64,000 nt of DNA from a virus (taxonomy: Duplodnaviria; Caudoviricetes), in the IMG/VR virus record IMGVR_UViG_2684623229_000001, positions 1 through 64,000 of that record, one strand, 5' to 3'. Every line of letters begins with the position of its first letter. Positions within the stretch are counted from its first letter, which is position 1. The notes beneath the pieces are model-generated. The model saw nothing but the letters and a program-made list of their open reading frames with translations, ran no database searches and was not told the DNA's origin. Positions 1 through 64,000 of this stretch are shown piece after piece. Made by a program: the position numbers and the translations under genes.

Positions 1-255
1 CTATTTAAAAATGTTATGTTGAATTGCATAAAAAAAGAAGCTTACCAAAGCTCCTACTGATAATCCTATATACCATTTTAAAACAGATACAAGTTGTTTT
101 AATTGATCACAAAGGTTCTCAATTTTAGTATCTATTTTAGATTGATTTTGTTCTATCTTATCAATTCTTTTCCCATGATCATTAAGTCTAATATCATGTA
201 CATTAATTTTTTCTTCTAGTCTTTTATGTTTTTCTTCACAAACTTTTAACTCCAC
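1..255 (-). CDS. XhlA-family holin-like/haemolysin lysis protein
   Basis: 84 aa; N-terminal coiled coil plus one C-terminal TM helix (WYIGLSVGALVSFFFYAI); follows tail genes; GGAGG RBS. Confidence 0.75.
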   Translation of the reverse strand: MELKVCEEKHKRLEEKINVHDIRLNDHGKRIDKIEQNQSKIDTKIENLCDQLKQLVSVLKWYIGLSVGALVSFFFYAIQHNIFK

Positions 256-326
256 ATTATACCTCCATTAAATAAAACACATCTTTTGTATATACTTTTA
301 ATCTATAGCCTTTTTTCTTATATTAC

Positions 327-371
327 AAAAAAATTAGAGCAATAGAAATAATATCTCTGCTCTAATTTTTT
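327..371 (-). terminator. Intrinsic terminator-like hairpin after the adhesin array
   Basis: AAAAAATTAGAGCA...TGCTCTAATTTTTT inverted repeat with A/T tails. Confidence 0.6.
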
Positions 372-410
372 ACAATAAAAAAAGACCTATTATGGTCATC
401 TAATTTATCT

Positions 411-1415
411 TTATTTAGTTTTACACATTGTTAACTTAAATTGATCATCACATAAATCTAGTATTTTATAATCATTACAATTGTATTTGATGGATTTATT
501 ATTCTCATCTGTATCAACTAATTCAATATTATCTATAACTTCATTAATATCTAATTGAAAATCAGTTTTCCAAATATCATTTTCATCTTTAGTCATAGGA
601 AATTCTTTATTATTCAAATTTTGGGTTATTATATTTACATCATCTGCACCATATTTATTGTACCAATTTTCTAATTGAATATTATCTGTAGGTTGTCCAA
701 GATTAATAAAGTTTGATTTAGTTGAATAATAATTTTTATTTTGATTAATTAAATATTTTTTATTTGTAAACTCTATTACTTCATTATATATTTCTAAATT
801 ATCTAACGAACCTTTTAAATAATATTCTTTTGAGTCTGCTAATCCACCTATAGAAAAATTTCTATTATAATAAGAAATATTTTCATGAGTTAATTTTGGC
901 ATTTGTTCAACTGGATTTATTAAATCATCGATATATATTTTAGCTATATTATTATCAAAAGTTAATAATATATCATGCCACTTACTATCTATTAAACTGC
1001 ACTTATATTTTAGATCAAATACAACTTGCCAAGAACTATCTTGTTTTCCAGAAGCAAACCTTATTTCTTGTGTATCCCTTAAATAAGAACACTGTAAGCT
1101 TGCACTGTTTTTATAATTATCATTTCCTACATAAAAAATGACATTCTGATTTTTAATTAAATCATTTTGTAGTTTTATTCTAAATTTAACACTCTTCTTT
1201 CCTAACGGTATTATTGAATTATTAAAATTAATATAATCAGATTCACCATTAAAATTTCTAGCATTACCATCTATTCCAATAATACTTGTTGTACCAACAT
1301 AAATACCATTATATTTTCCTGTACCGTCTGTACAAGTATTGCCACTTGTTTCTTCAAATTTATATTGTGCTACTAAGTTATGGCCATAATCTTTTTTAGG
1401 TATATATTTTTCCAC
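411..1415 (-). CDS. LamG/concanavalin-like domain + C-terminal module D (putative receptor-binding subunit)
   Basis: LVAQYKFEETSG...WHDILLTFD...GSLDNLEIYN LamG-like signature; C-terminal ~115 aa homologous to 4789..5595. Confidence 0.75.
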   Translation of the reverse strand: MEKYIPKKDYGHNLVAQYKFEETSGNTCTDGTGKYNGIYVGTTSIIGIDGNARNFNGESDYINFNNSIIPLGKKSVKFRIKLQNDLIKNQNVIFYVGNDNYKNSASLQCSYLRDTQEIRFASGKQDSSWQVVFDLKYKCSLIDSKWHDILLTFDNNIAKIYIDDLINPVEQMPKLTHENISYYNRNFSIGGLADSKEYYLKGSLDNLEIYNEVIEFTNKKYLINQNKNYYSTKSNFINLGQPTDNIQLENWYNKYGADDVNIITQNLNNKEFPMTKDENDIWKTDFQLDINEVIDNIELVDTDENNKSIKYNCNDYKILDLCDDQFKLTMCKTK

Positions 1416-1480
1416 TATATCACTTCCAATCTATATCTTAAAATGATTTTCTTTAAAATGAATATTTTACATTACCTTCA

Positions 1481-2824
1481 TTATTCTCTCATTAACACTT
1501 CAAATTTGCCATTATTAATTTCTTTAATTTTATCTGATATTTTATAATTATTACAACCATATTCAATGTACTTTTTATAATTTTCTTCTATTAGATTTAT
1601 GTTATTCTTTATATCATTTAGATTAATATCAAAAGATTTGTAATAATCTTTTTCTAGCTTTGTAGGTATTTTTTTATTATTTAATTCTTTAGTAAGTATA
1701 GATAAATCATTATAACCATATTCATCTATTAAATTATCTAATTCTTCATTATTATCTATCTCTCCTAAATCTATATAATTATTATTTATTGAGTAATAGT
1801 TATTATTTTGTTTTATTAAATATTTTAAAACCCTCCACTCCCAATTAGCATTATAAATATCATATGGTTTATATCCTACATCTACTAATTTATTCCATGT
1901 ACTTTTATTAGAACTAACAATATTAAATGGAGTTGCTCCGAAATTTGCTGTTATAGTTCCACCTTTATTTTCTCCATTATTATTTATCATAATGACAGTA
2001 TATACTTCATTCTCTAATGTAATTGTATAATTTGTATCTAATATACCATTAATATAAAAATTTATAATATGATTATCTAAATCAAAAGCCATTCCTATAA
2101 ATGTATTTTTCATAGCATTAATTACACAAGTTTTAATATTACTTGGAAATTGAGATATAGAAGTATACCCTGATAAACTAGCTTCATAAGTAGCCAAACC
2201 TAATGTACATACATTGGGCATATCATTTACTAAAAATTCTGCATAAAACTTACCATTAGTAATAAACTTTGTTGCTTTTATCCCATGATATTCATAGGGA
2301 GGAGTTTTTGAAAGAGAAGCTGTTAAATTATTATTACTTAAGGTATAATTAGTTGTTTTATCATTAGGACTCCATGTTATTATTGATGATAAATTAGGAT
2401 TATAAGGCTTCAACTTTCCATTTTCGTCTATGTCTATTGAATCTAAACCAAACCATCCATACTGATTATCCGTTTTTCTTTCAATATATATTTCAGCACT
2501 ATATTCTTTAAAACTAGGCATTTCTTTTTCAAAAACTAATACTAATGAAGCAGGCGTGATTGGATATATATACTCCACATAACTATAAACAATATTATTT
2601 ATTTTTATTTTAACATCTTTTGAATGACTATTATTCGTAAATACTAATATTCTTATTTTACTTCCAACAAAATTAAAACATATTTTATCTCCTACTGTAT
2701 TTGAATAATGAGAATCATAATCTGTTTTCCATTCATTTCCGATGTAGCTGATGTTTTTATCAGTATCATCATACCTTATCCATCCACTTTCAGGTTGCAA
2801 TAATTGTTCTCCTATTGTAGCCAC
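1481..2824 (-). CDS. PESGW domain + SPRY-like domain + C-terminal module C (putative receptor-binding subunit)
   Basis: N-terminus shared with 3811..4518; LSNNNL...GKFYAEF...IGMAFDLD...FYING...ANFGATPF SPRY-like; C-terminus homologous to 5649..6446. Confidence 0.75.
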   Translation of the reverse strand: MATIGEQLLQPESGWIRYDDTDKNISYIGNEWKTDYDSHYSNTVGDKICFNFVGSKIRILVFTNNSHSKDVKIKINNIVYSYVEYIYPITPASLVLVFEKEMPSFKEYSAEIYIERKTDNQYGWFGLDSIDIDENGKLKPYNPNLSSIITWSPNDKTTNYTLSNNNLTASLSKTPPYEYHGIKATKFITNGKFYAEFLVNDMPNVCTLGLATYEASLSGYTSISQFPSNIKTCVINAMKNTFIGMAFDLDNHIINFYINGILDTNYTITLENEVYTVIMINNNGENKGGTITANFGATPFNIVSSNKSTWNKLVDVGYKPYDIYNANWEWRVLKYLIKQNNNYYSINNNYIDLGEIDNNEELDNLIDEYGYNDLSILTKELNNKKIPTKLEKDYYKSFDINLNDIKNNINLIEENYKKYIEYGCNNYKISDKIKEINNGKFEVLMRE

Positions 2825-2837
2825 TTTATATCACCTC

Positions 2838-3809
2838 CTACACTTCCCTAAATAATATATTACAAATATAACCATTTTTCTTTAAGTTATCTATTGGTCT
2901 AAAAGGTTCACAATTATAAATCATTTCGCATTCTTTTTTTTCTAAATCATCTGTATATACAAGTAATTTAATTCCTTCTAAATTTTCAAATTTACTTAAT
3001 AATAAATCTTTAGTTATTTTACTAATATCACTAAATCCATTACTATTAAAATTATTTTCATCTAATGTTTGTAATGAAGCTTGTACTAAATTGCTCTCAT
3101 TTAATGTATATAAATTATTGTTTTTATCTTGAATTAGATATTTATTTGCTGTAAATTCTATAGCTTCATTATATATTTCTATTTCATCAAGAGAACCGTT
3201 AAAAAAGTAAGGTGGAAGACTTGGATTTCCTGTTTTACCAACAAACAAATTATAACTTGCATTTGTCGTCTCTATTACTAATGGTGTTCCTGCAACATCC
3301 TCATTTATTAAATCATCTATATAAATTTTTGCTGAATTTGTACTTGTAGTACCATCCCAAGTAAATAATACAGTATGCCACTCGCCATCACAAACTGTCT
3401 TATTTGAAGATAACAATAGATTATATGTTCCTGGTGTGCCTTTACTAATATTTACATATACTCCTTTTGAATCATTGATTGCGAATGAAAATCCATAATT
3501 AGCAGTAGCTCCCCCACTATTATTTATAATAAATCCGAATGAAGTTGTTGTTGTTTTTATTTTAAATTTAATACTTTTCTTGCCTATAGGTATTACTTGA
3601 TTACTAAATGTTATATACTCATTTGTGCCGTTAAAAGTTCTATAAGTGTTACTTATTCCTTGTGCTATATCAGTAACGTTAGTAGTACCTATATATGTTC
3701 CGTTATAAGTACCTTTTGAATCTAAACATACTGTACCACTTGTTTCATTAAATTTATAATCTGCTACTAAACTAGCTAAATAATCTTTTTTAGGATAATA
3801 TTTTGCCAT
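2838..3809 (-). CDS. LamG/concanavalin-like domain + C-terminal module B
   Basis: N-terminus paralogous to 411..1415 (PKKDY...YKF.ETSG...DGEWHTVLFTWDG...GSLDEIEIYN); ends PFRPID.LKKN..ICNILF.EV like 6459..7169. Confidence 0.75.
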   Translation of the reverse strand: MAKYYPKKDYLASLVADYKFNETSGTVCLDSKGTYNGTYIGTTNVTDIAQGISNTYRTFNGTNEYITFSNQVIPIGKKSIKFKIKTTTTSFGFIINNSGGATANYGFSFAINDSKGVYVNISKGTPGTYNLLLSSNKTVCDGEWHTVLFTWDGTTSTNSAKIYIDDLINEDVAGTPLVIETTNASYNLFVGKTGNPSLPPYFFNGSLDEIEIYNEAIEFTANKYLIQDKNNNLYTLNESNLVQASLQTLDENNFNSNGFSDISKITKDLLLSKFENLEGIKLLVYTDDLEKKECEMIYNCEPFRPIDNLKKNGYICNILFREV

Positions 3810-3810
3810 C

Positions 3811-4518
3811 TTATTTCACCTCACTTATACTCATAAAATCATTACCAAAAGGTATCTCAAATAACTTACCACTACCTAGATTCCCCTTATCTATACCATT
3901 AATGATTTGTGTATTGATAGTTTCAGTTAATAAATTTAAATCATCTATACCAAAAGTTCCAAAATCAGTTTGATTTAATATTTCTTTTCCTTCTAATTCT
4001 GTAATGGATTCATAATTGCCATTTTTATAAAATTCGGATTTTATTGTATAATAATTATTATTTTGTTTTATAAGATATTTATATAAATTAGGATTATAAG
4101 GTTTCAATTCTCCATTTTCATCTATATCTATTGCATCAAAGTCATATTCTTTATTTTCTGTGTTTATTACTTTTATATGATGTTCTTTATATTTTAGATT
4201 TTGTTTTTGAAATTGTAATATCTGAGTACCACTTCCTATCTTTCCATTTAATATATATATTACATTATCAATAATAATTTTAACATTCTCAGAATAAGCA
4301 TTGCTTGTTGAATTGTTTTGCCCAATAATTCTTATTTTATCTCCAGTAAAATTAAATCTTAATTCTCCATTTGTCTGAATATAAGAAGCCGTTGTTTTAT
4401 AATATGAAGCATAATTCGTATGTATCCAATCTCCAATATAACTTATATTACTATCGGTGTCATCATATCGTTTCCATCTACTTTCGGGTTGTAATAATTG
4501 TTGTCCTATTTGAGCCAC
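3811..4518 (-). CDS. PESGW domain + C-terminal module A
   Basis: QLLQPESRWKRYDDTD N-terminus; C-terminus YYTIKSEFYKN...GIDDLNLLT...GKLFEI shared with 7185..7973. Confidence 0.7.
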   Translation of the reverse strand: MAQIGQQLLQPESRWKRYDDTDSNISYIGDWIHTNYASYYKTTASYIQTNGELRFNFTGDKIRIIGQNNSTSNAYSENVKIIIDNVIYILNGKIGSGTQILQFQKQNLKYKEHHIKVINTENKEYDFDAIDIDENGELKPYNPNLYKYLIKQNNNYYTIKSEFYKNGNYESITELEGKEILNQTDFGTFGIDDLNLLTETINTQIINGIDKGNLGSGKLFEIPFGNDFMSISEVK

Positions 4519-4531
4519 CTTATATCACCTC

Positions 4532-4785
4532 CTATACTTCCTTAAATAATATATTACAAATATCACTATTTTTCTTTAATTTATCTATTGGTCTAAACTC
4601 CTCGTCATTAACAATTCTTTTTTCAGTATTATCTACCAAATACCTCTTACTATCTTATAATTTTGTATCAATTGATGCAGGAGAATAGGTTATTGTATTA
4701 TATGAGACTCCATAAAAATTAAATTTGAAGTATTCATCCATGCTCCTGCATAACTTATATTAATATCTTTAATAGTCCTTTTCTG
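4532..4785 (-). pseudogene. Decayed array member (PESGW-type fragments + end of module B)
   Basis: Manual - strand translation gives DINISYAGAW, a frame change to FKFNFYG, a stop, then ...FRPIDKLKKNSDICNILFKEV*, matching the end of 6459..7169. Confidence 0.65.
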
Positions 4786-4788
4786 TAT

Positions 4789-5595
4789 CTATTTTTCCCT
4801 ATACTGCATGATGTCAAATTCATCATCACATAAATCTAGTATTCTATAATTATTGCAATCATATTTAATAGATTTATTATTCTCATTTATATCAACCAAG
4901 TCAATATTATCCGTAACATCATTAATGTCTAATTGAAAATCAGTTTTCCATATTCCATTTTCATTTTTAGACATGGGAAACTCTTTATTATTTAGATTTT
5001 GAGTTATGATATTTACATCACCTGAACCATATTTGTTATACCAATTTTCTAATTGAATATTATCTATAGGTTGTCCAAGATTTAAGAAATTAGAATTAGT
5101 TGAATAATAATTTTTATTTTGATTTATTAGATATTTTTTAAATATATACGGATTATATTTTTTTATAATTCCGTTGTCGGCTATGTCTACTATATCAAAA
5201 GATATATATCCTTCATCTGTGCCGAAATGTTCTATAATTATTGAGTGTTCTTTATTATCCCAAATAGGACTTTCGTAATAACATGCATGACCATTTACTT
5301 GCCCTAAAGGAGAACTATGCTTTATAGTTACACCATCTATAATTATATTTAGATTCATATTTCTCCCTTCAGTAGTATAAATTTGGTTAAGTAATCTAAA
5401 TTGCTTACCTATGATATTAAATTTTACTGCTGAATATTTTGTTAAATCTTGTGAAAAATGTACATCTCCTAAGTAGAAATTAGTTTTATCTGAATATACT
5501 TTTTTACTCATATTAATATATTCAAAATTTTCATTATCATTATTTATTCTATTCCAGCCTTGTTCCGGAACTAGATAAACATTTCCCAATGCCAT
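4789..5595 (-). CDS. Divergent PESGW domain + C-terminal module D
   Basis: PEQGWNRIN...KEHSIII...FDIVDIADNGIIKKYNP; C-terminus highly similar to 411..1415. Confidence 0.7.
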   Translation of the reverse strand: MALGNVYLVPEQGWNRINNDNENFEYINMSKKVYSDKTNFYLGDVHFSQDLTKYSAVKFNIIGKQFRLLNQIYTTEGRNMNLNIIIDGVTIKHSSPLGQVNGHACYYESPIWDNKEHSIIIEHFGTDEGYISFDIVDIADNGIIKKYNPYIFKKYLINQNKNYYSTNSNFLNLGQPIDNIQLENWYNKYGSGDVNIITQNLNNKEFPMSKNENGIWKTDFQLDINDVTDNIDLVDINENNKSIKYDCNNYRILDLCDDEFDIMQYREK

Positions 5596-5648
5596 AGTAC
5601 ATCACTTCCAATTCTATTTAAAATGAATATTTTATATCGTTCTCATTA

Positions 5649-6446
5649 TTATTCTTTCATTAACACTTCAAATTTAGCATTATTGATTTCTTTAATTTTA
5701 TCTGATATTTTATAATTATTGCAGCCATATTCAATATATTTTTTATCATCTTCTTCTATAAGATTTATACTAGCTTTTACATCATTTAGATTAACATCAA
5801 AAGACTTATAATAATCATTTTCTAGCTTTGTAGGTATTCTTTTAGTATTTAATTCTTTAGTAATAATTGATAAATCATCATAACCAGAATTGTTTATTAA
5901 ATTATATAATTCTTCATTGTTATCTATCTTTCCTAAATCTATATAGTTATTATTTATTGAATAGCAATTATTATTTTGTTTTATCAAATAAAGTAATTCT
6001 TCATCAAAAAACTGTATTTGATTTATTGCTAACCAATCTGTTGAATGTAATTCTAAAAACTCTATCTTTAAAAATCTATATTTTTTAGTAGGATTTTTAT
6101 ACGCATATTCATTAATTTCATTATTATTTTTTATATTATCTATAACATCTATTTCTATATAGTCTATGCCATTGTTACTCATTGATATTTTTATCTTCTT
6201 AGGTAAATATGATATATCATTTCCTTGTATACTTATTTTTGAAGGACTTACTGGATTAATAAAATCTATCTTTAGCCATTCTGTATTATTAGGATATTGT
6301 ATTTGAAATCCATCATAACTAGTACATGTAATATGATTATCAAAAGAAAGATATGGTATATATTGTTTTCTTCCAGTATGGTATCTTGATGATGTAAAAT
6401 TTTCTTGTTTTAAATTATCTGTTAAGTCATTTGACCATTTTCCCAT
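5649..6446 (-). CDS. Discoidin (F5/8 type C)-like domain + C-terminal module C
   Basis: EWLKIDF...PKKIKISMSNNG...KYRFLKI...AINQIQFF discoidin signature; C-terminus highly similar to 1481..2824. Confidence 0.75.
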   Translation of the reverse strand: MGKWSNDLTDNLKQENFTSSRYHTGRKQYIPYLSFDNHITCTSYDGFQIQYPNNTEWLKIDFINPVSPSKISIQGNDISYLPKKIKISMSNNGIDYIEIDVIDNIKNNNEINEYAYKNPTKKYRFLKIEFLELHSTDWLAINQIQFFDEELLYLIKQNNNCYSINNNYIDLGKIDNNEELYNLINNSGYDDLSIITKELNTKRIPTKLENDYYKSFDVNLNDVKASINLIEEDDKKYIEYGCNNYKISDKIKEINNAKFEVLMKE

Positions 6447-6458
6447 ATATACACCCTC

Positions 6459-7169
6459 CTATACTTCCTTAAATAATATATTACAAATATCACTATTCTT
6501 CTTTAATTTATCTATTGGCCTAAAAGGAATTATTTCTGTTTCTAAACTGACATCAGTTTTATTCATATCATCTGTCCACATTAGAAGTTTAAGATTAGAC
6601 TTATCTGGAAAAGCAATATTCAATTGTTCTTCTCCAATTACTGTCGCATCTATAAAACCATTATTTATAAAATTATTTTCATCTAATTCTTGTGAAGGTG
6701 ATAAGACTATATCTGTACCATTAAATGTATATAGCTGAGATTTATATTGAAATAATATAAACTTTTCTAAAACAATTGGATTGATTAATATTGGTAAATC
6801 GAGATTAGCTTCAGCATTATAAGATACTGACATAGCTACTATTTTTAAAACTTTCATTTTCTGTATTGTATCTAGATTAAATGTTTTTTGCCATACATTA
6901 TTATTAGGAAAACTATAAGTTGAATGCTCAATAAAATTTATACCATCTAATGAATATAAAATTTTAAACTTTGTGACATTACAGTAGTCTAAAGTCCAAC
7001 TAGGATACCCAGATGATAACTTAATTGATTCCAAACAAAAATAATTATTATTTTTGTTAATTATTGTAAAATAACCTTTTGTATTTTTTTGTTGTATACC
7101 TCTATATTTGCCTTGGTATATACTATCATAATTAAATATATAATCATTATTTATACTACATTGAGACAA
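6459..7169 (-). CDS. Discoidin-like domain + C-terminal module B
   Basis: VTKFKILYSLDGINF motif; C-terminus shared with 2838..3809. Confidence 0.65.
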   Translation of the reverse strand: MSQCSINNDYIFNYDSIYQGKYRGIQQKNTKGYFTIINKNNNYFCLESIKLSSGYPSWTLDYCNVTKFKILYSLDGINFIEHSTYSFPNNNVWQKTFNLDTIQKMKVLKIVAMSVSYNAEANLDLPILINPIVLEKFILFQYKSQLYTFNGTDIVLSPSQELDENNFINNGFIDATVIGEEQLNIAFPDKSNLKLLMWTDDMNKTDVSLETEIIPFRPIDKLKKNSDICNILFKEV

Positions 7170-7184
7170 TTAAATCATCCCCTT

Positions 7185-7973
7185 CTATTTTATATCTATA
7201 TTATCTATTTTTTTAAACTCATTATTAAGTCTAATTTCAAACAACTTCCCATTACCTAATTCCTCTTTATCGATTCCATTAATAATTTGAGTATCTATAG
7301 TTTTAGTTAATAAATTCAAATCATCTATACCATAAGTTTCAAAATCGGTTTGTGTTAATGTTTCTTTTCCTTCTAATTTATTAATAGGAACAACTTGCTC
7401 ATTTTTATAAAATTCAGATTTTATTGTATAATAATTTGATTTTTGTTTGATTAAAAATAAGCTATTAATATTCAATTTATCATATCCATTTGGCTTATTA
7501 TATTTAAAAGGTTTTTCTCCAAAGTTAACTATTAACTCTTGCAATTTTGAACCTTTAAATACAAGAATTTCTAAATATAATTCTGAATTATTTAAATTAG
7601 TAGATCGAACACCTTCAGATATTCCATTTTTATAAAACTCTAATGTTCCGTTATTAATGGTACTATCATATAAAATACCTATTGTATCTCCAATTTTCCA
7701 AGCTTCTCCGTAACCATTACCATCACTCCAATAACTATTACCTATATTATAATTAGTTAAACTAGTATCCTTTTTAGCTAAAGCAATGATACTATTATTA
7801 GCATTAAAGCTATTTATATAAATTTCAATATATATCTTTTGTTTTTGGGTTTTATTTACTGGTAATGTTGAACGAACACCTTGCCAACTAGTCAATACTG
7901 ATGTAACACTTCGATTATTATTTGATAACTGTACAGTTCCCATATCATTTGGATTTAAATAGTATGCATTCAT
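7185..7973 (-). CDS. SPRY-like domain + C-terminal module A
   Basis: LSNNN...GDTIGILYD...LEFYKNG...VNFGEKPFKY SPRY signature; C-terminus shared with 3811..4518. Confidence 0.75.
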   Translation of the reverse strand: MNAYYLNPNDMGTVQLSNNNRSVTSVLTSWQGVRSTLPVNKTQKQKIYIEIYINSFNANNSIIALAKKDTSLTNYNIGNSYWSDGNGYGEAWKIGDTIGILYDSTINNGTLEFYKNGISEGVRSTNLNNSELYLEILVFKGSKLQELIVNFGEKPFKYNKPNGYDKLNINSLFLIKQKSNYYTIKSEFYKNEQVVPINKLEGKETLTQTDFETYGIDDLNLLTKTIDTQIINGIDKEELGNGKLFEIRLNNEFKKIDNIDIK

Positions 7974-8061
7974 ATTAAGCTTTCTCCCTTCTTCTATTAA
8001 TAACTTTCATTTTTTATTTCAATTTTCTAAATAAAAGCTTAGTATCAAAAATAATACTCAT

Positions 8062-9147
8062 CTAATAATTAATTTTAATATCTCCGCTAAGTTTACATTC
8101 TACTTGCAGTAATGTATTACTAGCGTAAATTACTTCATACAAGTCTTCTTTAACCTGTTTCCATCTTCCAACACCATCATATTGCAAATCTAGTTTATCT
8201 ATCTCTTCAATATCTGTTATGCTGTCCATGCTAAACAAATAAGCAAATCTTATCTTTTTAGTAGTAATTAATTCATTCCAGAATACATCATTAATAGCAT
8301 TAAAAGTAGCAATATTCATCCCACTTTTCCTTACGTCATCTACAGTTAAATTAACATTTACCCATTTTTCTCCACTAAATGTTTTCCATGTGTTACCGCT
8401 ATCCACACTACAAACTATTCTTATATTGTTACCATTAGCAGTTAATCTAAAATAATCTATATGATCTACATTACTTAAATTCATATCACCTTTTGGAATA
8501 AGTAAACGATCAAATGGGATAGCCTTTGTCTTTAATTTTTGAATAACTCCATCTTCAAATGTTTCAAAACCTTCTATTTTTTTAAATAGCGTTTTATCCA
8601 CATTAACACTATATTCTGTAAAGCTTTCTGTATCTTGAACAACTTCAAAATCACTTATATGATTTGTTTCTAAATGTGCTTTACCATCAAAGGTCATCAT
8701 TCTATCGTCAATAAAATCATTACTCTCATCATTAGTAAATTCGTTTTTAACTGATATTAAATCCTGTGTATTTTCTGTATCATACCTCAAAACATTCACA
8801 CGAGGCACTTTAAAATCTACTGTGTTAACAGGGATGTTAACGATTCTAGGCGTTTCAGCACTTCCCACTATACCCATTTTGGATATTTGTTTCATCCCTG
8901 CGCCAACTATTTCTCCTGCATCTATACCATCAATAGTTGTAAACTTTCCTGTTTCCTCTGAATAAGCTACTAATTGTTTATTTTTCTTATTAGTAACATC
9001 TACATCCTCTAGCTCCTCAAATTTTGTAATTCTTTTATCTATTATTTCCTTTTGTATTTTCTCACTTGACCATCCAGTTTTATTAGAAATTACACTATCA
9101 TCTAAAATTATATCCTTGTCCAAAGTTACATTAAAAAATTCACTCAT
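8062..9147 (-). CDS. Putative virion structural protein (fibre/baseplate)
   Basis: 361-aa ORF in the tail operon; TGWSSEKI and LEDVDV motifs resemble those of phage fibre proteins. Confidence 0.55.
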   Translation of the reverse strand: MSEFFNVTLDKDIILDDSVISNKTGWSSEKIQKEIIDKRITKFEELEDVDVTNKKNKQLVAYSEETGKFTTIDGIDAGEIVGAGMKQISKMGIVGSAETPRIVNIPVNTVDFKVPRVNVLRYDTENTQDLISVKNEFTNDESNDFIDDRMMTFDGKAHLETNHISDFEVVQDTESFTEYSVNVDKTLFKKIEGFETFEDGVIQKLKTKAIPFDRLLIPKGDMNLSNVDHIDYFRLTANGNNIRIVCSVDSGNTWKTFSGEKWVNVNLTVDDVRKSGMNIATFNAINDVFWNELITTKKIRFAYLFSMDSITDIEEIDKLDLQYDGVGRWKQVKEDLYEVIYASNTLLQVECKLSGDIKINY

Positions 9148-9158
9148 TAAGCCACCTC

Positions 9159-10166
9159 CTATTCACTAATAACTAAGTGAAAATCTCTAACTGCAAAATT
9201 ATGATTTTCTGCATTTTTAGTTATTTTTACATATATACCTTTACTTTCACGCTGTTTTATACTATCTATAGTTAAAGAGTCTGCATAATTTATACCATCG
9301 AAGGATAATTGTATTAAATCATTACTAGGTGTTTCAGTTCCTATTTTAATATTGTTATAATCCTTATCTCCTATATTTTTAATTGTTATTAGCTCTTCTA
9401 AATCTTGGAGCATAGCAGGACTAACATTAGTTACTACATTTCCATGATATATAATTTCAAAATTATATGGACTAAATACCCACATATCACCATATTGTAA
9501 CTGAAGAGCATCACTAGTATATATCACTTTTCTATCCCTATCTTTAAATGTAAAATATCCACTTATTTTGCTATCTATAAATACTTTACATTCCATATCT
9601 GAATTAAATAATCTAGTTTTAATTAAATTATTATCTAAATCATATAATTCACATAAAGTATTTTCTGGGAAATTCTGAATAGTTACATAGGGTTTAGCAT
9701 AAACCTTGTAATTATTTAATATAAAATCTTCATCACTATACTTCATAAAACCTTGCTTTGTAAGTGGCTCTGCAAATTCCATTCCGCCCATGTTTGTATA
9801 ATTTTTGCCATCATTACTTGAATAAGCTTGTATATAATTATCTTTCTTAAGTATTTTCCAATATCTATTTTGTTCATTTGATTTTAAATCCTTAATACCA
9901 AAAATATGATCGCTATTCCCTAAATAAAGCATGGAATAATCCATATCTTTTATATCATTGAAATTTTCTTTTTCAACCTCAATAACAAATTCTTTATAAT
10001 CAAATTTTCTTTCTATTTTATTATTACTTATTAGTTTTAATTTACCTGTTTTAATATCTCTAGTTATATTGCTTTCTCCCGCAAAATCAGCAAAAGAAGA
10101 AGCCAAGAAAAAATTCTCAGCTTCTAATAATCCATTTTTAACTTGTATAAGTTTCATTGAGATCAC
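9159..10166 (-). CDS. Putative virion structural protein, lectin-like N-terminal half
   Basis: 335-aa ORF in the tail operon; AYSSNDGKNYTNMG ConA-like motif. Confidence 0.5.
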   Translation of the reverse strand: MISMKLIQVKNGLLEAENFFLASSFADFAGESNITRDIKTGKLKLISNNKIERKFDYKEFVIEVEKENFNDIKDMDYSMLYLGNSDHIFGIKDLKSNEQNRYWKILKKDNYIQAYSSNDGKNYTNMGGMEFAEPLTKQGFMKYSDEDFILNNYKVYAKPYVTIQNFPENTLCELYDLDNNLIKTRLFNSDMECKVFIDSKISGYFTFKDRDRKVIYTSDALQLQYGDMWVFSPYNFEIIYHGNVVTNVSPAMLQDLEELITIKNIGDKDYNNIKIGTETPSNDLIQLSFDGINYADSLTIDSIKQRESKGIYVKITKNAENHNFAVRDFHLVISE

Positions 10167-10168
10167 CT

Positions 10169-10423
10169 CTAAACTCTAGGCTGCATTATATAATCATATG
10201 GTACAAACTCAACTATTTGTATATCTTTAGTTCCTATACCATTTGCTAATAATGTATGTGCTTCCTCTAGTGCATCTTCATAACAATTAGTAGCGTAAGA
10301 TGTTATTTCACTTCCATTTTTATCTGTTTCATGGCCGTATGGTAATTGGGCTAAGGTTTTATTTTTTAATATTCCCCACATCTTTTGTCTAGTTTTTTTA
10401 AAATCTATTGTACTTGTTAACAT
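10169..10423 (-). CDS. Hypothetical protein of the tail operon
   Basis: 84 aa, GGAGG RBS, tightly packed with neighbours. Confidence 0.6.
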   Translation of the reverse strand: MLTSTIDFKKTRQKMWGILKNKTLAQLPYGHETDKNGSEITSYATNCYEDALEEAHTLLANGIGTKDIQIVEFVPYDYIMQPRV

Positions 10424-10428
10424 ACTAT

Positions 10429-12324
10429 CTACCTCCCAAATATATTTTTCTTTTCAAAGTTCTGTGTTTCTATCATGTAATTTCTCTTACCTTTTAGTTT
10501 ATCTAAATCTTTCATAATATCACCATTAGCTGCTACTTTATTAAATTTCCTTTCAATATCCATAGCTTTCGGATTATGCCAAATTGGTACTAAATTAAAA
10601 TGATGTTGTTTTAGATAATCTATTAAATTAGCTATAAGTAATCCTATAGCTTGTAATCCATTTTCAGTATTAAGGAAGTGTACCTTTTCAGCCTCCCACC
10701 TGATCCATCTATATGCTCTAATATAATCTGCATTTGGACTTGATGTATCTAACGTATACCAATCATAAATTAATTCCATTATAAATTGAATAGATTCTTT
10801 GCCTGTGCAGCTTAACCAAGCTTGTGCATTCTTATGCCATATCATCGCTAGAATGTTTATTAAATCTAACATTATTTCAGTACTAACTTCCATAGGTGGA
10901 ATATTATAATCCACTCCCCAATCTTTTCCCCATTCAATAGGATGATTACTAAATCTTAAATATTCATAATCTAAATTATTTAATAGATCATTATTATATA
11001 TATAGTCTTTATTAGGAACAATTAGCCTATCTATTGGACTTGTAGACTTCAGCCACCACCATCTTTTGGTTATTTCAATAAACTTATTTTTATTAGGTGT
11101 ATATATTTGTCTTATAGCTTCATTATTTAAATATTTATTACTTTGTCTATAAATTTGCCATATACTTAAATTTAATAAATCTCTTTCTATCTGCTTATAG
11201 ATATTAATTATAGGGCTATTATCTAAATATTTTTCGTTATGTTTAAATATATTAGTTGTATATTCCCTATCTAAATATCTATTATTATATTTAAATATAG
11301 ATCTTATAGCTTGCCTATCTAAATACCCGTTGATACTTTTATCTATAAATTTAAATACATCTTTATAAAAATATTTTTTATTATGGTCTTTGCATATTTC
11401 TTTATGTGCTATTTTATTTAATGCATTTTTAATTCTATATTTTTCTATATCCTTTAGAGCTATATTATACATTAACATGGTTTTATAATTTCTATCTATA
11501 TCTTTTAAATCTAATATTTTTAAATTATTTATACTTGTATCTATATCTATTCCAATTATAATATCTTTGTTTAACATTGTTTTATTACTTATTTTAGCTA
11601 CTTCTTTTAGATTGGATCTATCTATAAATCTATATTTATTTTTATTTATATTTTTAAATCCATGTTTCTCAACAAACTTCAATTTATCTATATCTATTTC
11701 CTTGCAATAGATTCTATAAAGATAATATCCAATATTCTTTTCTATATTTATATACTTCTCTAGTTTTAAATTTTGTAAAGATTCACCTTTAAATATTTCT
11801 TTTTCTACTATTAAATCTGTATATATACTTTTGAATTTATTCAGTTGTAGATTTTCTCTATCTATAGATAAATTTATTAAATTATTAGCTTTATTTAGTT
11901 GTAGAATTTCTATTTCCAATAACTTATTGTTATAACATATGGATATATCTTCATTTTTTCTTACATCAAGTTCCTTACTTATTTTTATATTTATACCTAT
12001 ATATTTTATTTTATCTAAAGATATAGTATTGTTTTTATTTATTTCTTTATTTATTAACTTTAATTCTTTTTTAAATTCTTTTTTTATATCAGTAACTTTC
12101 TTGGATATATATTTATTCTTTTCTTTCTCTATATTATCTTTAGGTTGTTTATATAATAATTTATTTTCCTTAACCTTATCTATTTCACCCATTGTTTCTT
12201 TGTAAAATAATTTTTCTGTAGTCTTTACTACTTTTTCTGTAGTATCGTATATAAAAGTTCCACTAGAAAAAGCATTGTCCCCTACATATTCAAAACTACA
12301 TAGGGGTATTTTATGTAGGGGCAT
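10429..12324 (-). CDS. Putative tail-associated protein with K/I/D/N-rich repetitive central region
   Basis: 631 aa; recurring I-D/N/Y-K units followed by a W-rich C-terminal domain. Confidence 0.55.
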   Translation of the reverse strand: MPLHKIPLCSFEYVGDNAFSSGTFIYDTTEKVVKTTEKLFYKETMGEIDKVKENKLLYKQPKDNIEKEKNKYISKKVTDIKKEFKKELKLINKEINKNNTISLDKIKYIGINIKISKELDVRKNEDISICYNNKLLEIEILQLNKANNLINLSIDRENLQLNKFKSIYTDLIVEKEIFKGESLQNLKLEKYINIEKNIGYYLYRIYCKEIDIDKLKFVEKHGFKNINKNKYRFIDRSNLKEVAKISNKTMLNKDIIIGIDIDTSINNLKILDLKDIDRNYKTMLMYNIALKDIEKYRIKNALNKIAHKEICKDHNKKYFYKDVFKFIDKSINGYLDRQAIRSIFKYNNRYLDREYTTNIFKHNEKYLDNSPIINIYKQIERDLLNLSIWQIYRQSNKYLNNEAIRQIYTPNKNKFIEITKRWWWLKSTSPIDRLIVPNKDYIYNNDLLNNLDYEYLRFSNHPIEWGKDWGVDYNIPPMEVSTEIMLDLINILAMIWHKNAQAWLSCTGKESIQFIMELIYDWYTLDTSSPNADYIRAYRWIRWEAEKVHFLNTENGLQAIGLLIANLIDYLKQHHFNLVPIWHNPKAMDIERKFNKVAANGDIMKDLDKLKGKRNYMIETQNFEKKNIFGR

Positions 12325-12338
12325 TTATACCACCTCTC

Positions 12339-13577
12339 TTATTTAGTTGTTTTATAACATCTAATAGCAACACAATAATTTATATTAGCACTATTGTTTA
12401 AGAAACAATATGGCGCAGTAATTTTAAATTTCTTATAATATTCTTCCTCTTCTGTATCTTTCTTATATGCTAATCTATCTGTATCGTTTATTGCACTGGC
12501 ATCACCTACAAGTACATTAATCATTTTACCTCTTTCCATATCAACTGGATGTACAAGTGTTATATCTGAGAATTGATGTTTTTTATGATTATATCTACTA
12601 CCTTCTACATTACATTTATCCATAAAAGGATTAGTAGCATAAAAAGCTGGATAATGTGGTTGATATGGCATACCTATTTTATTAGCTATCATACAAACAT
12701 CTGTTACTCCTGTTGCAGTTCTTTCTCCATAAACCTTTGAATAATTTGGTTCTATATCAGAAGATACAGTTATACCAAAATTATATTTATCATCTGTATA
12801 AGCTGAATCCTCTACTGGTTTTAAAGCTCCAATATAAGCATAAGATGTAAGATAGTTTTCATAAGGATGAACATCCGCAGATGGATCTCCACATAATACT
12901 AAGTTTATACTATCTTTAGTTATATTTATCCAATATTGAACTGGTAAAAAGTCTTTAATTTCTGGCTGCAATTTTCTATACCATGCTAATCTATAATTAT
13001 ATTCAGCTTGTATATTTTTAGATATACCTAAATCTGTTTTATCTGCATTTAATTTATCTGATATTTGCAATTTTATATTGTTTATAGAATTGCTTTTAGT
13101 CATAGCACTAACATATGCGTTATAATCTCCACTTTTACTCCATCTATCAGAAGCTCCAGCCATCATTTCTAATACTTGTGCATCTGTTCTACTAAAACTA
13201 TCCCCATTGCCGTTATAATAAGTATGCAACTTATTAAAGTCAATTAATGCCTTTTTTTCTTCTTTTGTCAAGTCCGCTTCTTCTCTATCTATTTTTACAT
13301 AAAACTCTTTTCCATAGGTTGTTGTTGCTTTTATAATACACTTATCATTTTGAGAACCTACTGTAAATACAGTATCTACTTTATCTGTCTTAGAATTATC
13401 TTTTATAAGATTTATTGTACTTCCTTCTCCTGTTGATCCTATTTTATTTATGCTATCTGGATAAACTAAATCCCATTTATATATACCTGAATTTTGTGTT
13501 ATTTCAGTTGCTAATGTTTTTACTAAGTTTTTTACACTTGTATTTCCTTCAACAAAATAAAAATTATCTGTAGCCAT
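12339..13577 (-). CDS. Putative virion structural protein
   Basis: 412-aa ORF with GGAGG RBS in the baseplate region. Confidence 0.55.
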   Translation of the reverse strand: MATDNFYFVEGNTSVKNLVKTLATEITQNSGIYKWDLVYPDSINKIGSTGEGSTINLIKDNSKTDKVDTVFTVGSQNDKCIIKATTTYGKEFYVKIDREEADLTKEEKKALIDFNKLHTYYNGNGDSFSRTDAQVLEMMAGASDRWSKSGDYNAYVSAMTKSNSINNIKLQISDKLNADKTDLGISKNIQAEYNYRLAWYRKLQPEIKDFLPVQYWINITKDSINLVLCGDPSADVHPYENYLTSYAYIGALKPVEDSAYTDDKYNFGITVSSDIEPNYSKVYGERTATGVTDVCMIANKIGMPYQPHYPAFYATNPFMDKCNVEGSRYNHKKHQFSDITLVHPVDMERGKMINVLVGDASAINDTDRLAYKKDTEEEEYYKKFKITAPYCFLNNSANINYCVAIRCYKTTK

Positions 13578-13599
13578 TTTATCTACCTCCTGTTATCAA

Positions 13600-14580
13600 T
13601 TATTTATTTAAATTTGTTATTTTTAAAGTATTTAAGTCCATTATAAATATCTCTTTTAGATCCCTATTTGCTCCTAAATTAACATTAAATTTTTTAAGTA
13701 GTTTATTACCATAAGTTCTATATTGATATATTTCTAAAGTTACAGGCTCTTTTAGTTCTACTCCATTAAAATTCCTTATGCTTATAAGAAGCTTTTTATT
13801 TTTGTACCCTTTAACACTTATTATTTCAGGATTTTTGTTTGTTTTATGACTTGTATAATCAAAATTAAGATAAAATCCACCATGGGATTTATTACCATAC
13901 CAAACTTTTTTACCATCTATCTCGCCATGTAAATCTATATCTGCATCTGTATTCTCTTCCCAATTCATTACTACTGCTATATCCCATTCATTATCTATAT
14001 CCTCTATGCCTGGTGGTGGTTCTACTGGAATGTTAGAATCCTCTCCATCTATATACTCTAAATCCACCATTGTTTGTCTACTATTGCCGCTTAAATTATG
14101 AAAAATAAAAGAAATAAGAGTATTAGCATTTACTTTATAAAATGTATTAAAGTATTTATGCTCTCCTATTTCCTTAGTTGTCGCATTATCTATTATTTTG
14201 ATTTTATTAATTTCTAAGCTATATTTATCTTCTTTTTTCCAGCCTGTTTGATTGAAATGCAATCCTGTAATATATATATCTTTGTCAAATTTAAATTGTT
14301 CCGTGTAATCATTTTGTATTGCTGGTATATCTAATAATATACCTTTCACCTTTTGAATGCCTTCAATTTTTCTGTATATAAAGGCATCAATTTTTTTCTT
14401 TAATCCTTCATATTGTACACTTGGCAATAAATTCTTTAATTGTTGTAGTAAATCTTGTATATTGTTGGTATTTATATCTGGATAATTAGTTCTTATATTA
14501 TCATCTATCAGACTTAATAAATAATTTTTTAAATCCTCTGTAAGCTCTTCAAAATTAATTATATATTTAGGTAAGCTCAA
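13600..14580 (-). CDS. Paralog of the caspase-fusion N-terminal domain + YfaP-like C-terminal domain
   Basis: Likely TTG start at 14580; shares LP.Y..NF.EL, G.QK..G..L.IPA, ITG, TKE.GEHK with 14582..15931; C-terminal W..N.DADIDLH...PEII motif. Confidence 0.6.
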   Translation of the reverse strand: MSLPKYIINFEELTEDLKNYLLSLIDDNIRTNYPDINTNNIQDLLQQLKNLLPSVQYEGLKKKIDAFIYRKIEGIQKVKGILLDIPAIQNDYTEQFKFDKDIYITGLHFNQTGWKKEDKYSLEINKIKIIDNATTKEIGEHKYFNTFYKVNANTLISFIFHNLSGNSRQTMVDLEYIDGEDSNIPVEPPPGIEDIDNEWDIAVVMNWEENTDADIDLHGEIDGKKVWYGNKSHGGFYLNFDYTSHKTNKNPEIISVKGYKNKKLLISIRNFNGVELKEPVTLEIYQYRTYGNKLLKKFNVNLGANRDLKEIFIMDLNTLKITNLNK

Positions 14581-14581
14581 A

Positions 14582-15931
14582 TTAAGCACCTTCTTTATAT
14601 TCAAAGATTGAACTTGTATCATTTCTTGGATAAACTTGAGCTGTTTGTGTTATCTTTAAATAAGGGTTCTTAATATTAAATTCATCATAAAAATGTAATA
14701 CACTTTGATATAATTCTTCCAAAGTTACAATTCTATTTTTATCTTTATCGGATTTCTTAGTTTTAATGCTTTGTGTTAATGCCCATGTAAAAGCTCCTGA
14801 AGGATTAGGATTTCCATTATATCCAGCGCTCAAGTCACCAGATGTTTCTGAACCTGCACTAGCTGTTAAAACCTTATATCCTTGTTTATTTAATGTTTTG
14901 TCTATACTTCTAAGTTTCTCCTCCACTACAGCTAATGTATATGCAAAATTTTTATTTATAGCAAGTCCACTGTGGCAAGTATCAACAAATATTACTTTAG
15001 TACCTTTTATATCATCCAGTATTGTTTGTAATTCATATACTGTTATTATGTTATCTTTTGCTACTAAAGCAAACTTATCTTCATATACAGTACCATGTCC
15101 AGACCAAAACAAATAACTAATATCATTATCTTGTGCATCTTGAAAAGTGTTTTTTATTAAATTTAATGCTTCTGACTTAGTCTTATTTTTTGCAACTATA
15201 TTTTTTGTAAATTTAGCACTTTGTTTGTGTTCTTTAAATAAATTAGACATATTGTCAGCATCATATGTGCAACCCATAAGGTTATTAGCGCCTTGTAAAG
15301 TATATTCACTTTCTCCTATAGCTAAAAATCTATAGTTTTTTTCACTAGTGGTAGGTATAATAGGTGTAGTAGGTGTAGGTAAATTACTATTTTCTAATAT
15401 ATTAAAATCTACCCATAAAATTTTACTAGTTCCACTAATATTATTGTAAATAAATTTAACTGTGCCATTTATAGGATAAAATACATTTAAAAATTTATGT
15501 TCACCATATTCTTTAGTGCGTACACTTTCAAATAATTTATCATTACCTACTTGTAAATCCCAGCTATCTTCAAATCTCCAACTAGATTGAGAATATGTTA
15601 TACCTGTTATTTGTCCATTTCCCTTAAATTCTATTATATGCTGTCCTTTTACTGCAGGAATCTCTAGCATTTTCCCATAAATTTTCTGTGTACCTGATAT
15701 GCCTAAATTTCCACTTAAATTATCTAACTTTACCCCTAAAGCATTTAACGCATTTATTAAATCATTATAATCTACACCTTGTATTTTATCTTTAATTTCT
15801 GATAATAAATTTTCCATATCTTTGGTAGAAAAATTTATATTGCCTATGTCAACTTTCACACCATTTTGTAAATAATCTTTAATAAGATCTGATAGTTCAT
15901 CAAAGTTGACTACATAGGAAGGTAATCCCAT
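14582..15931 (-). CDS. Caspase-family (peptidase C14, metacaspase-like) protein with N-terminal structural domain
   Basis: FLAIGESEY, L.GC.YDA, FWSGHG (catalytic His), FVDTCHSG (catalytic Cys), GAFTWAL; PTPTTP linker. Confidence 0.85.
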   Translation of the reverse strand: MGLPSYVVNFDELSDLIKDYLQNGVKVDIGNINFSTKDMENLLSEIKDKIQGVDYNDLINALNALGVKLDNLSGNLGISGTQKIYGKMLEIPAVKGQHIIEFKGNGQITGITYSQSSWRFEDSWDLQVGNDKLFESVRTKEYGEHKFLNVFYPINGTVKFIYNNISGTSKILWVDFNILENSNLPTPTTPIIPTTSEKNYRFLAIGESEYTLQGANNLMGCTYDADNMSNLFKEHKQSAKFTKNIVAKNKTKSEALNLIKNTFQDAQDNDISYLFWSGHGTVYEDKFALVAKDNIITVYELQTILDDIKGTKVIFVDTCHSGLAINKNFAYTLAVVEEKLRSIDKTLNKQGYKVLTASAGSETSGDLSAGYNGNPNPSGAFTWALTQSIKTKKSDKDKNRIVTLEELYQSVLHFYDEFNIKNPYLKITQTAQVYPRNDTSSIFEYKEGA

Positions 15932-15945
15932 ATTATTGCCACCTC

Positions 15946-16296
15946 CTATACATAATCTATTATTTCTAATTTACCATGATTATCTTTAATTAATTGTATT
16001 GTTTTATTTGTATTATTAGGATACGTTGTTTTAATTCTATATACTTTACCTTCTACATTTCTAATTAGTTCTTCTTGCCATTGCATATCTGTTCCATTAG
16101 CATATATAAATTTATATGCTTTATTATTGCTATCTCTAATTATTCTACATGGATATTCGGGTAATTCCCCAGTATATTTTGAATCTTCATTTGTATTTAT
16201 TTGATTTTTGAAATTTCTTTTTCTTAATTCTTGATTTAAAATATAGACTACTGGCTCCCTAAAATTTTTATATCCCATATGTGCCATTTTAATCAC
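15946..16296 (-). CDS. Hypothetical baseplate-region protein
   Basis: 116-aa ORF packed in the operon. Confidence 0.55.
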   Translation of the reverse strand: MIKMAHMGYKNFREPVVYILNQELRKRNFKNQINTNEDSKYTGELPEYPCRIIRDSNNKAYKFIYANGTDMQWQEELIRNVEGKVYRIKTTYPNNTNKTIQLIKDNHGKLEIIDYV

Positions 16297-16299
16297 CTA

Positions 16300-17385
16300 C
16301 TATTGTTTCAATCTTCCACTGCCTATTTGGATACATTGGTCATACACTTTTGTTTTATCTCGCATACCTTGTAATTGCAATGTATCTACATATGTGTCAG
16401 CATTTATTTCTGTACTTATTCCTACAATTAAATACCAGCCATTACCTCTTTGATTATTTACTAATTTAACTACTTGTCCTAAATCAATATTAGGTATTCC
16501 AGTTACTGGTACTACATTTAAAGCAGTACTCTCCCTCCACATATCTAAAAATTTATATCCTGCTACCTTTTGTTTTAATAATGGAGTACTAGCTAATGGA
16601 TTATCAATTATATCTACCCATCTTTCACCATTTAAATAACTAGTCATAGCTTTGGATTCAAAAATAGAATATTTATCATTACAACAAATCTTTAATATAT
16701 TTCTCATTAAACTAGAATCTCTGCTAGCAGCTTCACTAGATAAATTAGTATCAACAGATAAAACATAATCATGGTGATTTGCTTCATGATTTGATTCATT
16801 ATAAGCAGGATATTGCTCTTCTAATATTATTGTACCGTTTTTGTTTGCCCTTATTCTGGCATACATAGTTTCTACCAAATTACTAATTATATCATTATAC
16901 ATAGTACCTATTTCACATTCTAATTTAGGAACAGTATAATTATTTCCTCCACCTCTTTGAAAACTACATTTTGCATCGGATACAACAGTAGAAATTATAT
17001 CTGCTGCGGTTTTATTATAAAATTTTAATTCCTTATCACATAAATTTAACATTCTATAATACATATCATGACAAGTCATTTCTATTGTTTTATCAAGTGT
17101 ATTATAATCATATTTTTTAATTACACCTGTAAATTGAAGTACATCTTCTATATAAATTTTTACCTGTGCAAAATTATCTATTACTCCTTGCGTTCCTCCT
17201 GCAAAAATAGCAGTAGGTAGATTTTCATATTGTGCTGTAATCGTAGCTTCAGCAGTAGGTGTAGTTAAGGTTCTATTTATTTTTACTGACACTAAACAAT
17301 GTTCTAATATTATTTTATTAGCATCACCATCTTCAAAAGCCTGATAGCCATTTTTTTTATAAAATTCTACTTTACACTTTGCCAT
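16300..17385 (-). CDS. Baseplate hub (Tal / XkdQ-YqbQ-like) protein
   Basis: Two genes after TMP; QFTGVI...IEMTCHD...TAADII...G.PNIDLGQVV..GWYLI hub-like motifs. Confidence 0.65.
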   Translation of the reverse strand: MAKCKVEFYKKNGYQAFEDGDANKIILEHCLVSVKINRTLTTPTAEATITAQYENLPTAIFAGGTQGVIDNFAQVKIYIEDVLQFTGVIKKYDYNTLDKTIEMTCHDMYYRMLNLCDKELKFYNKTAADIISTVVSDAKCSFQRGGGNNYTVPKLECEIGTMYNDIISNLVETMYARIRANKNGTIILEEQYPAYNESNHEANHHDYVLSVDTNLSSEAASRDSSLMRNILKICCNDKYSIFESKAMTSYLNGERWVDIIDNPLASTPLLKQKVAGYKFLDMWRESTALNVVPVTGIPNIDLGQVVKLVNNQRGNGWYLIVGISTEINADTYVDTLQLQGMRDKTKVYDQCIQIGSGRLKQ

Positions 17386-17815
17386 TATCTTTCACCCATC
17401 CACTAGCTTCATGATTACATAAAAGCTCTAAATTTATATAATATATATCACCTTCGATAGGAGTATCTATCTCAAACTTATTTTGTAAATATCCTTTGTA
17501 TTGAATTCCAAATTCATCTACAAATATGAATCTACCTGAATAACTTTTTCTAAAGTCTAAAAACTTAGCTATATTACTTTGTGTTTCCTCATCATTTTCT
17601 CCTTTTATATTAAAAGCAACTGTAAATTCAATAATACAATCGCTTTTAATATTTTTTTCAAAATATGTGTATCCTTGTACTGTTCTAATACCCTTACGAA
17701 AATAAGCAGGACGAGGTGGCTTATAGTTAGTTATTACGCCACCTGTATTTTTTCCGTCTTCATAAAGCAAATCTACTTTAAAATCTTTTATTCTATTTAA
17801 GTCCATACAAGCCAC
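17372..17815 (-). CDS. Distal tail (Dit)-like protein
   Basis: 147 aa directly after TMP; assignment by synteny. Confidence 0.5.
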   Translation of the reverse strand: MACMDLNRIKDFKVDLLYEDGKNTGGVITNYKPPRPAYFRKGIRTVQGYTYFEKNIKSDCIIEFTVAFNIKGENDEETQSNIAKFLDFRKSYSGRFIFVDEFGIQYKGYLQNKFEIDTPIEGDIYYINLELLCNHEASGWVKDNGKV

Positions 17816-17818
17816 CTC

Positions 17819-19234
17819 CTAATCTCTCAATACATCATTCATAAATAATCCTGTCATAACATTTTTCATAGAACTTTCTGTCATTTGTTTAAATTCATTA
17901 GCTATCTTAGTAGCTCCCTCTTTATCTGCATTTGGTATAGTTACATACATTTTTATATCCTGTGTAAGCCCCATACTTTTATTCATGTTATTAAGTCCAT
18001 ATGGAGATGCGTAAGTACCGCCATAAGCTCCACTAAGTGACATATTATTTAATCCATTAAAATTTGGTCTTACATTTCCTAATCCTTTAATTTTATTAGC
18101 AATACCTTTAAATTTATTACTTATGGCGTTTTCTTGATTATCTATACCTTGTATAAGACCTTCTCCAATAAAATTACCATAATCAGCAAATACACGTGAT
18201 GGAGAATTTATACCTAACATTTTCTTAAATCTATTCTTTATTTCATTTGCTATACTCTCAATAGTCTCTCTCACTTTTTTTATACCTTCTTTGAGTCCAC
18301 TTACTAATCCTCTCATAATATCCTGTCCTATTTTATGCATATATGTCCGGAATGCTTTCCATTTCATTTTCCATTTTTTTATATTTTTATCAAAATGGCC
18401 ACTTATTTTTTTACATACGTTACTTATTTTTTTACCTAAATCATCCGCTGCTTTTTTTAACTGATCCCAATGTTTAATCACTTCATATACTATAAGCCCT
18501 ATTGCTGCAATAGCAACTAAAATTAGAAGTGTTTTTGAAGTTATTATAGTCTTTAATACTCCAAATATCCCTCCAGCTTTCTTTAATTTATTAAATATAC
18601 CTATCACATTATTTATAGTACCTACTAATTTGCTAAGTACCGTAAATGTTTTAGCAACTCCAGCTATTGACACAACCATTACTGCAATAGCGTTTTTTAC
18701 AGGATTAGGTAATTTATTAAATGAATTCATTAATTCTACTGCTTTATTAGCTAGCTTTGTAAATATTGGGATTAATTTATTATTCAAAATAGGCACCAAC
18801 TGATTATTAAATATCGGTATTAGCTGTTTTACTATAGATGTTTGTAATTGTGCAAAAGAATCTTGTACTTTTTTTATGGAAGACTGTATATCCTTTTGAA
18901 TTTTTTCATAGTTGCCTTTTGCAATATTAGCAGGGCCTTTTTTTGGATTCTTACTCTTTGCTTCTTCAGCAAGATTATTTTTCATACCAGTTTTTAGAAG
19001 ATTTTGTGCTGCAGCACTGGGTTTCTCCATAGATTTTCCTATTTTACTGAAAGTCTCTGCTTTTTTGGTTAACGCTTCCTGCAGCTTTTCAATTTTAGTT
19101 TTTTCTTCCTCAACTTTATGCACAAATATTTCCAAATCTTTTCCAGCTCCATTAAGTGCTTTTTTAAATTCACTAGTATCTAATGTTAAATGGGCAACTG
19201 CCTCTCCTACATTTACTGCCATGTTGTTTCTCAC
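17819..19234 (-). CDS. Short tail tape measure protein
   Basis: VGEAVAHLTLDTSEF N-terminus, helical repeats, TM segments, LGINSPSRVF motif; follows the chaperone pair. Confidence 0.8.
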   Translation of the reverse strand: MRNNMAVNVGEAVAHLTLDTSEFKKALNGAGKDLEIFVHKVEEEKTKIEKLQEALTKKAETFSKIGKSMEKPSAAAQNLLKTGMKNNLAEEAKSKNPKKGPANIAKGNYEKIQKDIQSSIKKVQDSFAQLQTSIVKQLIPIFNNQLVPILNNKLIPIFTKLANKAVELMNSFNKLPNPVKNAIAVMVVSIAGVAKTFTVLSKLVGTINNVIGIFNKLKKAGGIFGVLKTIITSKTLLILVAIAAIGLIVYEVIKHWDQLKKAADDLGKKISNVCKKISGHFDKNIKKWKMKWKAFRTYMHKIGQDIMRGLVSGLKEGIKKVRETIESIANEIKNRFKKMLGINSPSRVFADYGNFIGEGLIQGIDNQENAISNKFKGIANKIKGLGNVRPNFNGLNNMSLSGAYGGTYASPYGLNNMNKSMGLTQDIKMYVTIPNADKEGATKIANEFKQMTESSMKNVMTGLFMNDVLRD

Positions 19235-19297
19235 CTCCCACCTTTGGGAATAAAAAGTTTTCTAACTTCATTTAAATAATAATTTAAATTTAAAAAT

Positions 19298-19540
19298 CTA
19301 TTTTCTATTATTAGCATTTAACCATTGAATCACATCTTCATTATTAGCTTTATTTATTCTATCTCCATCTATAAACTTAGGCTCTCTAGCATCTTCTTTA
19401 CTAATCTCATTTAATATATAAACGCAGGCCTCATCAAAACAAAAAGCCTCATAATCATTAGTCAACCCTATAATTTCACTGGGCCTTTGTCTATATTGTT
19501 TACTTATTGATATTACACTCAGTATTCTCTGACTCTTCAC
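19298..19540 (-). CDS. Tail assembly chaperone, frameshift extension (GT-like)
   Basis: Overlaps 19500..19916 in the +1 frame from TTT_CGT; homologous to 55704..55958. Confidence 0.7.
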   Translation of the reverse strand: MKSQRILSVISISKQYRQRPSEIIGLTNDYEAFCFDEACVYILNEISKEDAREPKFIDGDRINKANNEDVIQWLNANNRK

Positions 19541-19916
19541 GAAAGGAGTCTAATTCACTTACACCTTCCTGTGTATAATTAAACAATGCTACTATTTGTT
19601 CATCTGTAAGCTCTAATCCTACACTTTTTAAATCTTCTATGGAAGGTTCTACAAGTGCATTTTCGGCCATAATATACATAACATCTGTCATTTGTGCTAA
19701 ATCAACATTCTCTTTTGAACTCTGTTTACCATAAAATAGTTCCTCTGCTGCACTTAATAATTTGTTAGGCACTACTCCTTTTCTTACCAAATTTAAAAGA
19801 GATACTCTTTTAACTCTAGCATTAAAAGGTATCCCTTGGCTAAATTGTGGCAACTGAATTACTTCATCTTGAGCTGCTTTTTTTAAATCTTCTATATTAG
19901 TTACCTTTAAATCCAT
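19500..19916 (-). CDS. Tail assembly chaperone (G-like)
   Basis: Between tail tube and TMP; homologous to 55870..56289. Confidence 0.75.
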   Translation of the reverse strand: MDLKVTNIEDLKKAAQDEVIQLPQFSQGIPFNARVKRVSLLNLVRKGVVPNKLLSAAEELFYGKQSSKENVDLAQMTDVMYIMAENALVEPSIEDLKSVGLELTDEQIVALFNYTQEGVSELDSFREESENTECNINK

Positions 19917-19931
19917 TTTATTATCCCCTCA

Positions 19932-20819
19932 CTATCTAATCTTTATTGTTTTAAATTCTGTGGATAATGCTGTGGTTTTACCACTTCCATCTAATTTGTT
20001 TATTTCTTTAGCTTCAGCAATATAAACTGTATCTATTGCTAAAGAATCAGGTACAAATGTTACTATTTTCTTAGTATCATCTATAGTTACATTTCCATTT
20101 ACTCTAGAATTATCAGATTTTCTCTTTATAATAAAGTTTTCTAGGTTAACATCATCTTGATTAATTTTATTTGAAAAACTCCACACTACCCTGTTAGTTA
20201 TACTTACCCCTACATCTGGATTTTTATTTTCTACTTCTCCACCTTCTACTCCTATATCTTCAATTGGAGTAGATTCTCCTGGCTTTTCTCCATTATTATT
20301 CTCTTGTAATTTATTTAAAAATTCTATTTCTACAGGTTTCTCATTTCTAAATGGTATACTTTCAGCCTCATATGAAGACACTAAGAATTTTCCATCTTGA
20401 ATTTTATATTTAGCTGGCTTACCTTTACAATGCTTATACACGAATTTAACATAGCCTGTGGTTCTAGAATAGTCTTTTTCTTCTGTGAATATTTCCATAG
20501 TGAATGGATGTCTTTCTACTGCTATACCTACTTCTGTTCCACAATATTTATTATCTTGTATAGTTCCTCCATCTATTAAAGCCATAGTTTCTATATTAAA
20601 TAGATTGTCCTTCATTTTTAACTTGTAACCTATAACAATATCATCTGTTTCATTTATTCCATAAATTTTATTTTTAATCCTTAATATATCTCTTTTGCCC
20701 TTACTGTTTATAGGTTCTATATCTATTTCATTGCTTGTTTCTATTGTATGTTTTGTATTTGTTACCTCATCAATAAAATTAACTTTCACAACATTAACTA
20801 AAGTTTTTCCGCTTGTCAT
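19932..20819 (-). CDS. Major tail tube protein with C-terminal Ig-like (Big_5-like) domain
   Basis: N-terminal ~170 aa homologous to 56347..56973; C-terminal P...VS.T..V.W.FS..I...VTFVP..L...TVY Ig-like motif. Confidence 0.75.
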   Translation of the reverse strand: MTSGKTLVNVVKVNFIDEVTNTKHTIETSNEIDIEPINSKGKRDILRIKNKIYGINETDDIVIGYKLKMKDNLFNIETMALIDGGTIQDNKYCGTEVGIAVERHPFTMEIFTEEKDYSRTTGYVKFVYKHCKGKPAKYKIQDGKFLVSSYEAESIPFRNEKPVEIEFLNKLQENNNGEKPGESTPIEDIGVEGGEVENKNPDVGVSITNRVVWSFSNKINQDDVNLENFIIKRKSDNSRVNGNVTIDDTKKIVTFVPDSLAIDTVYIAEAKEINKLDGSGKTTALSTEFKTIKIR

Positions 20820-20823
20820 TAAA

Positions 20824-21243
20824 TTACCTCCTTAAACTTTTAAATTGTTGATATTCTATGCTTGTAGTGTAAGCTTGTACATCGTAATCTATAACGCTTG
20901 GTGTTTCATTCCCTGTAGGCCTAAGATCTTCTATTTTTTTTAAAGCTTCTTTTATATTCTCTACATAAAATTCTATAGTGGAATATTGATCCATAGGGCT
21001 ATAGACTATAATATCAAATAGTTTATAACCAGATATATTTCCAACTAAGGCATGTACACCATTTTCCTTTATAACTACATAGCTTTCTGTACATTTGTTT
21101 CTCTTTTGTCCAGGAGCATACACATTATATCCTAATTTTTTTAAATATAAATATACCTTTTGCCATAAAGTTTCTGGTATAACATTATTAATTATATCTT
21201 GCTGTATGCAATCCCCTGGAACCTTGTAATTAAATTTAGACAT
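20824..21243 (-). CDS. Tail terminator-like protein
   Basis: Synteny; resembles 56977..57315 (C.E.YVV.K, L..TG..TP..ID). Confidence 0.6.
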   Translation of the reverse strand: MSKFNYKVPGDCIQQDIINNVIPETLWQKVYLYLKKLGYNVYAPGQKRNKCTESYVVIKENGVHALVGNISGYKLFDIIVYSPMDQYSTIEFYVENIKEALKKIEDLRPTGNETPSVIDYDVQAYTTSIEYQQFKSLRR

Positions 21244-21248
21244 TTACA

Positions 21249-21596
21249 TCACTTCCCAAATAAATTACTCATCCCCTTAAGTATTTGTGGACTCAGTTTA
21301 TCTATAGTTGGTTTTAATATTGCATATTTTTTATCATTACATAACTCTAAAGACGGATAGTAATCCTCATTTCCAGTAATATAAATATTACACCTATCGC
21401 CTTTCCACTGTTTTCCACCTTTAATTGTTTCAATATCCATATCTAATTGATCCTTCCAAGGTGCATTCTTTTTAGCATCTTCTTCTAGCTTCTTTGCGGC
21501 AATATCTGCATACCCACTTATAGCAGTTTTAGATTGCATCTCAAATTCAGATAATCCATCAATAACACTATCTATATTTACTTCAAATTCCCTCAT
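21249..21596 (-). CDS. HK97 gp10-like neck/tail completion protein
   Basis: AKKNAPW.D and LELCNDKKYAIL, homologous to 57317..57691. Confidence 0.7.
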   Translation of the reverse strand: MREFEVNIDSVIDGLSEFEMQSKTAISGYADIAAKKLEEDAKKNAPWKDQLDMDIETIKGGKQWKGDRCNIYITGNEDYYPSLELCNDKKYAILKPTIDKLSPQILKGMSNLFGK

Positions 21597-21600
21597 ATCA

Positions 21601-21966
21601 TCACACCCTGTTTAATATCATATCAAATACTAGGTTTTGAATATTTCCTGTGTCAACTATTTCATACTTAGTTCCATCTAATATAAAATAATCATCCTTT
21701 TGTATTTTAGAGCTTATATCATTATAGATAATTAATAATTTATCATTATATAAATTATTAAATTCCAGTCCTTCCATAGAAGTTGTAATTATATTACTAT
21801 TATTTCTATAATAATATCCCCTTATAGTGCATACATACACTTCATCTAGTTTTTCTTCAAAAGCATTTTTACCTATTCTTAATATTTTTATTTCTCTTAA
21901 TAAGTCTTTTTTTTCTAGATGTTCATATATATTTTTACTTATTTTTGCCCTATTTATATTATTCAT
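21601..21966 (-). CDS. Head-closure-like protein
   Basis: Synteny; I...DYF..DG.KY.IV motif shared with 57684..58052. Confidence 0.55.
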   Translation of the reverse strand: MNNINRAKISKNIYEHLEKKDLLREIKILRIGKNAFEEKLDEVYVCTIRGYYYRNNSNIITTSMEGLEFNNLYNDKLLIIYNDISSKIQKDDYFILDGTKYEIVDTGNIQNLVFDMILNRV

Positions 21967-22250
21967 TAATGTTCATCAACTCTTTCCATAGAAGTTTGAT
22001 TCTTTAGAATCTTTTGCTCTTCTTTGAAATGCTCTGCTAGAGTTAACCAATAGGCTCTATTACTTTGTAACTTTATATCTGCAACTTCTATTCCATCATC
22101 TGCAATTGCTTTTAGAATACACCCTTTATAACTTGCTTTTTCTACATCATTATTATTGATTTCTAGTAGCAATTCTAGCTCTTTATCCTCAAAATAAGGA
22201 TACTGTTTTTCTTGTAAATTAAATTTCAAAATCTCTAAAGGTGTTCTCAC
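21966..22250 (-). CDS. Head-tail adaptor-like protein
   Basis: TPLEILKFNLQEKQYPYFE closely matches 58049..58357. Confidence 0.7.
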   Translation of the reverse strand: MRTPLEILKFNLQEKQYPYFEDKELELLLEINNNDVEKASYKGCILKAIADDGIEVADIKLQSNRAYWLTLAEHFKEEQKILKNQTSMERVDEH

Positions 22251-22689
22251 TTTTTCTCACCTTCCTTAGTTAAATTTTATTTGTTTAAGGTTACTAATTT
22301 TTCTGCAAATATTTTCAATAATAGTTTAATCATTTATTTAGTCAGTCTATTACATAACCTCAAATCATCCTCATTATGATAAATTATTGAATATAGCTCA
22401 CCTCCTATGCTTACTGTACAACCTTTAAGTTTTCTTGAAATGAATAAGCATTAGATTTTATAAAAGCCTTAATTTATAACTTTATTTATAAGAAGTTATA
22501 AGAATTAAAACTTATTTTGCAAATCTAATGCATTATTTACGAATAATAAAATTTTTAGTTCAAATTATTCAGTTTTTTAGCTTACTCTTAAAAGCTGTAA
22601 ATTTTAATTTGATTTCATAATATTCATTTATTTTTTAATGAATACTTTACAGTTGTTTTATATAATAAAACCTCTGCTATTTTTATAAT

Positions 22690-22750
22690 ACTATTATATT
22701 TCATTTGAATACTTTATTTATCCCAACTTTGTCTCATTTTTGTCCCAAAA
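22690..22750 (-). promoter_or_regulatory. Putative activator-dependent late promoter
   Basis: TGGGACA/TGAGACA/TGGGATA direct repeats about one helical turn apart upstream of TATAAT (22693-22698), just downstream of the ArpU-like gene. Confidence 0.5.
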
Positions 22751-22760
22751 TATTTTTATC

Positions 22761-22938
22761 AGATGACTACCCGCTCTAATACTCCCATCTTTTTCAAAGT
22801 GAGAGTAAAGAGCGGGTACGTCCCTGGATAACGATTTCCCCTAAAGGATAACGACTTCTAAGGAGTAAAACTCCTAAGAATTCTGTTAATAAGCTTTAGA
22901 GGGAGTAAAAACTCCCTCTGAAGCCAAGAACTCTGTTT
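22761..22938. repeat. Multi-hairpin interspersed (REP/MITE-like) clostridial repeat
   Basis: Hairpins TACCCGCTCT..AGAGCGGGTA, AGGAGT-AAA-ACTCCT and AGAGGGAGT-AAAA-ACTCCCTCT; GGATAACGA duplicated; GC-richer than flanks. Confidence 0.55.
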
Positions 22939-23458
22939 ATACTATAAGGTTATTCAATTGTGCTACATGTTCTACTAATTCATTCTTTTTTCTATAAGCT
23001 GTACTCCTTGCTCTTCCAAACATTTCTACGGCTATCCAATCTACACTTTTATTTTCTCCATACTTCAACTCTATAAATTTTTTATTTTCTTCATTTAGTG
23101 ATGAAATATTATCTTCCATTACTGATATTTCTTCTTCTATTTCTCTTATTTTATATTCTACTTTCCCTTTCTTCTTAATTTTTTCTCCTAGTTCTATCTC
23201 TAATCTTTCTATTTGTCTTATTAGCTCTTTCTCTGCATAGCCTGTTCCATTGCTAGAGGTTTGTACTATTTCATCATATGTTCTACTTCTAGACTCTTCT
23301 TCTAATGTTACATCATTATTTTTAATTTTATCCATTATAATTTCTATTCTATTAGAAAGATGCTTGGCTCTATTTTTTAGCTTATTCAATTCTTTTTTAC
23401 TTCTAAAATGCCTATATAATCTTTCTTCTGTTTTTATATATAATTTTTTATCCAACAT
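22937..23458 (-). CDS. ArpU/RinA-family late transcriptional activator
   Basis: KTEERLY..F N-terminus, coiled coil, C-terminal HTH (FIELKYG...IAVEM...RSTAYRKK); last early gene before the structural operon. Confidence 0.7.
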   Translation of the reverse strand: MLDKKLYIKTEERLYRHFRSKKELNKLKNRAKHLSNRIEIIMDKIKNNDVTLEEESRSRTYDEIVQTSSNGTGYAEKELIRQIERLEIELGEKIKKKGKVEYKIREIEEEISVMEDNISSLNEENKKFIELKYGENKSVDWIAVEMFGRARSTAYRKKNELVEHVAQLNNLIV

Positions 23459-23630
23459 ATCTAACCTCCTATAATAATTCTTTAATATATTTTCTTATAA
23501 CTATAATGTTACTTTTTGATATCTTTAAAGGCCTTTAGAAATGCCTTTTGGTTTGAATTTTATATACTTTTTTACATTTCTTTATTATTTTTATTTAACT
23601 CATATATCATTATTTCTTTTCCCACAATAT

Positions 23631-23882
23631 CTAAAAATCTTTTATTGTAAAGTAATGCTTAACCACTTCGTCCGTCCATCTATTTTTTGCAACTCTTAAA
23701 AATTCTAATTCCTCTTGGCATTTGTCTAATAAATTTATGCTTTCCTTTAATAATTTCTCATAATCTATGCTTTTCTTTACATACTCCTTTAATAAAATCT
23801 TTAATACTGCATTTTCTTTTCTAAATGACTCTATCTCTTCAAAAACTTTATTTTCTATTTCTTTAACTAATACAATTGACAT
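23631..23882 (-). CDS. Hypothetical coiled-coil phage protein
   Basis: 83 aa with GGAGG RBS. Confidence 0.55.
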   Translation of the reverse strand: MSIVLVKEIENKVFEEIESFRKENAVLKILLKEYVKKSIDYEKLLKESINLLDKCQEELEFLRVAKNRWTDEVVKHYFTIKDF

Positions 23883-23938
23883 CTTATACCTCCATCATAC
23901 TTAATTTTCTATTATATTACTAAAGACAATCAATATTC

Positions 23939-24787
23939 TTATTTCAATAATTCTTTTAATATTTCTGTTTTCTCTTTAGCTTTTTCTTCCCTTATATTTT
24001 TACCATCATTTAAAATAGGAGTACACATTTCTAAAATTCTATAGTATGTCCTCTTTTCATATCTATTTTTAAGTTCTATAAGAGATAAATTTGTTGTAAT
24101 TATAAGTGGTAATCCATTCCTATATCTACTATCTAAAATATTATAGATTTTAGTTCTAGTCCATTCTGTATCCTGTTCTGTTCCCAAATCATCTATTATC
24201 AATAGATCTGCATTATCTAATCCTCTCAATATATCTTCTTCTACTTCTTTTCCAGATTTTTTATATGTGTCTTTAATTCTATTTAATAAGCTATCTGCAT
24301 TTACACATATAACTGGTAACATTTTCTCTATAAGAAAGTTTGCTATACATGCCACAGTATAGGTTTTACCATTTCCCGGAGAACCATATAATAAAAGTCC
24401 TACAGATTCTTTTTTCATGTTTTCAAATTTTTTAGTATATTTATTAGCTATTTTATACATTTTGTCATTACCTTTAGTAAAATCCCAATTTTTAAATTTA
24501 CTATTTCTAAATTTTTCATCTATTAAACTATTTTTAATAATCTTTTTTAATCTTAATTGCTTTTCTTTATTTATTTTTTCTTTCTCTTTTGCCATTAGAG
24601 CTTCTCTTTTGCACTTGCACATTACAGGACCTTTTATATACCTATTTAACCCTGGAATATAAGTAATCTTTTCAATAGCTTCTCCACATACAGAACATAT
24701 TTCAACTCTTTCATTTTCACCAGTAATATTATAATCCAATTCCCTGCTTTTTAAGGTCTTCTCCAAAGCTTGTCCTACTTGTTTCAT
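23939..24787 (-). CDS. DnaC/IstB-like AAA+ helicase loader
   Basis: CxxC...CxC Zn site, Walker A GSPGNGKT, Walker B LLIIDDLG, RY....PLIITTN. Confidence 0.9.
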   Translation of the reverse strand: MKQVGQALEKTLKSRELDYNITGENERVEICSVCGEAIEKITYIPGLNRYIKGPVMCKCKREALMAKEKEKINKEKQLRLKKIIKNSLIDEKFRNSKFKNWDFTKGNDKMYKIANKYTKKFENMKKESVGLLLYGSPGNGKTYTVACIANFLIEKMLPVICVNADSLLNRIKDTYKKSGKEVEEDILRGLDNADLLIIDDLGTEQDTEWTRTKIYNILDSRYRNGLPLIITTNLSLIELKNRYEKRTYYRILEMCTPILNDGKNIREEKAKEKTEILKELLK

Positions 24788-25610
24788 ATACCTCGCCTTC
24801 TCTCCATTTCTTACTTATCTCGTTTCTCTTTACATCTTGTGGTAATTTATATCCTTTATTTATCCAGCTTTCCAAGATTGACATTGTATATTTAAATCCT
24901 TTTATTTTGCCCTGTTCCTGTTCTCTTTTTTTTGTAATATCTAATGCATATATTAATAAATCAGTATAATCTTCTTTAGCCATGACTTTTAATACTTGAT
25001 TTAAATAAGTGGCACTTATTTGCCTATAAAAGGTATTAAAATATGCTTCATTAATTTTATCTAAATTTTTTCTAATATCACTCTTTCTATCTTCTTTTAT
25101 TTCTATATATATATCTTCTATATCTATATCTCTGCCGTTACTTAACGTTTCATGTAACATTATATTTTTTTTATTGTCATTATTTTTGCAACTTTGTTTT
25201 TTAGTTTCTTCTAATAGTTCTTTTTTCTTAGCTCTATGTTTAGCTACCCTTTCCCTTGTTTGTTGTCTAACTTTCTCCATACCTTCTATATTTTGATGTT
25301 TGGACCAGTTAGCTATTTTTATTAATTTATCTTCTTGTATCTGTATCATGCCAAAATCTCTAAGTACTTTTAATGCAAACCTTAAACTATTTAATGGCCT
25401 ATTAAAAATTGTACTTAACATTTCTTCTGTATATGGAACATTATCATTTAGAAAAATATATCCATTTGAATTTGTTTTACCTGCTTGAACTAAAAGTCTC
25501 ATCCAAATATAATGAACAGTATCTCTTTCTGGCATAGCATCTATTAATTTTATTTTTTCGTCATCAAACATATTTGTTGTTATCTTTATCCACTTAACTT
25601 CTGCCAACAT
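24729..25610 (-). CDS. Phage replisome organiser (replication initiator)
   Basis: VKWIKITTNMFDDEKIKLI...PYTEEMLSTIF...NWSKHQN signature; DnaD-like C-terminus (Y..SILESW...G). Confidence 0.85.
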   Translation of the reverse strand: MLAEVKWIKITTNMFDDEKIKLIDAMPERDTVHYIWMRLLVQAGKTNSNGYIFLNDNVPYTEEMLSTIFNRPLNSLRFALKVLRDFGMIQIQEDKLIKIANWSKHQNIEGMEKVRQQTRERVAKHRAKKKELLEETKKQSCKNNDNKKNIMLHETLSNGRDIDIEDIYIEIKEDRKSDIRKNLDKINEAYFNTFYRQISATYLNQVLKVMAKEDYTDLLIYALDITKKREQEQGKIKGFKYTMSILESWINKGYKLPQDVKRNEISKKWREGEVYETSRTSFGEDLKKQGIGL

Positions 25611-25727
25611 ATCACCACTTTCTTTTTTATCCATAGTATACAAAATAAAATATTGCTATAATTAAATCAATCCATAATTTATATATAGTTTTTCTATACT
25701 TCTTTAATAATTATTGATTTACTATGT

Positions 25728-25940
25728 TTACCACCACCTCCATAGTTCTTGATCTATCAATTCATTAGGTGTAATTTTCAATATTTTGCATAGATTACAA
25801 ATAACCTTTAGCCCTGGATTTTCATATTTACCTTCCTCTAATTCTGTAATATAACTTCTAGCTATTTTACTTTTGTAACTCAATTTTGAAATAGATAAGT
25901 TTCTTATTCTTCTATATTCTTTTGTTTTTATTACTGCCAC
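25728..25940 (-). CDS. XRE-family HTH regulator
   Basis: LSISKLS...IARSYITELEEGK..NPGL. Confidence 0.8.
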   Translation of the reverse strand: MAVIKTKEYRRIRNLSISKLSYKSKIARSYITELEEGKYENPGLKVICNLCKILKITPNELIDQELWRWW

Positions 25941-25994
25941 TTGAGGATTCCTCCTTAGGATTTATTCCTCTCAATATTAAACTATAAATTTTTA

Positions 25995-26342
25995 AGTATT
26001 CCTAAAGTTGACCATTTCTTTTAAAAAAAAGTTCGTCTATGGTAGTATCAAAAAAATCTGATATAATCTTAGCCTCATTTAAAGTAAAAGACTTCTTACC
26101 ATTTTCTTTAAAATTATAAGTATTTAGAGATACCCCTATTAGTCTTGCTATATCCTCTTGCTTTGCTCCTCTTAAGCATCTATAAGCTTTTAATTTTTTT
26201 TCTGTTGTCATAAAGCTCACCCCTTAATAACTATTTTTAAGTAAACTATAAGAATACTATTTATATTTTTATTATAGTCAACATTAAGAATACTTTCAAC
26301 TGTATTTTATCATTTTTCTGAAAAAATATTCTTATAGTTTAC
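25995..26342. promoter_or_regulatory. Genetic switch: four 18-bp operator-like repeats and a sigmaA promoter for cro
   Basis: GT(A/C)AACnnTA(A/G)GAATA(C/T)T at 26241-26258 (+), 26277-26294 (+), 26325-26342 (-), 25995-26012 (-); TTGAAA-17-TATAAT on - strand (26299-26271). Confidence 0.7.
26002..26220 (-). CDS. Cro-like XRE HTH regulator
   Basis: QEDIARLIGVSLNTYNFKENGK; divergent from the repressor. Confidence 0.85.
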   Translation of the reverse strand: MSFMTTEKKLKAYRCLRGAKQEDIARLIGVSLNTYNFKENGKKSFTLNEAKIISDFFDTTIDELFFKRNGQL

Positions 26343-26393
26343 ATTAGTTTTAAAAAGTCAACATATGGTTTATAATATAGTATAAATAGAGGG

Positions 26394-26813
26394 GTGAAAA
26401 AGTTGGCAGAAATAAAAGATAGGTTAAAATGTGAAAGATTAAGAAAAGATTTAAATCAAACTGAATTGGCAAAATTTTTAAATGTATCAAAACAAACAGT
26501 TTCCAATTGGGAAAATGGTAACAGAATTCCTGATACCCTTACCTTATCTAAGTTAGCTGACTTCTTTAATTGCTCCGTAGATTATATTTTAGGAAGATCT
26601 GAAAATAGAAATGGCATAATTTCTAAAGCTAATATAGATGGAAGTAATTACGAATTTGAATTAGATAAGAGTATATTTCCAAATGGCATAACTAGAGAAC
26701 AAATGATAAATTATATTAAGGAACTAGAAGATAGAAATAAAGAATTAGAAAAAGAAGCTGAGATATCTAGAAAATTAAAAGAAGCTGGCTTCGATTTCAA
26801 TCCCGATAAATAA
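26394..26813 (+). CDS. CI-like XRE repressor without S24 peptidase domain
   Basis: LNQTELAKFLNVSKQTVSNWENGNRIPD...SVDYILGRS; divergent from the lytic genes. Confidence 0.85.
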   Translation: MKKLAEIKDRLKCERLRKDLNQTELAKFLNVSKQTVSNWENGNRIPDTLTLSKLADFFNCSVDYILGRSENRNGIISKANIDGSNYEFELDKSIFPNGITREQMINYIKELEDRNKELEKEAEISRKLKEAGFDFNPDK

Positions 26814-27043
26814 AATATTCTAAAAATTAATTATTTAAAATTAAAATACAAATATGCAAAACTAACAAATATATATGTATTCATGATGTTATGTTTATAA
26901 TTACATGAAATTCGTATATGTTTGTTAGTTTTTTATTTTGTCTAAAAAAGTAAATACTTGTCCTAAAATTCTGTATACAGACAATTACATTTTCAAAATA
27001 AATATGTAATAATTTTCACATAAAGTAATTTAATTATATAAAC

Positions 27044-27090
27044 TTGCAAATTTTATTAAAAGATATTAAAATATACTTGAACACATGTTC
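27044..27090 (+). promoter_or_regulatory. sigmaA promoter with LexA/DinR (SOS) box
   Basis: TTGCAA-17-TAAAAT (27044-27072) followed by GAAC-ACAT-GTTC (27079-27090), matching the Firmicute GAAC-N4-GTTC box. Confidence 0.75.
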
Positions 27091-27114
27091 GATTTGAGAA
27101 AGGAGTCTTAATTT

Positions 27115-27264
27115 ATGTTTAATTTTAGTGGGGTATTAAGTATAAAAAAAGAAGGGGAAATAATATATGAAAAAAAAGATACCTTTACACTGAATAGAAA
27201 AAAAACTTCTTGTGAAAAATCTTCTAAGGATAAAATACAATTAGTGCAGAAGGTTAATACATAA
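27115..27264 (+). CDS. 49-aa SOS-regulated small protein (candidate antirepressor)
   Basis: Not in the ORF track; AAGGAG RBS; MFNFSGVLSIKKEGEIIYEKKDTFTLNRKKTSCEKSSKDKIQLVQKVNT. Confidence 0.6.
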   Translation: MFNFSGVLSIKKEGEIIYEKKDTFTLNRKKTSCEKSSKDKIQLVQKVNT

Positions 27265-27777
27265 TATAAAGAATATATAATAACTTCAAAATATAGTTGA
27301 AAGAAAAGTGTTAAGAAAGATGAGACTAAAGAACTACTTTAGAACAGTATATACACAACTTAATCGTTACAACTTATAAATTAAATAAGATAAAAAAACA
27401 AGTGCTGCTCCTTAGAAAATAAAATTACAACAACTTGATCTTTTTCATTTTAAAAATTTTTATAATTTTATAGTTAAATCATTGAATTCTAAAACTGTAT
27501 TACAATATCATATAGTAATACATAAAATATTAAATAAAAATCATAGACTAAAATATATCTAACCTAATAGAATTATATAAAATAAAACTGGAACATTAAA
27601 TATTAAAGAAGCTATTCAAACCTTAACACTTTTTAATAACTTTAGAGTATAAATGCTAATTTAGAAAATGCTTTGCTATTAAGCACTAAGGAAATTCTAA
27701 AGCCAGAATATTTAAAGAATTAATGAATGTTATTTACTTTTAATTCTTCTACTAACTTTCTAATGATATTTTAAAAT

Positions 27778-27812
27778 AAAAAAGGCTTTGGAAAACTAAT
27801 CCAAAGCCTTTT
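27778..27812 (-). terminator. Terminator downstream of the tRNA 3' end
   Basis: AAAAGGCTTTGGA-AAACTAA-TCCAAAGCCTTTT hairpin. Confidence 0.75.
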
Positions 27813-27828
27813 AACTTAGTATTTTCAA

Positions 27829-27888
27829 TGGTGCCGAAGGCGGGAGTCGAACCCGCACGAAGTTACCCTCGACGGATTTTGAATCCGT
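27829..27888 (-). tRNA. 3' fragment of tRNA-Leu(CAA), not intact; prophage attachment-site duplication
   Basis: - strand: ACGGA-TTCAAAA-TCCGT anticodon arm, long variable arm, GCGGG-TTCGACT-CCCGC T arm, CTTCGGC-A-CCA; D arm and 5' acceptor strand absent. Confidence 0.85.
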
Positions 27889-28012
27889 TATTCTTTGTTT
27901 TAATTAGACTTAGCACATTTTAATAACTCCCTACAATTAAGTAAAATCAACATGTTGATATAATAGAATATATTTATATAGTTTAACAAGTTTTTTAAGT
28001 TTTAATACTCCC

Positions 28013-28041
28013 ACTGACATTCTACTGACATTTTACTGACC
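28013..28041 (+). repeat. Putative integrase arm-type sites
   Basis: ACTGAC x3 with 11-bp period about 125 bp inside the att core. Confidence 0.55.
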
Positions 28042-28115
28042 GATAAATTAATATAATTAAGATTCCTATATTAATGTAGATTTCCAATTAGCAACTAGGG
28101 AGCCTTAATTGGCTC

Positions 28116-30485
28116 CTATTTAATTGGTGGTGGTAATTTAGTTATACCTGCCCAGTATCCATTTTCATATTTTATATAGTTAAGTGAATGGAACCTTTTT
28201 AAATTCATAAGATCTTCTAACTCATATCCAAATTGATTTAATTCATCTTTTAGTTCCATATAATTTACCTTATCTGATCCTGATATAAGTATATATGAGG
28301 TATTGGCAGTTCTTAGCTTTTCTCTAATTCTTAATTGGTTTATATACATAGTAGACAATATAAACTTAACTCCAAATTTAGCTGTTTGATCTAGTTTATT
28401 TCCTATAAATTGTTCAGAACTCTTTAATTGTGCAATTTCATCTGTAAATACAGTAACAGTCTTTCTTGCATACCTATCTTTTATTTTCCAAGCTCTAGCT
28501 TGAGCACACATCCATATTTTAGTTAACCAGTAAGTAGTCATTATATCTCTTTCTTCTGGTGTGCCAAACATATTCTCAGGCATTTTTATAAATATAGCCT
28601 GATTTTTCTCCATTTCTTCTAATAAATTAATATTCTCACTACAATCTTTCTTTAACATAAGCTCCATGTAAGTATTAGATTTTAATTTTTGTACTCTATC
28701 TATAATACCAGTGATATAACTGGAATGAGTTCCTATTATTTGTGATGGATTATCCTTAGTCCCTTTAGACCACTCATCTAGTTCTCTTAAATATTCCGCA
28801 TATTCTTCTAAGTTTTCACTTTGATTCTCTGGGATGGTATCTATACATTCCTTTCTAAATTTATGATTTTGCAATATTTTAAATACATCTTTAATAGCTC
28901 CATTATTTATAAATGAAACTAAGCTAGCTGCAGTTAAATATCTTTCCATCTTAGGAGTAAAATCACTATTAGAAACATTAATAGAGTTTATTAATGTAAT
29001 TAATTGACTTGTTTGTTTCTTTGCACTTTCATACTGTATAAACGTATTATCGCTGGCAGAGATCACCTCATTATATCCTAATCCTTGAAGCTTAGTATGG
29101 TCATATAGATTAATTTCTAATACCTTATTGGAAGGAATACATGCCTTTATATCATCACTTAAAGAACAATTTTCTATATAATCTAAAACTATAACACATT
29201 CTCCTGCATCTATACTATTTCTTGCCATATTTCCCATAAATGAGGTTTTTCCACTTCTAGTTGGTCCCACTACAGTCACTGCTAAGTTTTTATAATCTTT
29301 ATCTGTAGTCAAATAAGCATTTTGTTTACTTCCTTTATATTCATTTATACCTATCAACTTAGTACCATTTCTTAATTCTTTGGGAACTTCTGTTTCTAAT
29401 GTATTTATTTTATTTATAACTTTATGCTGTTGGAGTAAATCCCTGCCTGGAAGTTGTAAGAGGTTTTGACATTCTTCTGTACTTAATTTATTTTCTTCTA
29501 CTCCTGCTATTTTAAAATCTGTAACATAGAAAGTATTCTTTTTAGATATTTTTTTATATATTAACTCATTATCTTCTGATACAGTATTATAAGATTCTGC
29601 AACTGCTACAGCATTATTTTCCTGTCTTTTAACATCTTTACTCTCCGATAATATAGCCATTTGTGTATTAAGTACTATAGCATCTTTTTTATTTACAGTA
29701 TTTCTACTTAATTTTTTCTTATCCTCTAACATTAAACTAGATACAGCTATTTCTGCTAATGTAGGAGCTTCTTTCTTCTTTTCTACTCCAACAAACTCCC
29801 CTATGGTATCAAATAGATCTTGTGCTAGATTAACTAATAAAATTATTCCTTCTTCTATAATATATTTAACATTAAACTTTTCTCTATCAATAGGCTTATT
29901 TTCTTTAATCTTATCTATTGTATCTTGATATTCCTTTCTCCACCCCCTCTGAACTATGGGTATAAAATTATAAAATATACCTATTCTATCTCCTTCCTGC
30001 ATTATATCTAGTACATTAAGTATAGAATTTAAGGGTTCATTAGACTTTTTATTTATATTTAAAGAAAGTGCATCTTCTTTAGAATAATTTAATTGATATT
30101 TAATAGCTTGCTGTGAGAACTGTTTTACTTGTGTAATTTCTTCTATAGTAACCTTTGGCCATGTTTCTGTAATTTTCTCTTTTATAAGTCCTAAATATCT
30201 TTCAGGTACTATAAAATAAAAGTCCACATTATTCTTTTGAATATCTATCATATATGAACATTTTACTGGAGTTTCTATAAAGATTTTCTTTTCTTCTCTG
30301 TGAATCCTTTGTGATATGGTCTTATACATATATTGAATAGCCTTAGCTATGTTAGAACTGTTATAGTTTCTTATACTTGTATCTGGTGTTAGTTTAAGTA
30401 TTTTATATATAGGCTTTTGTATTTTAAAATAATCTTTTAATGACATAGATTTTATTTTACTGAACATAGAGCGGCAACCACCCAA
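28116..30485 (-). CDS. VirB4/VirD4/HerA-FtsK-superfamily P-loop ATPase
   Basis: Walker A GPTRSGKT, VIVLD, Walker B VFTDE; probable ATG start at 30467. Confidence 0.75.
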   Translation of the reverse strand: MGGCRSMFSKIKSMSLKDYFKIQKPIYKILKLTPDTSIRNYNSSNIAKAIQYMYKTISQRIHREEKKIFIETPVKCSYMIDIQKNNVDFYFIVPERYLGLIKEKITETWPKVTIEEITQVKQFSQQAIKYQLNYSKEDALSLNINKKSNEPLNSILNVLDIMQEGDRIGIFYNFIPIVQRGWRKEYQDTIDKIKENKPIDREKFNVKYIIEEGIILLVNLAQDLFDTIGEFVGVEKKKEAPTLAEIAVSSLMLEDKKKLSRNTVNKKDAIVLNTQMAILSESKDVKRQENNAVAVAESYNTVSEDNELIYKKISKKNTFYVTDFKIAGVEENKLSTEECQNLLQLPGRDLLQQHKVINKINTLETEVPKELRNGTKLIGINEYKGSKQNAYLTTDKDYKNLAVTVVGPTRSGKTSFMGNMARNSIDAGECVIVLDYIENCSLSDDIKACIPSNKVLEINLYDHTKLQGLGYNEVISASDNTFIQYESAKKQTSQLITLINSINVSNSDFTPKMERYLTAASLVSFINNGAIKDVFKILQNHKFRKECIDTIPENQSENLEEYAEYLRELDEWSKGTKDNPSQIIGTHSSYITGIIDRVQKLKSNTYMELMLKKDCSENINLLEEMEKNQAIFIKMPENMFGTPEERDIMTTYWLTKIWMCAQARAWKIKDRYARKTVTVFTDEIAQLKSSEQFIGNKLDQTAKFGVKFILSTMYINQLRIREKLRTANTSYILISGSDKVNYMELKDELNQFGYELEDLMNLKRFHSLNYIKYENGYWAGITKLPPPIK

Positions 30486-30685
30486 TAAATTACTACAGAA
30501 AACTTAGTTAATTTTCCACCTTTTTTATAACCACATAGATATGCTAATATTCCACCTATCCCAACAAACATACATATCCAGTATGCATTAGTTGATAAAA
30601 CATCTAATAACTTATTTCTAAACACAAAAGTGTTTTGTGGTGCATTGTATTGGCCTCTCTCTATAAATTTTTGTATCCATTCCAT
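30452..30685 (-). CDS. Small membrane protein
   Basis: 77 aa, two hydrophobic segments, AGGAGG RBS. Confidence 0.65.
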   Translation of the reverse strand: MEWIQKFIERGQYNAPQNTFVFRNKLLDVLSTNAYWICMFVGIGGILAYLCGYKKGGKLTKFSVVIYWVVAALCSVK

Positions 30686-30697
30686 ATATACTCCTCC

Positions 30698-31102
30698 TTA
30701 AAAAATTCCCTTAATTAAATCTAACATCCATGGGAAAATATAAAGTGCTGTAAAAGCTAAAGCATATTTCATCATTATCTTAGCTATGCTTTTTGTATCA
30801 CCTTGCATTAAACTTTTGATTATATCTATTATGCATCCTACAATACATATCCAATAACCTATTTTTCTAACTATACCTAATATAGTATTTCCTGCTTTAT
30901 CTATCTTGCCTAAGTCCCCTGCAGCATAAACTATATCTTGAACATAAAAAAGACTTCCTAGAATAAATACTGCTTGCTTTTTTAATCTATTATCTGCATT
31001 TATATGTTTTGCAACTAATTCCATGTTTGAATTATATTTAACTCTTTGTTTGTTCTTAAAATCTTCTACTTTAGTGTTAGAATAAATAACACAAATTTTC
31101 AT
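30698..31102 (-). CDS. TrbC/VirB2 pilin-like membrane protein
   Basis: VYAA putative cleavage site followed by two TM helices separated by GD.K. Confidence 0.5.
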   Translation of the reverse strand: MKICVIYSNTKVEDFKNKQRVKYNSNMELVAKHINADNRLKKQAVFILGSLFYVQDIVYAAGDLGKIDKAGNTILGIVRKIGYWICIVGCIIDIIKSLMQGDTKSIAKIMMKYALAFTALYIFPWMLDLIKGIF

Positions 31103-31176
31103 ATTCCCTCCTGAATAAAAATTAATTATTGGCAGATACTATAAATAAACAAGTAAATCTGAAAGAAGGTTTTAAC

Positions 31177-31242
31177 ATGTCTCCACTATTTTGGCTTGGT
31201 GCAGGTATGATAATTGCAACACATATAATTGAAAAATTTTAA
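31177..31242 (+). CDS. 21-aa hydrophobic peptide
   Basis: AGAAGGT RBS; MSPLFWLGAGMIIATHIIEKF. Confidence 0.35.
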   Translation: MSPLFWLGAGMIIATHIIEKF

Positions 31243-31461
31243 ATGTAAATTAAATATTAATATTTGTATAAATGCACCTTAAATACACAACTTTCCTAAT
31301 CTGTTTGCATAAGCTAGAAGTGTAGTGTAACGTAACACAAGTAAGCGTAGCACACTTTTAGCGACATGGGATAAGTCTAGCCTTCTGCTAGGCTTTATTT
31401 TTATCTCTTTTTAAAGGCTTACAGCTATATTTTTATAGCCATACAACTTCACTTCTCATCA

Positions 31462-31632
31462 TTATTTTTTTAATTCTTCCTCATATAAAATTTTTATTGG
31501 TAATGTGCCTTTTAAAATATCTTTAACTACTGCAGCTGGATTGCTAAATTTTAACAATTTGCCATATAGCTGTAATTCATTTAGATCACTTTTCCTAAAT
31601 TCTAAGACAACTCTTAACCTATCTGCCATCAT
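31462..31632 (-). CDS. 56-aa protein, possibly ribbon-helix-helix
   Basis: Not in the ORF track; GGAGGTGA RBS; MMADRLRVVLEFRKSDLNELQLYGKLLKFSNPAAVVKDILKG... Confidence 0.6.
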   Translation of the reverse strand: MMADRLRVVLEFRKSDLNELQLYGKLLKFSNPAAVVKDILKGTLPIKILYEEELKK

Positions 31633-31840
31633 TGTCACCTCCTGGATACATTGTATTTATACATTTAAATCTTCTAGTACAATTAGGAAATATAACTGTA
31701 TACAATGTTTAAACTGTATTCTTTGTTGTCTTTTAATATATTCTATGCACCCTTTGTGTAAAAGTTTCCTAATTTTAGTATTTAATTTAATAATTTATTT
31801 TTAATCCTATTTTCAGTATTTAAATATATAAAAAAAGCAC

Positions 31841-32041
31841 CTAATCTTCTAGGTACCAAATATCCTCTACCTTTCGATTAAGTGCTTTAGCTATAGTTAA
31901 TAATGTTTCCGCATTACCTTGAACTTTATTTAATTCTATTGTGTTATAAGTGCTTTTTTTAATTCCAAGCATTTCTGCAAATGCCTTTTGATCCATCAGA
32001 TATTCTCTCATTCTTATTTCTTTAAGCCGATTTTTAACCAC
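31841..32041 (-). CDS. XRE-family HTH regulator
   Basis: Likely GTG start at 32041; KNRLKEIR...QKAFAEMLGI...IAKALN..VEDIW. Confidence 0.8.
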   Translation of the reverse strand: MVKNRLKEIRMREYLMDQKAFAEMLGIKKSTYNTIELNKVQGNAETLLTIAKALNRKVEDIWYLED

Positions 32042-32451
32042 ATATACCACCTCATTCCAGTATATGTAATTATTCTTCAAAAGATCTAAATTTCCTTTTT
32101 TAGCTTGTATATATCTATTTAGATAATTAGGTATATAACTATTAGCTATATTTTTACTATACATAAATAGATAGTGTAACTAATTATTCGTAAAGCTATA
32201 TATAATGTTGTTTATGTTATATTTGAATATATAACTATGTTTAAAAGAACACCCAACTAAAAATAAGTAGATAACTTTATAGAAAATAAAATATTGTAAA
32301 AATAAAAATAACTTTTGATAATAAAATGGTACTCTTTTTATTATCAAGTTAAAGTAACTTCAATCGATTATGAAATTAAAGAATAGTTTATAATTTTATC
32401 CATATAAAACTTATATTAGCATGAAAATTTTGATTAGATTGGAGTGGAATT

Positions 32452-33009
32452 ATGATAGATAATATTATCAATTCTCAACGATATTTAAATATTAACAATA
32501 AAAAAAATAATATAGAACAGAATGATCAATCTGAAGATAATAAATTTGAAAAATATCTTTCTGATTATGTACCAAAATATACGGGCGACGAGGGTATGCC
32601 AAAAAAATGTGATTATAAAGAAATGACAGTTTTTGAAAAACGTATATTTGATGACTATATGCAAACTGATTTTTTATATGGAGTTTCTTATGAGGATTTC
32701 AAAAAAACTCTTTGTGGATTTCCTCCTGTTGATGCTCCAAAATCCATAATAGAAGCTTATCAAAATACTATATCAAAATATCCTGAAAATCAACGTAAAA
32801 AAATTATGGGTGAACTTAGTTATTTAGAATTACCAAATGATAATTTAGATATGGGAACTATCATAAGAAATGCTATAGACCATTGTAAATTAGTTGAAAT
32901 CATAACAGGTCAAAGCCAAAAACATAGGGAAAACTTATATGAAGATTTTTTAAATGAGTTCAACAAAGTTAACACTATAGATGATTCTCATAGAGAAACA
33001 ACATTGTAA
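32452..33009 (+). CDS. Hypothetical cargo protein
   Basis: 185 aa with GGAG RBS, own terminator and a sigmaD-like promoter (32344-32370). Confidence 0.7.
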   Translation: MIDNIINSQRYLNINNKKNNIEQNDQSEDNKFEKYLSDYVPKYTGDEGMPKKCDYKEMTVFEKRIFDDYMQTDFLYGVSYEDFKKTLCGFPPVDAPKSIIEAYQNTISKYPENQRKKIMGELSYLELPNDNLDMGTIIRNAIDHCKLVEIITGQSQKHRENLYEDFLNEFNKVNTIDDSHRETTL

Positions 33010-33024
33010 AAATAAATAGTTAAT

Positions 33025-33063
33025 AAAAAGATCCCATTGTTGAATATGAAATGGGATCTTTTT
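33025..33063 (+). terminator. Intrinsic terminator
   Basis: AAAAAGATCCCATT...AATGGGATCTTTTT. Confidence 0.75.
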
Positions 33064-33187
33064 AAATAAGGAAATTTCTAATAATGCTTAACTTATGTAA
33101 CAACTTTATGTGTGATTAAATTTATTATATCTGGTTATAATAAAAATAGACCAATACATAGCACCAATATATAGAAAATTCCACAAC

Positions 33188-33292
33188 AAAAGAACCCCAA
33201 TAAATAGGGTTCTTTTCCTTAAGCAAGGAGGTTGCCTAAATTATTGGTAAGCCGTTATATTTAATATTCTATAAATGTTAAAAAAATCCTTT
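33188..33292 (-). ncRNA. Putative sigmaH-driven small RNA, copy 1 (with promoter)
   Basis: AGGA-17-GAAT promoter, 9-bp stem with CCUCC loop, GAACCC/GGGTTC terminator; repeated at 39192 and 39777. Confidence 0.5.
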
Positions 33293-33463
33293 GAATAATA
33301 AAAAATAATAATTATAGCATACGCCACAACTACCATATTAAATAATACATATTATGTTATTGTTCAATAGTATCGATTTATAAAATATAATAAATAAGAG
33401 AATAATTTTTGACATGAAATAGCCCCTAACATTTTACTTTTATTCCATTAAATTTGAAACATT

Positions 33464-33500
33464 AAAAAGAAGATCTAAAACTAAACTTTAGATCTTCTTT
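33464..33500 (-). terminator. Terminator downstream of the toxin operon
   Basis: AAAGAAGATCTAAA-ACTAAAC-TTTAGATCTTCTTT. Confidence 0.65.
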
Positions 33501-33612
33501 AGTTATTTTAAACTAAATTCTATATTCTTATCTTTAATTTCTATACAATGAACAGTAATGAGAAAAAAGTAGCATATCAGATATACTACCTTTTCCAATT
33601 ATTTAGTTACCT

Positions 33613-36321
33613 CTACTCTAAGTCTTTTACCTTAGATTCTAGTATTTTAAACTCATCTCCATAATTATTAATTGCATATATAGTTATATAATCATGGAAA
33701 AATAGCCCCTTTCCACCGTTATAATCTAAAAAATTTATTTTTAAAGTTCCATCAGAGCTTGGCTCATAACTAGATCTGGTTATATTAAAATTATGTCCCC
33801 CTGTACATTTAATTCTATATTTAGGTATATGCTTACTTATTTCTCTCATATCTTTAGTAAATGTAATTGAATTACCATAGTAGAGGTCACCGTAATCAGG
33901 ATCCCGCCAGTGATGTACTTCTAGTTTATGATCTGTATAAAAAGACTTTACATACTGCTCATTTCTAAAAGGATCATCTTTATTATCATCTTTATTATCA
34001 TCTTTATTATCTGATTCACTTTTAATATTTGATACTTCTGATATTGAAACATCATCGAAGTATACTTTCGTTATAGGGTCCAATTTTTTTAAATGCATTG
34101 AAATAGTGCTGTTATTATCAGCACTTTTTATCGGAATATCTATCCTTTGATAACCTTTATTATTCAACTTAACTTCCATATTACTGACAACGGAACTCCA
34201 ACCGTCAGGGGTGCTATCTGTTAAAATTATTGTACCAGTTGTATTTTTATCTGATTTCATATATAAACTTACATAATATTTTTTGTGATCCTTTATTCTA
34301 GTTCCTGAGAGAGTAAGCCTTCCATCGGTAGTATTGTCATTTGGTTCAAAGGTATACTGTTTCTTACCAGTAACACCACCATCAACTATAGATATATTTT
34401 TTAATTTATTATCGTTTCCCTCAGCTGAGTATAATTTTTGAGCTAGCTTAATTGTAAAATTCATTTTAGGTTCTAACTTAACATCATATATAGTGTGTAC
34501 ATCTTTAAACTTATCTGTTGTATCATTTATTTGTTTTTGAATTTCTTTAGCAGTATCATTATCTACATATGTCATTACAGCTGATTCAAATATTGGTCTA
34601 TCATTATAGTATAAAAGTCCTTCTTTTTCTTTTACTTCTTTTGGGAAACTAAGTTTTATTGCCTCTCTTAATGTTATACTAGGTGCATTTCTTAATTCTG
34701 GATCATTATAATCTTTTGCAAAAACTCTACGTTCTTTTACTTCATCTCCAGAATCTACAATTATTGATGCGGTTTTATTTTCTATTTGTCCAACTACTCC
34801 ATTCCAATCACCGCCCATTTCAAATTCTCCATCAAAATTTACTCTACCAAATTTTCCATCAGTTTGGGTTGTTTCTACTTTTACAGTATCTCCTTCACTA
34901 ATTGCTTTTGTTTGATCTGAATTTAGTTTAATACCTGCATTAGAATTAAAATCATCCATACTATTTAATAAAATTGGACTTAATTCCTTTTTAGGATAGC
35001 TCTCTCCTGAAGGTATTTGTAGTGCTGTAGAATTTGATTTAGCAGTAATTGTAGCAAAAGCTTTTCCATCAAGTATAAAATTTGTTGTAGGTTTTACATC
35101 ATAAATAGCTCCTGTTCCTACATTATTATATCTTACGTTAGCATTAAAAAAAGACTTTTCTGCGCCATTAAATGATGTGATGTCACTATCACTATGTCCC
35201 CAGTCTGAACCAACAGTTTCTGAGTGTGAATAATTTCCGCTAGCTCCAAAGGAGAAACCTTCACTCATACTAAATCCTGCATGTACTTCTGCACCTTCAG
35301 TATTAGTGTATGTCCAATTATTTGATGAATGTGATTCATGCTGATTTGACATATTTTCATTTAATGATAAGTACATATTTTCCATACTGACATTTACACT
35401 TGGATATGCTGCAACTAATGGATTAAATGTAGAAGGATCATTTGATTTATCAATATCTTTTGCTGCCTTTTCAAAGTCTGTATAAGGATCACCAACTGTA
35501 TGAGCATCAAATGGATTAGAGGTAAATTTTTTATATCCTTCTTTTGCAAATGAATCTTCCCATTTGACTGCTTTTCTATTTTTAACTGTATAGCCATTTA
35601 TCTCCCACTTATCTGGAATACTATCTCCATCTGTATCTCCATCATCATCTTCTAAACTGATATTATTAGGTTTAGTTGCCTTAAATAAGTTAGATTTTAA
35701 AGAACGTGGTAATAGGTGTTTTTTCTCTTGTTTATCATACTCAGGATTATTTAATTCAGATTGTTCTACTTTTATACTTTTACCATTTTTATCAACTTTC
35801 TCTAGAACCATATTAGTTAGTATTTTATCATCAAACTTAATTCCCTTTTTATTTTGGTATTCAATTTTTATTTCTACAAGTTGTCCTTTTTTTAAATGTA
35901 TAGTTTCTTTCTTTTCACCTTTATTGGAAATAATTTTCCCATTTACTTCAATAATAGCATTTTTATCATCAGATATTTTTAATTTATAGTCTCCTGTTGT
36001 ATTACTTTTTAAGTATCCAAACCATTTAATTGATTTATAGCTACTATTATTTTTAGTTAATAACCCTTTATCCTCTGAAGTTATATCAAATATTAATTTA
36101 CCATTCCTAGTAGGTGCGTAAAGTGTTGGGTTTTTAAAATCAGAATCGCTAAAATAATATCCAAGTAATCCTGATCTATCTACTTTTTGATTTGTTTTTT
36201 GATTTATCTTAGATGTTACTTGAGTTGGTTTTTCTTTTGCTTTTACATTATAATTACTTACGCTAAACGTAGAACTTACTATAACTGTACAAGCTACAAG
36301 CAATGCTATTTTTTTATTCAT
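33613..36321 (-). CDS. Binary toxin binding/translocation component, Vip1 (Vpb1)-like, protective-antigen family
   Basis: Signal peptide; PA14 domain (GLLGYYF); Ca-binding DTDGDSIPDKWE; TVGDPYTDFEK; NPLVAAYP; pore hairpin; NANVRYNNVGTGAIYDVKPT; phi-clamp DDF. Confidence 0.93.
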   Translation of the reverse strand: MNKKIALLVACTVIVSSTFSVSNYNVKAKEKPTQVTSKINQKTNQKVDRSGLLGYYFSDSDFKNPTLYAPTRNGKLIFDITSEDKGLLTKNNSSYKSIKWFGYLKSNTTGDYKLKISDDKNAIIEVNGKIISNKGEKKETIHLKKGQLVEIKIEYQNKKGIKFDDKILTNMVLEKVDKNGKSIKVEQSELNNPEYDKQEKKHLLPRSLKSNLFKATKPNNISLEDDDGDTDGDSIPDKWEINGYTVKNRKAVKWEDSFAKEGYKKFTSNPFDAHTVGDPYTDFEKAAKDIDKSNDPSTFNPLVAAYPSVNVSMENMYLSLNENMSNQHESHSSNNWTYTNTEGAEVHAGFSMSEGFSFGASGNYSHSETVGSDWGHSDSDITSFNGAEKSFFNANVRYNNVGTGAIYDVKPTTNFILDGKAFATITAKSNSTALQIPSGESYPKKELSPILLNSMDDFNSNAGIKLNSDQTKAISEGDTVKVETTQTDGKFGRVNFDGEFEMGGDWNGVVGQIENKTASIIVDSGDEVKERRVFAKDYNDPELRNAPSITLREAIKLSFPKEVKEKEGLLYYNDRPIFESAVMTYVDNDTAKEIQKQINDTTDKFKDVHTIYDVKLEPKMNFTIKLAQKLYSAEGNDNKLKNISIVDGGVTGKKQYTFEPNDNTTDGRLTLSGTRIKDHKKYYVSLYMKSDKNTTGTIILTDSTPDGWSSVVSNMEVKLNNKGYQRIDIPIKSADNNSTISMHLKKLDPITKVYFDDVSISEVSNIKSESDNKDDNKDDNKDDPFRNEQYVKSFYTDHKLEVHHWRDPDYGDLYYGNSITFTKDMREISKHIPKYRIKCTGGHNFNITRSSYEPSSDGTLKINFLDYNGGKGLFFHDYITIYAINNYGDEFKILESKVKDLE

Positions 36322-36338
36322 AATCTCTCCCCCTTAAA

Positions 36339-37718
36339 TCACTTTTTCAATAAGGTAGCATCTACTATATACTTTTCTTTTCCTTTTATTATTGCCTTAC
36401 TTATTTTATTTATATGGTATTTACTTCCTTTATTTAAAAGTATTTCTTTTTCAGATCCAAAACCACCTAAAGCACTCACATAAGCACCTGTAGATCCTTT
36501 TGATACCTGAAGTCTTAATATTATCTTTCTAGAACTAAATGCGGATAGTGCTTCACTTGATAAACTAGTACTCATGTATCCTTTTTCCAATTTATCTTTA
36601 TTTAAAAAATCTTCTTCAAATTTTTTAAACTCGGGTATTTTTCCTATTTCATACCCAAATTCAGCAGCACCACACCATCTATATACTGTTACATTTTCAG
36701 GAATTGGTCTTTTCTCTAATGATTCAGTTATTTTTTCTATTCTATCTTTTATTCTTGATTCTTCCATAGTTGATCCTGATACTGGTTTACTGTCATTTCT
36801 TAAATAAGCATTTATATCTTTATATTCTCTTCTTATATAACCATCTAATGCTTCTCTTTCTTCAACTGATAAATCATTTGCCCATTCCTTATAATTTTGT
36901 TTTCCCCATCTATCAGCTAATCCATTTAAGTCATTCTTAAAATCAAAACTTTCTTGTAATTCTCCATTTACAATTACATAATCACGACCCTTTAAAGTAC
37001 TCTCATAAACTGAGTCTACCTTGATTACGTAATCATTGCTAACTAACATTTTGTATTCTTCACCATCTAAAATTACTCCAGCTTTTGTTGGATGAGCTTT
37101 ACCTTTACTGCTTGGTACTGTTACTTTTAATATGATTCTTTTATCAGGGTCTAACTTTTGTTCACTAACATTTGTTTCAAAATAACTATCAAGTTTAAGA
37201 TAATTATCTTTCTCTTTATCATGTAAAAATTGTTCCCTAAATTTTTTCAGTTCATCTCTATTAACATCATTACCACTAAATAGCTTACCATTAAATCCAA
37301 TACTATTAGCATCTACATTTTTATATGTTACAACAGAATCTGATAAGTTAGCTTTTTCTAAGGATCTGTCAATATCTTTTAATATTTCCTTTTCTGAATC
37401 AAATTCTCCAGCCATAGAATAGGTAATTTTATTATAATCTGTTTTTATAGAATCCTTGTCTTTTATATATTTACCTATATTTTCTTTCTGACTACTTGTT
37501 AACTTCCATTCTTTTTCTTTTTCTTTTCCCCATTCTTTTGCCTTTTCTTTATCCTTTTCTTTAAAATCAACTACATCATCTCTTGCAATTAACAAACTTT
37601 GTGATACTGAGACTTTAGAATTTTTAGCTAGAACAGTTTGAGCACTTCCTATATTAGAAAACATAACTGTAGCCAATAAAACTGCTGAAATTATTTTTTT
37701 TCTATTTATTATTTTCAC
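36339..37718 (-). CDS. Binary toxin enzymatic component, Vip2 (Vpa2)-like actin ADP-ribosyltransferase
   Basis: Signal peptide; two-domain Vip2 architecture; catalytic R (VYRWCG), STS (GYMSTSL) and ExE (SEKEILL); KEKAKEWGKEKEKEWKLT as in Vip2A. Confidence 0.95.
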   Translation of the reverse strand: MKIINRKKIISAVLLATVMFSNIGSAQTVLAKNSKVSVSQSLLIARDDVVDFKEKDKEKAKEWGKEKEKEWKLTSSQKENIGKYIKDKDSIKTDYNKITYSMAGEFDSEKEILKDIDRSLEKANLSDSVVTYKNVDANSIGFNGKLFSGNDVNRDELKKFREQFLHDKEKDNYLKLDSYFETNVSEQKLDPDKRIILKVTVPSSKGKAHPTKAGVILDGEEYKMLVSNDYVIKVDSVYESTLKGRDYVIVNGELQESFDFKNDLNGLADRWGKQNYKEWANDLSVEEREALDGYIRREYKDINAYLRNDSKPVSGSTMEESRIKDRIEKITESLEKRPIPENVTVYRWCGAAEFGYEIGKIPEFKKFEEDFLNKDKLEKGYMSTSLSSEALSAFSSRKIILRLQVSKGSTGAYVSALGGFGSEKEILLNKGSKYHINKISKAIIKGKEKYIVDATLLKK

Positions 37719-38380
37719 CTCCTTAAATATTTTTTAATAATTATGATTTTTTACATAGACAATTATACATTTCTTATTCTTCTAAGTAAAGTTTCACCAT
37801 GAATAGCATAAAATGTAACAATATTAGATATATTTATTTAAATTTCGAACTATTAATTAATTTTTCAATCATATTTTTATACAATTTTATATAAAATTTC
37901 GTATCTTTTGATAAGCAAAAAAAGTTTTTCTAATAAAAAATTATAATTGTAAGGATTATTTAAGGTTGTTGTTATTTAAAATTAAGGTTGTTTTCAAAAC
38001 AAGATAATAGAAAGGAGATTTCATGAAAAAATTTATTTTCTATCTATATGTAATATATTTTTTATGTAATTTTTTTGTTTTTAGTTAAATTATAAATGCT
38101 GTTATTTAAATTTTATTGTAAACTTTTAAGTTATATTAACAAATAAACTAAATTTTATATATTTAAAATTTAATATGTATCTAAACTTTAATTTCTTATT
38201 TTGTAATTTAAATCATATAATATTTTTATCCATAAAAAATACTTCCTCTATAGGAACAGTTTATTATTCTAACTGTCTACTATAAAGGAAGTATATCAAT
38301 AATACTCTTATCTAGTTATTCTTAAACATATTAATTTTAAAATTTTTATGAATGTTTAAACAAAACTTTTTACAAACTCA

Positions 38381-38403
38381 ATCCCCATGCATTGCATGGG
38401 ATT
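38381..38403 (-). terminator. Terminator-like hairpin after the SH3 gene
   Basis: CCCATGCA-T-TGCATGGG. Confidence 0.55.
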
Positions 38404-38410
38404 TTATCTG

Positions 38411-38752
38411 TTAATAGTTAAAGCTAACATACTGTTTAGCCACGTAACCTTCTAGTGAGCCATATCTTACGTACAACCATTCTTGACCATCAGCGTATGC
38501 TGCTTCATTATTATACTCTACTAAAGTACCTTTATATAATAAAGTTAAAATTGTACCATTTGAACCTGGCTTAGATCTTAATCTTACACCATCACCAGTA
38601 ATCATAACATATCCTGTTGATCTTGCAGCTCTTGTTAAGATTTGTTTTTTCTCAACAGTAGGAGCTTTTGATTTTTCAGCAGCAAATGCTGGAGCAGTTG
38701 AACCAACCATTGTTGCTGCAACTAACATAGTTGCTATTAATGCTTTTTTCAT
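38411..38752 (-). CDS. Secreted SH3b-domain protein
   Basis: Signal peptide ending AFA; VRLRSKPG...ILTLLYKG...W.YV.YG...GYVAKQYV. Confidence 0.85.
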   Translation of the reverse strand: MKKALIATMLVAATMVGSTAPAFAAEKSKAPTVEKKQILTRAARSTGYVMITGDGVRLRSKPGSNGTILTLLYKGTLVEYNNEAAYADGQEWLYVRYGSLEGYVAKQYVSFNY

Positions 38753-39191
38753 TTTGTTTTACCCCCATATTCTATAAAATGATTTGATAATAAAATATAT
38801 TGTGTAATTTTTTGTTCTTATGGAAATATAATACACTATTTACAATAATTTAGCAATTACTTGTCGCGATTTAAATTTATAATTTTAAATTTAGAATTAC
38901 TTCATTTTTAAAGCTGGGTATCGTATTTTTACTTTTAAACCTAGGCTTATGAAAGAAAGTGAACGTAGTTTATTATACATATAGAAGCTTTTTCGATAGA
39001 ATTTATTTGTAATGATATTTTATTTGGAGTGCAGAAGGTATAATAAGTTTTTAGAGGTAGAAACTAAAATAGTATGAAAAACCAACATTTTTTATATAAT
39101 ATATTTTTATGGATTAAATTTTTTATACCTTGGTTATAATAAAAATGACTAAAACATAGCACCAATCTATATATAAAAAATCCATACAAAT

Positions 39192-39297
39192 AAAAGAACC
39201 CTAACAAAAGGGTTCTTTTGTTTAAATAAGGATGTTTGTATTTAAACTATTAGGAAGCATTGTATTTAATATTCTATAAATGTTAAAAAATTCCTTT
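39192..39297 (-). ncRNA. Putative sigmaH-driven small RNA, copy 2 (divergent)
   Basis: Same promoter and terminator; stem GUUUAAAUA/UAUUUAAAC with CAAACAUCCU loop. Confidence 0.45.
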
Positions 39298-39348
39298 GAA
39301 TAATAAAAAAATAATCTTTTTTCTTTTATTTAGTAATCGTTATTAAAA

Positions 39349-39579
39349 TCAATTATTATATGGTATGGTATAACCACAATTGCGACACGCCATATACACT
39401 AGTTTGCCATGGAAATCATGAAATGGCTTAAAATCATGACCTAAATAATCGCAACATTTATGATTTTCTCCTCGCCCAACCGTAGCACCACATCTTGGGC
39501 AACTTTCTGCTGCATAAGCACTAGATACATTTACCCCAAGTATCAATGCTGTTAAAAGACCAATTACAATTTTTTTCAT
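39349..39579 (-). CDS. Small secreted Cys/His-rich protein
   Basis: Signal peptide ending AYA; CPRC...HKCC...GH...CRNC; sigmaH-like promoter near 39648-39673. Confidence 0.75.
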   Translation of the reverse strand: MKKIVIGLLTALILGVNVSSAYAAESCPRCGATVGRGENHKCCDYLGHDFKPFHDFHGKLVYMACRNCGYTIPYNN

Positions 39580-39776
39580 TTAGTCATCCCCCTTTATATT
39601 ATTTTATCTGTTAAATCATTTTAACTTAACAGATTCTTATTATATAATTTCTACATTTATATAGTTTTTCCTTTATAATTTTTACCAAAAATTCAGACAT
39701 TTTACATTGTTTTTCAATAAAATAATACAAAAGTGGTACTATCAAAACACAACACCAATATATAAAATTCCATACA

Positions 39777-39881
39777 AAAAGAACCCTATTTATTGGGGTT
39801 CTTTTCTTTAAGCAAGGAGGTTGCCTAAATTATTGGTAAGCCGTTATATCTAATATTCTACAAATGTTAAAAAATTCCTTT
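39777..39881 (-). ncRNA. Putative sigmaH-driven small RNA, copy 3
   Basis: Nearly identical to copy 1; terminator hairpin is the exact reverse complement of that in copy 1. Confidence 0.5.
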
Positions 39882-40482
39882 AAACAATAAAAAAAAGGTA
39901 CTCCCATTATAGAAGTACCTTTAAAAACTCCATTAAATAGAGTTCTTTTTATTTAATAGCTTGTCTTTTTATTAAGTAAAAAATAAATTTAATAATAAAA
40001 GGTATAGTTTTTATATTATAAGTACATACTTTAAATAAACAATTTTTATGTAAAGGAGGTATTTATAATATAATGTACCTTTTAGTATTAATTATTATCG
40101 TAGCAATAATTTTTAAAAAATAATACTATTCTTTTGATATATTATTGCAGTGTATTGTTCTTTTTTATTTCAGCAAATATTTATAATCCTTTTAAAATTA
40201 TTTCACATCAAATTTTATATCTTTATCAAATTATTTTATATTGATATAATAACCACTTTGAAGTGGTTATATACATAATTGCTTTATAAATTTTATCAAA
40301 TTGTTTTACATTGTATTTATATTTTAGCCTTATTACATTATTTTATTCAAGTTTTTTATTAAATTATTTTATATTGTATTTAAAAATAATTTGTGCAAAG
40401 TGACTATATTCTCTATATTAAATATTATAATCTTTATAGGGTTCAATTTATTAAAAATAATTACCTCCATATACATTTAATA

Positions 40483-41085
40483 TTATTTCAATATATAGAT
40501 TCCATTTGAAAAACAATTTAATTTTATATTTTTAAAACCTTTTTCTAAAATCTCCTCTTTGACAGAATAAGCTTTATCGGTATTTTTAGTTAAAATTATT
40601 AAATTCTTCTTATTTGTATTAACAATAAAAATATTATATCCAAAACATATATTCAAAACAGGATTTATATACAACATATTACTTTTACAATATAAGTAAC
40701 ACAGTAATATCTGTATTAATATCCCCGTAACTAAAATGTTTATATCATAATCTTTTAGGTTAACAAAATCTGTGGTTATAAACGATACTATATAAGCTAA
40801 GACATAGTCAACAACTTTATCATTTCCATCAGAAACACCTATTATTCTTATTGTTTCTGTATAATCGTTAGATACCTTTAACGCAAATATTAATATAATA
40901 GTAGGAACTATTATTAAAATTACTAAAACATATAAGATCATATCATTAATATTTATATTTGCTAATTTTCTTAATTTTATTATAGAATCCATTATATCCG
41001 TAATACCATAATTTAAAGTTATTATTAAAATATACAATGGTGAGTATGACGATAAAAACATTATTACTTTACCTATTTTGTTCAC
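40483..41085 (-). CDS. kwaA: Kiwa anti-phage system membrane component KwaA-like
   Basis: Four TM segments; FLSSYSPLY N-terminal motif, Y.LAYIV.F, LYINPVL...GY; adjacent to a DUF4868-like gene. Confidence 0.7.
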   Translation of the reverse strand: MNKIGKVIMFLSSYSPLYILIITLNYGITDIMDSIIKLRKLANININDMILYVLVILIIVPTIILIFALKVSNDYTETIRIIGVSDGNDKVVDYVLAYIVSFITTDFVNLKDYDINILVTGILIQILLCYLYCKSNMLYINPVLNICFGYNIFIVNTNKKNLIILTKNTDKAYSVKEEILEKGFKNIKLNCFSNGIYILK

Positions 41086-41110
41086 ATACTCACCTCCTAA
41101 TTCTTAAATA

Positions 41111-42010
41111 CTATATTTTAGTTTTTTTATCTGCTACAAAATTTTCCTCTGATATTTTTGAAGTTAAATAATCATTTTGTATCAAATGAATTAATTCCGA
41201 AGTATCATTAGCTACAATCTTATCATTCTCTATAATCATATCTAATTTTGCTTCACTTATGACTAATTTTATTCTTTCCATATCATTTTTCATTTTATCA
41301 TTAAACCATATAATGTTTTTAGCAGTTATTTTTGAAATTTTCTTTTTGATAGTAACTTTTTCACAATCCTTCTCCATTAAATCTATATTCTTAATTAAAT
41401 CCAAGCTTCTAATCTTATCTATATTCTCATTAGCTTTTTTAGTGTATTCATCTTTATAGTCAAAAATCTGCTCAAAATAGTGCTGGGTAAATATGGCTAC
41501 ATAATCTTCATAAACAACACAGTCAAATTTATCGTCAATAGATAATATGTCCTTATCTAATTTTTTAAGTCTTCCATCATTAAAAAATATTTTTAATTTT
41601 CGTTTTAAATAATTACTTGATGAAAATCGTTTAAAAAATATAACTTTATGTTGCTCTTTTTTTAAAACAAGCACATATGCTTTACTGTCTTTTGTTTCTT
41701 TAATAGAGTTAATTTTATTTATCACTTCTATATTATTAAATTCATCTATTATTTTATGCAAATTTCCTACATCTGAAACACCAATACTAGGAACTTTATC
41801 ATCCAATTTAACTATTGGATCATACTCTTCTACAGTTTTTTCAGCAGTAATATAAATAAATCTTTCAATTAAACTACTAATTAAATCTTTTTTTAATTCA
41901 TCAGTTAAAAGTACTTTTTTAAGTTTATATTCTTTTGACATAAACAAGCAATCTAAATCAAAGTTGTCTCTCTCTCCTAATAATGTTCTTATCTTTATTA
42001 AATTAAACAT
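41111..42010 (-). CDS. kwaB: Kiwa anti-phage protein KwaB-like (DUF4868)
   Basis: ILSIDDKFDCVV...IF...FEQIFDY...Y motif typical of DUF4868; paired with a KwaA-like gene. Confidence 0.75.
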   Translation of the reverse strand: MFNLIKIRTLLGERDNFDLDCLFMSKEYKLKKVLLTDELKKDLISSLIERFIYITAEKTVEEYDPIVKLDDKVPSIGVSDVGNLHKIIDEFNNIEVINKINSIKETKDSKAYVLVLKKEQHKVIFFKRFSSSNYLKRKLKIFFNDGRLKKLDKDILSIDDKFDCVVYEDYVAIFTQHYFEQIFDYKDEYTKKANENIDKIRSLDLIKNIDLMEKDCEKVTIKKKISKITAKNIIWFNDKMKNDMERIKLVISEAKLDMIIENDKIVANDTSELIHLIQNDYLTSKISEENFVADKKTKI

Positions 42011-42218
42011 ATTTCCTCCTTATACTGATTATTGTATTGTACTTCATTACTTATACCAGTATAATAGAGGTATAAGTAATGAAATATGGTTGATTTTTAG
42101 AAACCACTTTGACGCCAATCAGCAGTGGTTTCTTTTTTTATATATTAAATGTTAATATTTTCATCTTTTGTATGTTATTCTACAAATTATTATAAATTCC
42201 TTCAAAAAATAAAAAAAT

Positions 42219-42250
42219 AGGTAACTATAGTATAAAACTATAGTTACCTT
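42219..42250 (-). terminator. Terminator of the lysis module
   Basis: AGGTAACTATAGT-ATAAA-ACTATAGTTACCT. Confidence 0.75.
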
Positions 42251-42257
42251 TAAAAAT

Positions 42258-43028
42258 TTAATATCTTATATATTTACCATAAACATATCCACCATGTGGA
42301 GGATAATAAATATGTATCCAATCTCCTTCTTTTCTATATAATTGTACCTTTGCACCATTAGATAAAGCACCTAATATTCTACTAGATGTAGACTTACTTT
42401 CTCTTACATTTACACCGCTTGGTGTATTTATTGTACCTGTTTTACCATCTAAATTAATCCAACTATTATTGTTGTTATCTGTTGGTTTGCTTGGTGTTAC
42501 ATTTGAAGATGTACCTAAAACACCATTTACTATTGCTTTAGCAATTCCATTCATTCCATATTTATTAAGTATAGCTACATCTCCAGAACTATCTATAAAA
42601 CATAGTTCTATATAAATTGTTTTGGCTTTAGTTCTTTTAGTTAGTGCTAAAGGCTGGTCTTTAATTCCTCTATTTCTAAATCCTAAATTATTTAATTGCT
42701 TTAATACTCTATCCGCTTCTACTAAATATTTGCCACTATAAGTATATACTTCTGATCCATAACCACCTACTGTAGTATTAAAATGTATGCAAATATTTAA
42801 ATCTGCATTTACTGAATTACATAAGGCTACTTGTTTATTTAAACTTTCTTGTAATGTTGATGCATAATCTACTCTACATATATTGGTTTTATGCCCTCTA
42901 CCTCTTAATTCTTTATCTATTTCACTTACCACTTGTCTTGTTAATACTTCTTCTTTTAATCCATTAATTCCTCTAGTTCCTATGTCTCCACCACTTAATG
43001 TATGTCCTGGATTTAAATTAAATAACAT
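42258..43028 (-). CDS. Endolysin: N-acetylmuramoyl-L-alanine amidase (Amidase_3) + SH3b
   Basis: PGH...E, IHFN, G.EVY, IELCFID Zn-amidase motifs; VNVRE...W..I...GGYVYGKYI SH3; ATG at 43028 after GAGGAGG. Confidence 0.92.
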   Translation of the reverse strand: MLFNLNPGHTLSGGDIGTRGINGLKEEVLTRQVVSEIDKELRGRGHKTNICRVDYASTLQESLNKQVALCNSVNADLNICIHFNTTVGGYGSEVYTYSGKYLVEADRVLKQLNNLGFRNRGIKDQPLALTKRTKAKTIYIELCFIDSSGDVAILNKYGMNGIAKAIVNGVLGTSSNVTPSKPTDNNNNSWINLDGKTGTINTPSGVNVRESKSTSSRILGALSNGAKVQLYRKEGDWIHIYYPPHGGYVYGKYIRY

Positions 43029-43072
43029 AATTAAAATTACCTCCTCTAAATTTAATAAAAAAAGAACAGGCA

Positions 43073-43267
43073 TTAATCCTGCTCTTTACTTTCCTTAACT
43101 GCCTGTCTAGCACTAGACTGACCAAAATAAAATCCTATTATTAATGTAAATACAGAAAGAAATTCTGTACTTGATATATTAGTTTTTAATGCTAAAATAT
43201 AAAATACTATAGTAGTCAATAATGCTATTATCTTTTTTATCTGTAAGAATTGTTTTAGAAACTCCAT
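43073..43267 (-). CDS. Holin
   Basis: 64 aa, two TM helices, IIGFYFGQS; upstream of the endolysin. Confidence 0.75.
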   Translation of the reverse strand: MEFLKQFLQIKKIIALLTTIVFYILALKTNISSTEFLSVFTLIIGFYFGQSSARQAVKESKEQD

Positions 43268-43270
43268 AGT

Positions 43271-43549
43271 TTAGTCCTCCTTTTCTAATCCATCAATTCT
43301 ATGATGAGCACTCTTAGTACTTTCTTCTACTTTAATTAATCTAGTATTTACATCTTCTATTTTTCTATCTGCTGCCTTTAAATCTAATCTTATATCATCT
43401 ACACCTTTTGAAATATAATCTAATTTTAAAGCAGTTATCCCTTCATTTTTTCCTTCTTCTTTATTATCCTTTTCTTTAAGTCTTTTATATCCTAAATAGC
43501 TTAATGTAGCACCTAAAATAGTGTACAGTATTGATATTTCAATATTCAT
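43271..43549 (-). CDS. XhlA-like/holin-associated membrane protein
   Basis: N-terminal TM, KLDYI..GVDDI, VEESTKSAHHRID. Confidence 0.7.
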   Translation of the reverse strand: MNIEISILYTILGATLSYLGYKRLKEKDNKEEGKNEGITALKLDYISKGVDDIRLDLKAADRKIEDVNTRLIKVEESTKSAHHRIDGLEKED

Positions 43550-43718
43550 ACGTCACCTCTCTTAATAAAAATAGGCAAAATAAAAAGACCTGATATGGTC
43601 CCTACTTTGCCTTTATAAACTATTTAATTATGTGTCGCTTTATGTATCAAAAGCGACGTAAAATTAAATTTGCGTCGCTTTATTAAGAATACTGTGATAC
43701 AACTATTTTTTTAAAAAC

Positions 43719-43913
43719 TTAGATATAAAGCTCCTTATTTTTTTTACGTATCCATTCTTTACAATTGTCTAAAAACTCAAATCGGTCATATCTATAGCTT
43801 ACATGAATCAAGTCTACATACTCCATAGTACCAACTTTATAAACGTTTATATTTCCTAATCCATCAGCTTCAAAAAAGTAATTATCTAAATTTACGCTAT
43901 CTTCATAAAACAT
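43719..43913 (-). CDS. Hypothetical protein
   Basis: 64 aa with GAAGGTG RBS. Confidence 0.5.
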   Translation of the reverse strand: MFYEDSVNLDNYFFEADGLGNINVYKVGTMEYVDLIHVSYRYDRFEFLDNCKEWIRKKNKELYI

Positions 43914-43994
43914 TATTCTTCACCTTCCTTGTTTTTAATATTGATTTGCTTTACTTTTCTGTTTGGTGAACTCCTAAAAATATTTAATTTTTCA

Positions 43995-44210
43995 CTATTG
44001 CGTAACAGCTTTTTCTATAGTATCTTCTACGTTTAATTCTTGATTTCCTGCATCTTCTTTTTCAGCTGGGTTAACTCTAGCCATTAACTCGCTATACTGT
44101 TCCATATCAATCTGGTTAAAAGTATAGAATACATTTAGTTTATTATTCATATCTTCCTTTTCGTAGTAATTATTATCAATTAAATTTTTTAATAAATCAT
44201 ACAATATCAT
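43995..44210 (-). CDS. Small phage protein (XkdX-like position)
   Basis: Likely ATG at 44210; KLNVFY.FNQI..EQYSEL. Confidence 0.55.
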   Translation of the reverse strand: MILYDLLKNLIDNNYYEKEDMNNKLNVFYTFNQIDMEQYSELMARVNPAEKEDAGNQELNVEDTIEKAVTQ

Positions 44211-44211
44211 A

Positions 44212-44562
44212 TTATTTACCTTCCTTTTCATTTAAATTTTTATTATTTAATACTTCTTTATATTTTAAATCAACCACTTCAGCTTGTGTTTTTAGCAGTT
44301 CACTTTTCAATTTCTCTTCTTCTGTTTCTATATGTTCTTTATATTTGTCTATAACTATTTTTTTAGTTTCCACATCAACATGATAAATATCTGCATTATC
44401 TAACACTGTACTTCCATATTCCAAATCTATATAATCTATTTCTTTAGGTCGTAAATCATTAACTTCTTCTTGTGTTAACCCAGAATCGTAACGCTCTTCT
44501 AAACAATCATTTAAGACTATACCAGTAGCTTTATTAAAAATAATTCTTTCTCCTATTTGCAT
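44212..44562 (-). CDS. Tail fibre-associated small protein
   Basis: 116 aa directly after the fibre gene. Confidence 0.55.
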   Translation of the reverse strand: MQIGERIIFNKATGIVLNDCLEERYDSGLTQEEVNDLRPKEIDYIDLEYGSTVLDNADIYHVDVETKKIVIDKYKEHIETEEEKLKSELLKTQAEVVDLKYKEVLNNKNLNEKEGK

Positions 44563-44574
44563 TAATACACCTCC

Positions 44575-45960
44575 CTATTCGAAAGCCCAATATTTCAACG
44601 TTATATCTGTATTTCTATCACTTATTACAATGTTAAACCCATTACTTACAATTTTAGTTTCAGAATAATCAAAACCACAAGAATCATGACTAAATACTTC
44701 TGCATGAGCACCATATACAGCTCTACCATAGCGTTCATATATATCTTTTGTGCTAGATTTTATACTGTAGAATGCCGTGTCATCTCCTCTAACATCTAAA
44801 TAGTGACCTGTTACTATTACTTTTGATGGTGTAAAAGATAGCCCCCTTATCTGTACCACTAGCTGTGTTGTTCCTGTTTCTGCAATCGTACGTGTACCAG
44901 TAGCAAATCTTTTACCAGTATTAATATTAGCAACTTTATTTATTAAATTATTTAAAGATTCATTACCATTTGATGGTTGTTGTTTTGAAGTTAAATTACT
45001 TGCAAAAGTATTTTTTAAATTTTGTATTTTATTACTTTGTTGTTGAAAAGTATCACTAGCCAATAATGGATTTCCAACAACGCTAGATATTAGATTTTTA
45101 CCATTATTGGCATTTTGAAAAAGCTCATTTACAGCACTTACTAAATTAGTTTTATTTGAAGTTTTTAAATTTATTAAATCACCTTGTTTTGTCGTAATAT
45201 CAACCAATCGCGAAGTTGTAGATTGCTCTAACTTATCTATATTATCCTGTACTGTATCTATAGAATCTTTATTTTTATTAATTAAATTTAATAGATTACC
45301 TGCTACATCTCCGCTTAGTATTCCTTTAATTCCATCAAACCATATCTTAAAATCTGTTTCTAACTTTTTTCTTATGTTTTGTAATTCTTCTTCTGTTTTC
45401 CCTGTTATATTTTTATACCATTCTAAATACTGATTAAATATTGTTGTTGTATCAACCTGATCTACTATACCATGTACTATTCCACACACTTCTTTATTAA
45501 GTCTTAAGTCTGTTATATCAACTTGCGTTACACTTATAGATCCAGCATTAACTTTTATATCTGCTAATCCTAATTCATACATATCAGCATCTCTGGTCAA
45601 TTGTGGTGCTTTAGGTTCACTAGCAAACTCACCTTTTTTTATCTTTGCTCTTATTTCTCTTTCAACAACATCATATCGCAATACTATCTTATCTATTCTA
45701 TGCAATACCCCATCTGCAACATCTATAGGTAAAATTAAATCATCTGTGTTTTCATACTTATAGCCATTAATCCAACCCTTACCTGGCTTAACTATTACCT
45801 GCATTCTATCCGTTCCTATTACCTGTAAATTTGTAGATGGGTTAGGAAACACACCATTTCCAATAAAACTAGCAAAATACTCTGCATAATTTTCTGCCTT
45901 ATATATCCTATCCCATGTATCACCCACTTTCATAGCATTAAAAAACCCTGACTTTTCCAT
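44575..45960 (-). CDS. Upper baseplate / tail fibre protein
   Basis: SGFFNA...DRIY.AE..A.YF..FIGNGVF, RIDKIVLR, ITDLR...CG.V, LKT.NK.NLV.AVNELFQ.A.NGK. Confidence 0.8.
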   Translation of the reverse strand: MEKSGFFNAMKVGDTWDRIYKAENYAEYFASFIGNGVFPNPSTNLQVIGTDRMQVIVKPGKGWINGYKYENTDDLILPIDVADGVLHRIDKIVLRYDVVEREIRAKIKKGEFASEPKAPQLTRDADMYELGLADIKVNAGSISVTQVDITDLRLNKEVCGIVHGIVDQVDTTTIFNQYLEWYKNITGKTEEELQNIRKKLETDFKIWFDGIKGILSGDVAGNLLNLINKNKDSIDTVQDNIDKLEQSTTSRLVDITTKQGDLINLKTSNKTNLVSAVNELFQNANNGKNLISSVVGNPLLASDTFQQQSNKIQNLKNTFASNLTSKQQPSNGNESLNNLINKVANINTGKRFATGTRTIAETGTTQLVVQIRGLSFTPSKVIVTGHYLDVRGDDTAFYSIKSSTKDIYERYGRAVYGAHAEVFSHDSCGFDYSETKIVSNGFNIVISDRNTDITLKYWAFE

Positions 45961-47054
45961 TATCTCACTTCCTTTTTAGATACTTTCTTTATTCTATCTA
46001 TAATAGTAGGAATGCTATCTCCAAATATACATTCTAAATTGAAACCATTCATTTCATATATCTCTTTAATCTCTGCAACCTTGCTATTAAGTATTATACC
46101 CCATTTTTTATCTTGTACAGTAACAATATCTCCCAAATCCCAATCTTCTCCATAAATAAAAGCTCCATAAGGGATTACTTGTGCTTCAAATGTTTCCACT
46201 ATCTTATATTCTTGTAATCTTTGTTTACCCATAGTTGTAAGTTCTGTAATATTATCCGCCTGGCTACAATCTATAAAAGTTTCTTTCCTGTACCAACCTT
46301 TAATATTTCCCACTTGTTGTATTAATCTTTTTTCATCTTCGCCTTTTCCTCCAACATAAACCACATTTTTATAACTTAACAAACTTTTTAGGAAATGCTT
46401 ATTTCTAATATTTTCAAAATCCATACTGAAAATCACTGGAGGATTTTCTTCCTGGTCTGCAGTAAGATCCCTTCCTTCTATAACATCAAATATAAAATTA
46501 TTATTAGATGTGTCTAATGTTATGTCCCAACCTAAATTACTATATTCAGTTATCTCCTGTATCTTATCTGCTAAGTTTTCATAACGAGTACGCCAAGCAT
46601 CTTGTTTTCCTCTTTGTTTATCTTTAGCAATAACTAAATTAGGAATAATTCTATCTTTATCTACTGGATTGACAGCGTTATTATCTACAAATCTTTTTAT
46701 TATAGTCTCTTGTGCGCCTGTTGCATTGTCGTATCCTTGTCCTATAGGTGGTACTGTTGTTCTGTCTTTAATTTTCCCCTTTAAAGTAGCTCCTTTAATA
46801 ACTAACTGTTCTTTACCATCTTCACTCGTAGATTTATCCATAAACTCTATAATTCCTACTTTATTAAAATAAGCTCCTAAAAGGATTAGGTTATCCTCCT
46901 GGAGCTTATCTACATTATTTTTTTCTAAATTTATGTGAAGCTCAAATTCTCCTACTCGGCTAAATCTTCTTATAAATATAAGAGATTCATAGTCATCTAT
47001 TTCACCTAGTAAGTTAAAATCTTTATCTATAATTCTAATTGGTACCTTATTCAT
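45960..47054 (-). CDS. Siphovirus Gp37-like (ReqiPepy6-type) minor tail protein
   Basis: LLGEIDDYESL...G.FELH, NVVYVGGKGE...R, YG.DWDLGDIVTV. Confidence 0.85.
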   Translation of the reverse strand: MNKVPIRIIDKDFNLLGEIDDYESLIFIRRFSRVGEFELHINLEKNNVDKLQEDNLILLGAYFNKVGIIEFMDKSTSEDGKEQLVIKGATLKGKIKDRTTVPPIGQGYDNATGAQETIIKRFVDNNAVNPVDKDRIIPNLVIAKDKQRGKQDAWRTRYENLADKIQEITEYSNLGWDITLDTSNNNFIFDVIEGRDLTADQEENPPVIFSMDFENIRNKHFLKSLLSYKNVVYVGGKGEDEKRLIQQVGNIKGWYRKETFIDCSQADNITELTTMGKQRLQEYKIVETFEAQVIPYGAFIYGEDWDLGDIVTVQDKKWGIILNSKVAEIKEIYEMNGFNLECIFGDSIPTIIDRIKKVSKKEVR

Positions 47055-47057
47055 AAA

Positions 47058-47927
47058 CTACACTCCTATATAAAGTGGCTTATAGTATAAAGCCATTTCT
47101 AAGTTATCCAATCCTTTTTCTGCATCATATCTTAATAAATTATCTCCAACTTTTAGCTGTAAAAATTCACTTGCTAAATCTATATAATTAAATACATTTA
47201 TTTTAGTTCCATTGCTTTTTATCATTTCTACTCTTTTATTACCAAAAGATGTATTTATAACTAACTTATCTCCAGCTTGCAATGTCCTTTTAACTTTAAT
47301 ATATTTCCTGGTATATACATCAAATAAAGAAGGATTAACTACAGTGGCTAATGCTCTAAATTCAATCCTCATTCCACATTCTACATCCCCTTTATTCTTA
47401 GCATTGACTATTAAATTACTTATTCTATGTCCCATAATGATTCCTGTTTCTTCTGGGATTATTAAAGGAAAATGAAAATCTCCTACCCAAAGAGCTATTT
47501 CTTCTTTTTCTTCTATTAAATCCATCCATAAAGGATTAGGGCAATAAAATTGTATTAGAAACTCCTGCATATCATCTATTTGTTCTCTAAATGTTGGTGA
47601 ACTATCTACAATACAATTTATAACATGCTCACTAGCATTATTGATATAAGTAAGAGTACCATTTATCTTAGGATTAAATATACTACAAAGCTTTTGCCTC
47701 TTTCTATACATATCTTCTACAGTATCTCCTACTATAGCTCCTTCTATTGGTAAAATTCTCTCATCTAAAAAAGTTCCATGGTGTGTCTTACCATCCTGTC
47801 CAGGAGATTTACTTGTCAATATTGTTGTTTTAGGGCTTCCTAGCTCAATTTTAGTTAAAATAAAAGGAGCAGAGTTACCTAATTCTATACTCTGTCCCCT
47901 TTCATTTTTAAATATAATTTTTTGCAA
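47058..47927 (-). CDS. Distal tail protein (Dit)
   Basis: PGQDG...LDER.L.I.G, F.CPNP.W, N.GDV..G, FLQL.VGDN; follows TMP. Confidence 0.85.
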   Translation of the reverse strand: MQKIIFKNERGQSIELGNSAPFILTKIELGSPKTTILTSKSPGQDGKTHHGTFLDERILPIEGAIVGDTVEDMYRKRQKLCSIFNPKINGTLTYINNASEHVINCIVDSSPTFREQIDDMQEFLIQFYCPNPLWMDLIEEKEEIALWVGDFHFPLIIPEETGIIMGHRISNLIVNAKNKGDVECGMRIEFRALATVVNPSLFDVYTRKYIKVKRTLQAGDKLVINTSFGNKRVEMIKSNGTKINVFNYIDLASEFLQLKVGDNLLRYDAEKGLDNLEMALYYKPLYIGV

Positions 47928-47940
47928 CTTCTACTCCTCC

Positions 47941-50900
47941 TTAAGATGTACTAAAGTTTAAATTCCTTATCATTACTTCATTCTTTCTCATTATTTCACT
48001 TGGAGATAATTCTTTAGGGCTATTAAAAGTAAAACTATTGTGATTTACTATACTTTTTCTATTATCAATAGTGCTTGAAGTTACATTACTAGAATACTGT
48101 TTAATTGAATTTATCGCGGAAGATTGAGCAGCCATTGAATTTAAAGCTGAATTTCTAGCAACCTCAAAACTTTCCTGTATACTAGCTATCATGTCCTTAA
48201 GTTCCTCTATTTTAGGCTTAAAGCCCTCTACAAGTTTTTCTCCAAGACTTTGTCCCGCTTGTTGATAAGCTTCCTCATAAGAATGTAACAATTCAATAAT
48301 TTCCTTTTGATTGTTGTCCATTATAATTCTTTCGGCTTCAGCCTGGAGTGCTGCATCATTAGTTTTTTTAGCACAGAAACTTCTATAATCCTCAAGTTGT
48401 TTTTCTAAACTTTGTCTATTGCTTTCATATATAGAATTAATATTTTTTAATTCATTTTCTTTTTCTTCCTGTAGTTGCTCTTTTTGCTTTTCTAGTTGTT
48501 CTTTATGAATCCTTTTTTCTCTCTCTTTAAGAAGATTATTAAGTTCCTTCTGGATTTCAATTTTGTTAAATTCATTATGTTCATATTCTAATGCTGTCTC
48601 AAGCTGATTTATTTTTTTTAGTTCTTCTGCATTCTTATCAGCTTTATCTTCTTCTACAAGTTGTTTATCTATCGCTTCAATCTTAGCATCATAAAAGCTC
48701 TCTATTCTTTTTATAGATTCATCTTTCCATCTATCTAAATTTTTAAGCTCATTATTTATGTGATCTTCTTGTGCCTTTAGTTCATCTTCATATCGTTGCT
48801 TTAATGCTGACTTAATTCTATCAACCATATTATTAATACTATCAGATACTTTTTTATCTGCTTCTTTTTGAGCATCTATAATCTTTTGTTTTGCATCATC
48901 AACTGCGTTGCTCATGTTAATTAGTTCAGTTTTAGCCTCTTCAAGGGCTTTCTTAGCTTTTACAGTTTCCTCTGCTGTATATCCAAAAGTTTTTGCTAAT
49001 TCTTCATATCTATTTTTAAGAACCTCTATCTTTTGTCCCTGAAGAATAACTATTGCTTGATGGTTTAATAAATTTTTATTTAAATCTTTAGTATCAATAC
49101 CTAACCTTTTTATAGCCTCATTGAATTCATTCAATATATTATTAAATGAATTCTCTTGTACTTTAAGAGATTTTTTAACTTCTTTTTCTCTCTTGTCTAG
49201 TAATTTCATACCATCATCATAATATTCTTTAAGCGCCCTTTTTGAACGCTCTAAGCTGTCAACTTGTGCTTTCTGATTAGCTTTAGTAGTATTCAAAACT
49301 TGTTTCTGATACTGTCTTAAAGCAGCTATCTGATTAGCATAATTAGCCTTGGCATTTTTATCTTTAGTATTCTTTTGCAACTTTTGATAATAGGCTATTT
49401 GTGAATCTATTCTTGCCTTTTCTGTTTGTAATTCTATAGAATTTTCATTCTTAAGAATTCTTAGCCTATCTTCTATACTCTTAGATCTATTATCATAGTC
49501 TTCTTTTAGATATTCCTTACTCTTTTCAATTTCTTCTTTATTTAACTGATCTATAAACTCCAAATACTTCTGATATTCCTTTTTACTATTAGCTCCCCAA
49601 TTTAGCTGCCTTGCTAATCTATCTTTCATTACACTTTCTGATACACCAACTCGAGGATTAACAGCTACACTTTCTTTAGCCTCCGACATGGCTTCTTTTG
49701 CAATATTTTCAGGATTATTATTAGCCTTATTATCTCCTAACAATGATGTTAATATCTTTTTAGATTCTCGATTATTAAATACTTTTTCTCCACCGTTAAA
49801 TAATCTATACTGTCTAGATGCTACTATTTCAAATCCATCTTCAGCGACCTCATGTAGTCCAGGGCTTGCATAATCAGTACCAGTAGCATAACCTTTAGGA
49901 TTTCCAACTTGCTTTTTAGACAATCTTTCTTTCATAGAGTTTGATTGTGTATTATTGAATATCTTAGTCCCCTGAGGCAAATCTACTAGTTTAGGTCCTT
50001 TACCTGGTAATTGTATTAATTCGCTGCCATCTTCATCAACCCAAGTTAAACCACCTTCAAAATAGCTTGTTCCTGTCCATTTTTGTGGCACATTGGGAAC
50101 AAAAGGCTGATTTGGATGAATAACTTGTTGAACTACACTAGCAATAAAAGGATGTTTGCTTAGCCAGCTTTGTGCATTAGAATGTGCATCATGTATCCAA
50201 TCAAAAAGATTATAATTTGTCTTAGCTTGTACTTCTATAGCATTATTCCATATAGCTTGTTTCTTACTATCATAACCGCTTACAATAGGTTGAAACTTGG
50301 CCCCGTTTTTTAAATCTTTATCTATATCTTCTCTTGCTTTAATAGGATTACCATATATTTGTCCAGTACTTACATCCCAAGCACCAACTATTTGCCCAGT
50401 GGCTTTATCTACTTCTACATAACAATTATGCATTTGGCCTGTTACATTATCTTTGATTTGATAATATCCAGTCTTTGTTATGTTAAGCATACCATTCATT
50501 TTTGATGCGTAAGTATTCAACTCTATCTGCTTTTGTTGTTCCTCTTTAGTTAAGAGTGTTCCATGTTGCATATCTATATAGTTTATTAGTTGTGGATATT
50601 TTTCTATTGCTGCGTCTAAATATCCTTGATACTTTTCATTTTCTACACCTATTTCTTTTTCTTTTGCACCTTCTAATTGTTTTATTTTATCCTCAATTAA
50701 CTTTTGTGTTTCCTTATCAGCATCCTTAGAATACAATTTTAAATATTCTATTTGCTTATCATAATTTTCTTTTGTTTTCTTTATTTCTTCATCTCTAGCT
50801 TTTGCCTTTGATTCCATCAACTTAGATACTCCTTCCATATCTAAGTTTTTCATTCTAGAGTTAAAATCAGCTTGAGCTGCCAAAAGTTCTTCTTTAGATT

Positions 50901-52557
50901 TAACAGTGTTTTTCATTTCAATTGACCCAATTTGCTGGGTTAATTTTTCAACTTCTTTTAGGGTCTTCTGTCTAACATCTCCAGTTTCTTTACTAGCTCT
51001 TTTTTCTAAATCTAATATTTTTTTCTTTGTATCTTGAATCTTTTTTATTTGATCATTTCCACTTTTATTAAGAGAATCTAATATTTTTTTCTCATTTGCA
51101 TCTAATCCATCAGCCTTAAAGCTATCCTCCAAAACTTTTTTTATTTCAGGTTGCTTAGATTTTATTTTATTAATAGCACTGTTACATATATCATCCAGTT
51201 TAGCATTAAGGTTTCTTCCAGTTTCAGCATCTGCTAATTTATCTAGTTTAGCAGCTCCTTCTACTTCAATATTATAATTAGCTATTTTATTAGCTATGCC
51301 ATCTAAAGCTTTTTGAGTTTCTGGACTTACCTTTTTACTCCACTCCCTATGTTTTACATTCATTTCTTCTAATTGTTTATTGGTGCGAATAACATGTCCA
51401 TTTAGTCCCGCCATTGCAGTTTCCATAGTTCCCATATCTTCAGCACTTTTTATACAACTGTCATTTAAATATTGTGTATTTTTATGTGCTAAATATATAG
51501 CTCCTCCAACTGCTATAATTCCTGCCGCTACTGGTAATGCTATACTACCAACTGCTCCAAGTCCTCCTGCAAATAAGCCAAGTCCTCCTGAACCTCCAGC
51601 AACTTTTGCAGCTGTACCTACACCTTCAACTGCGGTAGCTACGGTCGAAGCCTCTTTAAATATTCCGAAAAATACTCCTACTTTTTTTCCTGTTTTAAGT
51701 AGAGTACCTACACCTTTAACGGCACCACCTAATCCACTTATAAATGGTCCTAATGCCGCACTAGCAAGTCCTGTCTTAATTATGAATTCTTGTGTAGCAG
51801 GACTTAATTTATTCATCCAATCTGCAAATTGCGATATTAGATTTATACCTTTTTCTACAATTGGGAGTGCCTTTATGCCTAATTCCATAAGAGAATTTTT
51901 AGCTTTATTCATAGCCTTAACAAATTTAGTTTCTGTAGATTCTTCCATCTTATTATATGCATCTTCTAAAGCAGTAGTATTAGTTTGCATTTCTTGCATA
52001 GATGCATTATATTTTGCTATCCCATTTTCACTAGTTAACATTAAAATACTGTTTAATCCTTCTACTGAACCAAACATAGTAGCCATAGCACTTACTGGCG
52101 AATCTGCTGCTTGTGCCATTCTCTCCAAATCTTTACTTGCATTTTTTTGTACTTTACTTAATTCCTTATATTCTTTAGTACCTTTCTTTCCTGCATTTTC
52201 TAGCTCAAGCATTTTATGAGCATTATTGCTCATGCTTTGACTTAATTTATCAAATTCAGGACTCGCATTAGATAATCCTTTCTTTACATCTTGCAAAAAT
52301 CCCATCCAGCCCTTACTCTGTAGAGCTGAAACAGAAAAGTCTATACCTAATTGTTCTGCCGCTTCCCCTGCTTCTTTTGAAGGCTTTATTATATTAGACA
52401 TAGCTGCCTTAAGTGCTGTAACTGATTCTGCAGTAGCAAGACCTTGTGCAGTTGTACTTGCTAAACTAGAAAACAGTTCCTCTGTTTTAATTCCAAGTGA
52501 AGCAGCTATTGGAGTTACTTTACCTACTGCACTTGCAAGCTCACCAAAAGTTGTTTT
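47941..52557 (-). CDS. Tail tape measure protein, exon 2
   Basis: Begins KTTFGELAS, continuing the TP901-type TMP core from exon 1 (...LITQNLG); predicted spliced product 1965 aa. Confidence 0.9.
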   Translation of the reverse strand, partial: KTTFGELASAVGKVTPIAASLGIKTEELFSSLASTTAQGLATAESVTALKAAMSNIIKPSKEAGEAAEQLGIDFSVSALQSKGWMGFLQDVKKGLSNASPEFDKLSQSMSNNAHKMLELENAGKKGTKEYKELSKVQKNASKDLERMAQAADSPVSAMATMFGSVEGLNSILMLTSENGIAKYNASMQEMQTNTTALEDAYNKMEESTETKFVKAMNKAKNSLMELGIKALPIVEKGINLISQFADWMNKLSPATQEFIIKTGLASAALGPFISGLGGAVKGVGTLLKTGKKVGVFFGIFKEASTVATAVEGVGTAAKVAGGSGGLGLFAGGLGAVGSIALPVAAGIIAVGGAIYLAHKNTQYLNDSCIKSAEDMGTMETAMAGLNGHVIRTNKQLEEMNVKHREWSKKVSPETQKALDGIANKIANYNIEVEGAAKLDKLADAETGRNLNAKLDDICNSAINKIKSKQPEIKKVLEDSFKADGLDANEKKILDSLNKSGNDQIKKIQDTKKKILDLEKRASKETGDVRQKTLKEVEKLTQQIGSIEMKNTVKSKEELLAAQADFNSRMKNLDMEGVSKLMESKAKARDEEIKKTKENYDKQIEYLKLYSKDADKETQKLIEDKIKQLEGAKEKEIGVENEKYQGYLDAAIEKYPQLINYIDMQHGTLLTKEEQQKQIELNTYASKMNGMLNITKTGYYQIKDNVTGQMHNCYVEVDKATGQIVGAWDVSTGQIYGNPIKAREDIDKDLKNGAKFQPIVSGYDSKKQAIWNNAIEVQAKTNYNLFDWIHDAHSNAQSWLSKHPFIASVVQQVIHPNQPFVPNVPQKWTGTSYFEGGLTWVDEDGSELIQLPGKGPKLVDLPQGTKIFNNTQSNSMKERLSKKQVGNPKGYATGTDYASPGLHEVAEDGFEIVASRQYRLFNGGEKVFNNRESKKILTSLLGDNKANNNPENIAKEAMSEAKESVAVNPRVGVSESVMKDRLARQLNWGANSKKEYQKYLEFIDQLNKEEIEKSKEYLKEDYDNRSKSIEDRLRILKNENSIELQTEKARIDSQIAYYQKLQKNTKDKNAKANYANQIAALRQYQKQVLNTTKANQKAQVDSLERSKRALKEYYDDGMKLLDKREKEVKKSLKVQENSFNNILNEFNEAIKRLGIDTKDLNKNLLNHQAIVILQGQKIEVLKNRYEELAKTFGYTAEETVKAKKALEEAKTELINMSNAVDDAKQKIIDAQKEADKKVSDSINNMVDRIKSALKQRYEDELKAQEDHINNELKNLDRWKDESIKRIESFYDAKIEAIDKQLVEEDKADKNAEELKKINQLETALEYEHNEFNKIEIQKELNNLLKEREKRIHKEQLEKQKEQLQEEKENELKNINSIYESNRQSLEKQLEDYRSFCAKKTNDAALQAEAERIIMDNNQKEIIELLHSYEEAYQQAGQSLGEKLVEGFKPKIEELKDMIASIQESFEVARNSALNSMAAQSSAINSIKQYSSNVTSSTIDNRKSIVNHNSFTFNSPKELSPSEIMRKNEVMIRNLNFSTS

Positions 52558-53657
52558 CATCAGTTATATATAGGCTCTTTATCCTATACTCTCCTAGTTT
52601 ACTAAGAGTGTCGGACTATCTCTTTACCCTCATCTTTATATGTTAGGGTAGTGGATTTCGTGGATATTTCTGCATATAAAAAAGGCACTCTATTGAGCAC
52701 CTTAATTACTTAGCCTACTTTATCTAGTCTCTACGCCTTTCTAATGATTTCTCATTAGCTTGGCTCGGGATTAGCATATAAATTTTAATTTCATTATTCG
52801 GAATACCTAATTTTCTTATTCTATGTCTTAGAACATATATGGAAATATTGTATTTACTACTTATTTCCTTAAGTGTTAGTCCTTCAATAATTACAGCATC
52901 TTTTCTTAATTTATAACGCCTAACCAATTTATCTATGGTTATTTCTTGTTTTGAATTTAATAGTTCAAAATATCTACTAACTATAGTTTTATATTCAAAA
53001 CCATTTTTTTCTGCAATTTCACCTAAAGTCATATCTTCTATTTTAACTGTTATTCTTCTATTTCTTTCGTTAGTTTTATAATCTACCCATCTACAATTAT
53101 CTGGACAATAACCTCTATCATTATCTTCTCTATCTAGAGTAAGATTTTCCTCGTATCCGTTTTTAATTGCCCATTCATGAAATTTTTCAAAATCTAGCCA
53201 TTCTTCACAAATAGTAATTCCCCTAGCTCCATAATCTTTATACCTTTGAGAATTAGGATTTAAGCATCTTTGTTTTATAGATTTCCATCTATTATGTAAT
53301 GATGTTTTTGTAAATCCATGAACTTTATTGGCTTCCCTAGCTTTTTCTTTTTGATAACAACCACATGAAGTAGTTGATCCACTCATTAAATGACCAGCTT
53401 GAATACTTTTTATTTTTCCACATTTACACTTACATATCCATTTAGTTCTTTTAGAAGAATAATCTCTTTCTATAACAATTAGCTTCCCAAATTTTTTTCC
53501 CGTTAAATCAATTAGTTTCGGCATTTTAATCACCTCAATTTTATTATAACTTAAAATTAAGGTAATCACTATAAAAAAATTAAAACTTACTTAGCTTTCC
53601 CCGAATTAACCCACTAATTTATGCTACAAGTTTCCTTGTAGCCGAGCAAACATCTTT
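52558..53657 (-). mobile_element. Group I self-splicing intron (1100 nt) in the tape measure gene
   Basis: 5' splice site after U with P1 U.G pair (UUGGGU|AAA-GAUG-UUU-GCUCGG); P2 with GAAA tetraloop; P3, P4 and P7 pairings; S element AAAGAGAUAGUCC; terminal G; in-frame exon join. Confidence 0.92.
52724..53524 (-). CDS. Intron-encoded HNH-type homing endonuclease
   Basis: ATG at 53524 after GAGGTG; DLTGKKFGKL, W.CKCKCG, SCGC, YGARGI.ICEEW, TLDR.DND.GY.PDNCRW. Confidence 0.85.
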   Translation of the reverse strand: MPKLIDLTGKKFGKLIVIERDYSSKRTKWICKCKCGKIKSIQAGHLMSGSTTSCGCYQKEKAREANKVHGFTKTSLHNRWKSIKQRCLNPNSQRYKDYGARGITICEEWLDFEKFHEWAIKNGYEENLTLDREDNDRGYCPDNCRWVDYKTNERNRRITVKIEDMTLGEIAEKNGFEYKTIVSRYFELLNSKQEITIDKLVRRYKLRKDAVIIEGLTLKEISSKYNISIYVLRHRIRKLGIPNNEIKIYMLIPSQANEKSLERRRD

Positions 53658-54938
53658 ACCCAAATTTTGTGTAATTAACATCTGGTTTGAAATGTCTATG
53701 GCTTTATCTGCTTCTAATCCATATGAATTTAAAACAGTAGTTAACCCATCAACTGCAGTGGATGTTTCTGTAAAGCCACCCTTTGCAGCTTTTACTGCTA
53801 CATCTAAGAAATCAACTGCTTTAGCAGTATCTACTGAGCCGGAAATAGCTTGATATAAAGATTCATTTAATTCTTTAGTACTCATTCCCGTTTTATTAGA
53901 AAGGTCAATTACTCCTCTTTTTAAATCTTCTATTGGAACTTTTGTAGTATCTGCAATTGTACTTACCTTAGCAGCACCAGTTTCAAAGTCAAACGCAAAC
54001 TTAGTTGCTGCAGTACCGGCACCTATAATAGGAAGAGTAACATGAGTTGTAAGTTTATTACCTATACCTTGAAGTGTATCTCCTACTTTATCAAATGTTT
54101 CATATTTTTTATCTATCTTTTCAAATTCATTACCTAGTATTTTCAGCTTACCAGCAAAAGTAGTAGCTTCTTTTTCTGTCTTTTTTAGTTCAGAGCCAAG
54201 TTCTGCATGAGCTATTTTTAAATCTAGTATTTTGCCTTTATATTCTTCAACTTCTTTAGAATCTTTACCATATTCCTGTTCTACTTCTTTTAAAAGAGAT
54301 TCATGTTTCTTTATTTCACTATCTAGTAAAGACATTTCTTTTTTTAGTTTATTCATCTTTTCAGAATTATCAAATATACCTTTGCCGCTTTTTTCTTGAG
54401 TTAAATCAAGCAGTTTATAAGATTTTTCTAAGTTACTTATTTGAGTGCTTGTTTTTTGATAACCTTCATCAAGATTTTTCAATTTATCAGCTACAGTAAC
54501 TGTAATTTTACTAGCTTTCTCTAGTTCTTGTGACAATTCTGAGTGCTTTAATTTTAAATCTAATACATGAGATTTATAATTTTCATATTCTTTTGAGTTC
54601 TCGCCGCATTTTTTACCTATGTCTTCTAAAGTCTTTTCAGACTTTTTAATCTCATCATCTAGTAACTTCATACTAGATTTATAAGCTTCAATTTTTTTAC
54701 TATTATCTTCTAAGCTTTTACCACTGGCTTTATTAGCATTTTCCCAAAGCTTATAACTTTTCTCTATATTAGATACTGCAGTATAAACTGACTTATCCAT
54801 TATAGAGCTAGATTCTTGAGCTTTAGTTTGTAGCTTATAAAAGCCCTGTATCGCTTTTGATACAGAGCTTTCAAACTTATCTAGTCTTAAATCAAGACTG
54901 GAATATATACTCCCTAATTCTACACCTATGTTATTCAC
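53658..54938 (-). CDS. Tail tape measure protein, exon 1
   Basis: 427 codons; LTTHVTLPI.G.G.AA.K, LYQAISG, KAAKGGFT TMP core; ends QNLG at the splice site. Confidence 0.9.
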
Positions 54939-54956
54939 CTCCTATTTTGAGGTATA

Positions 54957-54984
54957 AAAAAAGAACCGCATAAGCGATTCTTTT
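54957..54984 (-). terminator. Terminator of the lipoprotein moron
   Basis: - strand AAAAGAATCGC-TTAT-GCGGTTCTTTTTTT. Confidence 0.65.
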
Positions 54985-54998
54985 AATATATTATATTT

Positions 54999-55628
54999 TT
55001 ATTTTATTAACTTTGCTGCTCTAAAATATGGCAATGCTTTCAAATTTGCTTTAGCCTCTTTGTTATTTGGATCTAATTTAATAGCTTCTTCTGAAAGACT
55101 AGCAGCTTTGTCCAAATCTTCTGTTTTATTTCCTTTACCATACATATACATACGTGCTAATTGATTTAAAGAAAGACTAGCTAATTGGTTTCCTCTTTCC
55201 TTACCAAAATATATTTTCCACTTACCATTATCATTTACAACATATCTCTTATATGTTAATTTTGATTCTTTATTTTCATAAAGATCTTCGCCTTTTCTAG
55301 TGATATTAAATTCTGCAATATTCTTAAATTCTATATCCTCTAAGCTACCTTTGAATTCTTTAACTTTTTCAACTCTTAGATCCTTTAATTTATATATTTC
55401 TTTTTCAGTATTTATCCACTTAATAAAATCTTGTTTTCTAAAATCTTTTTTACTTTCTTCACACAAAGTTTCATAAGCACCTTCTGCATCTCCATCTTTT
55501 ATACTGTCGTAATAAGCATTTAAAGTTTCTTCTGGTCTTCCTTTTGGAGCACAACCCACTAATGCTATTAATGTAAAAGATAAAATAAGTACAAATAACA
55601 ATGAAATTTTATTAAATATTTTCTTCAT
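54999..55628 (-). CDS. Lipoprotein moron (NTF2-like domain + TPR/Sel1-like C-terminus)
   Basis: Lipobox LVGC; PEETL..YY..I..GD.E.AY; ..NGKWKI; AIKLDPNN.EA; own promoter and terminator. Confidence 0.75.
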   Translation of the reverse strand: MKKIFNKISLLFVLILSFTLIALVGCAPKGRPEETLNAYYDSIKDGDAEGAYETLCEESKKDFRKQDFIKWINTEKEIYKLKDLRVEKVKEFKGSLEDIEFKNIAEFNITRKGEDLYENKESKLTYKRYVVNDNGKWKIYFGKERGNQLASLSLNQLARMYMYGKGNKTEDLDKAASLSEEAIKLDPNNKEAKANLKALPYFRAAKLIK

Positions 55629-55703
55629 GCAATCCCCTCCAATATGTAAATATATATTAATTATATAACATATATTACAATATTGGAACGGTTACCCTAA
55701 TCA

Positions 55704-55958
55704 TTACCCTAAAAGCATCTTTAATCCTGGATTATCTTTTCTATCTTTGTTTTTACTTTCAAATCGTGGTTTTTCTCCATTCTCTATTCTATATATAAAC
55801 TCTGTAATAGCCTCATCAATGCAGTAAGCTGCATACTCATTTTCAATTCTTAATACCTCACTTGGTGTCTTATGATACATCTTCACCATTGTCATTAGAC
55901 TTATTATCTTTTGACTTTTTACGAAATGGCTCCAAGGTTTGCACCCCGTGCACTGCAA
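55704..55958 (-). CDS. Tail assembly chaperone, frameshift extension
   Basis: +1 frame relative to 55870..56289 from TTT_CGT; PSE...YAAYCIDEA. Confidence 0.7.
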   Translation of the reverse strand: MQCTGCKPWSHFVKSQKIISLMTMVKMYHKTPSEVLRIENEYAAYCIDEAITEFIYRIENGEKPRFESKNKDRKDNPGLKMLLG

Positions 55959-56289
55959 AATTATATATTATTATTTTTTGTTCATCTGTCATTCCTATAG
56001 CTTCCTGAACTTCTTTAAATCTTGGCTCAACCATTGTTGTTTCACAAAATAGTTCAGCAAGTTCATTAACAGTTTTTAAACTATCTTCATCTTTTCCTCC
56101 TGGACCTTTGCCTTGGAATAAATCTATTACAGGTCCCATAAGTGGATTAGGTATCTTACCTTTAGCTGCTAAATCTAATAAATTAACTCTTTGTAATTTA
56201 ACTGTAAATGTATCTTCCACATCCCATCCAGGTAATTCTACTTCTATATATTTTTTAGCTTTTAATTCCTCTATATTTGTTACCACCAT
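55870..56289 (-). CDS. Tail assembly chaperone
   Basis: After tail tube; LLDLAAKGKIPNPL. Confidence 0.75.
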   Translation of the reverse strand: MVVTNIEELKAKKYIEVELPGWDVEDTFTVKLQRVNLLDLAAKGKIPNPLMGPVIDLFQGKGPGGKDEDSLKTVNELAELFCETTMVEPRFKEVQEAIGMTDEQKIIIYNFAVHGVQTLEPFRKKSKDNKSNDNGEDVS

Positions 56290-56346
56290 ACTAATTCCTC
56301 CTAAAATTTAAATTTAATAAAGAGAGCATATTATAGCTCTCAGTTT

Positions 56347-56973
56347 TTAAGGTTCTTGATTATCTATAATGTTAGATTCTTTTTTACTCTCTTCTATGTC
56401 TTCCGGTAATGAATCAACGAAATCTATGGATTTTATAGGCAATTTAGCTTTAGTATTTTCCCTACATTTAATTTCAAATTCTGGTGAAAAGAAGTCCTTT
56501 TTAAATCCCATTTTAAATGCTTTTCCAGTACATTTGTTAAACGTTACTTTAGCATAATTCTTAATATCTTCACCTTCATAATTTGCCACAAATATATCAG
56601 CTTTAAATGGTTTTATTTTAGAACCTTCACTAAGCATTGGTGTATCATATCCCACAATTTTAGTAGGATCATCTTTATCATAACGAATTTTTCCACCTTC
56701 AATTAATGCTGCTACTGTTAATTCAAATGTTGTATTTTTCATTTTCAATTTATAACCATATACTAAGTCTGGAGTACTAGCTGTAGCTAATATCTTTTGA
56801 TCATCCCTTAGCTGTTTTTCTTGTCCTTGTGATATCTCTGGATCTGTTTCTACTTCGCTATCGCATTGAATATTAATTGGCTTTCCACCACTTAATGGTA
56901 ACCCTGTAAGTTCATCTAATGGTGTTAAAATTACTTTTTTAACATTATATAAAATTTCTCCTGTTGTACTCAT
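56347..56973 (-). CDS. Major tail tube protein
   Basis: 208 aa between terminator and chaperone genes. Confidence 0.75.
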   Translation of the reverse strand: MSTTGEILYNVKKVILTPLDELTGLPLSGGKPINIQCDSEVETDPEISQGQEKQLRDDQKILATASTPDLVYGYKLKMKNTTFELTVAALIEGGKIRYDKDDPTKIVGYDTPMLSEGSKIKPFKADIFVANYEGEDIKNYAKVTFNKCTGKAFKMGFKKDFFSPEFEIKCRENTKAKLPIKSIDFVDSLPEDIEESKKESNIIDNQEP

Positions 56974-56976
56974 AAT

Positions 56977-57315
56977 TTAAATTACCTCCTTCGGTATTTT
57001 GTATTTTAATCTTCTAAAATAAGCTTTCTTTTCATCATCTATAAACTCCGGTGTAATATCACCTGTGAATTCTAATTTTTCATTTAAGGGTTTCTGGACC
57101 TTGTTTAACATTTCATCAAGTACAGTTATATCTCCTAAAGGAGCATATAAAAAAACATGAACAAACTGCCAACCACATTGACTGTTATTCATGCTTGATA
57201 ATTGATTTTCAAATTTTAAAACTACGTAAGGTTTTATGCACTCTCCTTCATGTTCTCCAATTGCATAACAAGGATATATAGGATCTACTAAGTCAAATAT
57301 TTCTTTCCTTGTCAC
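56977..57315 (-). CDS. Tail terminator-like protein
   Basis: Synteny. Confidence 0.6.
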   Translation of the reverse strand: MTRKEIFDLVDPIYPCYAIGEHEGECIKPYVVLKFENQLSSMNNSQCGWQFVHVFLYAPLGDITVLDEMLNKVQKPLNEKLEFTGDITPEFIDDEKKAYFRRLKYKIPKEVI

Positions 57316-57316
57316 A

Positions 57317-57691
57317 TCATATCACCCCTACCGAATCAACAATTTTCTTCCATCCATCAATAAACTTAGGAGCAAACTCTTGTATAGCTCTTTCAAGTAT
57401 TGCATATTTACCTTCATTGCATAATTCAAGATAAACTCCATAATCTACTTGATGGCTTAATGCAACCATTAATGTATTGGTATTTGTCCATTTTACAGTG
57501 GCTGTTAAAAATAACCTTGCGTGAGCCGTTCTATCCGTCCATACTACATTTTCTTTAGCCCATTTTTCCATCTCCATGGCTATATTTTGAGCATCTAGTG
57601 CAAGAGCCGCTTTAAACTTTGGAGTAAATTCTTTTAACTTTTCCATAGCTTCATCTAATCCATGCATTTCTAGTTTACAACCATCAGCCAT
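57317..57691 (-). CDS. HK97 gp10-like protein
   Basis: AKEN..WTDRT.HAR, H.VDYGVYLEL. Confidence 0.75.
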   Translation of the reverse strand: MADGCKLEMHGLDEAMEKLKEFTPKFKAALALDAQNIAMEMEKWAKENVVWTDRTAHARLFLTATVKWTNTNTLMVALSHQVDYGVYLELCNEGKYAILERAIQEFAPKFIDGWKKIVDSVGVI

Positions 57692-58052
57692 TCTTAATCA
57701 CTTCCAAATCGCTATTATAGACATCCTTAATAATCATTCCTGGATAAGTTACTATATATTTATAACCATTAGCTTCAAAGTAATCTCCCTCTTTTATTTC
57801 TATTCCTTCAGTTACTGCAAACATTGAAATACCTCTAGTTCTTTTAACAGTTCCAGATTCTTTTACATTATCTAAAATTAAATTATGCTTAGTATCATCA
57901 AGAAATATATCTAATTCAGCTACTTTATTGGGCTTTTCTGTACCACCTCTCATACCATTACTTGTATTTATATTTCTCATAAGAATTATATGTGTTGGCC
58001 TTTTAGCTATACTCTTCTTAGCCTGCAATTTTATTCTCTCTACATTTATCAT
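57684..58052 (-). CDS. Head-closure-like protein
   Basis: Synteny; IKEGDYF...G.KY.V. Confidence 0.6.
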   Translation of the reverse strand: MINVERIKLQAKKSIAKRPTHIILMRNINTSNGMRGGTEKPNKVAELDIFLDDTKHNLILDNVKESGTVKRTRGISMFAVTEGIEIKEGDYFEANGYKYIVTYPGMIIKDVYNSDLEVIKNG

Positions 58053-58357
58053 TGACCATCAGCTCTCCCCATTGATGTTTTATAGCCAATATTATTCCTG
58101 TTCCCTGATAAGCTTCTTTCATAATCACTTTTATATTGTTCGGCAAGTCCTAACCAATAATCTCTATTGCTTTCGGTTTTAAGAGGTCCAAGATTCGTTC
58201 CATCATCAGCAGTAGCTTTTAATAAACAGCCTTTCCAACTAGATTTAAGTACATCATTTTCATTGTTTTCTAGTAATATTTGAAGTTCAGCACCCTCAAA
58301 ATAAGGATATTGTCTTTCCTGCAAATTAAATTTTAATAATTCAATAGGTGTAGCCAT
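58049..58357 (-). CDS. Head-tail adaptor-like protein
   Basis: Two genes after the capsid gene; homologous to 21966..22250. Confidence 0.7.
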   Translation of the reverse strand: MATPIELLKFNLQERQYPYFEGAELQILLENNENDVLKSSWKGCLLKATADDGTNLGPLKTESNRDYWLGLAEQYKSDYERSLSGNRNNIGYKTSMGRADGQ

Positions 58358-58359
58358 AC

Positions 58360-58566
58360 TTATTCACCATCATTTTCTTTTGGTATTTCTATTTTAGCAT
58401 ATTTTTTTAACTCCTCTAAGTCACATTCTTTAACTTCAAACTCTTCATCAACTTTAATATGTTTACCTTCATATTTTATATATTGCTTTGCCTTAGCTTT
58501 AAAAGTTTTTTCTTTTACCTTTCCCTCTTCCATGGTATCTATATTTTCTTCTTTCGACTTTGCCAT
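58360..58566 (-). CDS. Small head-associated phage protein
   Basis: 68 aa after the capsid gene; IKYEGK....EEFEV. Confidence 0.6.
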   Translation of the reverse strand: MAKSKEENIDTMEEGKVKEKTFKAKAKQYIKYEGKHIKVDEEFEVKECDLEELKKYAKIEIPKENDGE

Positions 58567-58622
58567 ACTAAAAATCTCCTTTCTTATATAAAACTAAAGA
58601 GCAGCCATATTGACTACTCTAA

Positions 58623-59675
58623 TTAATATACTGTTGCAAAGAATACTTCATCTGCTCTATCAAAACTTACAATAGGCATAACTGATACTTTTGTATCTAC
58701 TGTAACTGGATCCTCTTTAACCATAGTTGTAACTGCAATTCCTGTGTCAACCATATAAGTATCCAGTTTAGATGACCCTGATTGTTTATCAAATTCTTCT
58801 GGAGTTGTACCATAAACGGTATTACCCAAAGTTGTTCCACTCATAAGTGTTATTTTGCCATCTGCATAGTATGGAACTGGATCAGCACCCTCATATGGAA
58901 TATAAGTAGCATCTTCTAAAAATACAACTGTTAATTGAAGTACCTCTTTAACAAATTGAATATAATTTGCTTGACTTAATATTAGTGAAGTATTTAAATT
59001 ACTATTTTTAATATGATTAGTAATAGCTTTATTAACTAAGAATGTACTATCAAAGGTATTTTCTGTTAGCAATAATGTTTTAGGCTTTGCATATTGGTCA
59101 TTTGTAATAGCTTTCTGCCATGCTTTAATATCTCCTATAATATCAGCATCAGGATTTGCCCACTTATCTGTACCTGTTAGCACCTCTCTATGATTAGATG
59201 GTACTCCATAATCTACTACAATATCTCCATCATCCGAAGTGAAATTTAATAATCCATTTTGAATTACTGATGATCTCATTTTCTTTGAAATTATATTTGC
59301 TCCATCTATTAAATTAGAATAGTTCTCAAACACCTGTCCTAATAATGCATTTACAAAATTCTCATTATTTGCTCCTATTGCATTTTGTAGATCTCTTCTA
59401 GTTGTTTCATCTATCCCCATACCTTCTTTGAAGAATGGTATTTCAGTTGACTTTACATTTAAATCAGCACTTAATGCTCTCATTTTTGTATTTGCATCAA
59501 AAGTACTCATTTTTAGAGCTATTGGCTTCTTTTTAGCACCTTTAGCCATTTCTAACTTTGTACCACTAACTTTTTTATCAGGGAATAGAGCTTTATCTAT
59601 TGTTTGTTCTACTGGTAGCTCTTTAATATAAAGAGCTATGTTTTTTGAATTAATATAATCTCTTAAATTAGGCAT
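58623..59675 (-). CDS. Major capsid protein (lambda E-like family)
   Basis: ATG at 59675 after GGAGG; LFP, PFFKE, VDYGVP..H, W....ADIIGDI, LGNTVYGTTPEE. Confidence 0.9.
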   Translation of the reverse strand: MPNLRDYINSKNIALYIKELPVEQTIDKALFPDKKVSGTKLEMAKGAKKKPIALKMSTFDANTKMRALSADLNVKSTEIPFFKEGMGIDETTRRDLQNAIGANNENFVNALLGQVFENYSNLIDGANIISKKMRSSVIQNGLLNFTSDDGDIVVDYGVPSNHREVLTGTDKWANPDADIIGDIKAWQKAITNDQYAKPKTLLLTENTFDSTFLVNKAITNHIKNSNLNTSLILSQANYIQFVKEVLQLTVVFLEDATYIPYEGADPVPYYADGKITLMSGTTLGNTVYGTTPEEFDKQSGSSKLDTYMVDTGIAVTTMVKEDPVTVDTKVSVMPIVSFDRADEVFFATVY

Positions 59676-59688
59676 ATATAAATCCTCC

Positions 59689-60081
59689 TTACTCTCCAAA
59701 AATTATTTGTTTTAATGCTGCCATTTCAACTTTTTTAATAGCTTCATCTGAATTAAACTTAACTGCATCTTCATATAAGGCACCATGGACAAATACTGGC
59801 ACTACTTCTGTTGCATCATCTTTATCTTCTGTTGGTGACATTGAACCTTTGAAAGATATATCTTGATATACAACACCAAATACATCTGTTTCACTTGAAG
59901 TTGAAGTTACTTTTTTACCATCTTTAGTAATTAAAGTACCTGCTAAAAGCACCTCATTTTCATCTAAAAGTGGTTTTACATCACCTTTTCTTATTTTAAT
60001 AGGCAATGAAATAAAATGATCTCCAGCTATTAATCTTAGCTTATTTTGTTTAGCTCCTATTGTATAACTTGACTGTCTCAT
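59689..60081 (-). CDS. Head decoration protein-like
   Basis: AGT.I...G, GVVYQDI, V.VHG; between scaffold and capsid genes. Confidence 0.65.
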   Translation of the reverse strand: MRQSSYTIGAKQNKLRLIAGDHFISLPIKIRKGDVKPLLDENEVLLAGTLITKDGKKVTSTSSETDVFGVVYQDISFKGSMSPTEDKDDATEVVPVFVHGALYEDAVKFNSDEAIKKVEMAALKQIIFGE

Positions 60082-60101
60082 TTGCCATCACTCCTTTATT
60101 T

Positions 60102-60716
60102 TTATTTAGCAAAGTCTGTTAAACTTTTTGCTTTCATATTTTCTGCTCTTTGCTTTCCTAATTCACTTGCAAAATTAGTTTTATTTGATTCTGGATCATT
60201 ATTACCACCAGTATTAAATGCACCTGTTCCTTTAACTTCTTTTTCGAATAAGAAATCATGTGATTGTTTAAGCGGTTCTATTTGTTCTTTAAGACCTATA
60301 ACTGTATCCCCATCAACTTTTAACTTTTCTCTATCTATAAGTGCCATAATTAACTTTTTATCCTTAACATTAAAATCACCTAATCCTTTTTCCAAAGCAT
60401 TATTAAAAGCAATATCACTTAATTGTTTCTCATAAGTTTCTTTTTGTGTTTTATTATCTAATTCTAATTTATCTACTTTTTCTTTTAATCCATCAACGTC
60501 TTTATATTGTTCTTTTAAGTTTTTTAGTTGAATATCTCTTTCACCAACTTGTTTTTTATATTCCTTAGCCTGTTCATTTACTTGGTCAAATCTAGCCTTA
60601 GGAATGAAAGCACCTCCTGATACATCCTCAAAATCCTTATCTTTATATTCTTTTTGCTTATCTGCTGGAAGTTGCTTAAATAACTCTTCTCCTATTATTT
60701 TTTTTAAAATTGCCAT
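60102..60716 (-). CDS. Capsid scaffolding protein (GP20-like)
   Basis: FIPKARFDQVN, coiled coil, GLKEQIE.LK....FLF. Confidence 0.85.
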   Translation of the reverse strand: MAILKKIIGEELFKQLPADKQKEYKDKDFEDVSGGAFIPKARFDQVNEQAKEYKKQVGERDIQLKNLKEQYKDVDGLKEKVDKLELDNKTQKETYEKQLSDIAFNNALEKGLGDFNVKDKKLIMALIDREKLKVDGDTVIGLKEQIEPLKQSHDFLFEKEVKGTGAFNTGGNNDPESNKTNFASELGKQRAENMKAKSLTDFAK

Positions 60717-61119
60717 TGTTCTAATTCCTCCTACTCCCTAAAAAAGATGAAAATAAAAAAAGCTATACAATCTTTAGCTTTTAAAATAATCTCAACTTTT
60801 TAAATTTTTCAATAATTAATAGTTTTTACTCCGTAGTAATTGTTTCTATTATCTTTTTAGAATTTTCTACGCACATATCCTCCCATTTTTACTTTTTATA
60901 AATAAATCAACCAAGTGAAGATTCCCTTCGTTGAGATATTCAATATACCTTCTAATATATTTTAATAAATCACTATGTTTCTTATATGTCATTATAGCTA
61001 CTTCATATCCCATTAAATTCACTCCTTTTTAGATAAAATAAAAAAGCCTCATTTCCAAGACTTACACTTTGTACCCCTTTCTCAAATATGGTAAAATTTT
61101 GTTGAAGGGAGGTGATTTT

Positions 61120-61287
61120 ATGAGTAACTTAATTAAACCCGGAACAGATAACCAACCAGCTGGTAAATATAAAGAGGTTGGTCCACGTGGTGGAAATGTT
61201 CCTAAACCAAAAACTGTAACTATTGATCCTGGTGATAGGCTACCACCTACACAGGAAAAAGGTCGTAAATGGGAAAAAATTAGATAG
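61120..61287 (+). CDS. YjzC-like protein
   Basis: ATG at 61120 after GGAGGTG; KPG....G.Y.EVGPRGG...GDRLPPT...W. Confidence 0.8.
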   Translation: MSNLIKPGTDNQPAGKYKEVGPRGGNVPKPKTVTIDPGDRLPPTQEKGRKWEKIR

Positions 61288-61404
61288 CTAAATTTCTATT
61301 CTTTTTTTCCATATGCAGAGGCAGAAACTGAATATATTTATTTGTATCCAAGCCTCTGCATATCTTTTTCCATTTTCCTTATACTTTGTGATATAATGAT
61401 GCAT
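61288..61404 (-). CDS. 38-aa phage protein
   Basis: Not in the ORF track; GAGGTG RBS; MHHYITKYKENGKRYAEAWIQINIFSFCLCIWKKRIEI. Confidence 0.55.
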   Translation of the reverse strand: MHHYITKYKENGKRYAEAWIQINIFSFCLCIWKKRIEI

Positions 61405-61444
61405 AATTTTCACCTCACTTTTAAATATATTCAATAAGTTTTAT

Positions 61445-61741
61445 TTATTTTCCATTAATCCTATTCATCTCCTTTTTGAACTCCTTTTGAATATCATCTA
61501 TATCTTTATCATCTAAAACCTTATCCACATCATTAGTATCCTTAAATTTTCTTAAGCTTTTTATTTCAATCCTTCTTTTAAGCCTCCTACACTTAGTATT
61601 CATAACACACACTAAATGCTTTTTATTACACTTAGGACATTCATAATATACTTCTGTATACATTGCTCCTAAATACTTTTCATTAAGTCTATCCTGTGTC
61701 ATATTGAACTCTCTTTTACAATTATCACATATTACTTTCAT
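61445..61741 (-). CDS. Zn-ribbon phage protein
   Basis: CDNC...CPKC. Confidence 0.65.
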   Translation of the reverse strand: MKVICDNCKREFNMTQDRLNEKYLGAMYTEVYYECPKCNKKHLVCVMNTKCRRLKRRIEIKSLRKFKDTNDVDKVLDDKDIDDIQKEFKKEMNRINGK

Positions 61742-61750
61742 ATATGCCTC

Positions 61751-62716
61751 CTATATTGCTATGCCGTATTTTTGGCCATAATTATCTAACCATTTATCTA
61801 GTTTAGGGTTGTTTTCCCCATTAGCCCACGCTATCAATTCATCTCTAGCCTTTTCAGCTGGTATATTTTCTTGAGTAGGATAACAAAGGCAATTAGGATG
61901 TGCTATTGGATATTTATCGGCCGGATAAATTCCAGCACCTAAATCGTAATTGTTTTGTGTTGAATACTCATCACAGATATCTTTACCGTGTCTAGCTACT
62001 TGTCTTTCATAATGACTAGGACTTAAATTCCATTTTAAACCTATATTAAAAGGATTCATTTTGGAACCTTGAACATATGTCTCATTATGTGCATGAATTA
62101 ATGAAGTTCTAGCAAGCCTTTGTGACTGATAAGATATTTTACTACTCATACCAACTTCTAAAGTTTTAGGAGTTATTCTACTTAATGGATTAATATAAGC
62201 ATCTAATTCCTTGGCTAATTCTCTAGCATTAACTCCACTGGCAATATTAATCTTAATAAGCCTGTCTATATCTGCAGCATTTTTATTGGCTATATTCCAC
62301 AACCTTTGATCCAATGTCCCCCCATCACTATAATAATTAACACTTATAAGCTGATTGGTTATATTAGAAGATAATTGAATGAACATTCTATTAAAGGTAC
62401 TTTTAATATCCTGCCTAGGAACTATCATATCAATATAGCTTAGCTGCACTGCACTTGCTATTTGAGAGCTAGTTAATATGCCTTCTTTTGTATGTTTGCT
62501 TAATTTAGTTGCTATTTCTGTTGTATATTGCTTTAATATTCTATCCATTTCTATTAAATACCTAGAATTTAAAGTACCTGCCTTAGCCTTGGATAACTTA
62601 TAGGATATTTGTTTACTGGCCTCTAAATATATATCTAATAGCTCTTTCTCCTGATCTTGTACAAGTCTTAGAAATTGCTTTCTACCTTCTAAAATTCTCT
62701 GCTGATATAAGTTCAT
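61751..62716 (-). CDS. Minor head morphogenesis protein (SPP1 gp7 / Mu F-like)
   Basis: RLARTS, DICD, P.AHPNCLC; follows the portal gene. Confidence 0.8.
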   Translation of the reverse strand: MNLYQQRILEGRKQFLRLVQDQEKELLDIYLEASKQISYKLSKAKAGTLNSRYLIEMDRILKQYTTEIATKLSKHTKEGILTSSQIASAVQLSYIDMIVPRQDIKSTFNRMFIQLSSNITNQLISVNYYSDGGTLDQRLWNIANKNAADIDRLIKINIASGVNARELAKELDAYINPLSRITPKTLEVGMSSKISYQSQRLARTSLIHAHNETYVQGSKMNPFNIGLKWNLSPSHYERQVARHGKDICDEYSTQNNYDLGAGIYPADKYPIAHPNCLCYPTQENIPAEKARDELIAWANGENNPKLDKWLDNYGQKYGIAI

Positions 62717-64000
62717 TATTCCTCACCAGTTTTATCTATACTTTCATCTAGTTCGCTACTTATACCTTTTTGAAAAGAATCTGCCATTCTAGCCTCATTT
62801 AATCTTGCTACTTCATCTATTACTTCACTGAGAGCTTTTTCTATATCTTCTTCATTGCTAAACTCTTTCATGTAGTTTCTAATAGATCTAGCATTTTTTT
62901 CAACTTCATCAAGTGCAAGCTTCTTCTTATCCTCTTCATCAGAAGGTAATGGATAGTTATGCATAAATATAGTAGTATATTTTAAAGTTTTCCATTCTTC
63001 TTTAAAGCAGCCACAATAGCAATGCTTTGAAACCTCTATAACATATTCTATCAAATCTTTAAATACTGGCTCCCAATCATTCCATTTCTCTTCACACCTA
63101 GCAATCAAATCATTATATAAATAAATCATGGCCTTTGCTGATGGAATATTATTTAAGTCACTTATCTTAGGCATATCTAACGTTTCTTTCATATCACTAT
63201 CTGCTCTATCAAGATAAGAATCCAGTGCTGAACTACTACCCATATTGTATTCTTGTCTCTGGATAGTAGCTTGCTTCCCTTCTGCTAACGCTTCATCTCT
63301 AGTTTTTATTGCATGTACTGCATTAGGAGCTATAGTTAATCTATTTACATCATCTTCATTACCATCAATTATACTTTCAGAACCAAACATCTGGAATCTT
63401 AAAGCATCCGCAAAGTCACTATTTCTTTTATTATATTGATTTTGTGCATCTCTTAAGTCTGTAATGTCACTTTCACCAAAAGTATTATTAAGTTCTCCAC
63501 CATTTCTTATAAGCCAACATGGTATAGTAGAAAATCCTGTATCATATTCAATTTTTTCTATTAAATCTGTATTTTTGTAAGTTTCTTTTTTATACCAAGC
63601 TTGAAGTGCTTTAGTATATTCATCTGCATTGTAATAATAAGTATGCAAATAATAAATCTTATCCTTATCTTCTTCCTTATAAACATTCATTTCATCTTCT
63701 TCAAAGAAAATAGCTTTTAACAACTTTCCATTCTTTTCTTTATAAAAGAAATTTTCTATACTTTCATATTTGATTGTAACAGGATCTCCTGGATTAGCTT
63801 CTGCTCTAAGTAGTACCCTTTTCTTTATAGTAGCTTCTAAGAATGCTTTCCTAGTATTGTTCCAGAAATTATTGTTTTCAAATACATCTTCTATAAATTT
63901 TCTTAGTTCTTCACACTGCTCTTTATCCTTTAAATCATCTGCCTTAAATATCAATGTTGGCTTCTTACCAAACATCCATCTAGCTTGTTTCTTAAGAAGT
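62716..64000 (-). CDS. Portal protein (SPP1-type), 5' end outside the window
   Basis: GESDITDL...Q..YN...SD..D.L, SAKAM..LY..L; reading frame open to the window edge. Confidence 0.85.
   Translation of the reverse strand, partial: LLKKQARWMFGKKPTLIFKADDLKDKEQCEELRKFIEDVFENNNFWNNTRKAFLEATIKKRVLLRAEANPGDPVTIKYESIENFFYKEKNGKLLKAIFFEEDEMNVYKEEDKDKIYYLHTYYYNADEYTKALQAWYKKETYKNTDLIEKIEYDTGFSTIPCWLIRNGGELNNTFGESDITDLRDAQNQYNKRNSDFADALRFQMFGSESIIDGNEDDVNRLTIAPNAVHAIKTRDEALAEGKQATIQRQEYNMGSSSALDSYLDRADSDMKETLDMPKISDLNNIPSAKAMIYLYNDLIARCEEKWNDWEPVFKDLIEYVIEVSKHCYCGCFKEEWKTLKYTTIFMHNYPLPSDEEDKKKLALDEVEKNARSIRNYMKEFSNEEDIEKALSEVIDEVARLNEARMADSFQKGISSELDESIDKTGEE

Follow-up and report, generated by a model that had tools for sequence, protein, structure and literature searches.

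The prophage-like cluster that extends on the minus strand from position 1 to ~27.3 kb of the window, i.e., of the whole 64,000-nt stretch of viral DNA analysed here, is probably a grounded siphovirus prophage, kept by its lineage as a domesticated F-type tailocin-like element. This cluster, which was delimited by an ORF map and family scans and is called element A below, appears to have lost the genes for integrase, terminase, portal, scaffold and capsid, and the C. botulinum Group I/C. sporogenes lineage most likely keeps it to make non-contractile tails. An F-type tailocin-like particle had been proposed in a preliminary description of the sequence. The apparent absence of genes for head, sheath and integrase, the single locus, the purifying selection and the RNA contigs strengthen this proposal, and a head-encoding prophage nearby weakens it.

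Gene content and layout of element A

We scanned 34 element A proteins against the PHROG and Pfam families and reproduced the gene order given in the preliminary description. The genetic switch (25728..26813; HTH_3, 1e-16/1e-10) consists of a cI-like repressor gene on the plus strand (26394-26813), and of a cro-like gene (26002-26220) and a second HTH gene (25728-25940) on the minus strand. A 22-nt inverted repeat (91%) lies between the cI-like and cro-like genes (26241-26342), and the Pfam scan revealed neither a recognisable cleavage domain in the repressor nor a partner protease. The switch is followed, on the minus strand, by a replication module (23631..25643) that includes a replisome organiser (24729-25643; PF09681, 5.9e-58), a DnaC-like loader (23939-24787; phrog_50, 2.5e-69) and an 83-aa ORF, and by the gene of a RinA-like late activator (22937..23458; phrog_36, 4e-15; TIGR01636, RinA family, 1e-6, which is below the cut-off).

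The structural and lysis genes are all on the minus strand. They start with those of the portal adaptor (head-tail adaptor, 21966..22250) and of the stopper or head-closure protein (21601..21966), both recognised by fold matches of their models, and with two further neck genes (20824..21596), which encode a tail completion/terminator-like protein of 139 aa and an HK97 gp10-like protein of 115 aa. The major tail tube protein (19932..20819; phrog_6686 tail tube, 6.5e-112) has a C-terminal Ig-like domain (Big_5) and is 75% identical to the tube of the C. tetani prophage phiCT19406A. Two overlapping ORFs in the position of tail assembly chaperones (19298..19916; phrog_6280, 5e-56; phrog_6541, 2e-31) belong to families that are also present in a second prophage of the window, prophage B, and no slip site was verified in them. 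The tape measure protein (TMP; 17819..19234) matched 22 TMP PHROGs (best 1e-29); it has 471 aa, as compared with 517 aa in three other genomes that carry element A (G005, G006 and L002) and 681 aa in phiCT19406A. The genes of a Dit-like distal tail protein (17372..17815; phrog_18785, 5e-78; phrog_33 Dit, 2.5e-4) and of a baseplate hub or Tal-like protein (16300..17385; phrog_1887 tail protein, 3e-37; weak YQBQ-like match) are followed by distal tail/baseplate genes for proteins of 361, 335, 84, 631, 412, 340, 449 and 116 aa (8062..16296; PHROG 1e-41 to 1e-243). The baseplate genes are colinear with gp51-gp58 of phiCT19406A (55-81% in tblastn), and the 449-aa protein ends with a caspase domain (PF00656, 1.5e-17).

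Eight receptor-binding-like genes with LamG, SPRY and discoidin heads according to Pfam (411..7973) make up two copies of a four-gene cassette, with the same order in both; the C-terminal modules are pairwise 68% (262/235), 45% (236/323), 83% (265/447) and 79% (268/334) identical. The region is hypervariable among genomes, and three genes occupy it in G005 and in G006. The last element A gene inside the window, at its very end, encodes an XhlA-type lysis protein (1..255; PF10779, 1e-23; phrog_1193). A search for an endolysin to the left of the window, suggested along with the preliminary description, was made in the relatives: in G005 and G006 a holin gene and an Amidase_3/SH3 endolysin gene adjoin that of XhlA, and aroC comes next.

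No sheath, terminase, portal, capsid or integrase family of PHROG or Pfam was matched by any of the 34 scanned proteins, and the integrase, head and packaging proteins of phiCT19406A, used as tblastn queries, found no match in 1-27.9 kb. The gap between the activator and adaptor genes (22251-22936) is 686 bp long and contains no ORF of at least 50 aa. The earlier claims that the late promoter region leads directly into the adaptor gene across ~690 bp without an ORF, and that terminase, portal, capsid and sheath genes are missing, are thereby borne out. Capsid, portal and terminase genes are likewise absent from element A in G005, G006 and L002. We found neither terS nor an integrase, nor any pac or cos function, so no means by which element A could package its DNA or move it is visible. 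The features of a temperate siphovirus prophage, namely an integrase, two att sites and genes for terminase, portal, scaffold and major capsid protein, were thus not found, and neither were the head and packaging genes that would characterise a gene transfer agent as a host-kept cluster. Like a PICI-like satellite, element A has its own replication initiator and a switch, but it has no integrase and no packaging or capsid-redirecting genes. What it does combine is a siphovirus-type tail set without a sheath, a lack of head genes, a lysis cassette and a host-kept locus, as expected of an F-type tailocin.

Neck proteins, late promoter and expression

The identities of the adaptor and the stopper are supported by their predicted folds. 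The adaptor model (pLDDT 72.9) found its best structural match in the phiCD508 gp50 portal adaptor (Z 10.2, rmsd 2.8, 82 aa). For the stopper model (pLDDT 81.1), Foldseek returned the T1 stopper (4.9e-4), SPP1 gp16, the lambda neck and GTA, and phage-type necks accounted for 19 of the top 20 titles. Values of pN/pS (0.11-0.12, p<=2e-5, for the adaptor and 0.27-0.42 for the stopper) indicate that purifying selection on both genes persists in a cluster without heads. In a tail particle the two proteins might perhaps form a proximal cap. The 139-aa and 115-aa neck proteins are 59-73% identical to phiCT19406A gp43 and gp44; their Atlas feature matches, which are leads, were 0.95 to 'tail completion', 0.90 to gp17 and 0.89 to a terminator for the former, and 0.98 to the HK97 gp10 family for the latter.

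A candidate late promoter (22693..22746, minus strand) is composed of three 11-bp-spaced GGGACAAA-type repeats (22717-22746) and TATAAT (22693-22698). It is unique in the window, where none would be expected by chance (0 expected), and is invariant in the window, in G005, in G006 and upstream of the phiCT453B late genes, where it precedes the terminase genes. The RinA-like activator is 49% identical to the phiCT453B regulator that precedes the terminase genes of that phage. The untranslated leader between the promoter and the adaptor gene (22251..22692, minus strand), in which there is no ORF of at least 50 aa, is conserved in G005 and G006 (88-92% identity) and is covered by RNA contigs. A multi-copy structured repeat (22755..22941; fold z -7.5/-8.9), present in several copies elsewhere in many genomes, takes up 187 of the 686 bp of the gap and is missing at the corresponding place of G005 and G006; the comparison indicates that it is an insertion and not part of the ancestral junction.

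The late operon appeared in RNA-seq assemblies of two studies (runs X17 and X19) as one 11.1-kb contig that covers 13463-22783, with a depth of 301 and 380, respectively, as compared with 5-58 for early-gene contigs of the same runs; these contigs come from relatives ~95% identical and not from this strain, and reveal neither the ends of transcripts nor their true abundance. Among the early genes, the cI-like gene had the highest RNA contig depth (113-293).

In a tailocin-like element of this kind, the cI/Cro-type switch would open the early operon for two HTH proteins, the replisome organiser, the DnaC-like loader and the RinA-like activator, and the activator would switch on the promoter with the three spaced repeats. 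A single long late transcript would then provide the neck proteins, tube, chaperones, tape measure, Dit, hub, baseplate and variable receptor-binding proteins. XhlA, the holin and the amidase would lyse the producer, and the released tails, ~70-80 nm long, would bind related clostridia via lectin-like proteins. We infer the assembly, release and killing activity of the particles, as well as any contribution of the replication genes to amplification of the locus.

Descent of the locus and alternative explanations

The headless junction and its neighbours recur in G005 and G006, with aroC/polA on one side and tRNA-Leu(CAA)/aspS/hisS on the other; in L002, in which the tRNA-Leu(CAA) flank was compared, this side and the junction are the same. 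The deletion junction is common to all four genomes. The whole tRNA-Leu(CAA) borders element A in the relatives. In the window, ARAGORN found no tRNA, and only the 3' 61 nt of tRNA-Leu(CAA) are present (27829..27889, minus strand; 100% identical to bases 27-87 of the L002, G005 and G006 tRNA), a scar left by a later insertion of >36 kb into that tRNA. Hence, of the earlier statement that no integrase precedes the tRNA site, the first part holds, but the site itself is a partial tRNA that lies outside the segment described. The core of the element is 93% identical between G005 and G006 and the flanks are 90.7-92.4% identical; this match in divergence points to vertical descent. Both genomes have intact copies of all 26 comparable genes, with dN/dS of 0.04-0.39, in line with the earlier account of intact structural ORFs. 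The replication genes are conserved as well (dN/dS 0.11-0.23), and in one strain, L002, the initiator gene has a frameshift caused by a 1-nt deletion. The tube cluster at 90% identity comprises 44 sequences, and the 15 listed span at least 581 C. botulinum/C. sporogenes contigs. The proposed check of conservation and dN/dS thus gave intact genes under purifying selection, wide in C. botulinum/C. sporogenes records; sporadic distribution with neutral decay had been named as evidence against the tailocin reading, and the opposite was found, namely a fixed locus, selection and wide spread.

What counts against the tailocin reading is that the adaptor, the stopper and the replication genes are more in keeping with a phage-like existence than with a mere weapon, and that an adaptor of the same family is encoded by a head-encoding prophage in the same window. 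This prophage B, at ~42-64 kb and 15 kb from element A, has an SPP1-type portal, a capsid and an adaptor 56% identical to that of element A. Element A could be a head-docking tail element, whose tails join DNA-filled heads of other resident or infecting phages, although we consider this unlikely. The adaptor and stopper would then fit foreign SPP1-type portals, giving hybrid virions with the host range of element A, and the replication module would serve the spread of the element if its own DNA were packaged. The fold-supported, selected neck genes that outlasted the head, the conserved replication genes and the presence of prophage B agree with such docking. In support of it, the adaptor seems to travel with the head module in this phage group: L005 and L006 have a different head and a different adaptor family (phrog_1161 'head-tail adaptor' in the adaptor position) on the same stopper and tail. 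However, G005 has element A and no SPP1-type portal detectable with phrog_64 or PF05133 (one PF04860 portal is ~700 kb away), the sole SPP1-type portal of G006 is split, and G002 has a B-like portal without element A. Head genes elsewhere, which had also been named as contrary evidence, are thus present in this strain, in prophage B, but no SPP1-type portal was found in G005, which has element A as well. Moreover, A and B have unrelated stoppers, and the missing terS, pac/cos function and integrase speak against packaging of the element. It is quite doubtful that element A provides other phages with tails, as a mirror image of the satellites that form capsids, and that its adaptor and stopper are under selection because these tails dock on DNA-filled SPP1-type heads such as those of prophage B. 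If so, virions would be re-targeted by the fast-changing receptor-binding array, and the replication module would raise gene dose, or the share of its own packaged DNA, upon induction.

The lack of integrase and head genes, the depth of the cI-like gene and the initiator frameshift would also suit a cryptic prophage kept for a use without particles, such as repressor-based immunity to related phages or the lysis cassette, with the tail genes carried along. This is very unlikely: the late operon has a high contig depth in both studies, the receptor-binding region is remodelled among genomes, as for a recognition device in use, and the structural genes have remained intact over ~17 kb (dN/dS 0.07-0.36) in genomes ~7-10% diverged. 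As this much sequence is under selection, hitch-hiking does not explain its retention. We give hardly any credence to a satellite that is still mobile, or a prophage reduced by recent deletion, spreading horizontally into tRNA-Leu(CAA), even though element A adjoins a tRNA in active use as an integration site, to judge from the later insertion in the window, and has a satellite-like switch and replication module. Element A contains no integrase ORF and no demonstrable remnant of one, the far side of the element in G005 and G006 showed no repeat of the 3' end of the tRNA, and the divergence similar to that of the flanks and the shared deletion junction likewise argue against mobility.

Comparison with known systems

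The closest complete phage is phiCT19406A/phiCTC2A, C. tetani prophages (NC_030950). The adaptor (gp41), tube, chaperone, TMP, baseplate (gp50-gp58) and XhlA genes of phiCT19406A and element A are colinear, with protein identity of 31-81% and DNA identity of ~73-75%. Only phiCT19406A has an integrase, terS, terL, an SPP1-type portal, a scaffold, MCP, att sites and the 681-aa TMP, and its head module lies upstream of the adaptor gene. Element A, in turn, differs in its early region, in the additional caspase domain of its gp52 homologue and in its expanded receptor-binding array. Full head modules accompany five of the seven tube-related loci; the two without are element A. Capsid-forming PICIs and other satellites have a switch and their own replication module and rely on parts of another phage, but they possess an integrase and packaging functions, and cf-PICIs have capsid genes and no tails. 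Element A is their reverse, as it has tails without a capsid, and no integrase or packaging gene was found in it.

F-type particles are known from Pseudomonas, Listeria, Enterococcus and, very recently, one Clostridium. The Listeria monocin locus is described as a Firmicutes chromosomal cluster that lacks head genes and comprises regulators, siphovirus-type tail genes and a holin-lysin cassette (PMC11830787). In the accessible part of that report its gene content resembles that of element A (terminator, tube, chaperones, TMP, Dit, hub, RBP, lysis), but the structural genes start at the terminator FtbF, ftbD/E being regulatory; the portal adaptor, stopper, HK97 gp10-like gene, replisome organiser and DnaC-like loader of element A go beyond it. 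That F-type particles do exist in clostridia is indicated by the C. histolyticum tailocin (NCTC503_02168-02181), with particles documented by EM, cryo-EM and mass spectrometry (bioRxiv 10.64898/2026.06.17.733002). Its terminator, tube, TMP, Dit, hub and RBP genes, and those for lysis, have counterparts in element A; the available text gives it ~14 genes and a duplicated tube gene and mentions no neck or replication genes. As it falls outside the seven tube-related loci, it is not close kin of element A. Efagins of Enterococcus faecalis are reported as species-wide, chromosomally fixed non-contractile tails without head genes that kill selectively (bioRxiv 10.64898/2025.12.13.693970); they are of independent origin, and the accessible portion of the report mentions no replication or head-completion genes. 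As far as the consulted parts of these sources go, known F-type clusters are not reported with a portal adaptor, stopper or replication genes.

In the open full-text literature we found no description of an F-type element in the C. botulinum Group I/C. sporogenes complex. If element A functions in this way, it would serve competition at the level of strains in a lineage that matters for food safety and medicine, and could underlie some of the unexplained inhibition among Group I strains, as described in the accessible part of one report (PMC9611418). The selected adaptor, stopper and replication genes in a headless cluster pose a testable puzzle as to the needs of a domesticated phage tail. 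Element A may represent an intermediate stage on the way from prophage to tailocin, of which few are known.

Gene content and predicted neck of element A

Element A, the headless tail cluster that extends from position 1 to about 27.3 kb of the window, is probably a domesticated F-type tailocin-like element. We favor this explanation, with which its gene content, its fixed locus, the selection on it, its spread and its expression are all in keeping. Its gene order was obtained by scanning 34 proteins against PHROG, Pfam and NCBIfam; in the ORF map, almost all genes of this region are on the minus strand, and the G+C content of the window is about 22–33%. A cI-like repressor gene (26394–26813, +) diverges from a cro-like HTH gene (26002–26220, −), and the interval that separates them contains a 22-nt inverted repeat (26241–26342). 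They are followed by a second HTH gene (25728–25940, −) and by genes of a replisome organiser (24729–25643, −; PF09681, 5.9e-58), a DnaC-like loader (23939–24787, −; phrog_50, 2.5e-69), an 83-aa ORF (−) and a RinA-like regulator, here called the activator (22937–23458, −), which matched phrog_36 at 4e-15 and the RinA family at 1e-6, under the cut-off of that family. Beyond a gap of 686 bp, free of ORFs of 50 aa or more, which separates the activator from the adaptor gene, the minus strand encodes four small neck proteins, a tube protein with an Ig-like end (phrog_6686, 6.5e-112), two overlapping ORFs at the chaperone position, a 471-aa tape measure protein (TMP), Dit-like and hub-like proteins, eight further structural proteins, eight lectin-like proteins and, last in transcription order at the window edge, XhlA.

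None of the 34 scanned proteins matched a sheath, terminase, portal, capsid or integrase family in PHROG, Pfam or NCBIfam. Therefore, the preliminary description of this region as headless and sheathless, with no integrase, a retained initiator and helicase loader, and about 690 bp lacking a long ORF ahead of the adaptor gene, was correct. The overlap of the two chaperone-position ORFs showed no recognisable slippery site. No replication origin was shown, the sole find being a 15-nt, 2.1-copy AT-rich repeat (25101–25131) inside the organiser gene. At the gathering score, Rfam gave no family in the window; the only weak match near element A was a tRNA fragment scored as tmRNA.

The neck proteins gave nothing significant in Pfam, NCBIfam and PDB sequence searches, and their predicted identities derive from folds, position and Atlas leads. 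The model of the 94-aa protein (pLDDT 72.9, 15-sequence alignment) had no Foldseek match at E ≤ 0.001, and its five best Foldseek rows were phage necks. In a second look with VIA, 9gb5_I came out as the top chain (Z 10.2, rmsd 2.8 over 82 residues; next Z 6.2); it is named in PDB 'gp50 - Portal adaptor protein' of phiCD508; this adaptor was singled out by the second look only, and a Z near 10 alone is not decisive for helical models. The equivalent position in two loci with tube relatives (L005 and L006) is occupied by phrog_1161, 'head-tail adaptor'. The model of the 121-aa protein (pLDDT 81.1, 47 sequences) matched the T1 stopper (4.9e-4), and further the Douge connector, GTA, phiCD508 gp51, the lambda neck and SPP1 gp16, with phage-type necks, as judged by title, in 19 of the 20 top rows. 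For the 115-aa and 139-aa proteins, Atlas features matched HK97 gp10-like and tail-completion/gp17/terminator clusters, which we treat as leads only. These models predict that element A retains a portal adaptor (94 aa) and a stopper (121 aa). In complete phages, as established for SPP1 and lambda, the adaptor and stopper assemble on the portal of a filled head.

The headless junction and the candidate late promoter

The closest complete phage, the C. tetani prophage phiCT19406A (NC_030950), is colinear with element A from gp41 through XhlA, with a protein identity of 31–81%. Directly upstream of gp41 it differs, as it carries terS, terL and genes of an SPP1-type portal, a minor head protein, a scaffold and a major capsid protein (MCP); its head and packaging proteins and its integrase gave no tblastn match in the window from 1 to 27.9 kb. 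Seven loci in species-representative genomes encode a relative of the tube protein. Head modules are complete and precede the neck genes in five of them (L004–L008), and the remaining two, of C. botulinum ATCC 25763 (L002) and Clostridium sp. FAM 1755 (L003), share the headless junction of the window.

A homologue of the activator (49% identical) is encoded in phage phiCT453B just upstream of HNH, terS, terL and portal genes. Downstream of both activators there are three GGGACAAA-type repeats with 11-bp spacing (22717–22746, − in the window), and 18 nt later TATAAT (22693–22698, −). The motif does not vary between the window, two comparison genomes carrying element A (G005 and G006) and phiCT453B, and it occurs once in the window, with 0 occurrences expected by chance. 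We read it as a candidate activator-dependent late promoter, from which a leader of about 440 nt would run straight into the adaptor gene, in agreement with the preliminary description of a late promoter region leading directly into that gene. A scan for the sigma-70 consensus between 21900 and 23600 gave 8 sites versus 10.1 expected.

A 187-nt repeat (22755–22941) is inserted between the activator gene and this promoter. With fold z of −7.5 and −8.9, it consists of three strong hairpins; it matched no Rfam family and is multi-copy in G005, G006, G008, G009, G018, G032 and other genomes; it is also very abundant in RNA-seq contigs of all four runs compared.

Retention, expression and variable parts of element A

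In G005 (one contig, 99% complete), element A has a defined chromosomal position: XhlA is followed on one side by a holin, an Amidase_3/SH3 endolysin, and then aroC, polA and coaE, and on the other side lie tRNA-Leu(CAA), aspS and hisS. Thus, the endolysin sought left of the window is found beyond XhlA in this relative. In G005 and G006, sequence homologous to the window stops at 27270–27280, close to the end at 27264 proposed earlier. The tRNA site mentioned earlier is, in L002, G005 and G006, a tRNA-Leu(CAA) gene immediately to the right of the cI-like gene; in the window, where ARAGORN found no tRNA, only the 3' 61 nt of this gene are present (27829–27889), and therefore the gene was split in the source strain by an insertion that came later and exceeds 36 kb (27890 to beyond 64000). 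In G005 and G006, the far side of element A yielded no second copy of the tRNA 3' end. Stop-to-stop frames at 27284–27562 (+), considered as a remnant of an integrase N-terminus, were not supported: four fragments gave 0 Pfam families at E up to 5, and tblastn against phages yielded only E ≥ 0.6.

The identity between G005 and G006 is 93% over the element core and 90.7–92.4% over flanking core genes, which fits a descent shared by element A and the chromosome. The 26 comparable genes, which run from the cI-like gene to the 361-aa gene and also include XhlA, all lack interruptions in both genomes, with Nei–Gojobori dN/dS of 0.04–0.39; eight receptor-binding-like genes were left out, as their best G005 and G006 matches are not orthologues. 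Since the headless junction is common to the compared genomes, the substitutions postdate the loss of head genes. The adaptor had pN/pS of 0.11–0.12 (binomial p ≤ 2e-5 in three pairwise, non-independent comparisons), the stopper 0.27–0.42 (p 0.003–0.03), and the replication genes dN/dS of 0.11–0.23. In the draft assembly of L002, the organiser gene (5178–6088), 915 nt in full length, has lost 1 nt at its position 711, which truncates the last ~65 residues; this speaks against a strict need for replication, or is possibly an assembly error. The exact tube sequence occurs on 157 contigs, and its 90% cluster contains 44 sequences, of which the 15 listed correspond to at least 581 contigs named C. 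botulinum or C. sporogenes; the C. botulinum contigs include Kyoto, Okra and Langeland records.

We compared the window from 8000 to 27900 with public RNA-seq assemblies of relatives. In two runs from two studies (X17, organism F, and X19, organism E), a single 11.1-kb contig of ~95% identity lies on 13463–22783, covering the 340-aa gene through the adaptor gene and most of the leader. Its depth was 300.8 and 379.7, respectively, that of early-gene contigs 4.7–58, and that of cI-like gene contigs 293 and 113, with the reservation that assembled contigs give neither ends, strand nor true levels and that an RNA library may contain DNA. The unevenness of depth among neighboring contigs argues against mere DNA carry-over. 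In two runs of one study (X15 and X16), late genes were almost uncovered, which we do not take as evidence of silence.

The TMP has 471 aa in the window, 517 aa in G005, G006 and L002, and 681 aa in phiCT19406A. At the usual 0.15 nm per residue, the predicted tail lengths are ~70, 78 and 100 nm, the first as estimated previously. Scaling from the monocin, for which 22 rings are reported with a 622-residue TMP (PMC11830787), predicts ~17 tube rings for 471 aa. The eight genes of the receptor-binding region of the window represent two copies of a four-gene cassette with differing lectin-like heads, and there are three genes in G005 and G006. The gp52 homologue (14582–15931, −) is a tail or baseplate protein whose N-terminal 182 aa are 75% identical to phiCT19406A gp52, from which it differs by the gain of a caspase domain (PF00656, 1.5e-17). 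Its dN/dS is 0.09–0.16, and in some strains it is short or split (181–231 aa). SGHG and DTCHSG motifs are visible in its translation, and we take them to be the putative catalytic pair.

Prophage B and the alternative explanations

Non-contractile tails kept by the host have been documented in Listeria (PMC11830787), Enterococcus (bioRxiv 10.64898/2025.12.13.693970) and C. histolyticum (bioRxiv 10.64898/2026.06.17.733002), and searches of open full text found no prior description of element A. Compared with those tails, as far as the reports consulted describe them, element A differs in retaining the predicted portal adaptor and stopper and the replication module, each of which is under selection. 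Hence there is room for an alternative, which we consider unlikely, that tails of element A join heads of other phages. A possible source of heads lies in the same window: prophage B (~42–64 kb) encodes an SPP1-type portal (62716–63999), a head morphogenesis protein, a scaffold and an MCP (58623–59699), besides a TMP, an endolysin (42258–43073) and cargo genes. Its adaptor, tube (56347–56973) and chaperones belong to the same PHROG families as those of element A; the adaptors are 56% identical, the other two neck proteins 27–29% identical, and the stoppers unrelated.

The preliminary description had held that co-induced head genes elsewhere would count against it; as prophage B brings head genes into the window, this partly applies to the source strain, but the association is not general. 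G005 has element A and no SPP1-type portal by phrog_64 or PF05133, its sole portal being one of PF04860 about 700 kb away. The SPP1-type portal of G006 is in two pieces ~1.5 kb apart (G006:C1:178182–180852) and may be interrupted or decaying, and G002 has a B-like portal without element A. Beside the domesticated tailocin-like element and the joining of foreign heads, the retention of element A for another function appears less probable still, and we give very little weight to the view that it is mobile even now.

The insertion at 27890–64000, within tRNA-Leu(CAA), holds the siphovirus-type prophage B together with a 789-aa Walker-A protein gene (phrog_5156, 28116–30485) and two small membrane ORFs. 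Prophage B has its tape measure gene divided between two ORFs (53619–54938 and 47941–52560, −) with an HNH endonuclease ORF (52724–53569) between them, and the Rfam scan of the window gave no intron family at the gathering score. The insertion also contains a gene pair (33613–37718, −) that, judged by its domains, resembles a clostridial binary toxin: a 459-aa ADP-ribosyltransferase (PF03496, 6.4e-72, two stretches) and a 902-aa protein with PA14 and Binary_toxB domains 1–3. Adjoining the lysis genes of prophage B, a KwaB-like protein (PF16162, 5.6e-25) and its upstream 200-aa partner (40483–42010, −) look like a Kiwa defence pair.

Follow-up and report, generated by a model that had tools for sequence, protein, structure and literature searches.

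A hypervariable cassette array of probable tail-tip adhesins in a clostridial siphovirus-tail element that lacks capsid genes

Why would a phage-like element carry, between its tail and lysis genes, eight consecutive genes that keep their C-termini and differ in their N-termini? Phages and tailocins change their targets mainly by exchanging receptor-binding parts as modules, and in the cases of such exchange known to us the N-terminal anchor is kept and the C-terminus is varied. The eight genes occupy positions 411–7973 on the minus strand of the window, that is, the whole stretch of 64,000 nucleotides analysed, and judged by their sequences they belong to a small, sharply defined family of opposite polarity. 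We consider it probable, at roughly 0.6, that they are a hypervariable cassette array of tail-tip adhesins in a probably domesticated, capsid-less siphovirus-tail element. A literature search covering few subscription journals returned no description of the module, the array, or a tailocin of C. sporogenes/Group I C. botulinum.

The eight open reading frames delimited in a first-pass annotation were all recovered exactly on the minus strand. They are co-oriented, and each encodes a variable N-terminal head followed by a conserved C-terminal module of 88–116 residues. The genes, in gene order, and the one large gap are:

7185–7973, minus strand: G1, SPRY-like head and module A1 (7185–7457), core A clade (100/99)
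6459–7169, minus strand: G2, weak discoidin-like head and module B1 (6459–6764), B clade (100/99)
5649–6446, minus strand: G3, discoidin head and module C1 (5649–5990)
4789–5595, minus strand: G4, PESGW head and module D1 (4789–5139), 'internal D' lineage
4519–4788, minus strand: non-coding gap between G4 and G5, with a B-module remnant, a ribosome-binding site and a repeat (4521–4597)
3811–4518, minus strand: G5, PESGW head and module A2 (3811–4077)
2838–3809, minus strand: G6, LamG head and module B2 (2838–3143)
1481–2824, minus strand: G7, PESGW and SPRY-like heads and module C2 (1481–1822)
411–1415, minus strand: G8, LamG head and terminal module D2 (411–761), adjoining the lysis genes

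Pairing of the C-termini by BLASTP gave the order A-B-C-D followed by A-B-C-D again, as had been proposed. A Shine-Dalgarno-like site precedes each frame (8/8), and the gaps between G1 and G2 (15 nt) and between G5 and G6 (1 nt), in both cases an A gene followed by a B gene, indicate that these pairs are translationally coupled. NCBIfam assigned no family to any of the eight proteins. No public sequencing run contained more than 0.25 of the sampled words of the array, and none of the runs listed as matching was of RNA.

Several of the head labels are based on sub-threshold Pfam scores. LamG was detected in G6 (E 5e-14, 53.1 bits) and G8 (E 1.5e-10, 41.8 bits), both against a cut-off of 27.6, and discoidin in G3 (E 4.9e-7, 30.4 bits against 28.2). 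The SPRY match of G1 (E 9e-6, 26.2 bits against 26.3) fell just under its cut-off, and the discoidin match of G2 (E 1.8e-3) and the SPRY match of G7 (E 1.1e-3) were weak and below theirs. PESGW heads, found in G4, G5 and at the N-terminus of G7, have no Pfam family and share a match to phrog_10059. These Pfam and phrog assignments agree with the earlier proposals that no module carries the same head type in both sets and that the PESGW head occurs on A, C and D modules (G5, G7 and G4, respectively). When relatives are included, LamG and discoidin heads occur on all four module types and PESGW on A, C and D, and the heads of 129 representatives and 91 locus proteins comprise discoidin, LamG, SPRY, BNR and Kelch propellers, DUF6273, Glug and others, at least nine kinds in all. 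The genes stand where receptor-binding protein genes usually stand, at the distal end of the tail module and before the lysis genes, but in place of the canonical N-terminal anchor their N-termini have unrelated folds.

All eight modules can be aligned as a single family. In an all-against-all BLASTP the C modules share 82.6% identity over 115 aa, the D modules 79.3% over 116 aa and the B modules 44.6% over 101 aa; A1 and A2 are 63% identical at the protein level, and between C and D modules the identity is 44%. The clear DNA similarity previously noted within the C and D pairs amounts to 88% and 87%, respectively, over 300 nt, and the A pair shows 78% over 245 nt. Pairwise DNA alignments place the abrupt onset of identity at the KYLIKQN.. 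junction, upstream of which the sequences cannot be aligned, and a 64-nt junction repeat is present in 6/8 modules and absent from both B modules. In the module tree, B (26 rows, 100/99), D (29 rows, 99/96) and core A (21 rows, 100/99) form clades and C is split into three groups; D1 of G4 belongs to a clade (WIN_4/L019_4/L023_4/L025_4, 100/96) that represents an 'internal D' lineage common to other double arrays. From these comparisons A, B, C and D appear to be four old paralogous module types. The dN/dS values of 0.17–0.19 for the C and D modules, next to 0.04–0.39 for the structural genes, indicate purifying selection on the modules, with the B modules evolving fast (0.66).

The AF2 model of the C module (pLDDT 92.8) shows a compact, globular fold in which no extended interface is obvious. 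Its comparison by Foldseek with the PDB (best E 0.55) and BFVD (best E 0.22) and by VIA-align wide (best Z 3.6 over 36 residues) gave no usable match and hence no structural relative pointing to an anchoring role. The C module has no relative in Pfam, the PDB or BFVD, an absence of fold matches that does not prove a new fold. An ESM Atlas feature search with the module reached a best score of 0.78, below lead level, and neither G5 nor the module profile gave anything meaningful when searched against PDB sequences. Among PHROGs, the modules of G3, G4, G7 and G8 match phrog_10667, a family of unknown function, at E 1e-17 to 1e-29 over about positions 282–441 of 718; the match of G6 is weak, and G1 and G5 match phrog_21039 instead.

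A profile built from the eight modules detected 194 proteins (clusters at 50% identity) among 1.84 billion representatives, with the match nearly always at the C-terminus. The reversed polarity suggested by the first-pass annotation was borne out, as the C-terminus is the conserved part in all 8 genes and in nearly all of the 150 relatives listed. Fusion of A and B in one protein is frequent in relatives: among the 150 listed representatives, the clear two-module proteins all run head-A-head-B (18/18), and none joins B to C or C to D. This fusion, together with the translational coupling of the A and B genes in the present array, suggests that A and B may act as one unit. The fusions could also be taken to mean that the modules bind head-to-tail in gene order and so assemble into a composite side fibre, in which the heads would stand out like a bottle-brush and the length would depend on the number of genes. 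That a module can be internal, with the next head after it, that array length varies and that neighbouring genes are tightly coupled would all fit such a fibre, which we nevertheless consider unlikely given that only A-B fusions were seen among the listed representatives and that the module model is compact.

Related loci were searched with six modules as query, and the comparison set consists of 27 loci in which modules were typed by their best BLAST match to the modules of this array, a typing that is uncertain below about 50% identity and that also underlies the tallies of fusions and of heads per module type given above. Arrays in these loci hold 2 to 8 modules. Six plasmid-type loci have A-B-D arrays, phiCT19406A and c-st have D plus one other module, and the remaining compositions include D-AB, C-C-C-D, A-B-C-C-D, A-B-C-D-C-D and AB-AB-C-D. 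Head-module pairings vary among the 27 loci and heads differ between strains, contrary to what invariant pairing would predict, and these comparisons show the array locus to be hypervariable population-wide. The A-B-C-D order described as fixed occurs twice here and is mostly kept in relatives, but the counts and composition are not fixed. This bears on the initial proposal of a tail-tip complex in which the four module types are docking subunits, taken here as obligate and present once each. Four well-separated module clades kept across elements, the A-B-C-D order of most loci and A-B fusions suggesting that at least A and B sit together are all compatible with it. However, functional-looking arrays of other compositions (A-B-D, C-C-C-D, AB-AB-C-D and others) do not require a fixed stoichiometry, and the order could be explained by homologous exchange between syntenic modules alone. 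An obligate A+B+C+D complex is therefore unlikely, because module counts vary between related elements.

Several traces of recombination support a hypervariable cassette array. The sequence from 5990 to 4462 is 97.9% identical over 1529 bp to a related locus (L019), and the match sets in exactly at the start of module C1; upstream of this breakpoint the heads are unrelated to those of L019. The PESGW part of G7 shares 93% DNA identity with a position-A head of locus L023, and the head of G5 together with its upstream sequence is of position-C type. Of a B module, 21 codons from its 3' end remain in the gap between G4 and G5, together with a ribosome-binding site of the type found between B and C and a 77-nt repeat at 4521–4597 (repeat family D6, 94%). 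The same join is present in L019, L023 and L025, and the gap is the scar of an event that joined two A-B-C-D sets. In pRSJ19_2-type plasmids a B/C hybrid module is found and the C gene is missing. No inverted repeats of ≥40 nt (0) were detected within 1–9200, and no recombinase or reverse transcriptase was matched among the scanned ORFs of 1–27 kb. With eight co-oriented genes, no such repeats and no recombinase or reverse transcriptase match, the locus does not resemble an invertase shufflon or a diversity-generating retroelement (DGR).

These observations are in line with what had been envisaged, namely heads that are interchangeable on conserved modules, since they differ from strain to strain, and recombination at the junction that needs neither invertase nor reverse transcriptase, to which the 5990 breakpoint, the B remnant and the B/C hybrid point. 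Head exchange by homologous recombination is well supported because breakpoints lie at module starts and because remnants and hybrid modules are found. Module DNA is 80–98% identical between elements and provides homology blocks of 250–350 bp flanking every head. As such a block lies on each side of a head, recombination between co-resident or incoming relatives swaps heads and keeps the A-B-C-D order. Exchange between syntenic modules would therefore maintain the order automatically, with no functional cause needed. The junction of about 17–64 nt common to A, C and D modules allows heads to hop between positions, and unequal crossing-over gives duplications, deletions and hybrid modules. These gene-level steps are shown by the sequence comparisons.

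The array is embedded in a tail element with the following further parts:

1–255, minus strand: XhlA-like lysis-cassette gene, bounding the array downstream
8062–9147, minus strand: p361, a conserved 361-aa tail-fibre-like protein (phrog_15809) directly upstream of the array
9159–22250, minus strand: remainder of a non-contractile tail module, with tail-tip proteins, tape measure, tube and four small connector genes
22937–26813, strand not assigned: early region, with a RinA-like activator, DnaC-like and DnaD-like genes, two Cro-like HTH genes and a divergent repressor

The segment 9159–22250 is syntenic with gp41–gp58 of phiCT19406A, in which annotated hemolysin/holin/endolysin genes come next after the XhlA-like position. 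The tail genes include those for tube, tape measure and tail tip, and no sheath match was found. The early region directly adjoins the connector genes, with no terminase, portal or capsid genes between, and the same capsid-less layout occurs in two other genomes of the species (G003 and G007). Head proteins of phiCT19406A gave no match within 1–27 kb, matching only a second prophage at 58–64 kb, and none in the flanks of G003 and G007 except for the gp41 connector gene; a capsid match was found in 0/5 related provirus records, which may be fragments. Because capsid, portal and terminase genes are lacking here and in G003 and G007, the element may be F-type tailocin-like. It has the non-contractile tail genes of an F-type tailocin, and its XhlA-like gene, repressor, Cro-like HTH genes and RinA-like activator correspond to the lysis cassette and regulators of its own that such an element has. 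In G003 and G007 an amidase gene follows downstream; the window itself stops within the lysis region. The element has kept DnaD- and DnaC-like genes. No integrase was found among the scanned G003 ORFs beyond the repressor, and a chorismate-synthase-like ORF, recognized by translation without a family scan, adjoins the element in G003 and G007. A chromosomal non-contractile tail cluster with lysis genes and regulators, and likewise without capsid, portal and terminase, is the F-type tailocin of C. histolyticum (10.64898/2026.06.17.733002), a precedent within the clostridia. The present element differs in keeping DnaD/DnaC-like genes and four head-tail connector genes and in having a multi-gene head-module array as its fibre region, and it is known here from its genes.

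An element without capsid genes and with one gene remnant between G4 and G5 could also be a defective prophage in which the array is decaying duplicated DNA of no present function. This we consider highly improbable, as all eight ORFs are intact and have ribosome-binding sites, modules and backbone are under purifying selection, and the capsid-less layout is kept in G003 and G007.

In the related loci the XhlA-like gene is 94–99% identical, and in each of three backbones (p361 siphovirus-type, pRSJ19_2-type plasmids and c-st-like) the array always lies where the tail genes end and the lysis genes begin. This boundary is a frequent site of morons, and a conserved C-terminal domain with a variable N-terminus is typical of the wall-binding architecture of Gram-positive lysins. 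The array proteins might accordingly be accessory lectins released at lysis and not part of the particle, or surface proteins of the lysogen, with the module serving, for example, in cell-wall attachment. Strand, spacing and coupling common to the array and the tail operon, and the use of the same slot in three unrelated tail backbones, argue against this and make it quite unlikely.

For tail-tip adhesins, p361 is a candidate docking platform. It lies directly upstream of the array in most related loci, and a homologue does so even at 23% identity in pRSJ19_2-type plasmids. It was found within 4 kb of modules in 13/19 module-bearing genomes, with 5/19 giving no p361 match, tallies that are lower bounds as some genomes of the genus were not scored. 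p361 cannot be a universal platform, because of these five genomes and because c-st-like backbones lack it. In its AF2 model (pLDDT 79) residues 130–326 adopt a jelly roll resembling those of CBMs (Z up to 7.9); Foldseek against the PDB found nothing at E ≤ 0.001, and a VIA-wide search gave generic jelly-roll/CBM rows only (Z ≤ 7.9). Homology of the module to the C-terminal domain of p361 was dismissed (hhalign probability 0.2%). We infer that the conserved module docks each adhesin on the tail tip, most likely on or near p361, and that the one or two lectin-like heads per protein (beta-sandwich or propeller), varying between strains, would bind glycans or proteins of the target-cell surface and give a multivalent, strain-specific particle.

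Parts of such a design are familiar from other systems. Carbohydrate-binding modules (CBMs) decorate adhesion devices of Gram-positive siphophages, as in BppA of Tuc2009, 'evolved' Dit and Tal/NPS extensions. As is proposed for the array, these devices equip the tip of a non-contractile tail with beta-sandwich domains of lectin or CBM type, carry several different binding modules per particle and evolve by exchange of these modules. Their CBMs are inserted into or after N-terminal anchoring parts of structural proteins, whereas the array encodes separate small proteins with a conserved C-terminal part of unmatched fold, in an ordered array of four paralogous module types and up to eight genes. 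Reviews of such adhesion devices exist (PMC6115969, PMC9437275). T4 Hoc has its particle-binding part at the C-terminus and its outward adhesive domains at the N-terminus. This is the polarity of the array proteins, if these attach to the particle as proposed, but Hoc, with its Ig-like domains, decorates the capsid as a single protein, in contrast to a shuffled array of several tail genes, and it is unrelated to the array proteins in sequence and fold. In the receptor-binding protein of Streptococcus thermophilus phages a variable region is flanked by conserved collagen-like repeats, and as in the array the conserved flanking DNA is a recombination substrate for swapping the host-specificity segment; there it concerns one gene, one variable region and repeats within a fibre, whereas the flanks in the array are complete folded domains encoded by adjacent genes. 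Phage tail fibres are also diversified by invertase shufflons (Mu Gin, P1 Cin) and DGRs, which, as is proposed for the array, present alternative receptor-binding ends on a constant particle, but variation of the array would arise between genomes by homologous recombination and not by a programmed switch within one genome.

Since three genomes share the capsid-less state of the carrier element, this lineage may possess a tailocin that has not been described. Tentatively, 1–27 kb may be a domesticated F-type tailocin of the Clostridium sporogenes/Group I botulinum lineage, its target range set by an array of up to eight lectin-like adhesins with a C-terminal docking domain of unseen fold, diversified purely by homologous cassette exchange between the four paralogous docking modules as the main hypervariable locus of the clade for strain competition. 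Competition between toxigenic and non-toxigenic strains of these clostridia is of practical interest, and the array may serve as a marker locus for strain-level diversity. With an anchor-like domain that has no known relative and four ordered paralogues that would act as a self-maintaining recombination scaffold, the array resembles a kit, driven by recombination, for altering what the particle adheres to, and, if this is true, it would be a natural 'plug-in' system for studying multivalent binding on a Gram-positive tail tip.

In transcription order, the array genes G1 to G8 occupy exactly the coordinates that the first-pass annotation had given them, as found in the ORF listing:

Array genes of the window
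G1, 7185-7973, minus strand, 262 aa
G2, 6459-7169, minus strand, 236 aa
G3, 5649-6446, minus strand, 265 aa
G4, 4789-5595, minus strand, 268 aa
G5, 3811-4518, minus strand, 235 aa
G6, 2838-3809, minus strand, 323 aa
G7, 1481-2824, minus strand, 447 aa
G8, 411-1415, minus strand, 334 aa

Every gene is preceded by a Shine-Dalgarno-like site and the intergenic gaps from G1 to G8 measure 15, 12, 53, 270, 1, 13 and 65 nt. Among the N-terminal heads, LamG is clear in G6 and G8 and discoidin in G3, the SPRY head of G1 scores at the cut-off, and the matches of G2 to discoidin and of G7 to SPRY are weak; a Pfam-less PESGW-initial domain matching phrog_10059 is found in G4, G5 and G7 (residues 1-146). 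These Pfam and phrog matches bear out the claim that each of the modules A to D carries a different head type in the two sets. The claimed pairing of C-terminal modules was likewise recovered by all-against-all BLASTP, with identities of 82.6% over 115 aa for the C modules (G3/G7), 79.3% over 116 aa for D (G4/G8) and 44.6% over 101 aa for B (G2/G6); the A modules (G1/G5) are 63% identical and C and D modules share 44% identity. A single family alignment takes in all eight modules, which have a common start motif of the KYLIKQNNNYY type. DNA identity is 88% over 300 nt for the C modules, 87% over 300 nt for D and 78% over 245 nt for A, and in pairwise alignments it sets in sharply at the junction, with zero alignment upstream of it.

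A profile search with all eight modules against 1.84 billion representative proteins retrieved 194 at E <= 1e-3, 109 of them at E <= 1e-10; the module family is small. Among the 150 proteins listed of these 194, the module is almost always C-terminal, and all 18 clear two-module proteins show the order head-A-head-B; P0102 and P0148 have a weak module-like piece at the N-terminus, followed by a B module. By sequence the module matches nothing in Pfam, NCBIfam or PDB, and a search of the ESM Atlas gave zero leads. The structure of the C module, predicted with 122 relatives in the alignment, is a confident, compact alpha/beta domain (mean pLDDT 92.8), for which Foldseek returned nothing usable from PDB (best E 0.55) or BFVD (best E 0.22), and a Foldseek-independent scan of 48,161 chains reached at best Z 3.6 over 36 residues. 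As several genomes match only the module start, about the first 50-65 residues, downstream of the 361-aa protein encoded next to the array, the module may combine a type-specific C-terminal part with a more widely distributed N-terminal element. Values of dN/dS are 0.17 for C1/C2, 0.19 for D1/D2, 0.35 for A and 0.66 for B, compared with 0.04-0.39 for backbone genes of the same element against the species genome G003, which argues that the modules are more than recombination linkers.

The way in which heads are exchanged can be read from related loci. Window positions 5990-4462 are 97.9% identical over 1529 bp to locus L019, and the match begins at the exact first base of module C1, spans G4 and the following gap and ends within the opening bases of G5. 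The heads upstream of 5990, discoidin in the window and PESGW in L019, are mutually dissimilar. At its end, the 270-nt G4-G5 gap holds a B-module remnant of 21 terminal codons and, after it, a ribosome-binding site of the position-C type. A 77-nt unit there (4521-4597) matches the ends of B1 and B2 at 94% identity, so that the G5 head, now on an A module, derives from a position-C gene. The PESGW part of G7, itself at position C, shares 93% identity over 509 nt with the head that a position-A gene carries in locus L023. In pRSJ19_2-type plasmids the module of the second gene begins as B and ends C-like and the C gene is absent; the otherwise similar IMG/VR record L038 has the C gene and keeps all four types. 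The hybrid-module gene of pRSJ19_2 (L002) lies at 13068-13997. The six A, C and D modules have in common a 64-nt junction repeat of 66-88% identity, of which a 17-nt stretch is identical in A2, C1 and C2 when the strings are compared by eye. No inverted repeats of at least 40 nt were found within window positions 1-9200, and neither a recombinase nor a reverse transcriptase was found among the scanned ORFs of 1-27 kb. Because of the breakpoint at the C1 start, the B remnant, the head hop, the hybrid module, the junction repeat and these absences, the gene-level mechanism is general homologous recombination between conserved module DNA, and the earlier proposal of head swapping at the junction without invertase or reverse transcriptase holds for the parts scanned. 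Such recombination gives rise to cassette swaps, position hops and unequal crossovers, and the fixed module order is its consequence, without need of a functional explanation.

Array composition was compared in 28 arrays, the window and 27 further loci from the genomes G003 and G007, three named genomes, IMG/VR proviruses, the complete siphovirus phage phiCT19406A, plasmid pRSJ19_2 and phage c-st; modules were typed by best BLAST match to the window's own modules and Pfam was run on 91 distinct proteins. The majority of arrays consist of one A-B-C-D set, and the other forms are as follows:

Other array forms among the related loci
A-B-C-D-C-D: L019
AB-C-D-AB-C-D: L023, L025
AB-AB-C-D: L016, L031
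A-B-C-C-D: L029, L030
C-C-C-D: L041
A-B-D: L002, L035-L037, L039, L040
D-AB: L043-L045
D and one other: phiCT19406A, c-st
five C-like, AB and D: L018

The first-pass annotation had proposed that A, B, C and D form one obligate complex, which is unlikely given that arrays exist without C, without A and B, or with single types doubled. For A and B, frequently found as one fused ORF of 446-633 aa, such fusions and translational coupling suggest that these two would act as a unit. The window has A and B as separate genes, a stop being followed by a restart 1 nt (3809-3811) or 15 nt (7169-7185) further on; many relatives have a single ORF. Head identity varies locus by locus: at a module identity of at least 55%, LamG heads occur on A, B, C and D in 5, 6, 7 and 5 cases, discoidin heads in 1, 7, 4 and 5 cases, and PESGW-only heads on A in 3, on C in 5 and on D in 2 cases, with none on B. 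Further heads include BNR and Kelch propellers, DUF1565, DUF6273, Glug and many that are unassigned. A maximum-likelihood module tree of 114 rows, whose clades are independent of the BLAST-derived type names, recovered B (26 rows, support 100/99), D (29 rows, 99/96) and a core A clade (21 rows, 100/99), with C modules split into three groups. Since one clade (100/96) unites the internal D modules of the window (G4), L019, L023 and L025, which are the four double arrays, the double set has a single origin common to several strains and is no private duplication of the window strain. Two genomes show eight or nine module matches.

The array is bounded on one side by the gene for the 361-aa protein (8062-9147, phrog_15809) and on the other by an XhlA-like lysis gene (1-255), and it occupies this position, following the final tail genes and preceding lysis, in three backbones: phiCT19406A-like siphovirus, pRSJ19_2-type plasmids of roughly 200 kb (a C. 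botulinum plasmid type), which encode a 426-aa relative of the 361-aa protein with 23% identity, and c-st-like. The pRSJ19_2 array is closely followed, on its downstream side, by two tyrosine recombinase genes. Module matches were found in 19 of 385 scored Clostridiaceae species genomes and matches to the 361-aa protein in 44 of 383, 18 of them full-length. A full-length 361-aa protein lies at most 4 kb upstream of a module match in 13 of the 19 module-bearing genomes, which are kin, and the association is therefore in part shared descent; in one of the 19 both matches are at contig ends and in five the 361-aa protein is unmatched. ORFs with only the module start (first 46-74 residues) directly follow full-length 361-aa relatives in G009, G052, G169, G176, G241, G244, G257 and G279. 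In the model of the 361-aa protein, confidence is low at the N-terminus and high in the C-terminal region, where residues 130-326 resemble CBM-type jelly rolls with Z up to 7.9, which is non-discriminating. Homology of this protein to the modules was rejected on direct comparison. Public NCBI sources label the family 'signal peptidase II', a name that no Pfam or NCBIfam model backs for a gene located within a tail operon and that is therefore likely a spread annotation error.

The element that carries the array has the following layout beyond it:

Further features of the carrier element
up to 22250: tail-tip genes, tape measure, tube protein with Ig-like end, four small connector genes
22937-23458: RinA-like activator, directly after the connector genes
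between activator and repressor: DnaC-like and DnaD-like genes, two Cro-like genes
26394-26813: divergent repressor

The phiCT19406A proteins for head, portal and terminase find no counterpart in 1-27 kb other than the gp41 connector gene; their matches are otherwise confined to a second, separate prophage at 58-64 kb. G003 and G007 have the same capsid-less layout at 81-97% protein identity (tape measure 69-74%) and zero head-protein matches, and in G003 host-type genes lie within about 3 kb of the repressor, with no integrase among the scanned ORFs beyond it. None of five related IMG/VR provirus records (24-35 kb, possibly fragments) has a capsid match. Purifying selection acts on one connector gene (dN/dS 0.09), a second being less constrained (0.39). 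Judged from its genes, the element has the anatomy of an F-type tailocin or a conserved defective prophage and may be F-type tailocin-like; it is a poor fit to a fully domesticated tailocin, because DnaD/DnaC and head-completion-type connector genes are kept. Tail, lysis, regulator and DnaD/DnaC genes make up the layout in the window (1-27000), G003 (L012, L047) and G007 (L013, L048), and the G003 and G007 elements adjoin a chorismate-synthase-like ORF, as read from translations by eye.

An F-type tailocin of C. histolyticum, identified through cryo-EM and mass spectrometry, is described in a preprint, in which its side fibre/receptor-binding protein is assigned through inferred homology with monocin (10.64898/2026.06.17.733002).

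Several other genes of the window are of note. The tail tube protein (19932-20819, minus strand, 295 aa) ends in a bacterial Ig-like Big_5 domain (E 6.5e-5), a further surface-exposed tail decoration. The tail-region protein at 14582-15931 (minus strand) resembles the neighbouring 340-aa protein in its N-terminus and has a caspase-like Peptidase_C14 domain as its C-terminal half (Pfam E 1.5e-17; NCBIfam caspase_w_EACC1 E 6e-16); its phiCT19406A counterpart exists only as a short 186-aa form. In the stretch that separates the second prophage from the capsid-less element, an adjacent gene pair (33613-36321 and 36339-37718, minus strand) resembles a binary ADP-ribosylating toxin of clostridia, the 902-aa protein having PA14 and Binary_toxB domains 1-3 and the 459-aa protein an ADP-ribosyltransferase exoenzyme domain (E 6e-72). 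The tape measure of the second prophage (47941-54938, minus strand) consists of two ORFs, 53619-54938 and 47941-52560, split by an HNH endonuclease gene (52724-53569).

Taken as a whole, the reading of the array as adhesins with exchangeable heads on conserved, tail-tip-docked modules is given a probability of roughly 60%. Modular architecture, four module lineages, recombination, purifying selection, the tail-to-lysis position and the capsid-less carrier are demonstrated, and the doubt sits almost wholly in the protein-level steps. The conserved module would anchor each protein at the tail tip, since a conserved part presumably anchors and a variable part binds, and the heads would bind surface carbohydrates or proteins, by analogy with the usual roles of LamG, discoidin, SPRY and propeller families.

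The nearest known systems are the CBM-decorated adhesion devices found in Gram-positive siphophages, receptor-binding proteins of S. thermophilus phages, with recombination at conserved flanks, and Hoc-like proteins, with reversed polarity; for the carrier element, F-type tailocins are among the closest. The array differs from these kinds in its conserved C-terminal domain of unmatched fold, in four ordered paralogous module types that jointly are a recombination scaffold, in separate small genes as opposed to domains of one fibre, and in having up to eight genes per element, and it is undescribed in the literature searched. That binding parts are exchanged as modules is well known, and the docking role is putative; the array is noteworthy for its reversed polarity, its new domain, its scaffold of ordered paralogues and a possible tailocin context.
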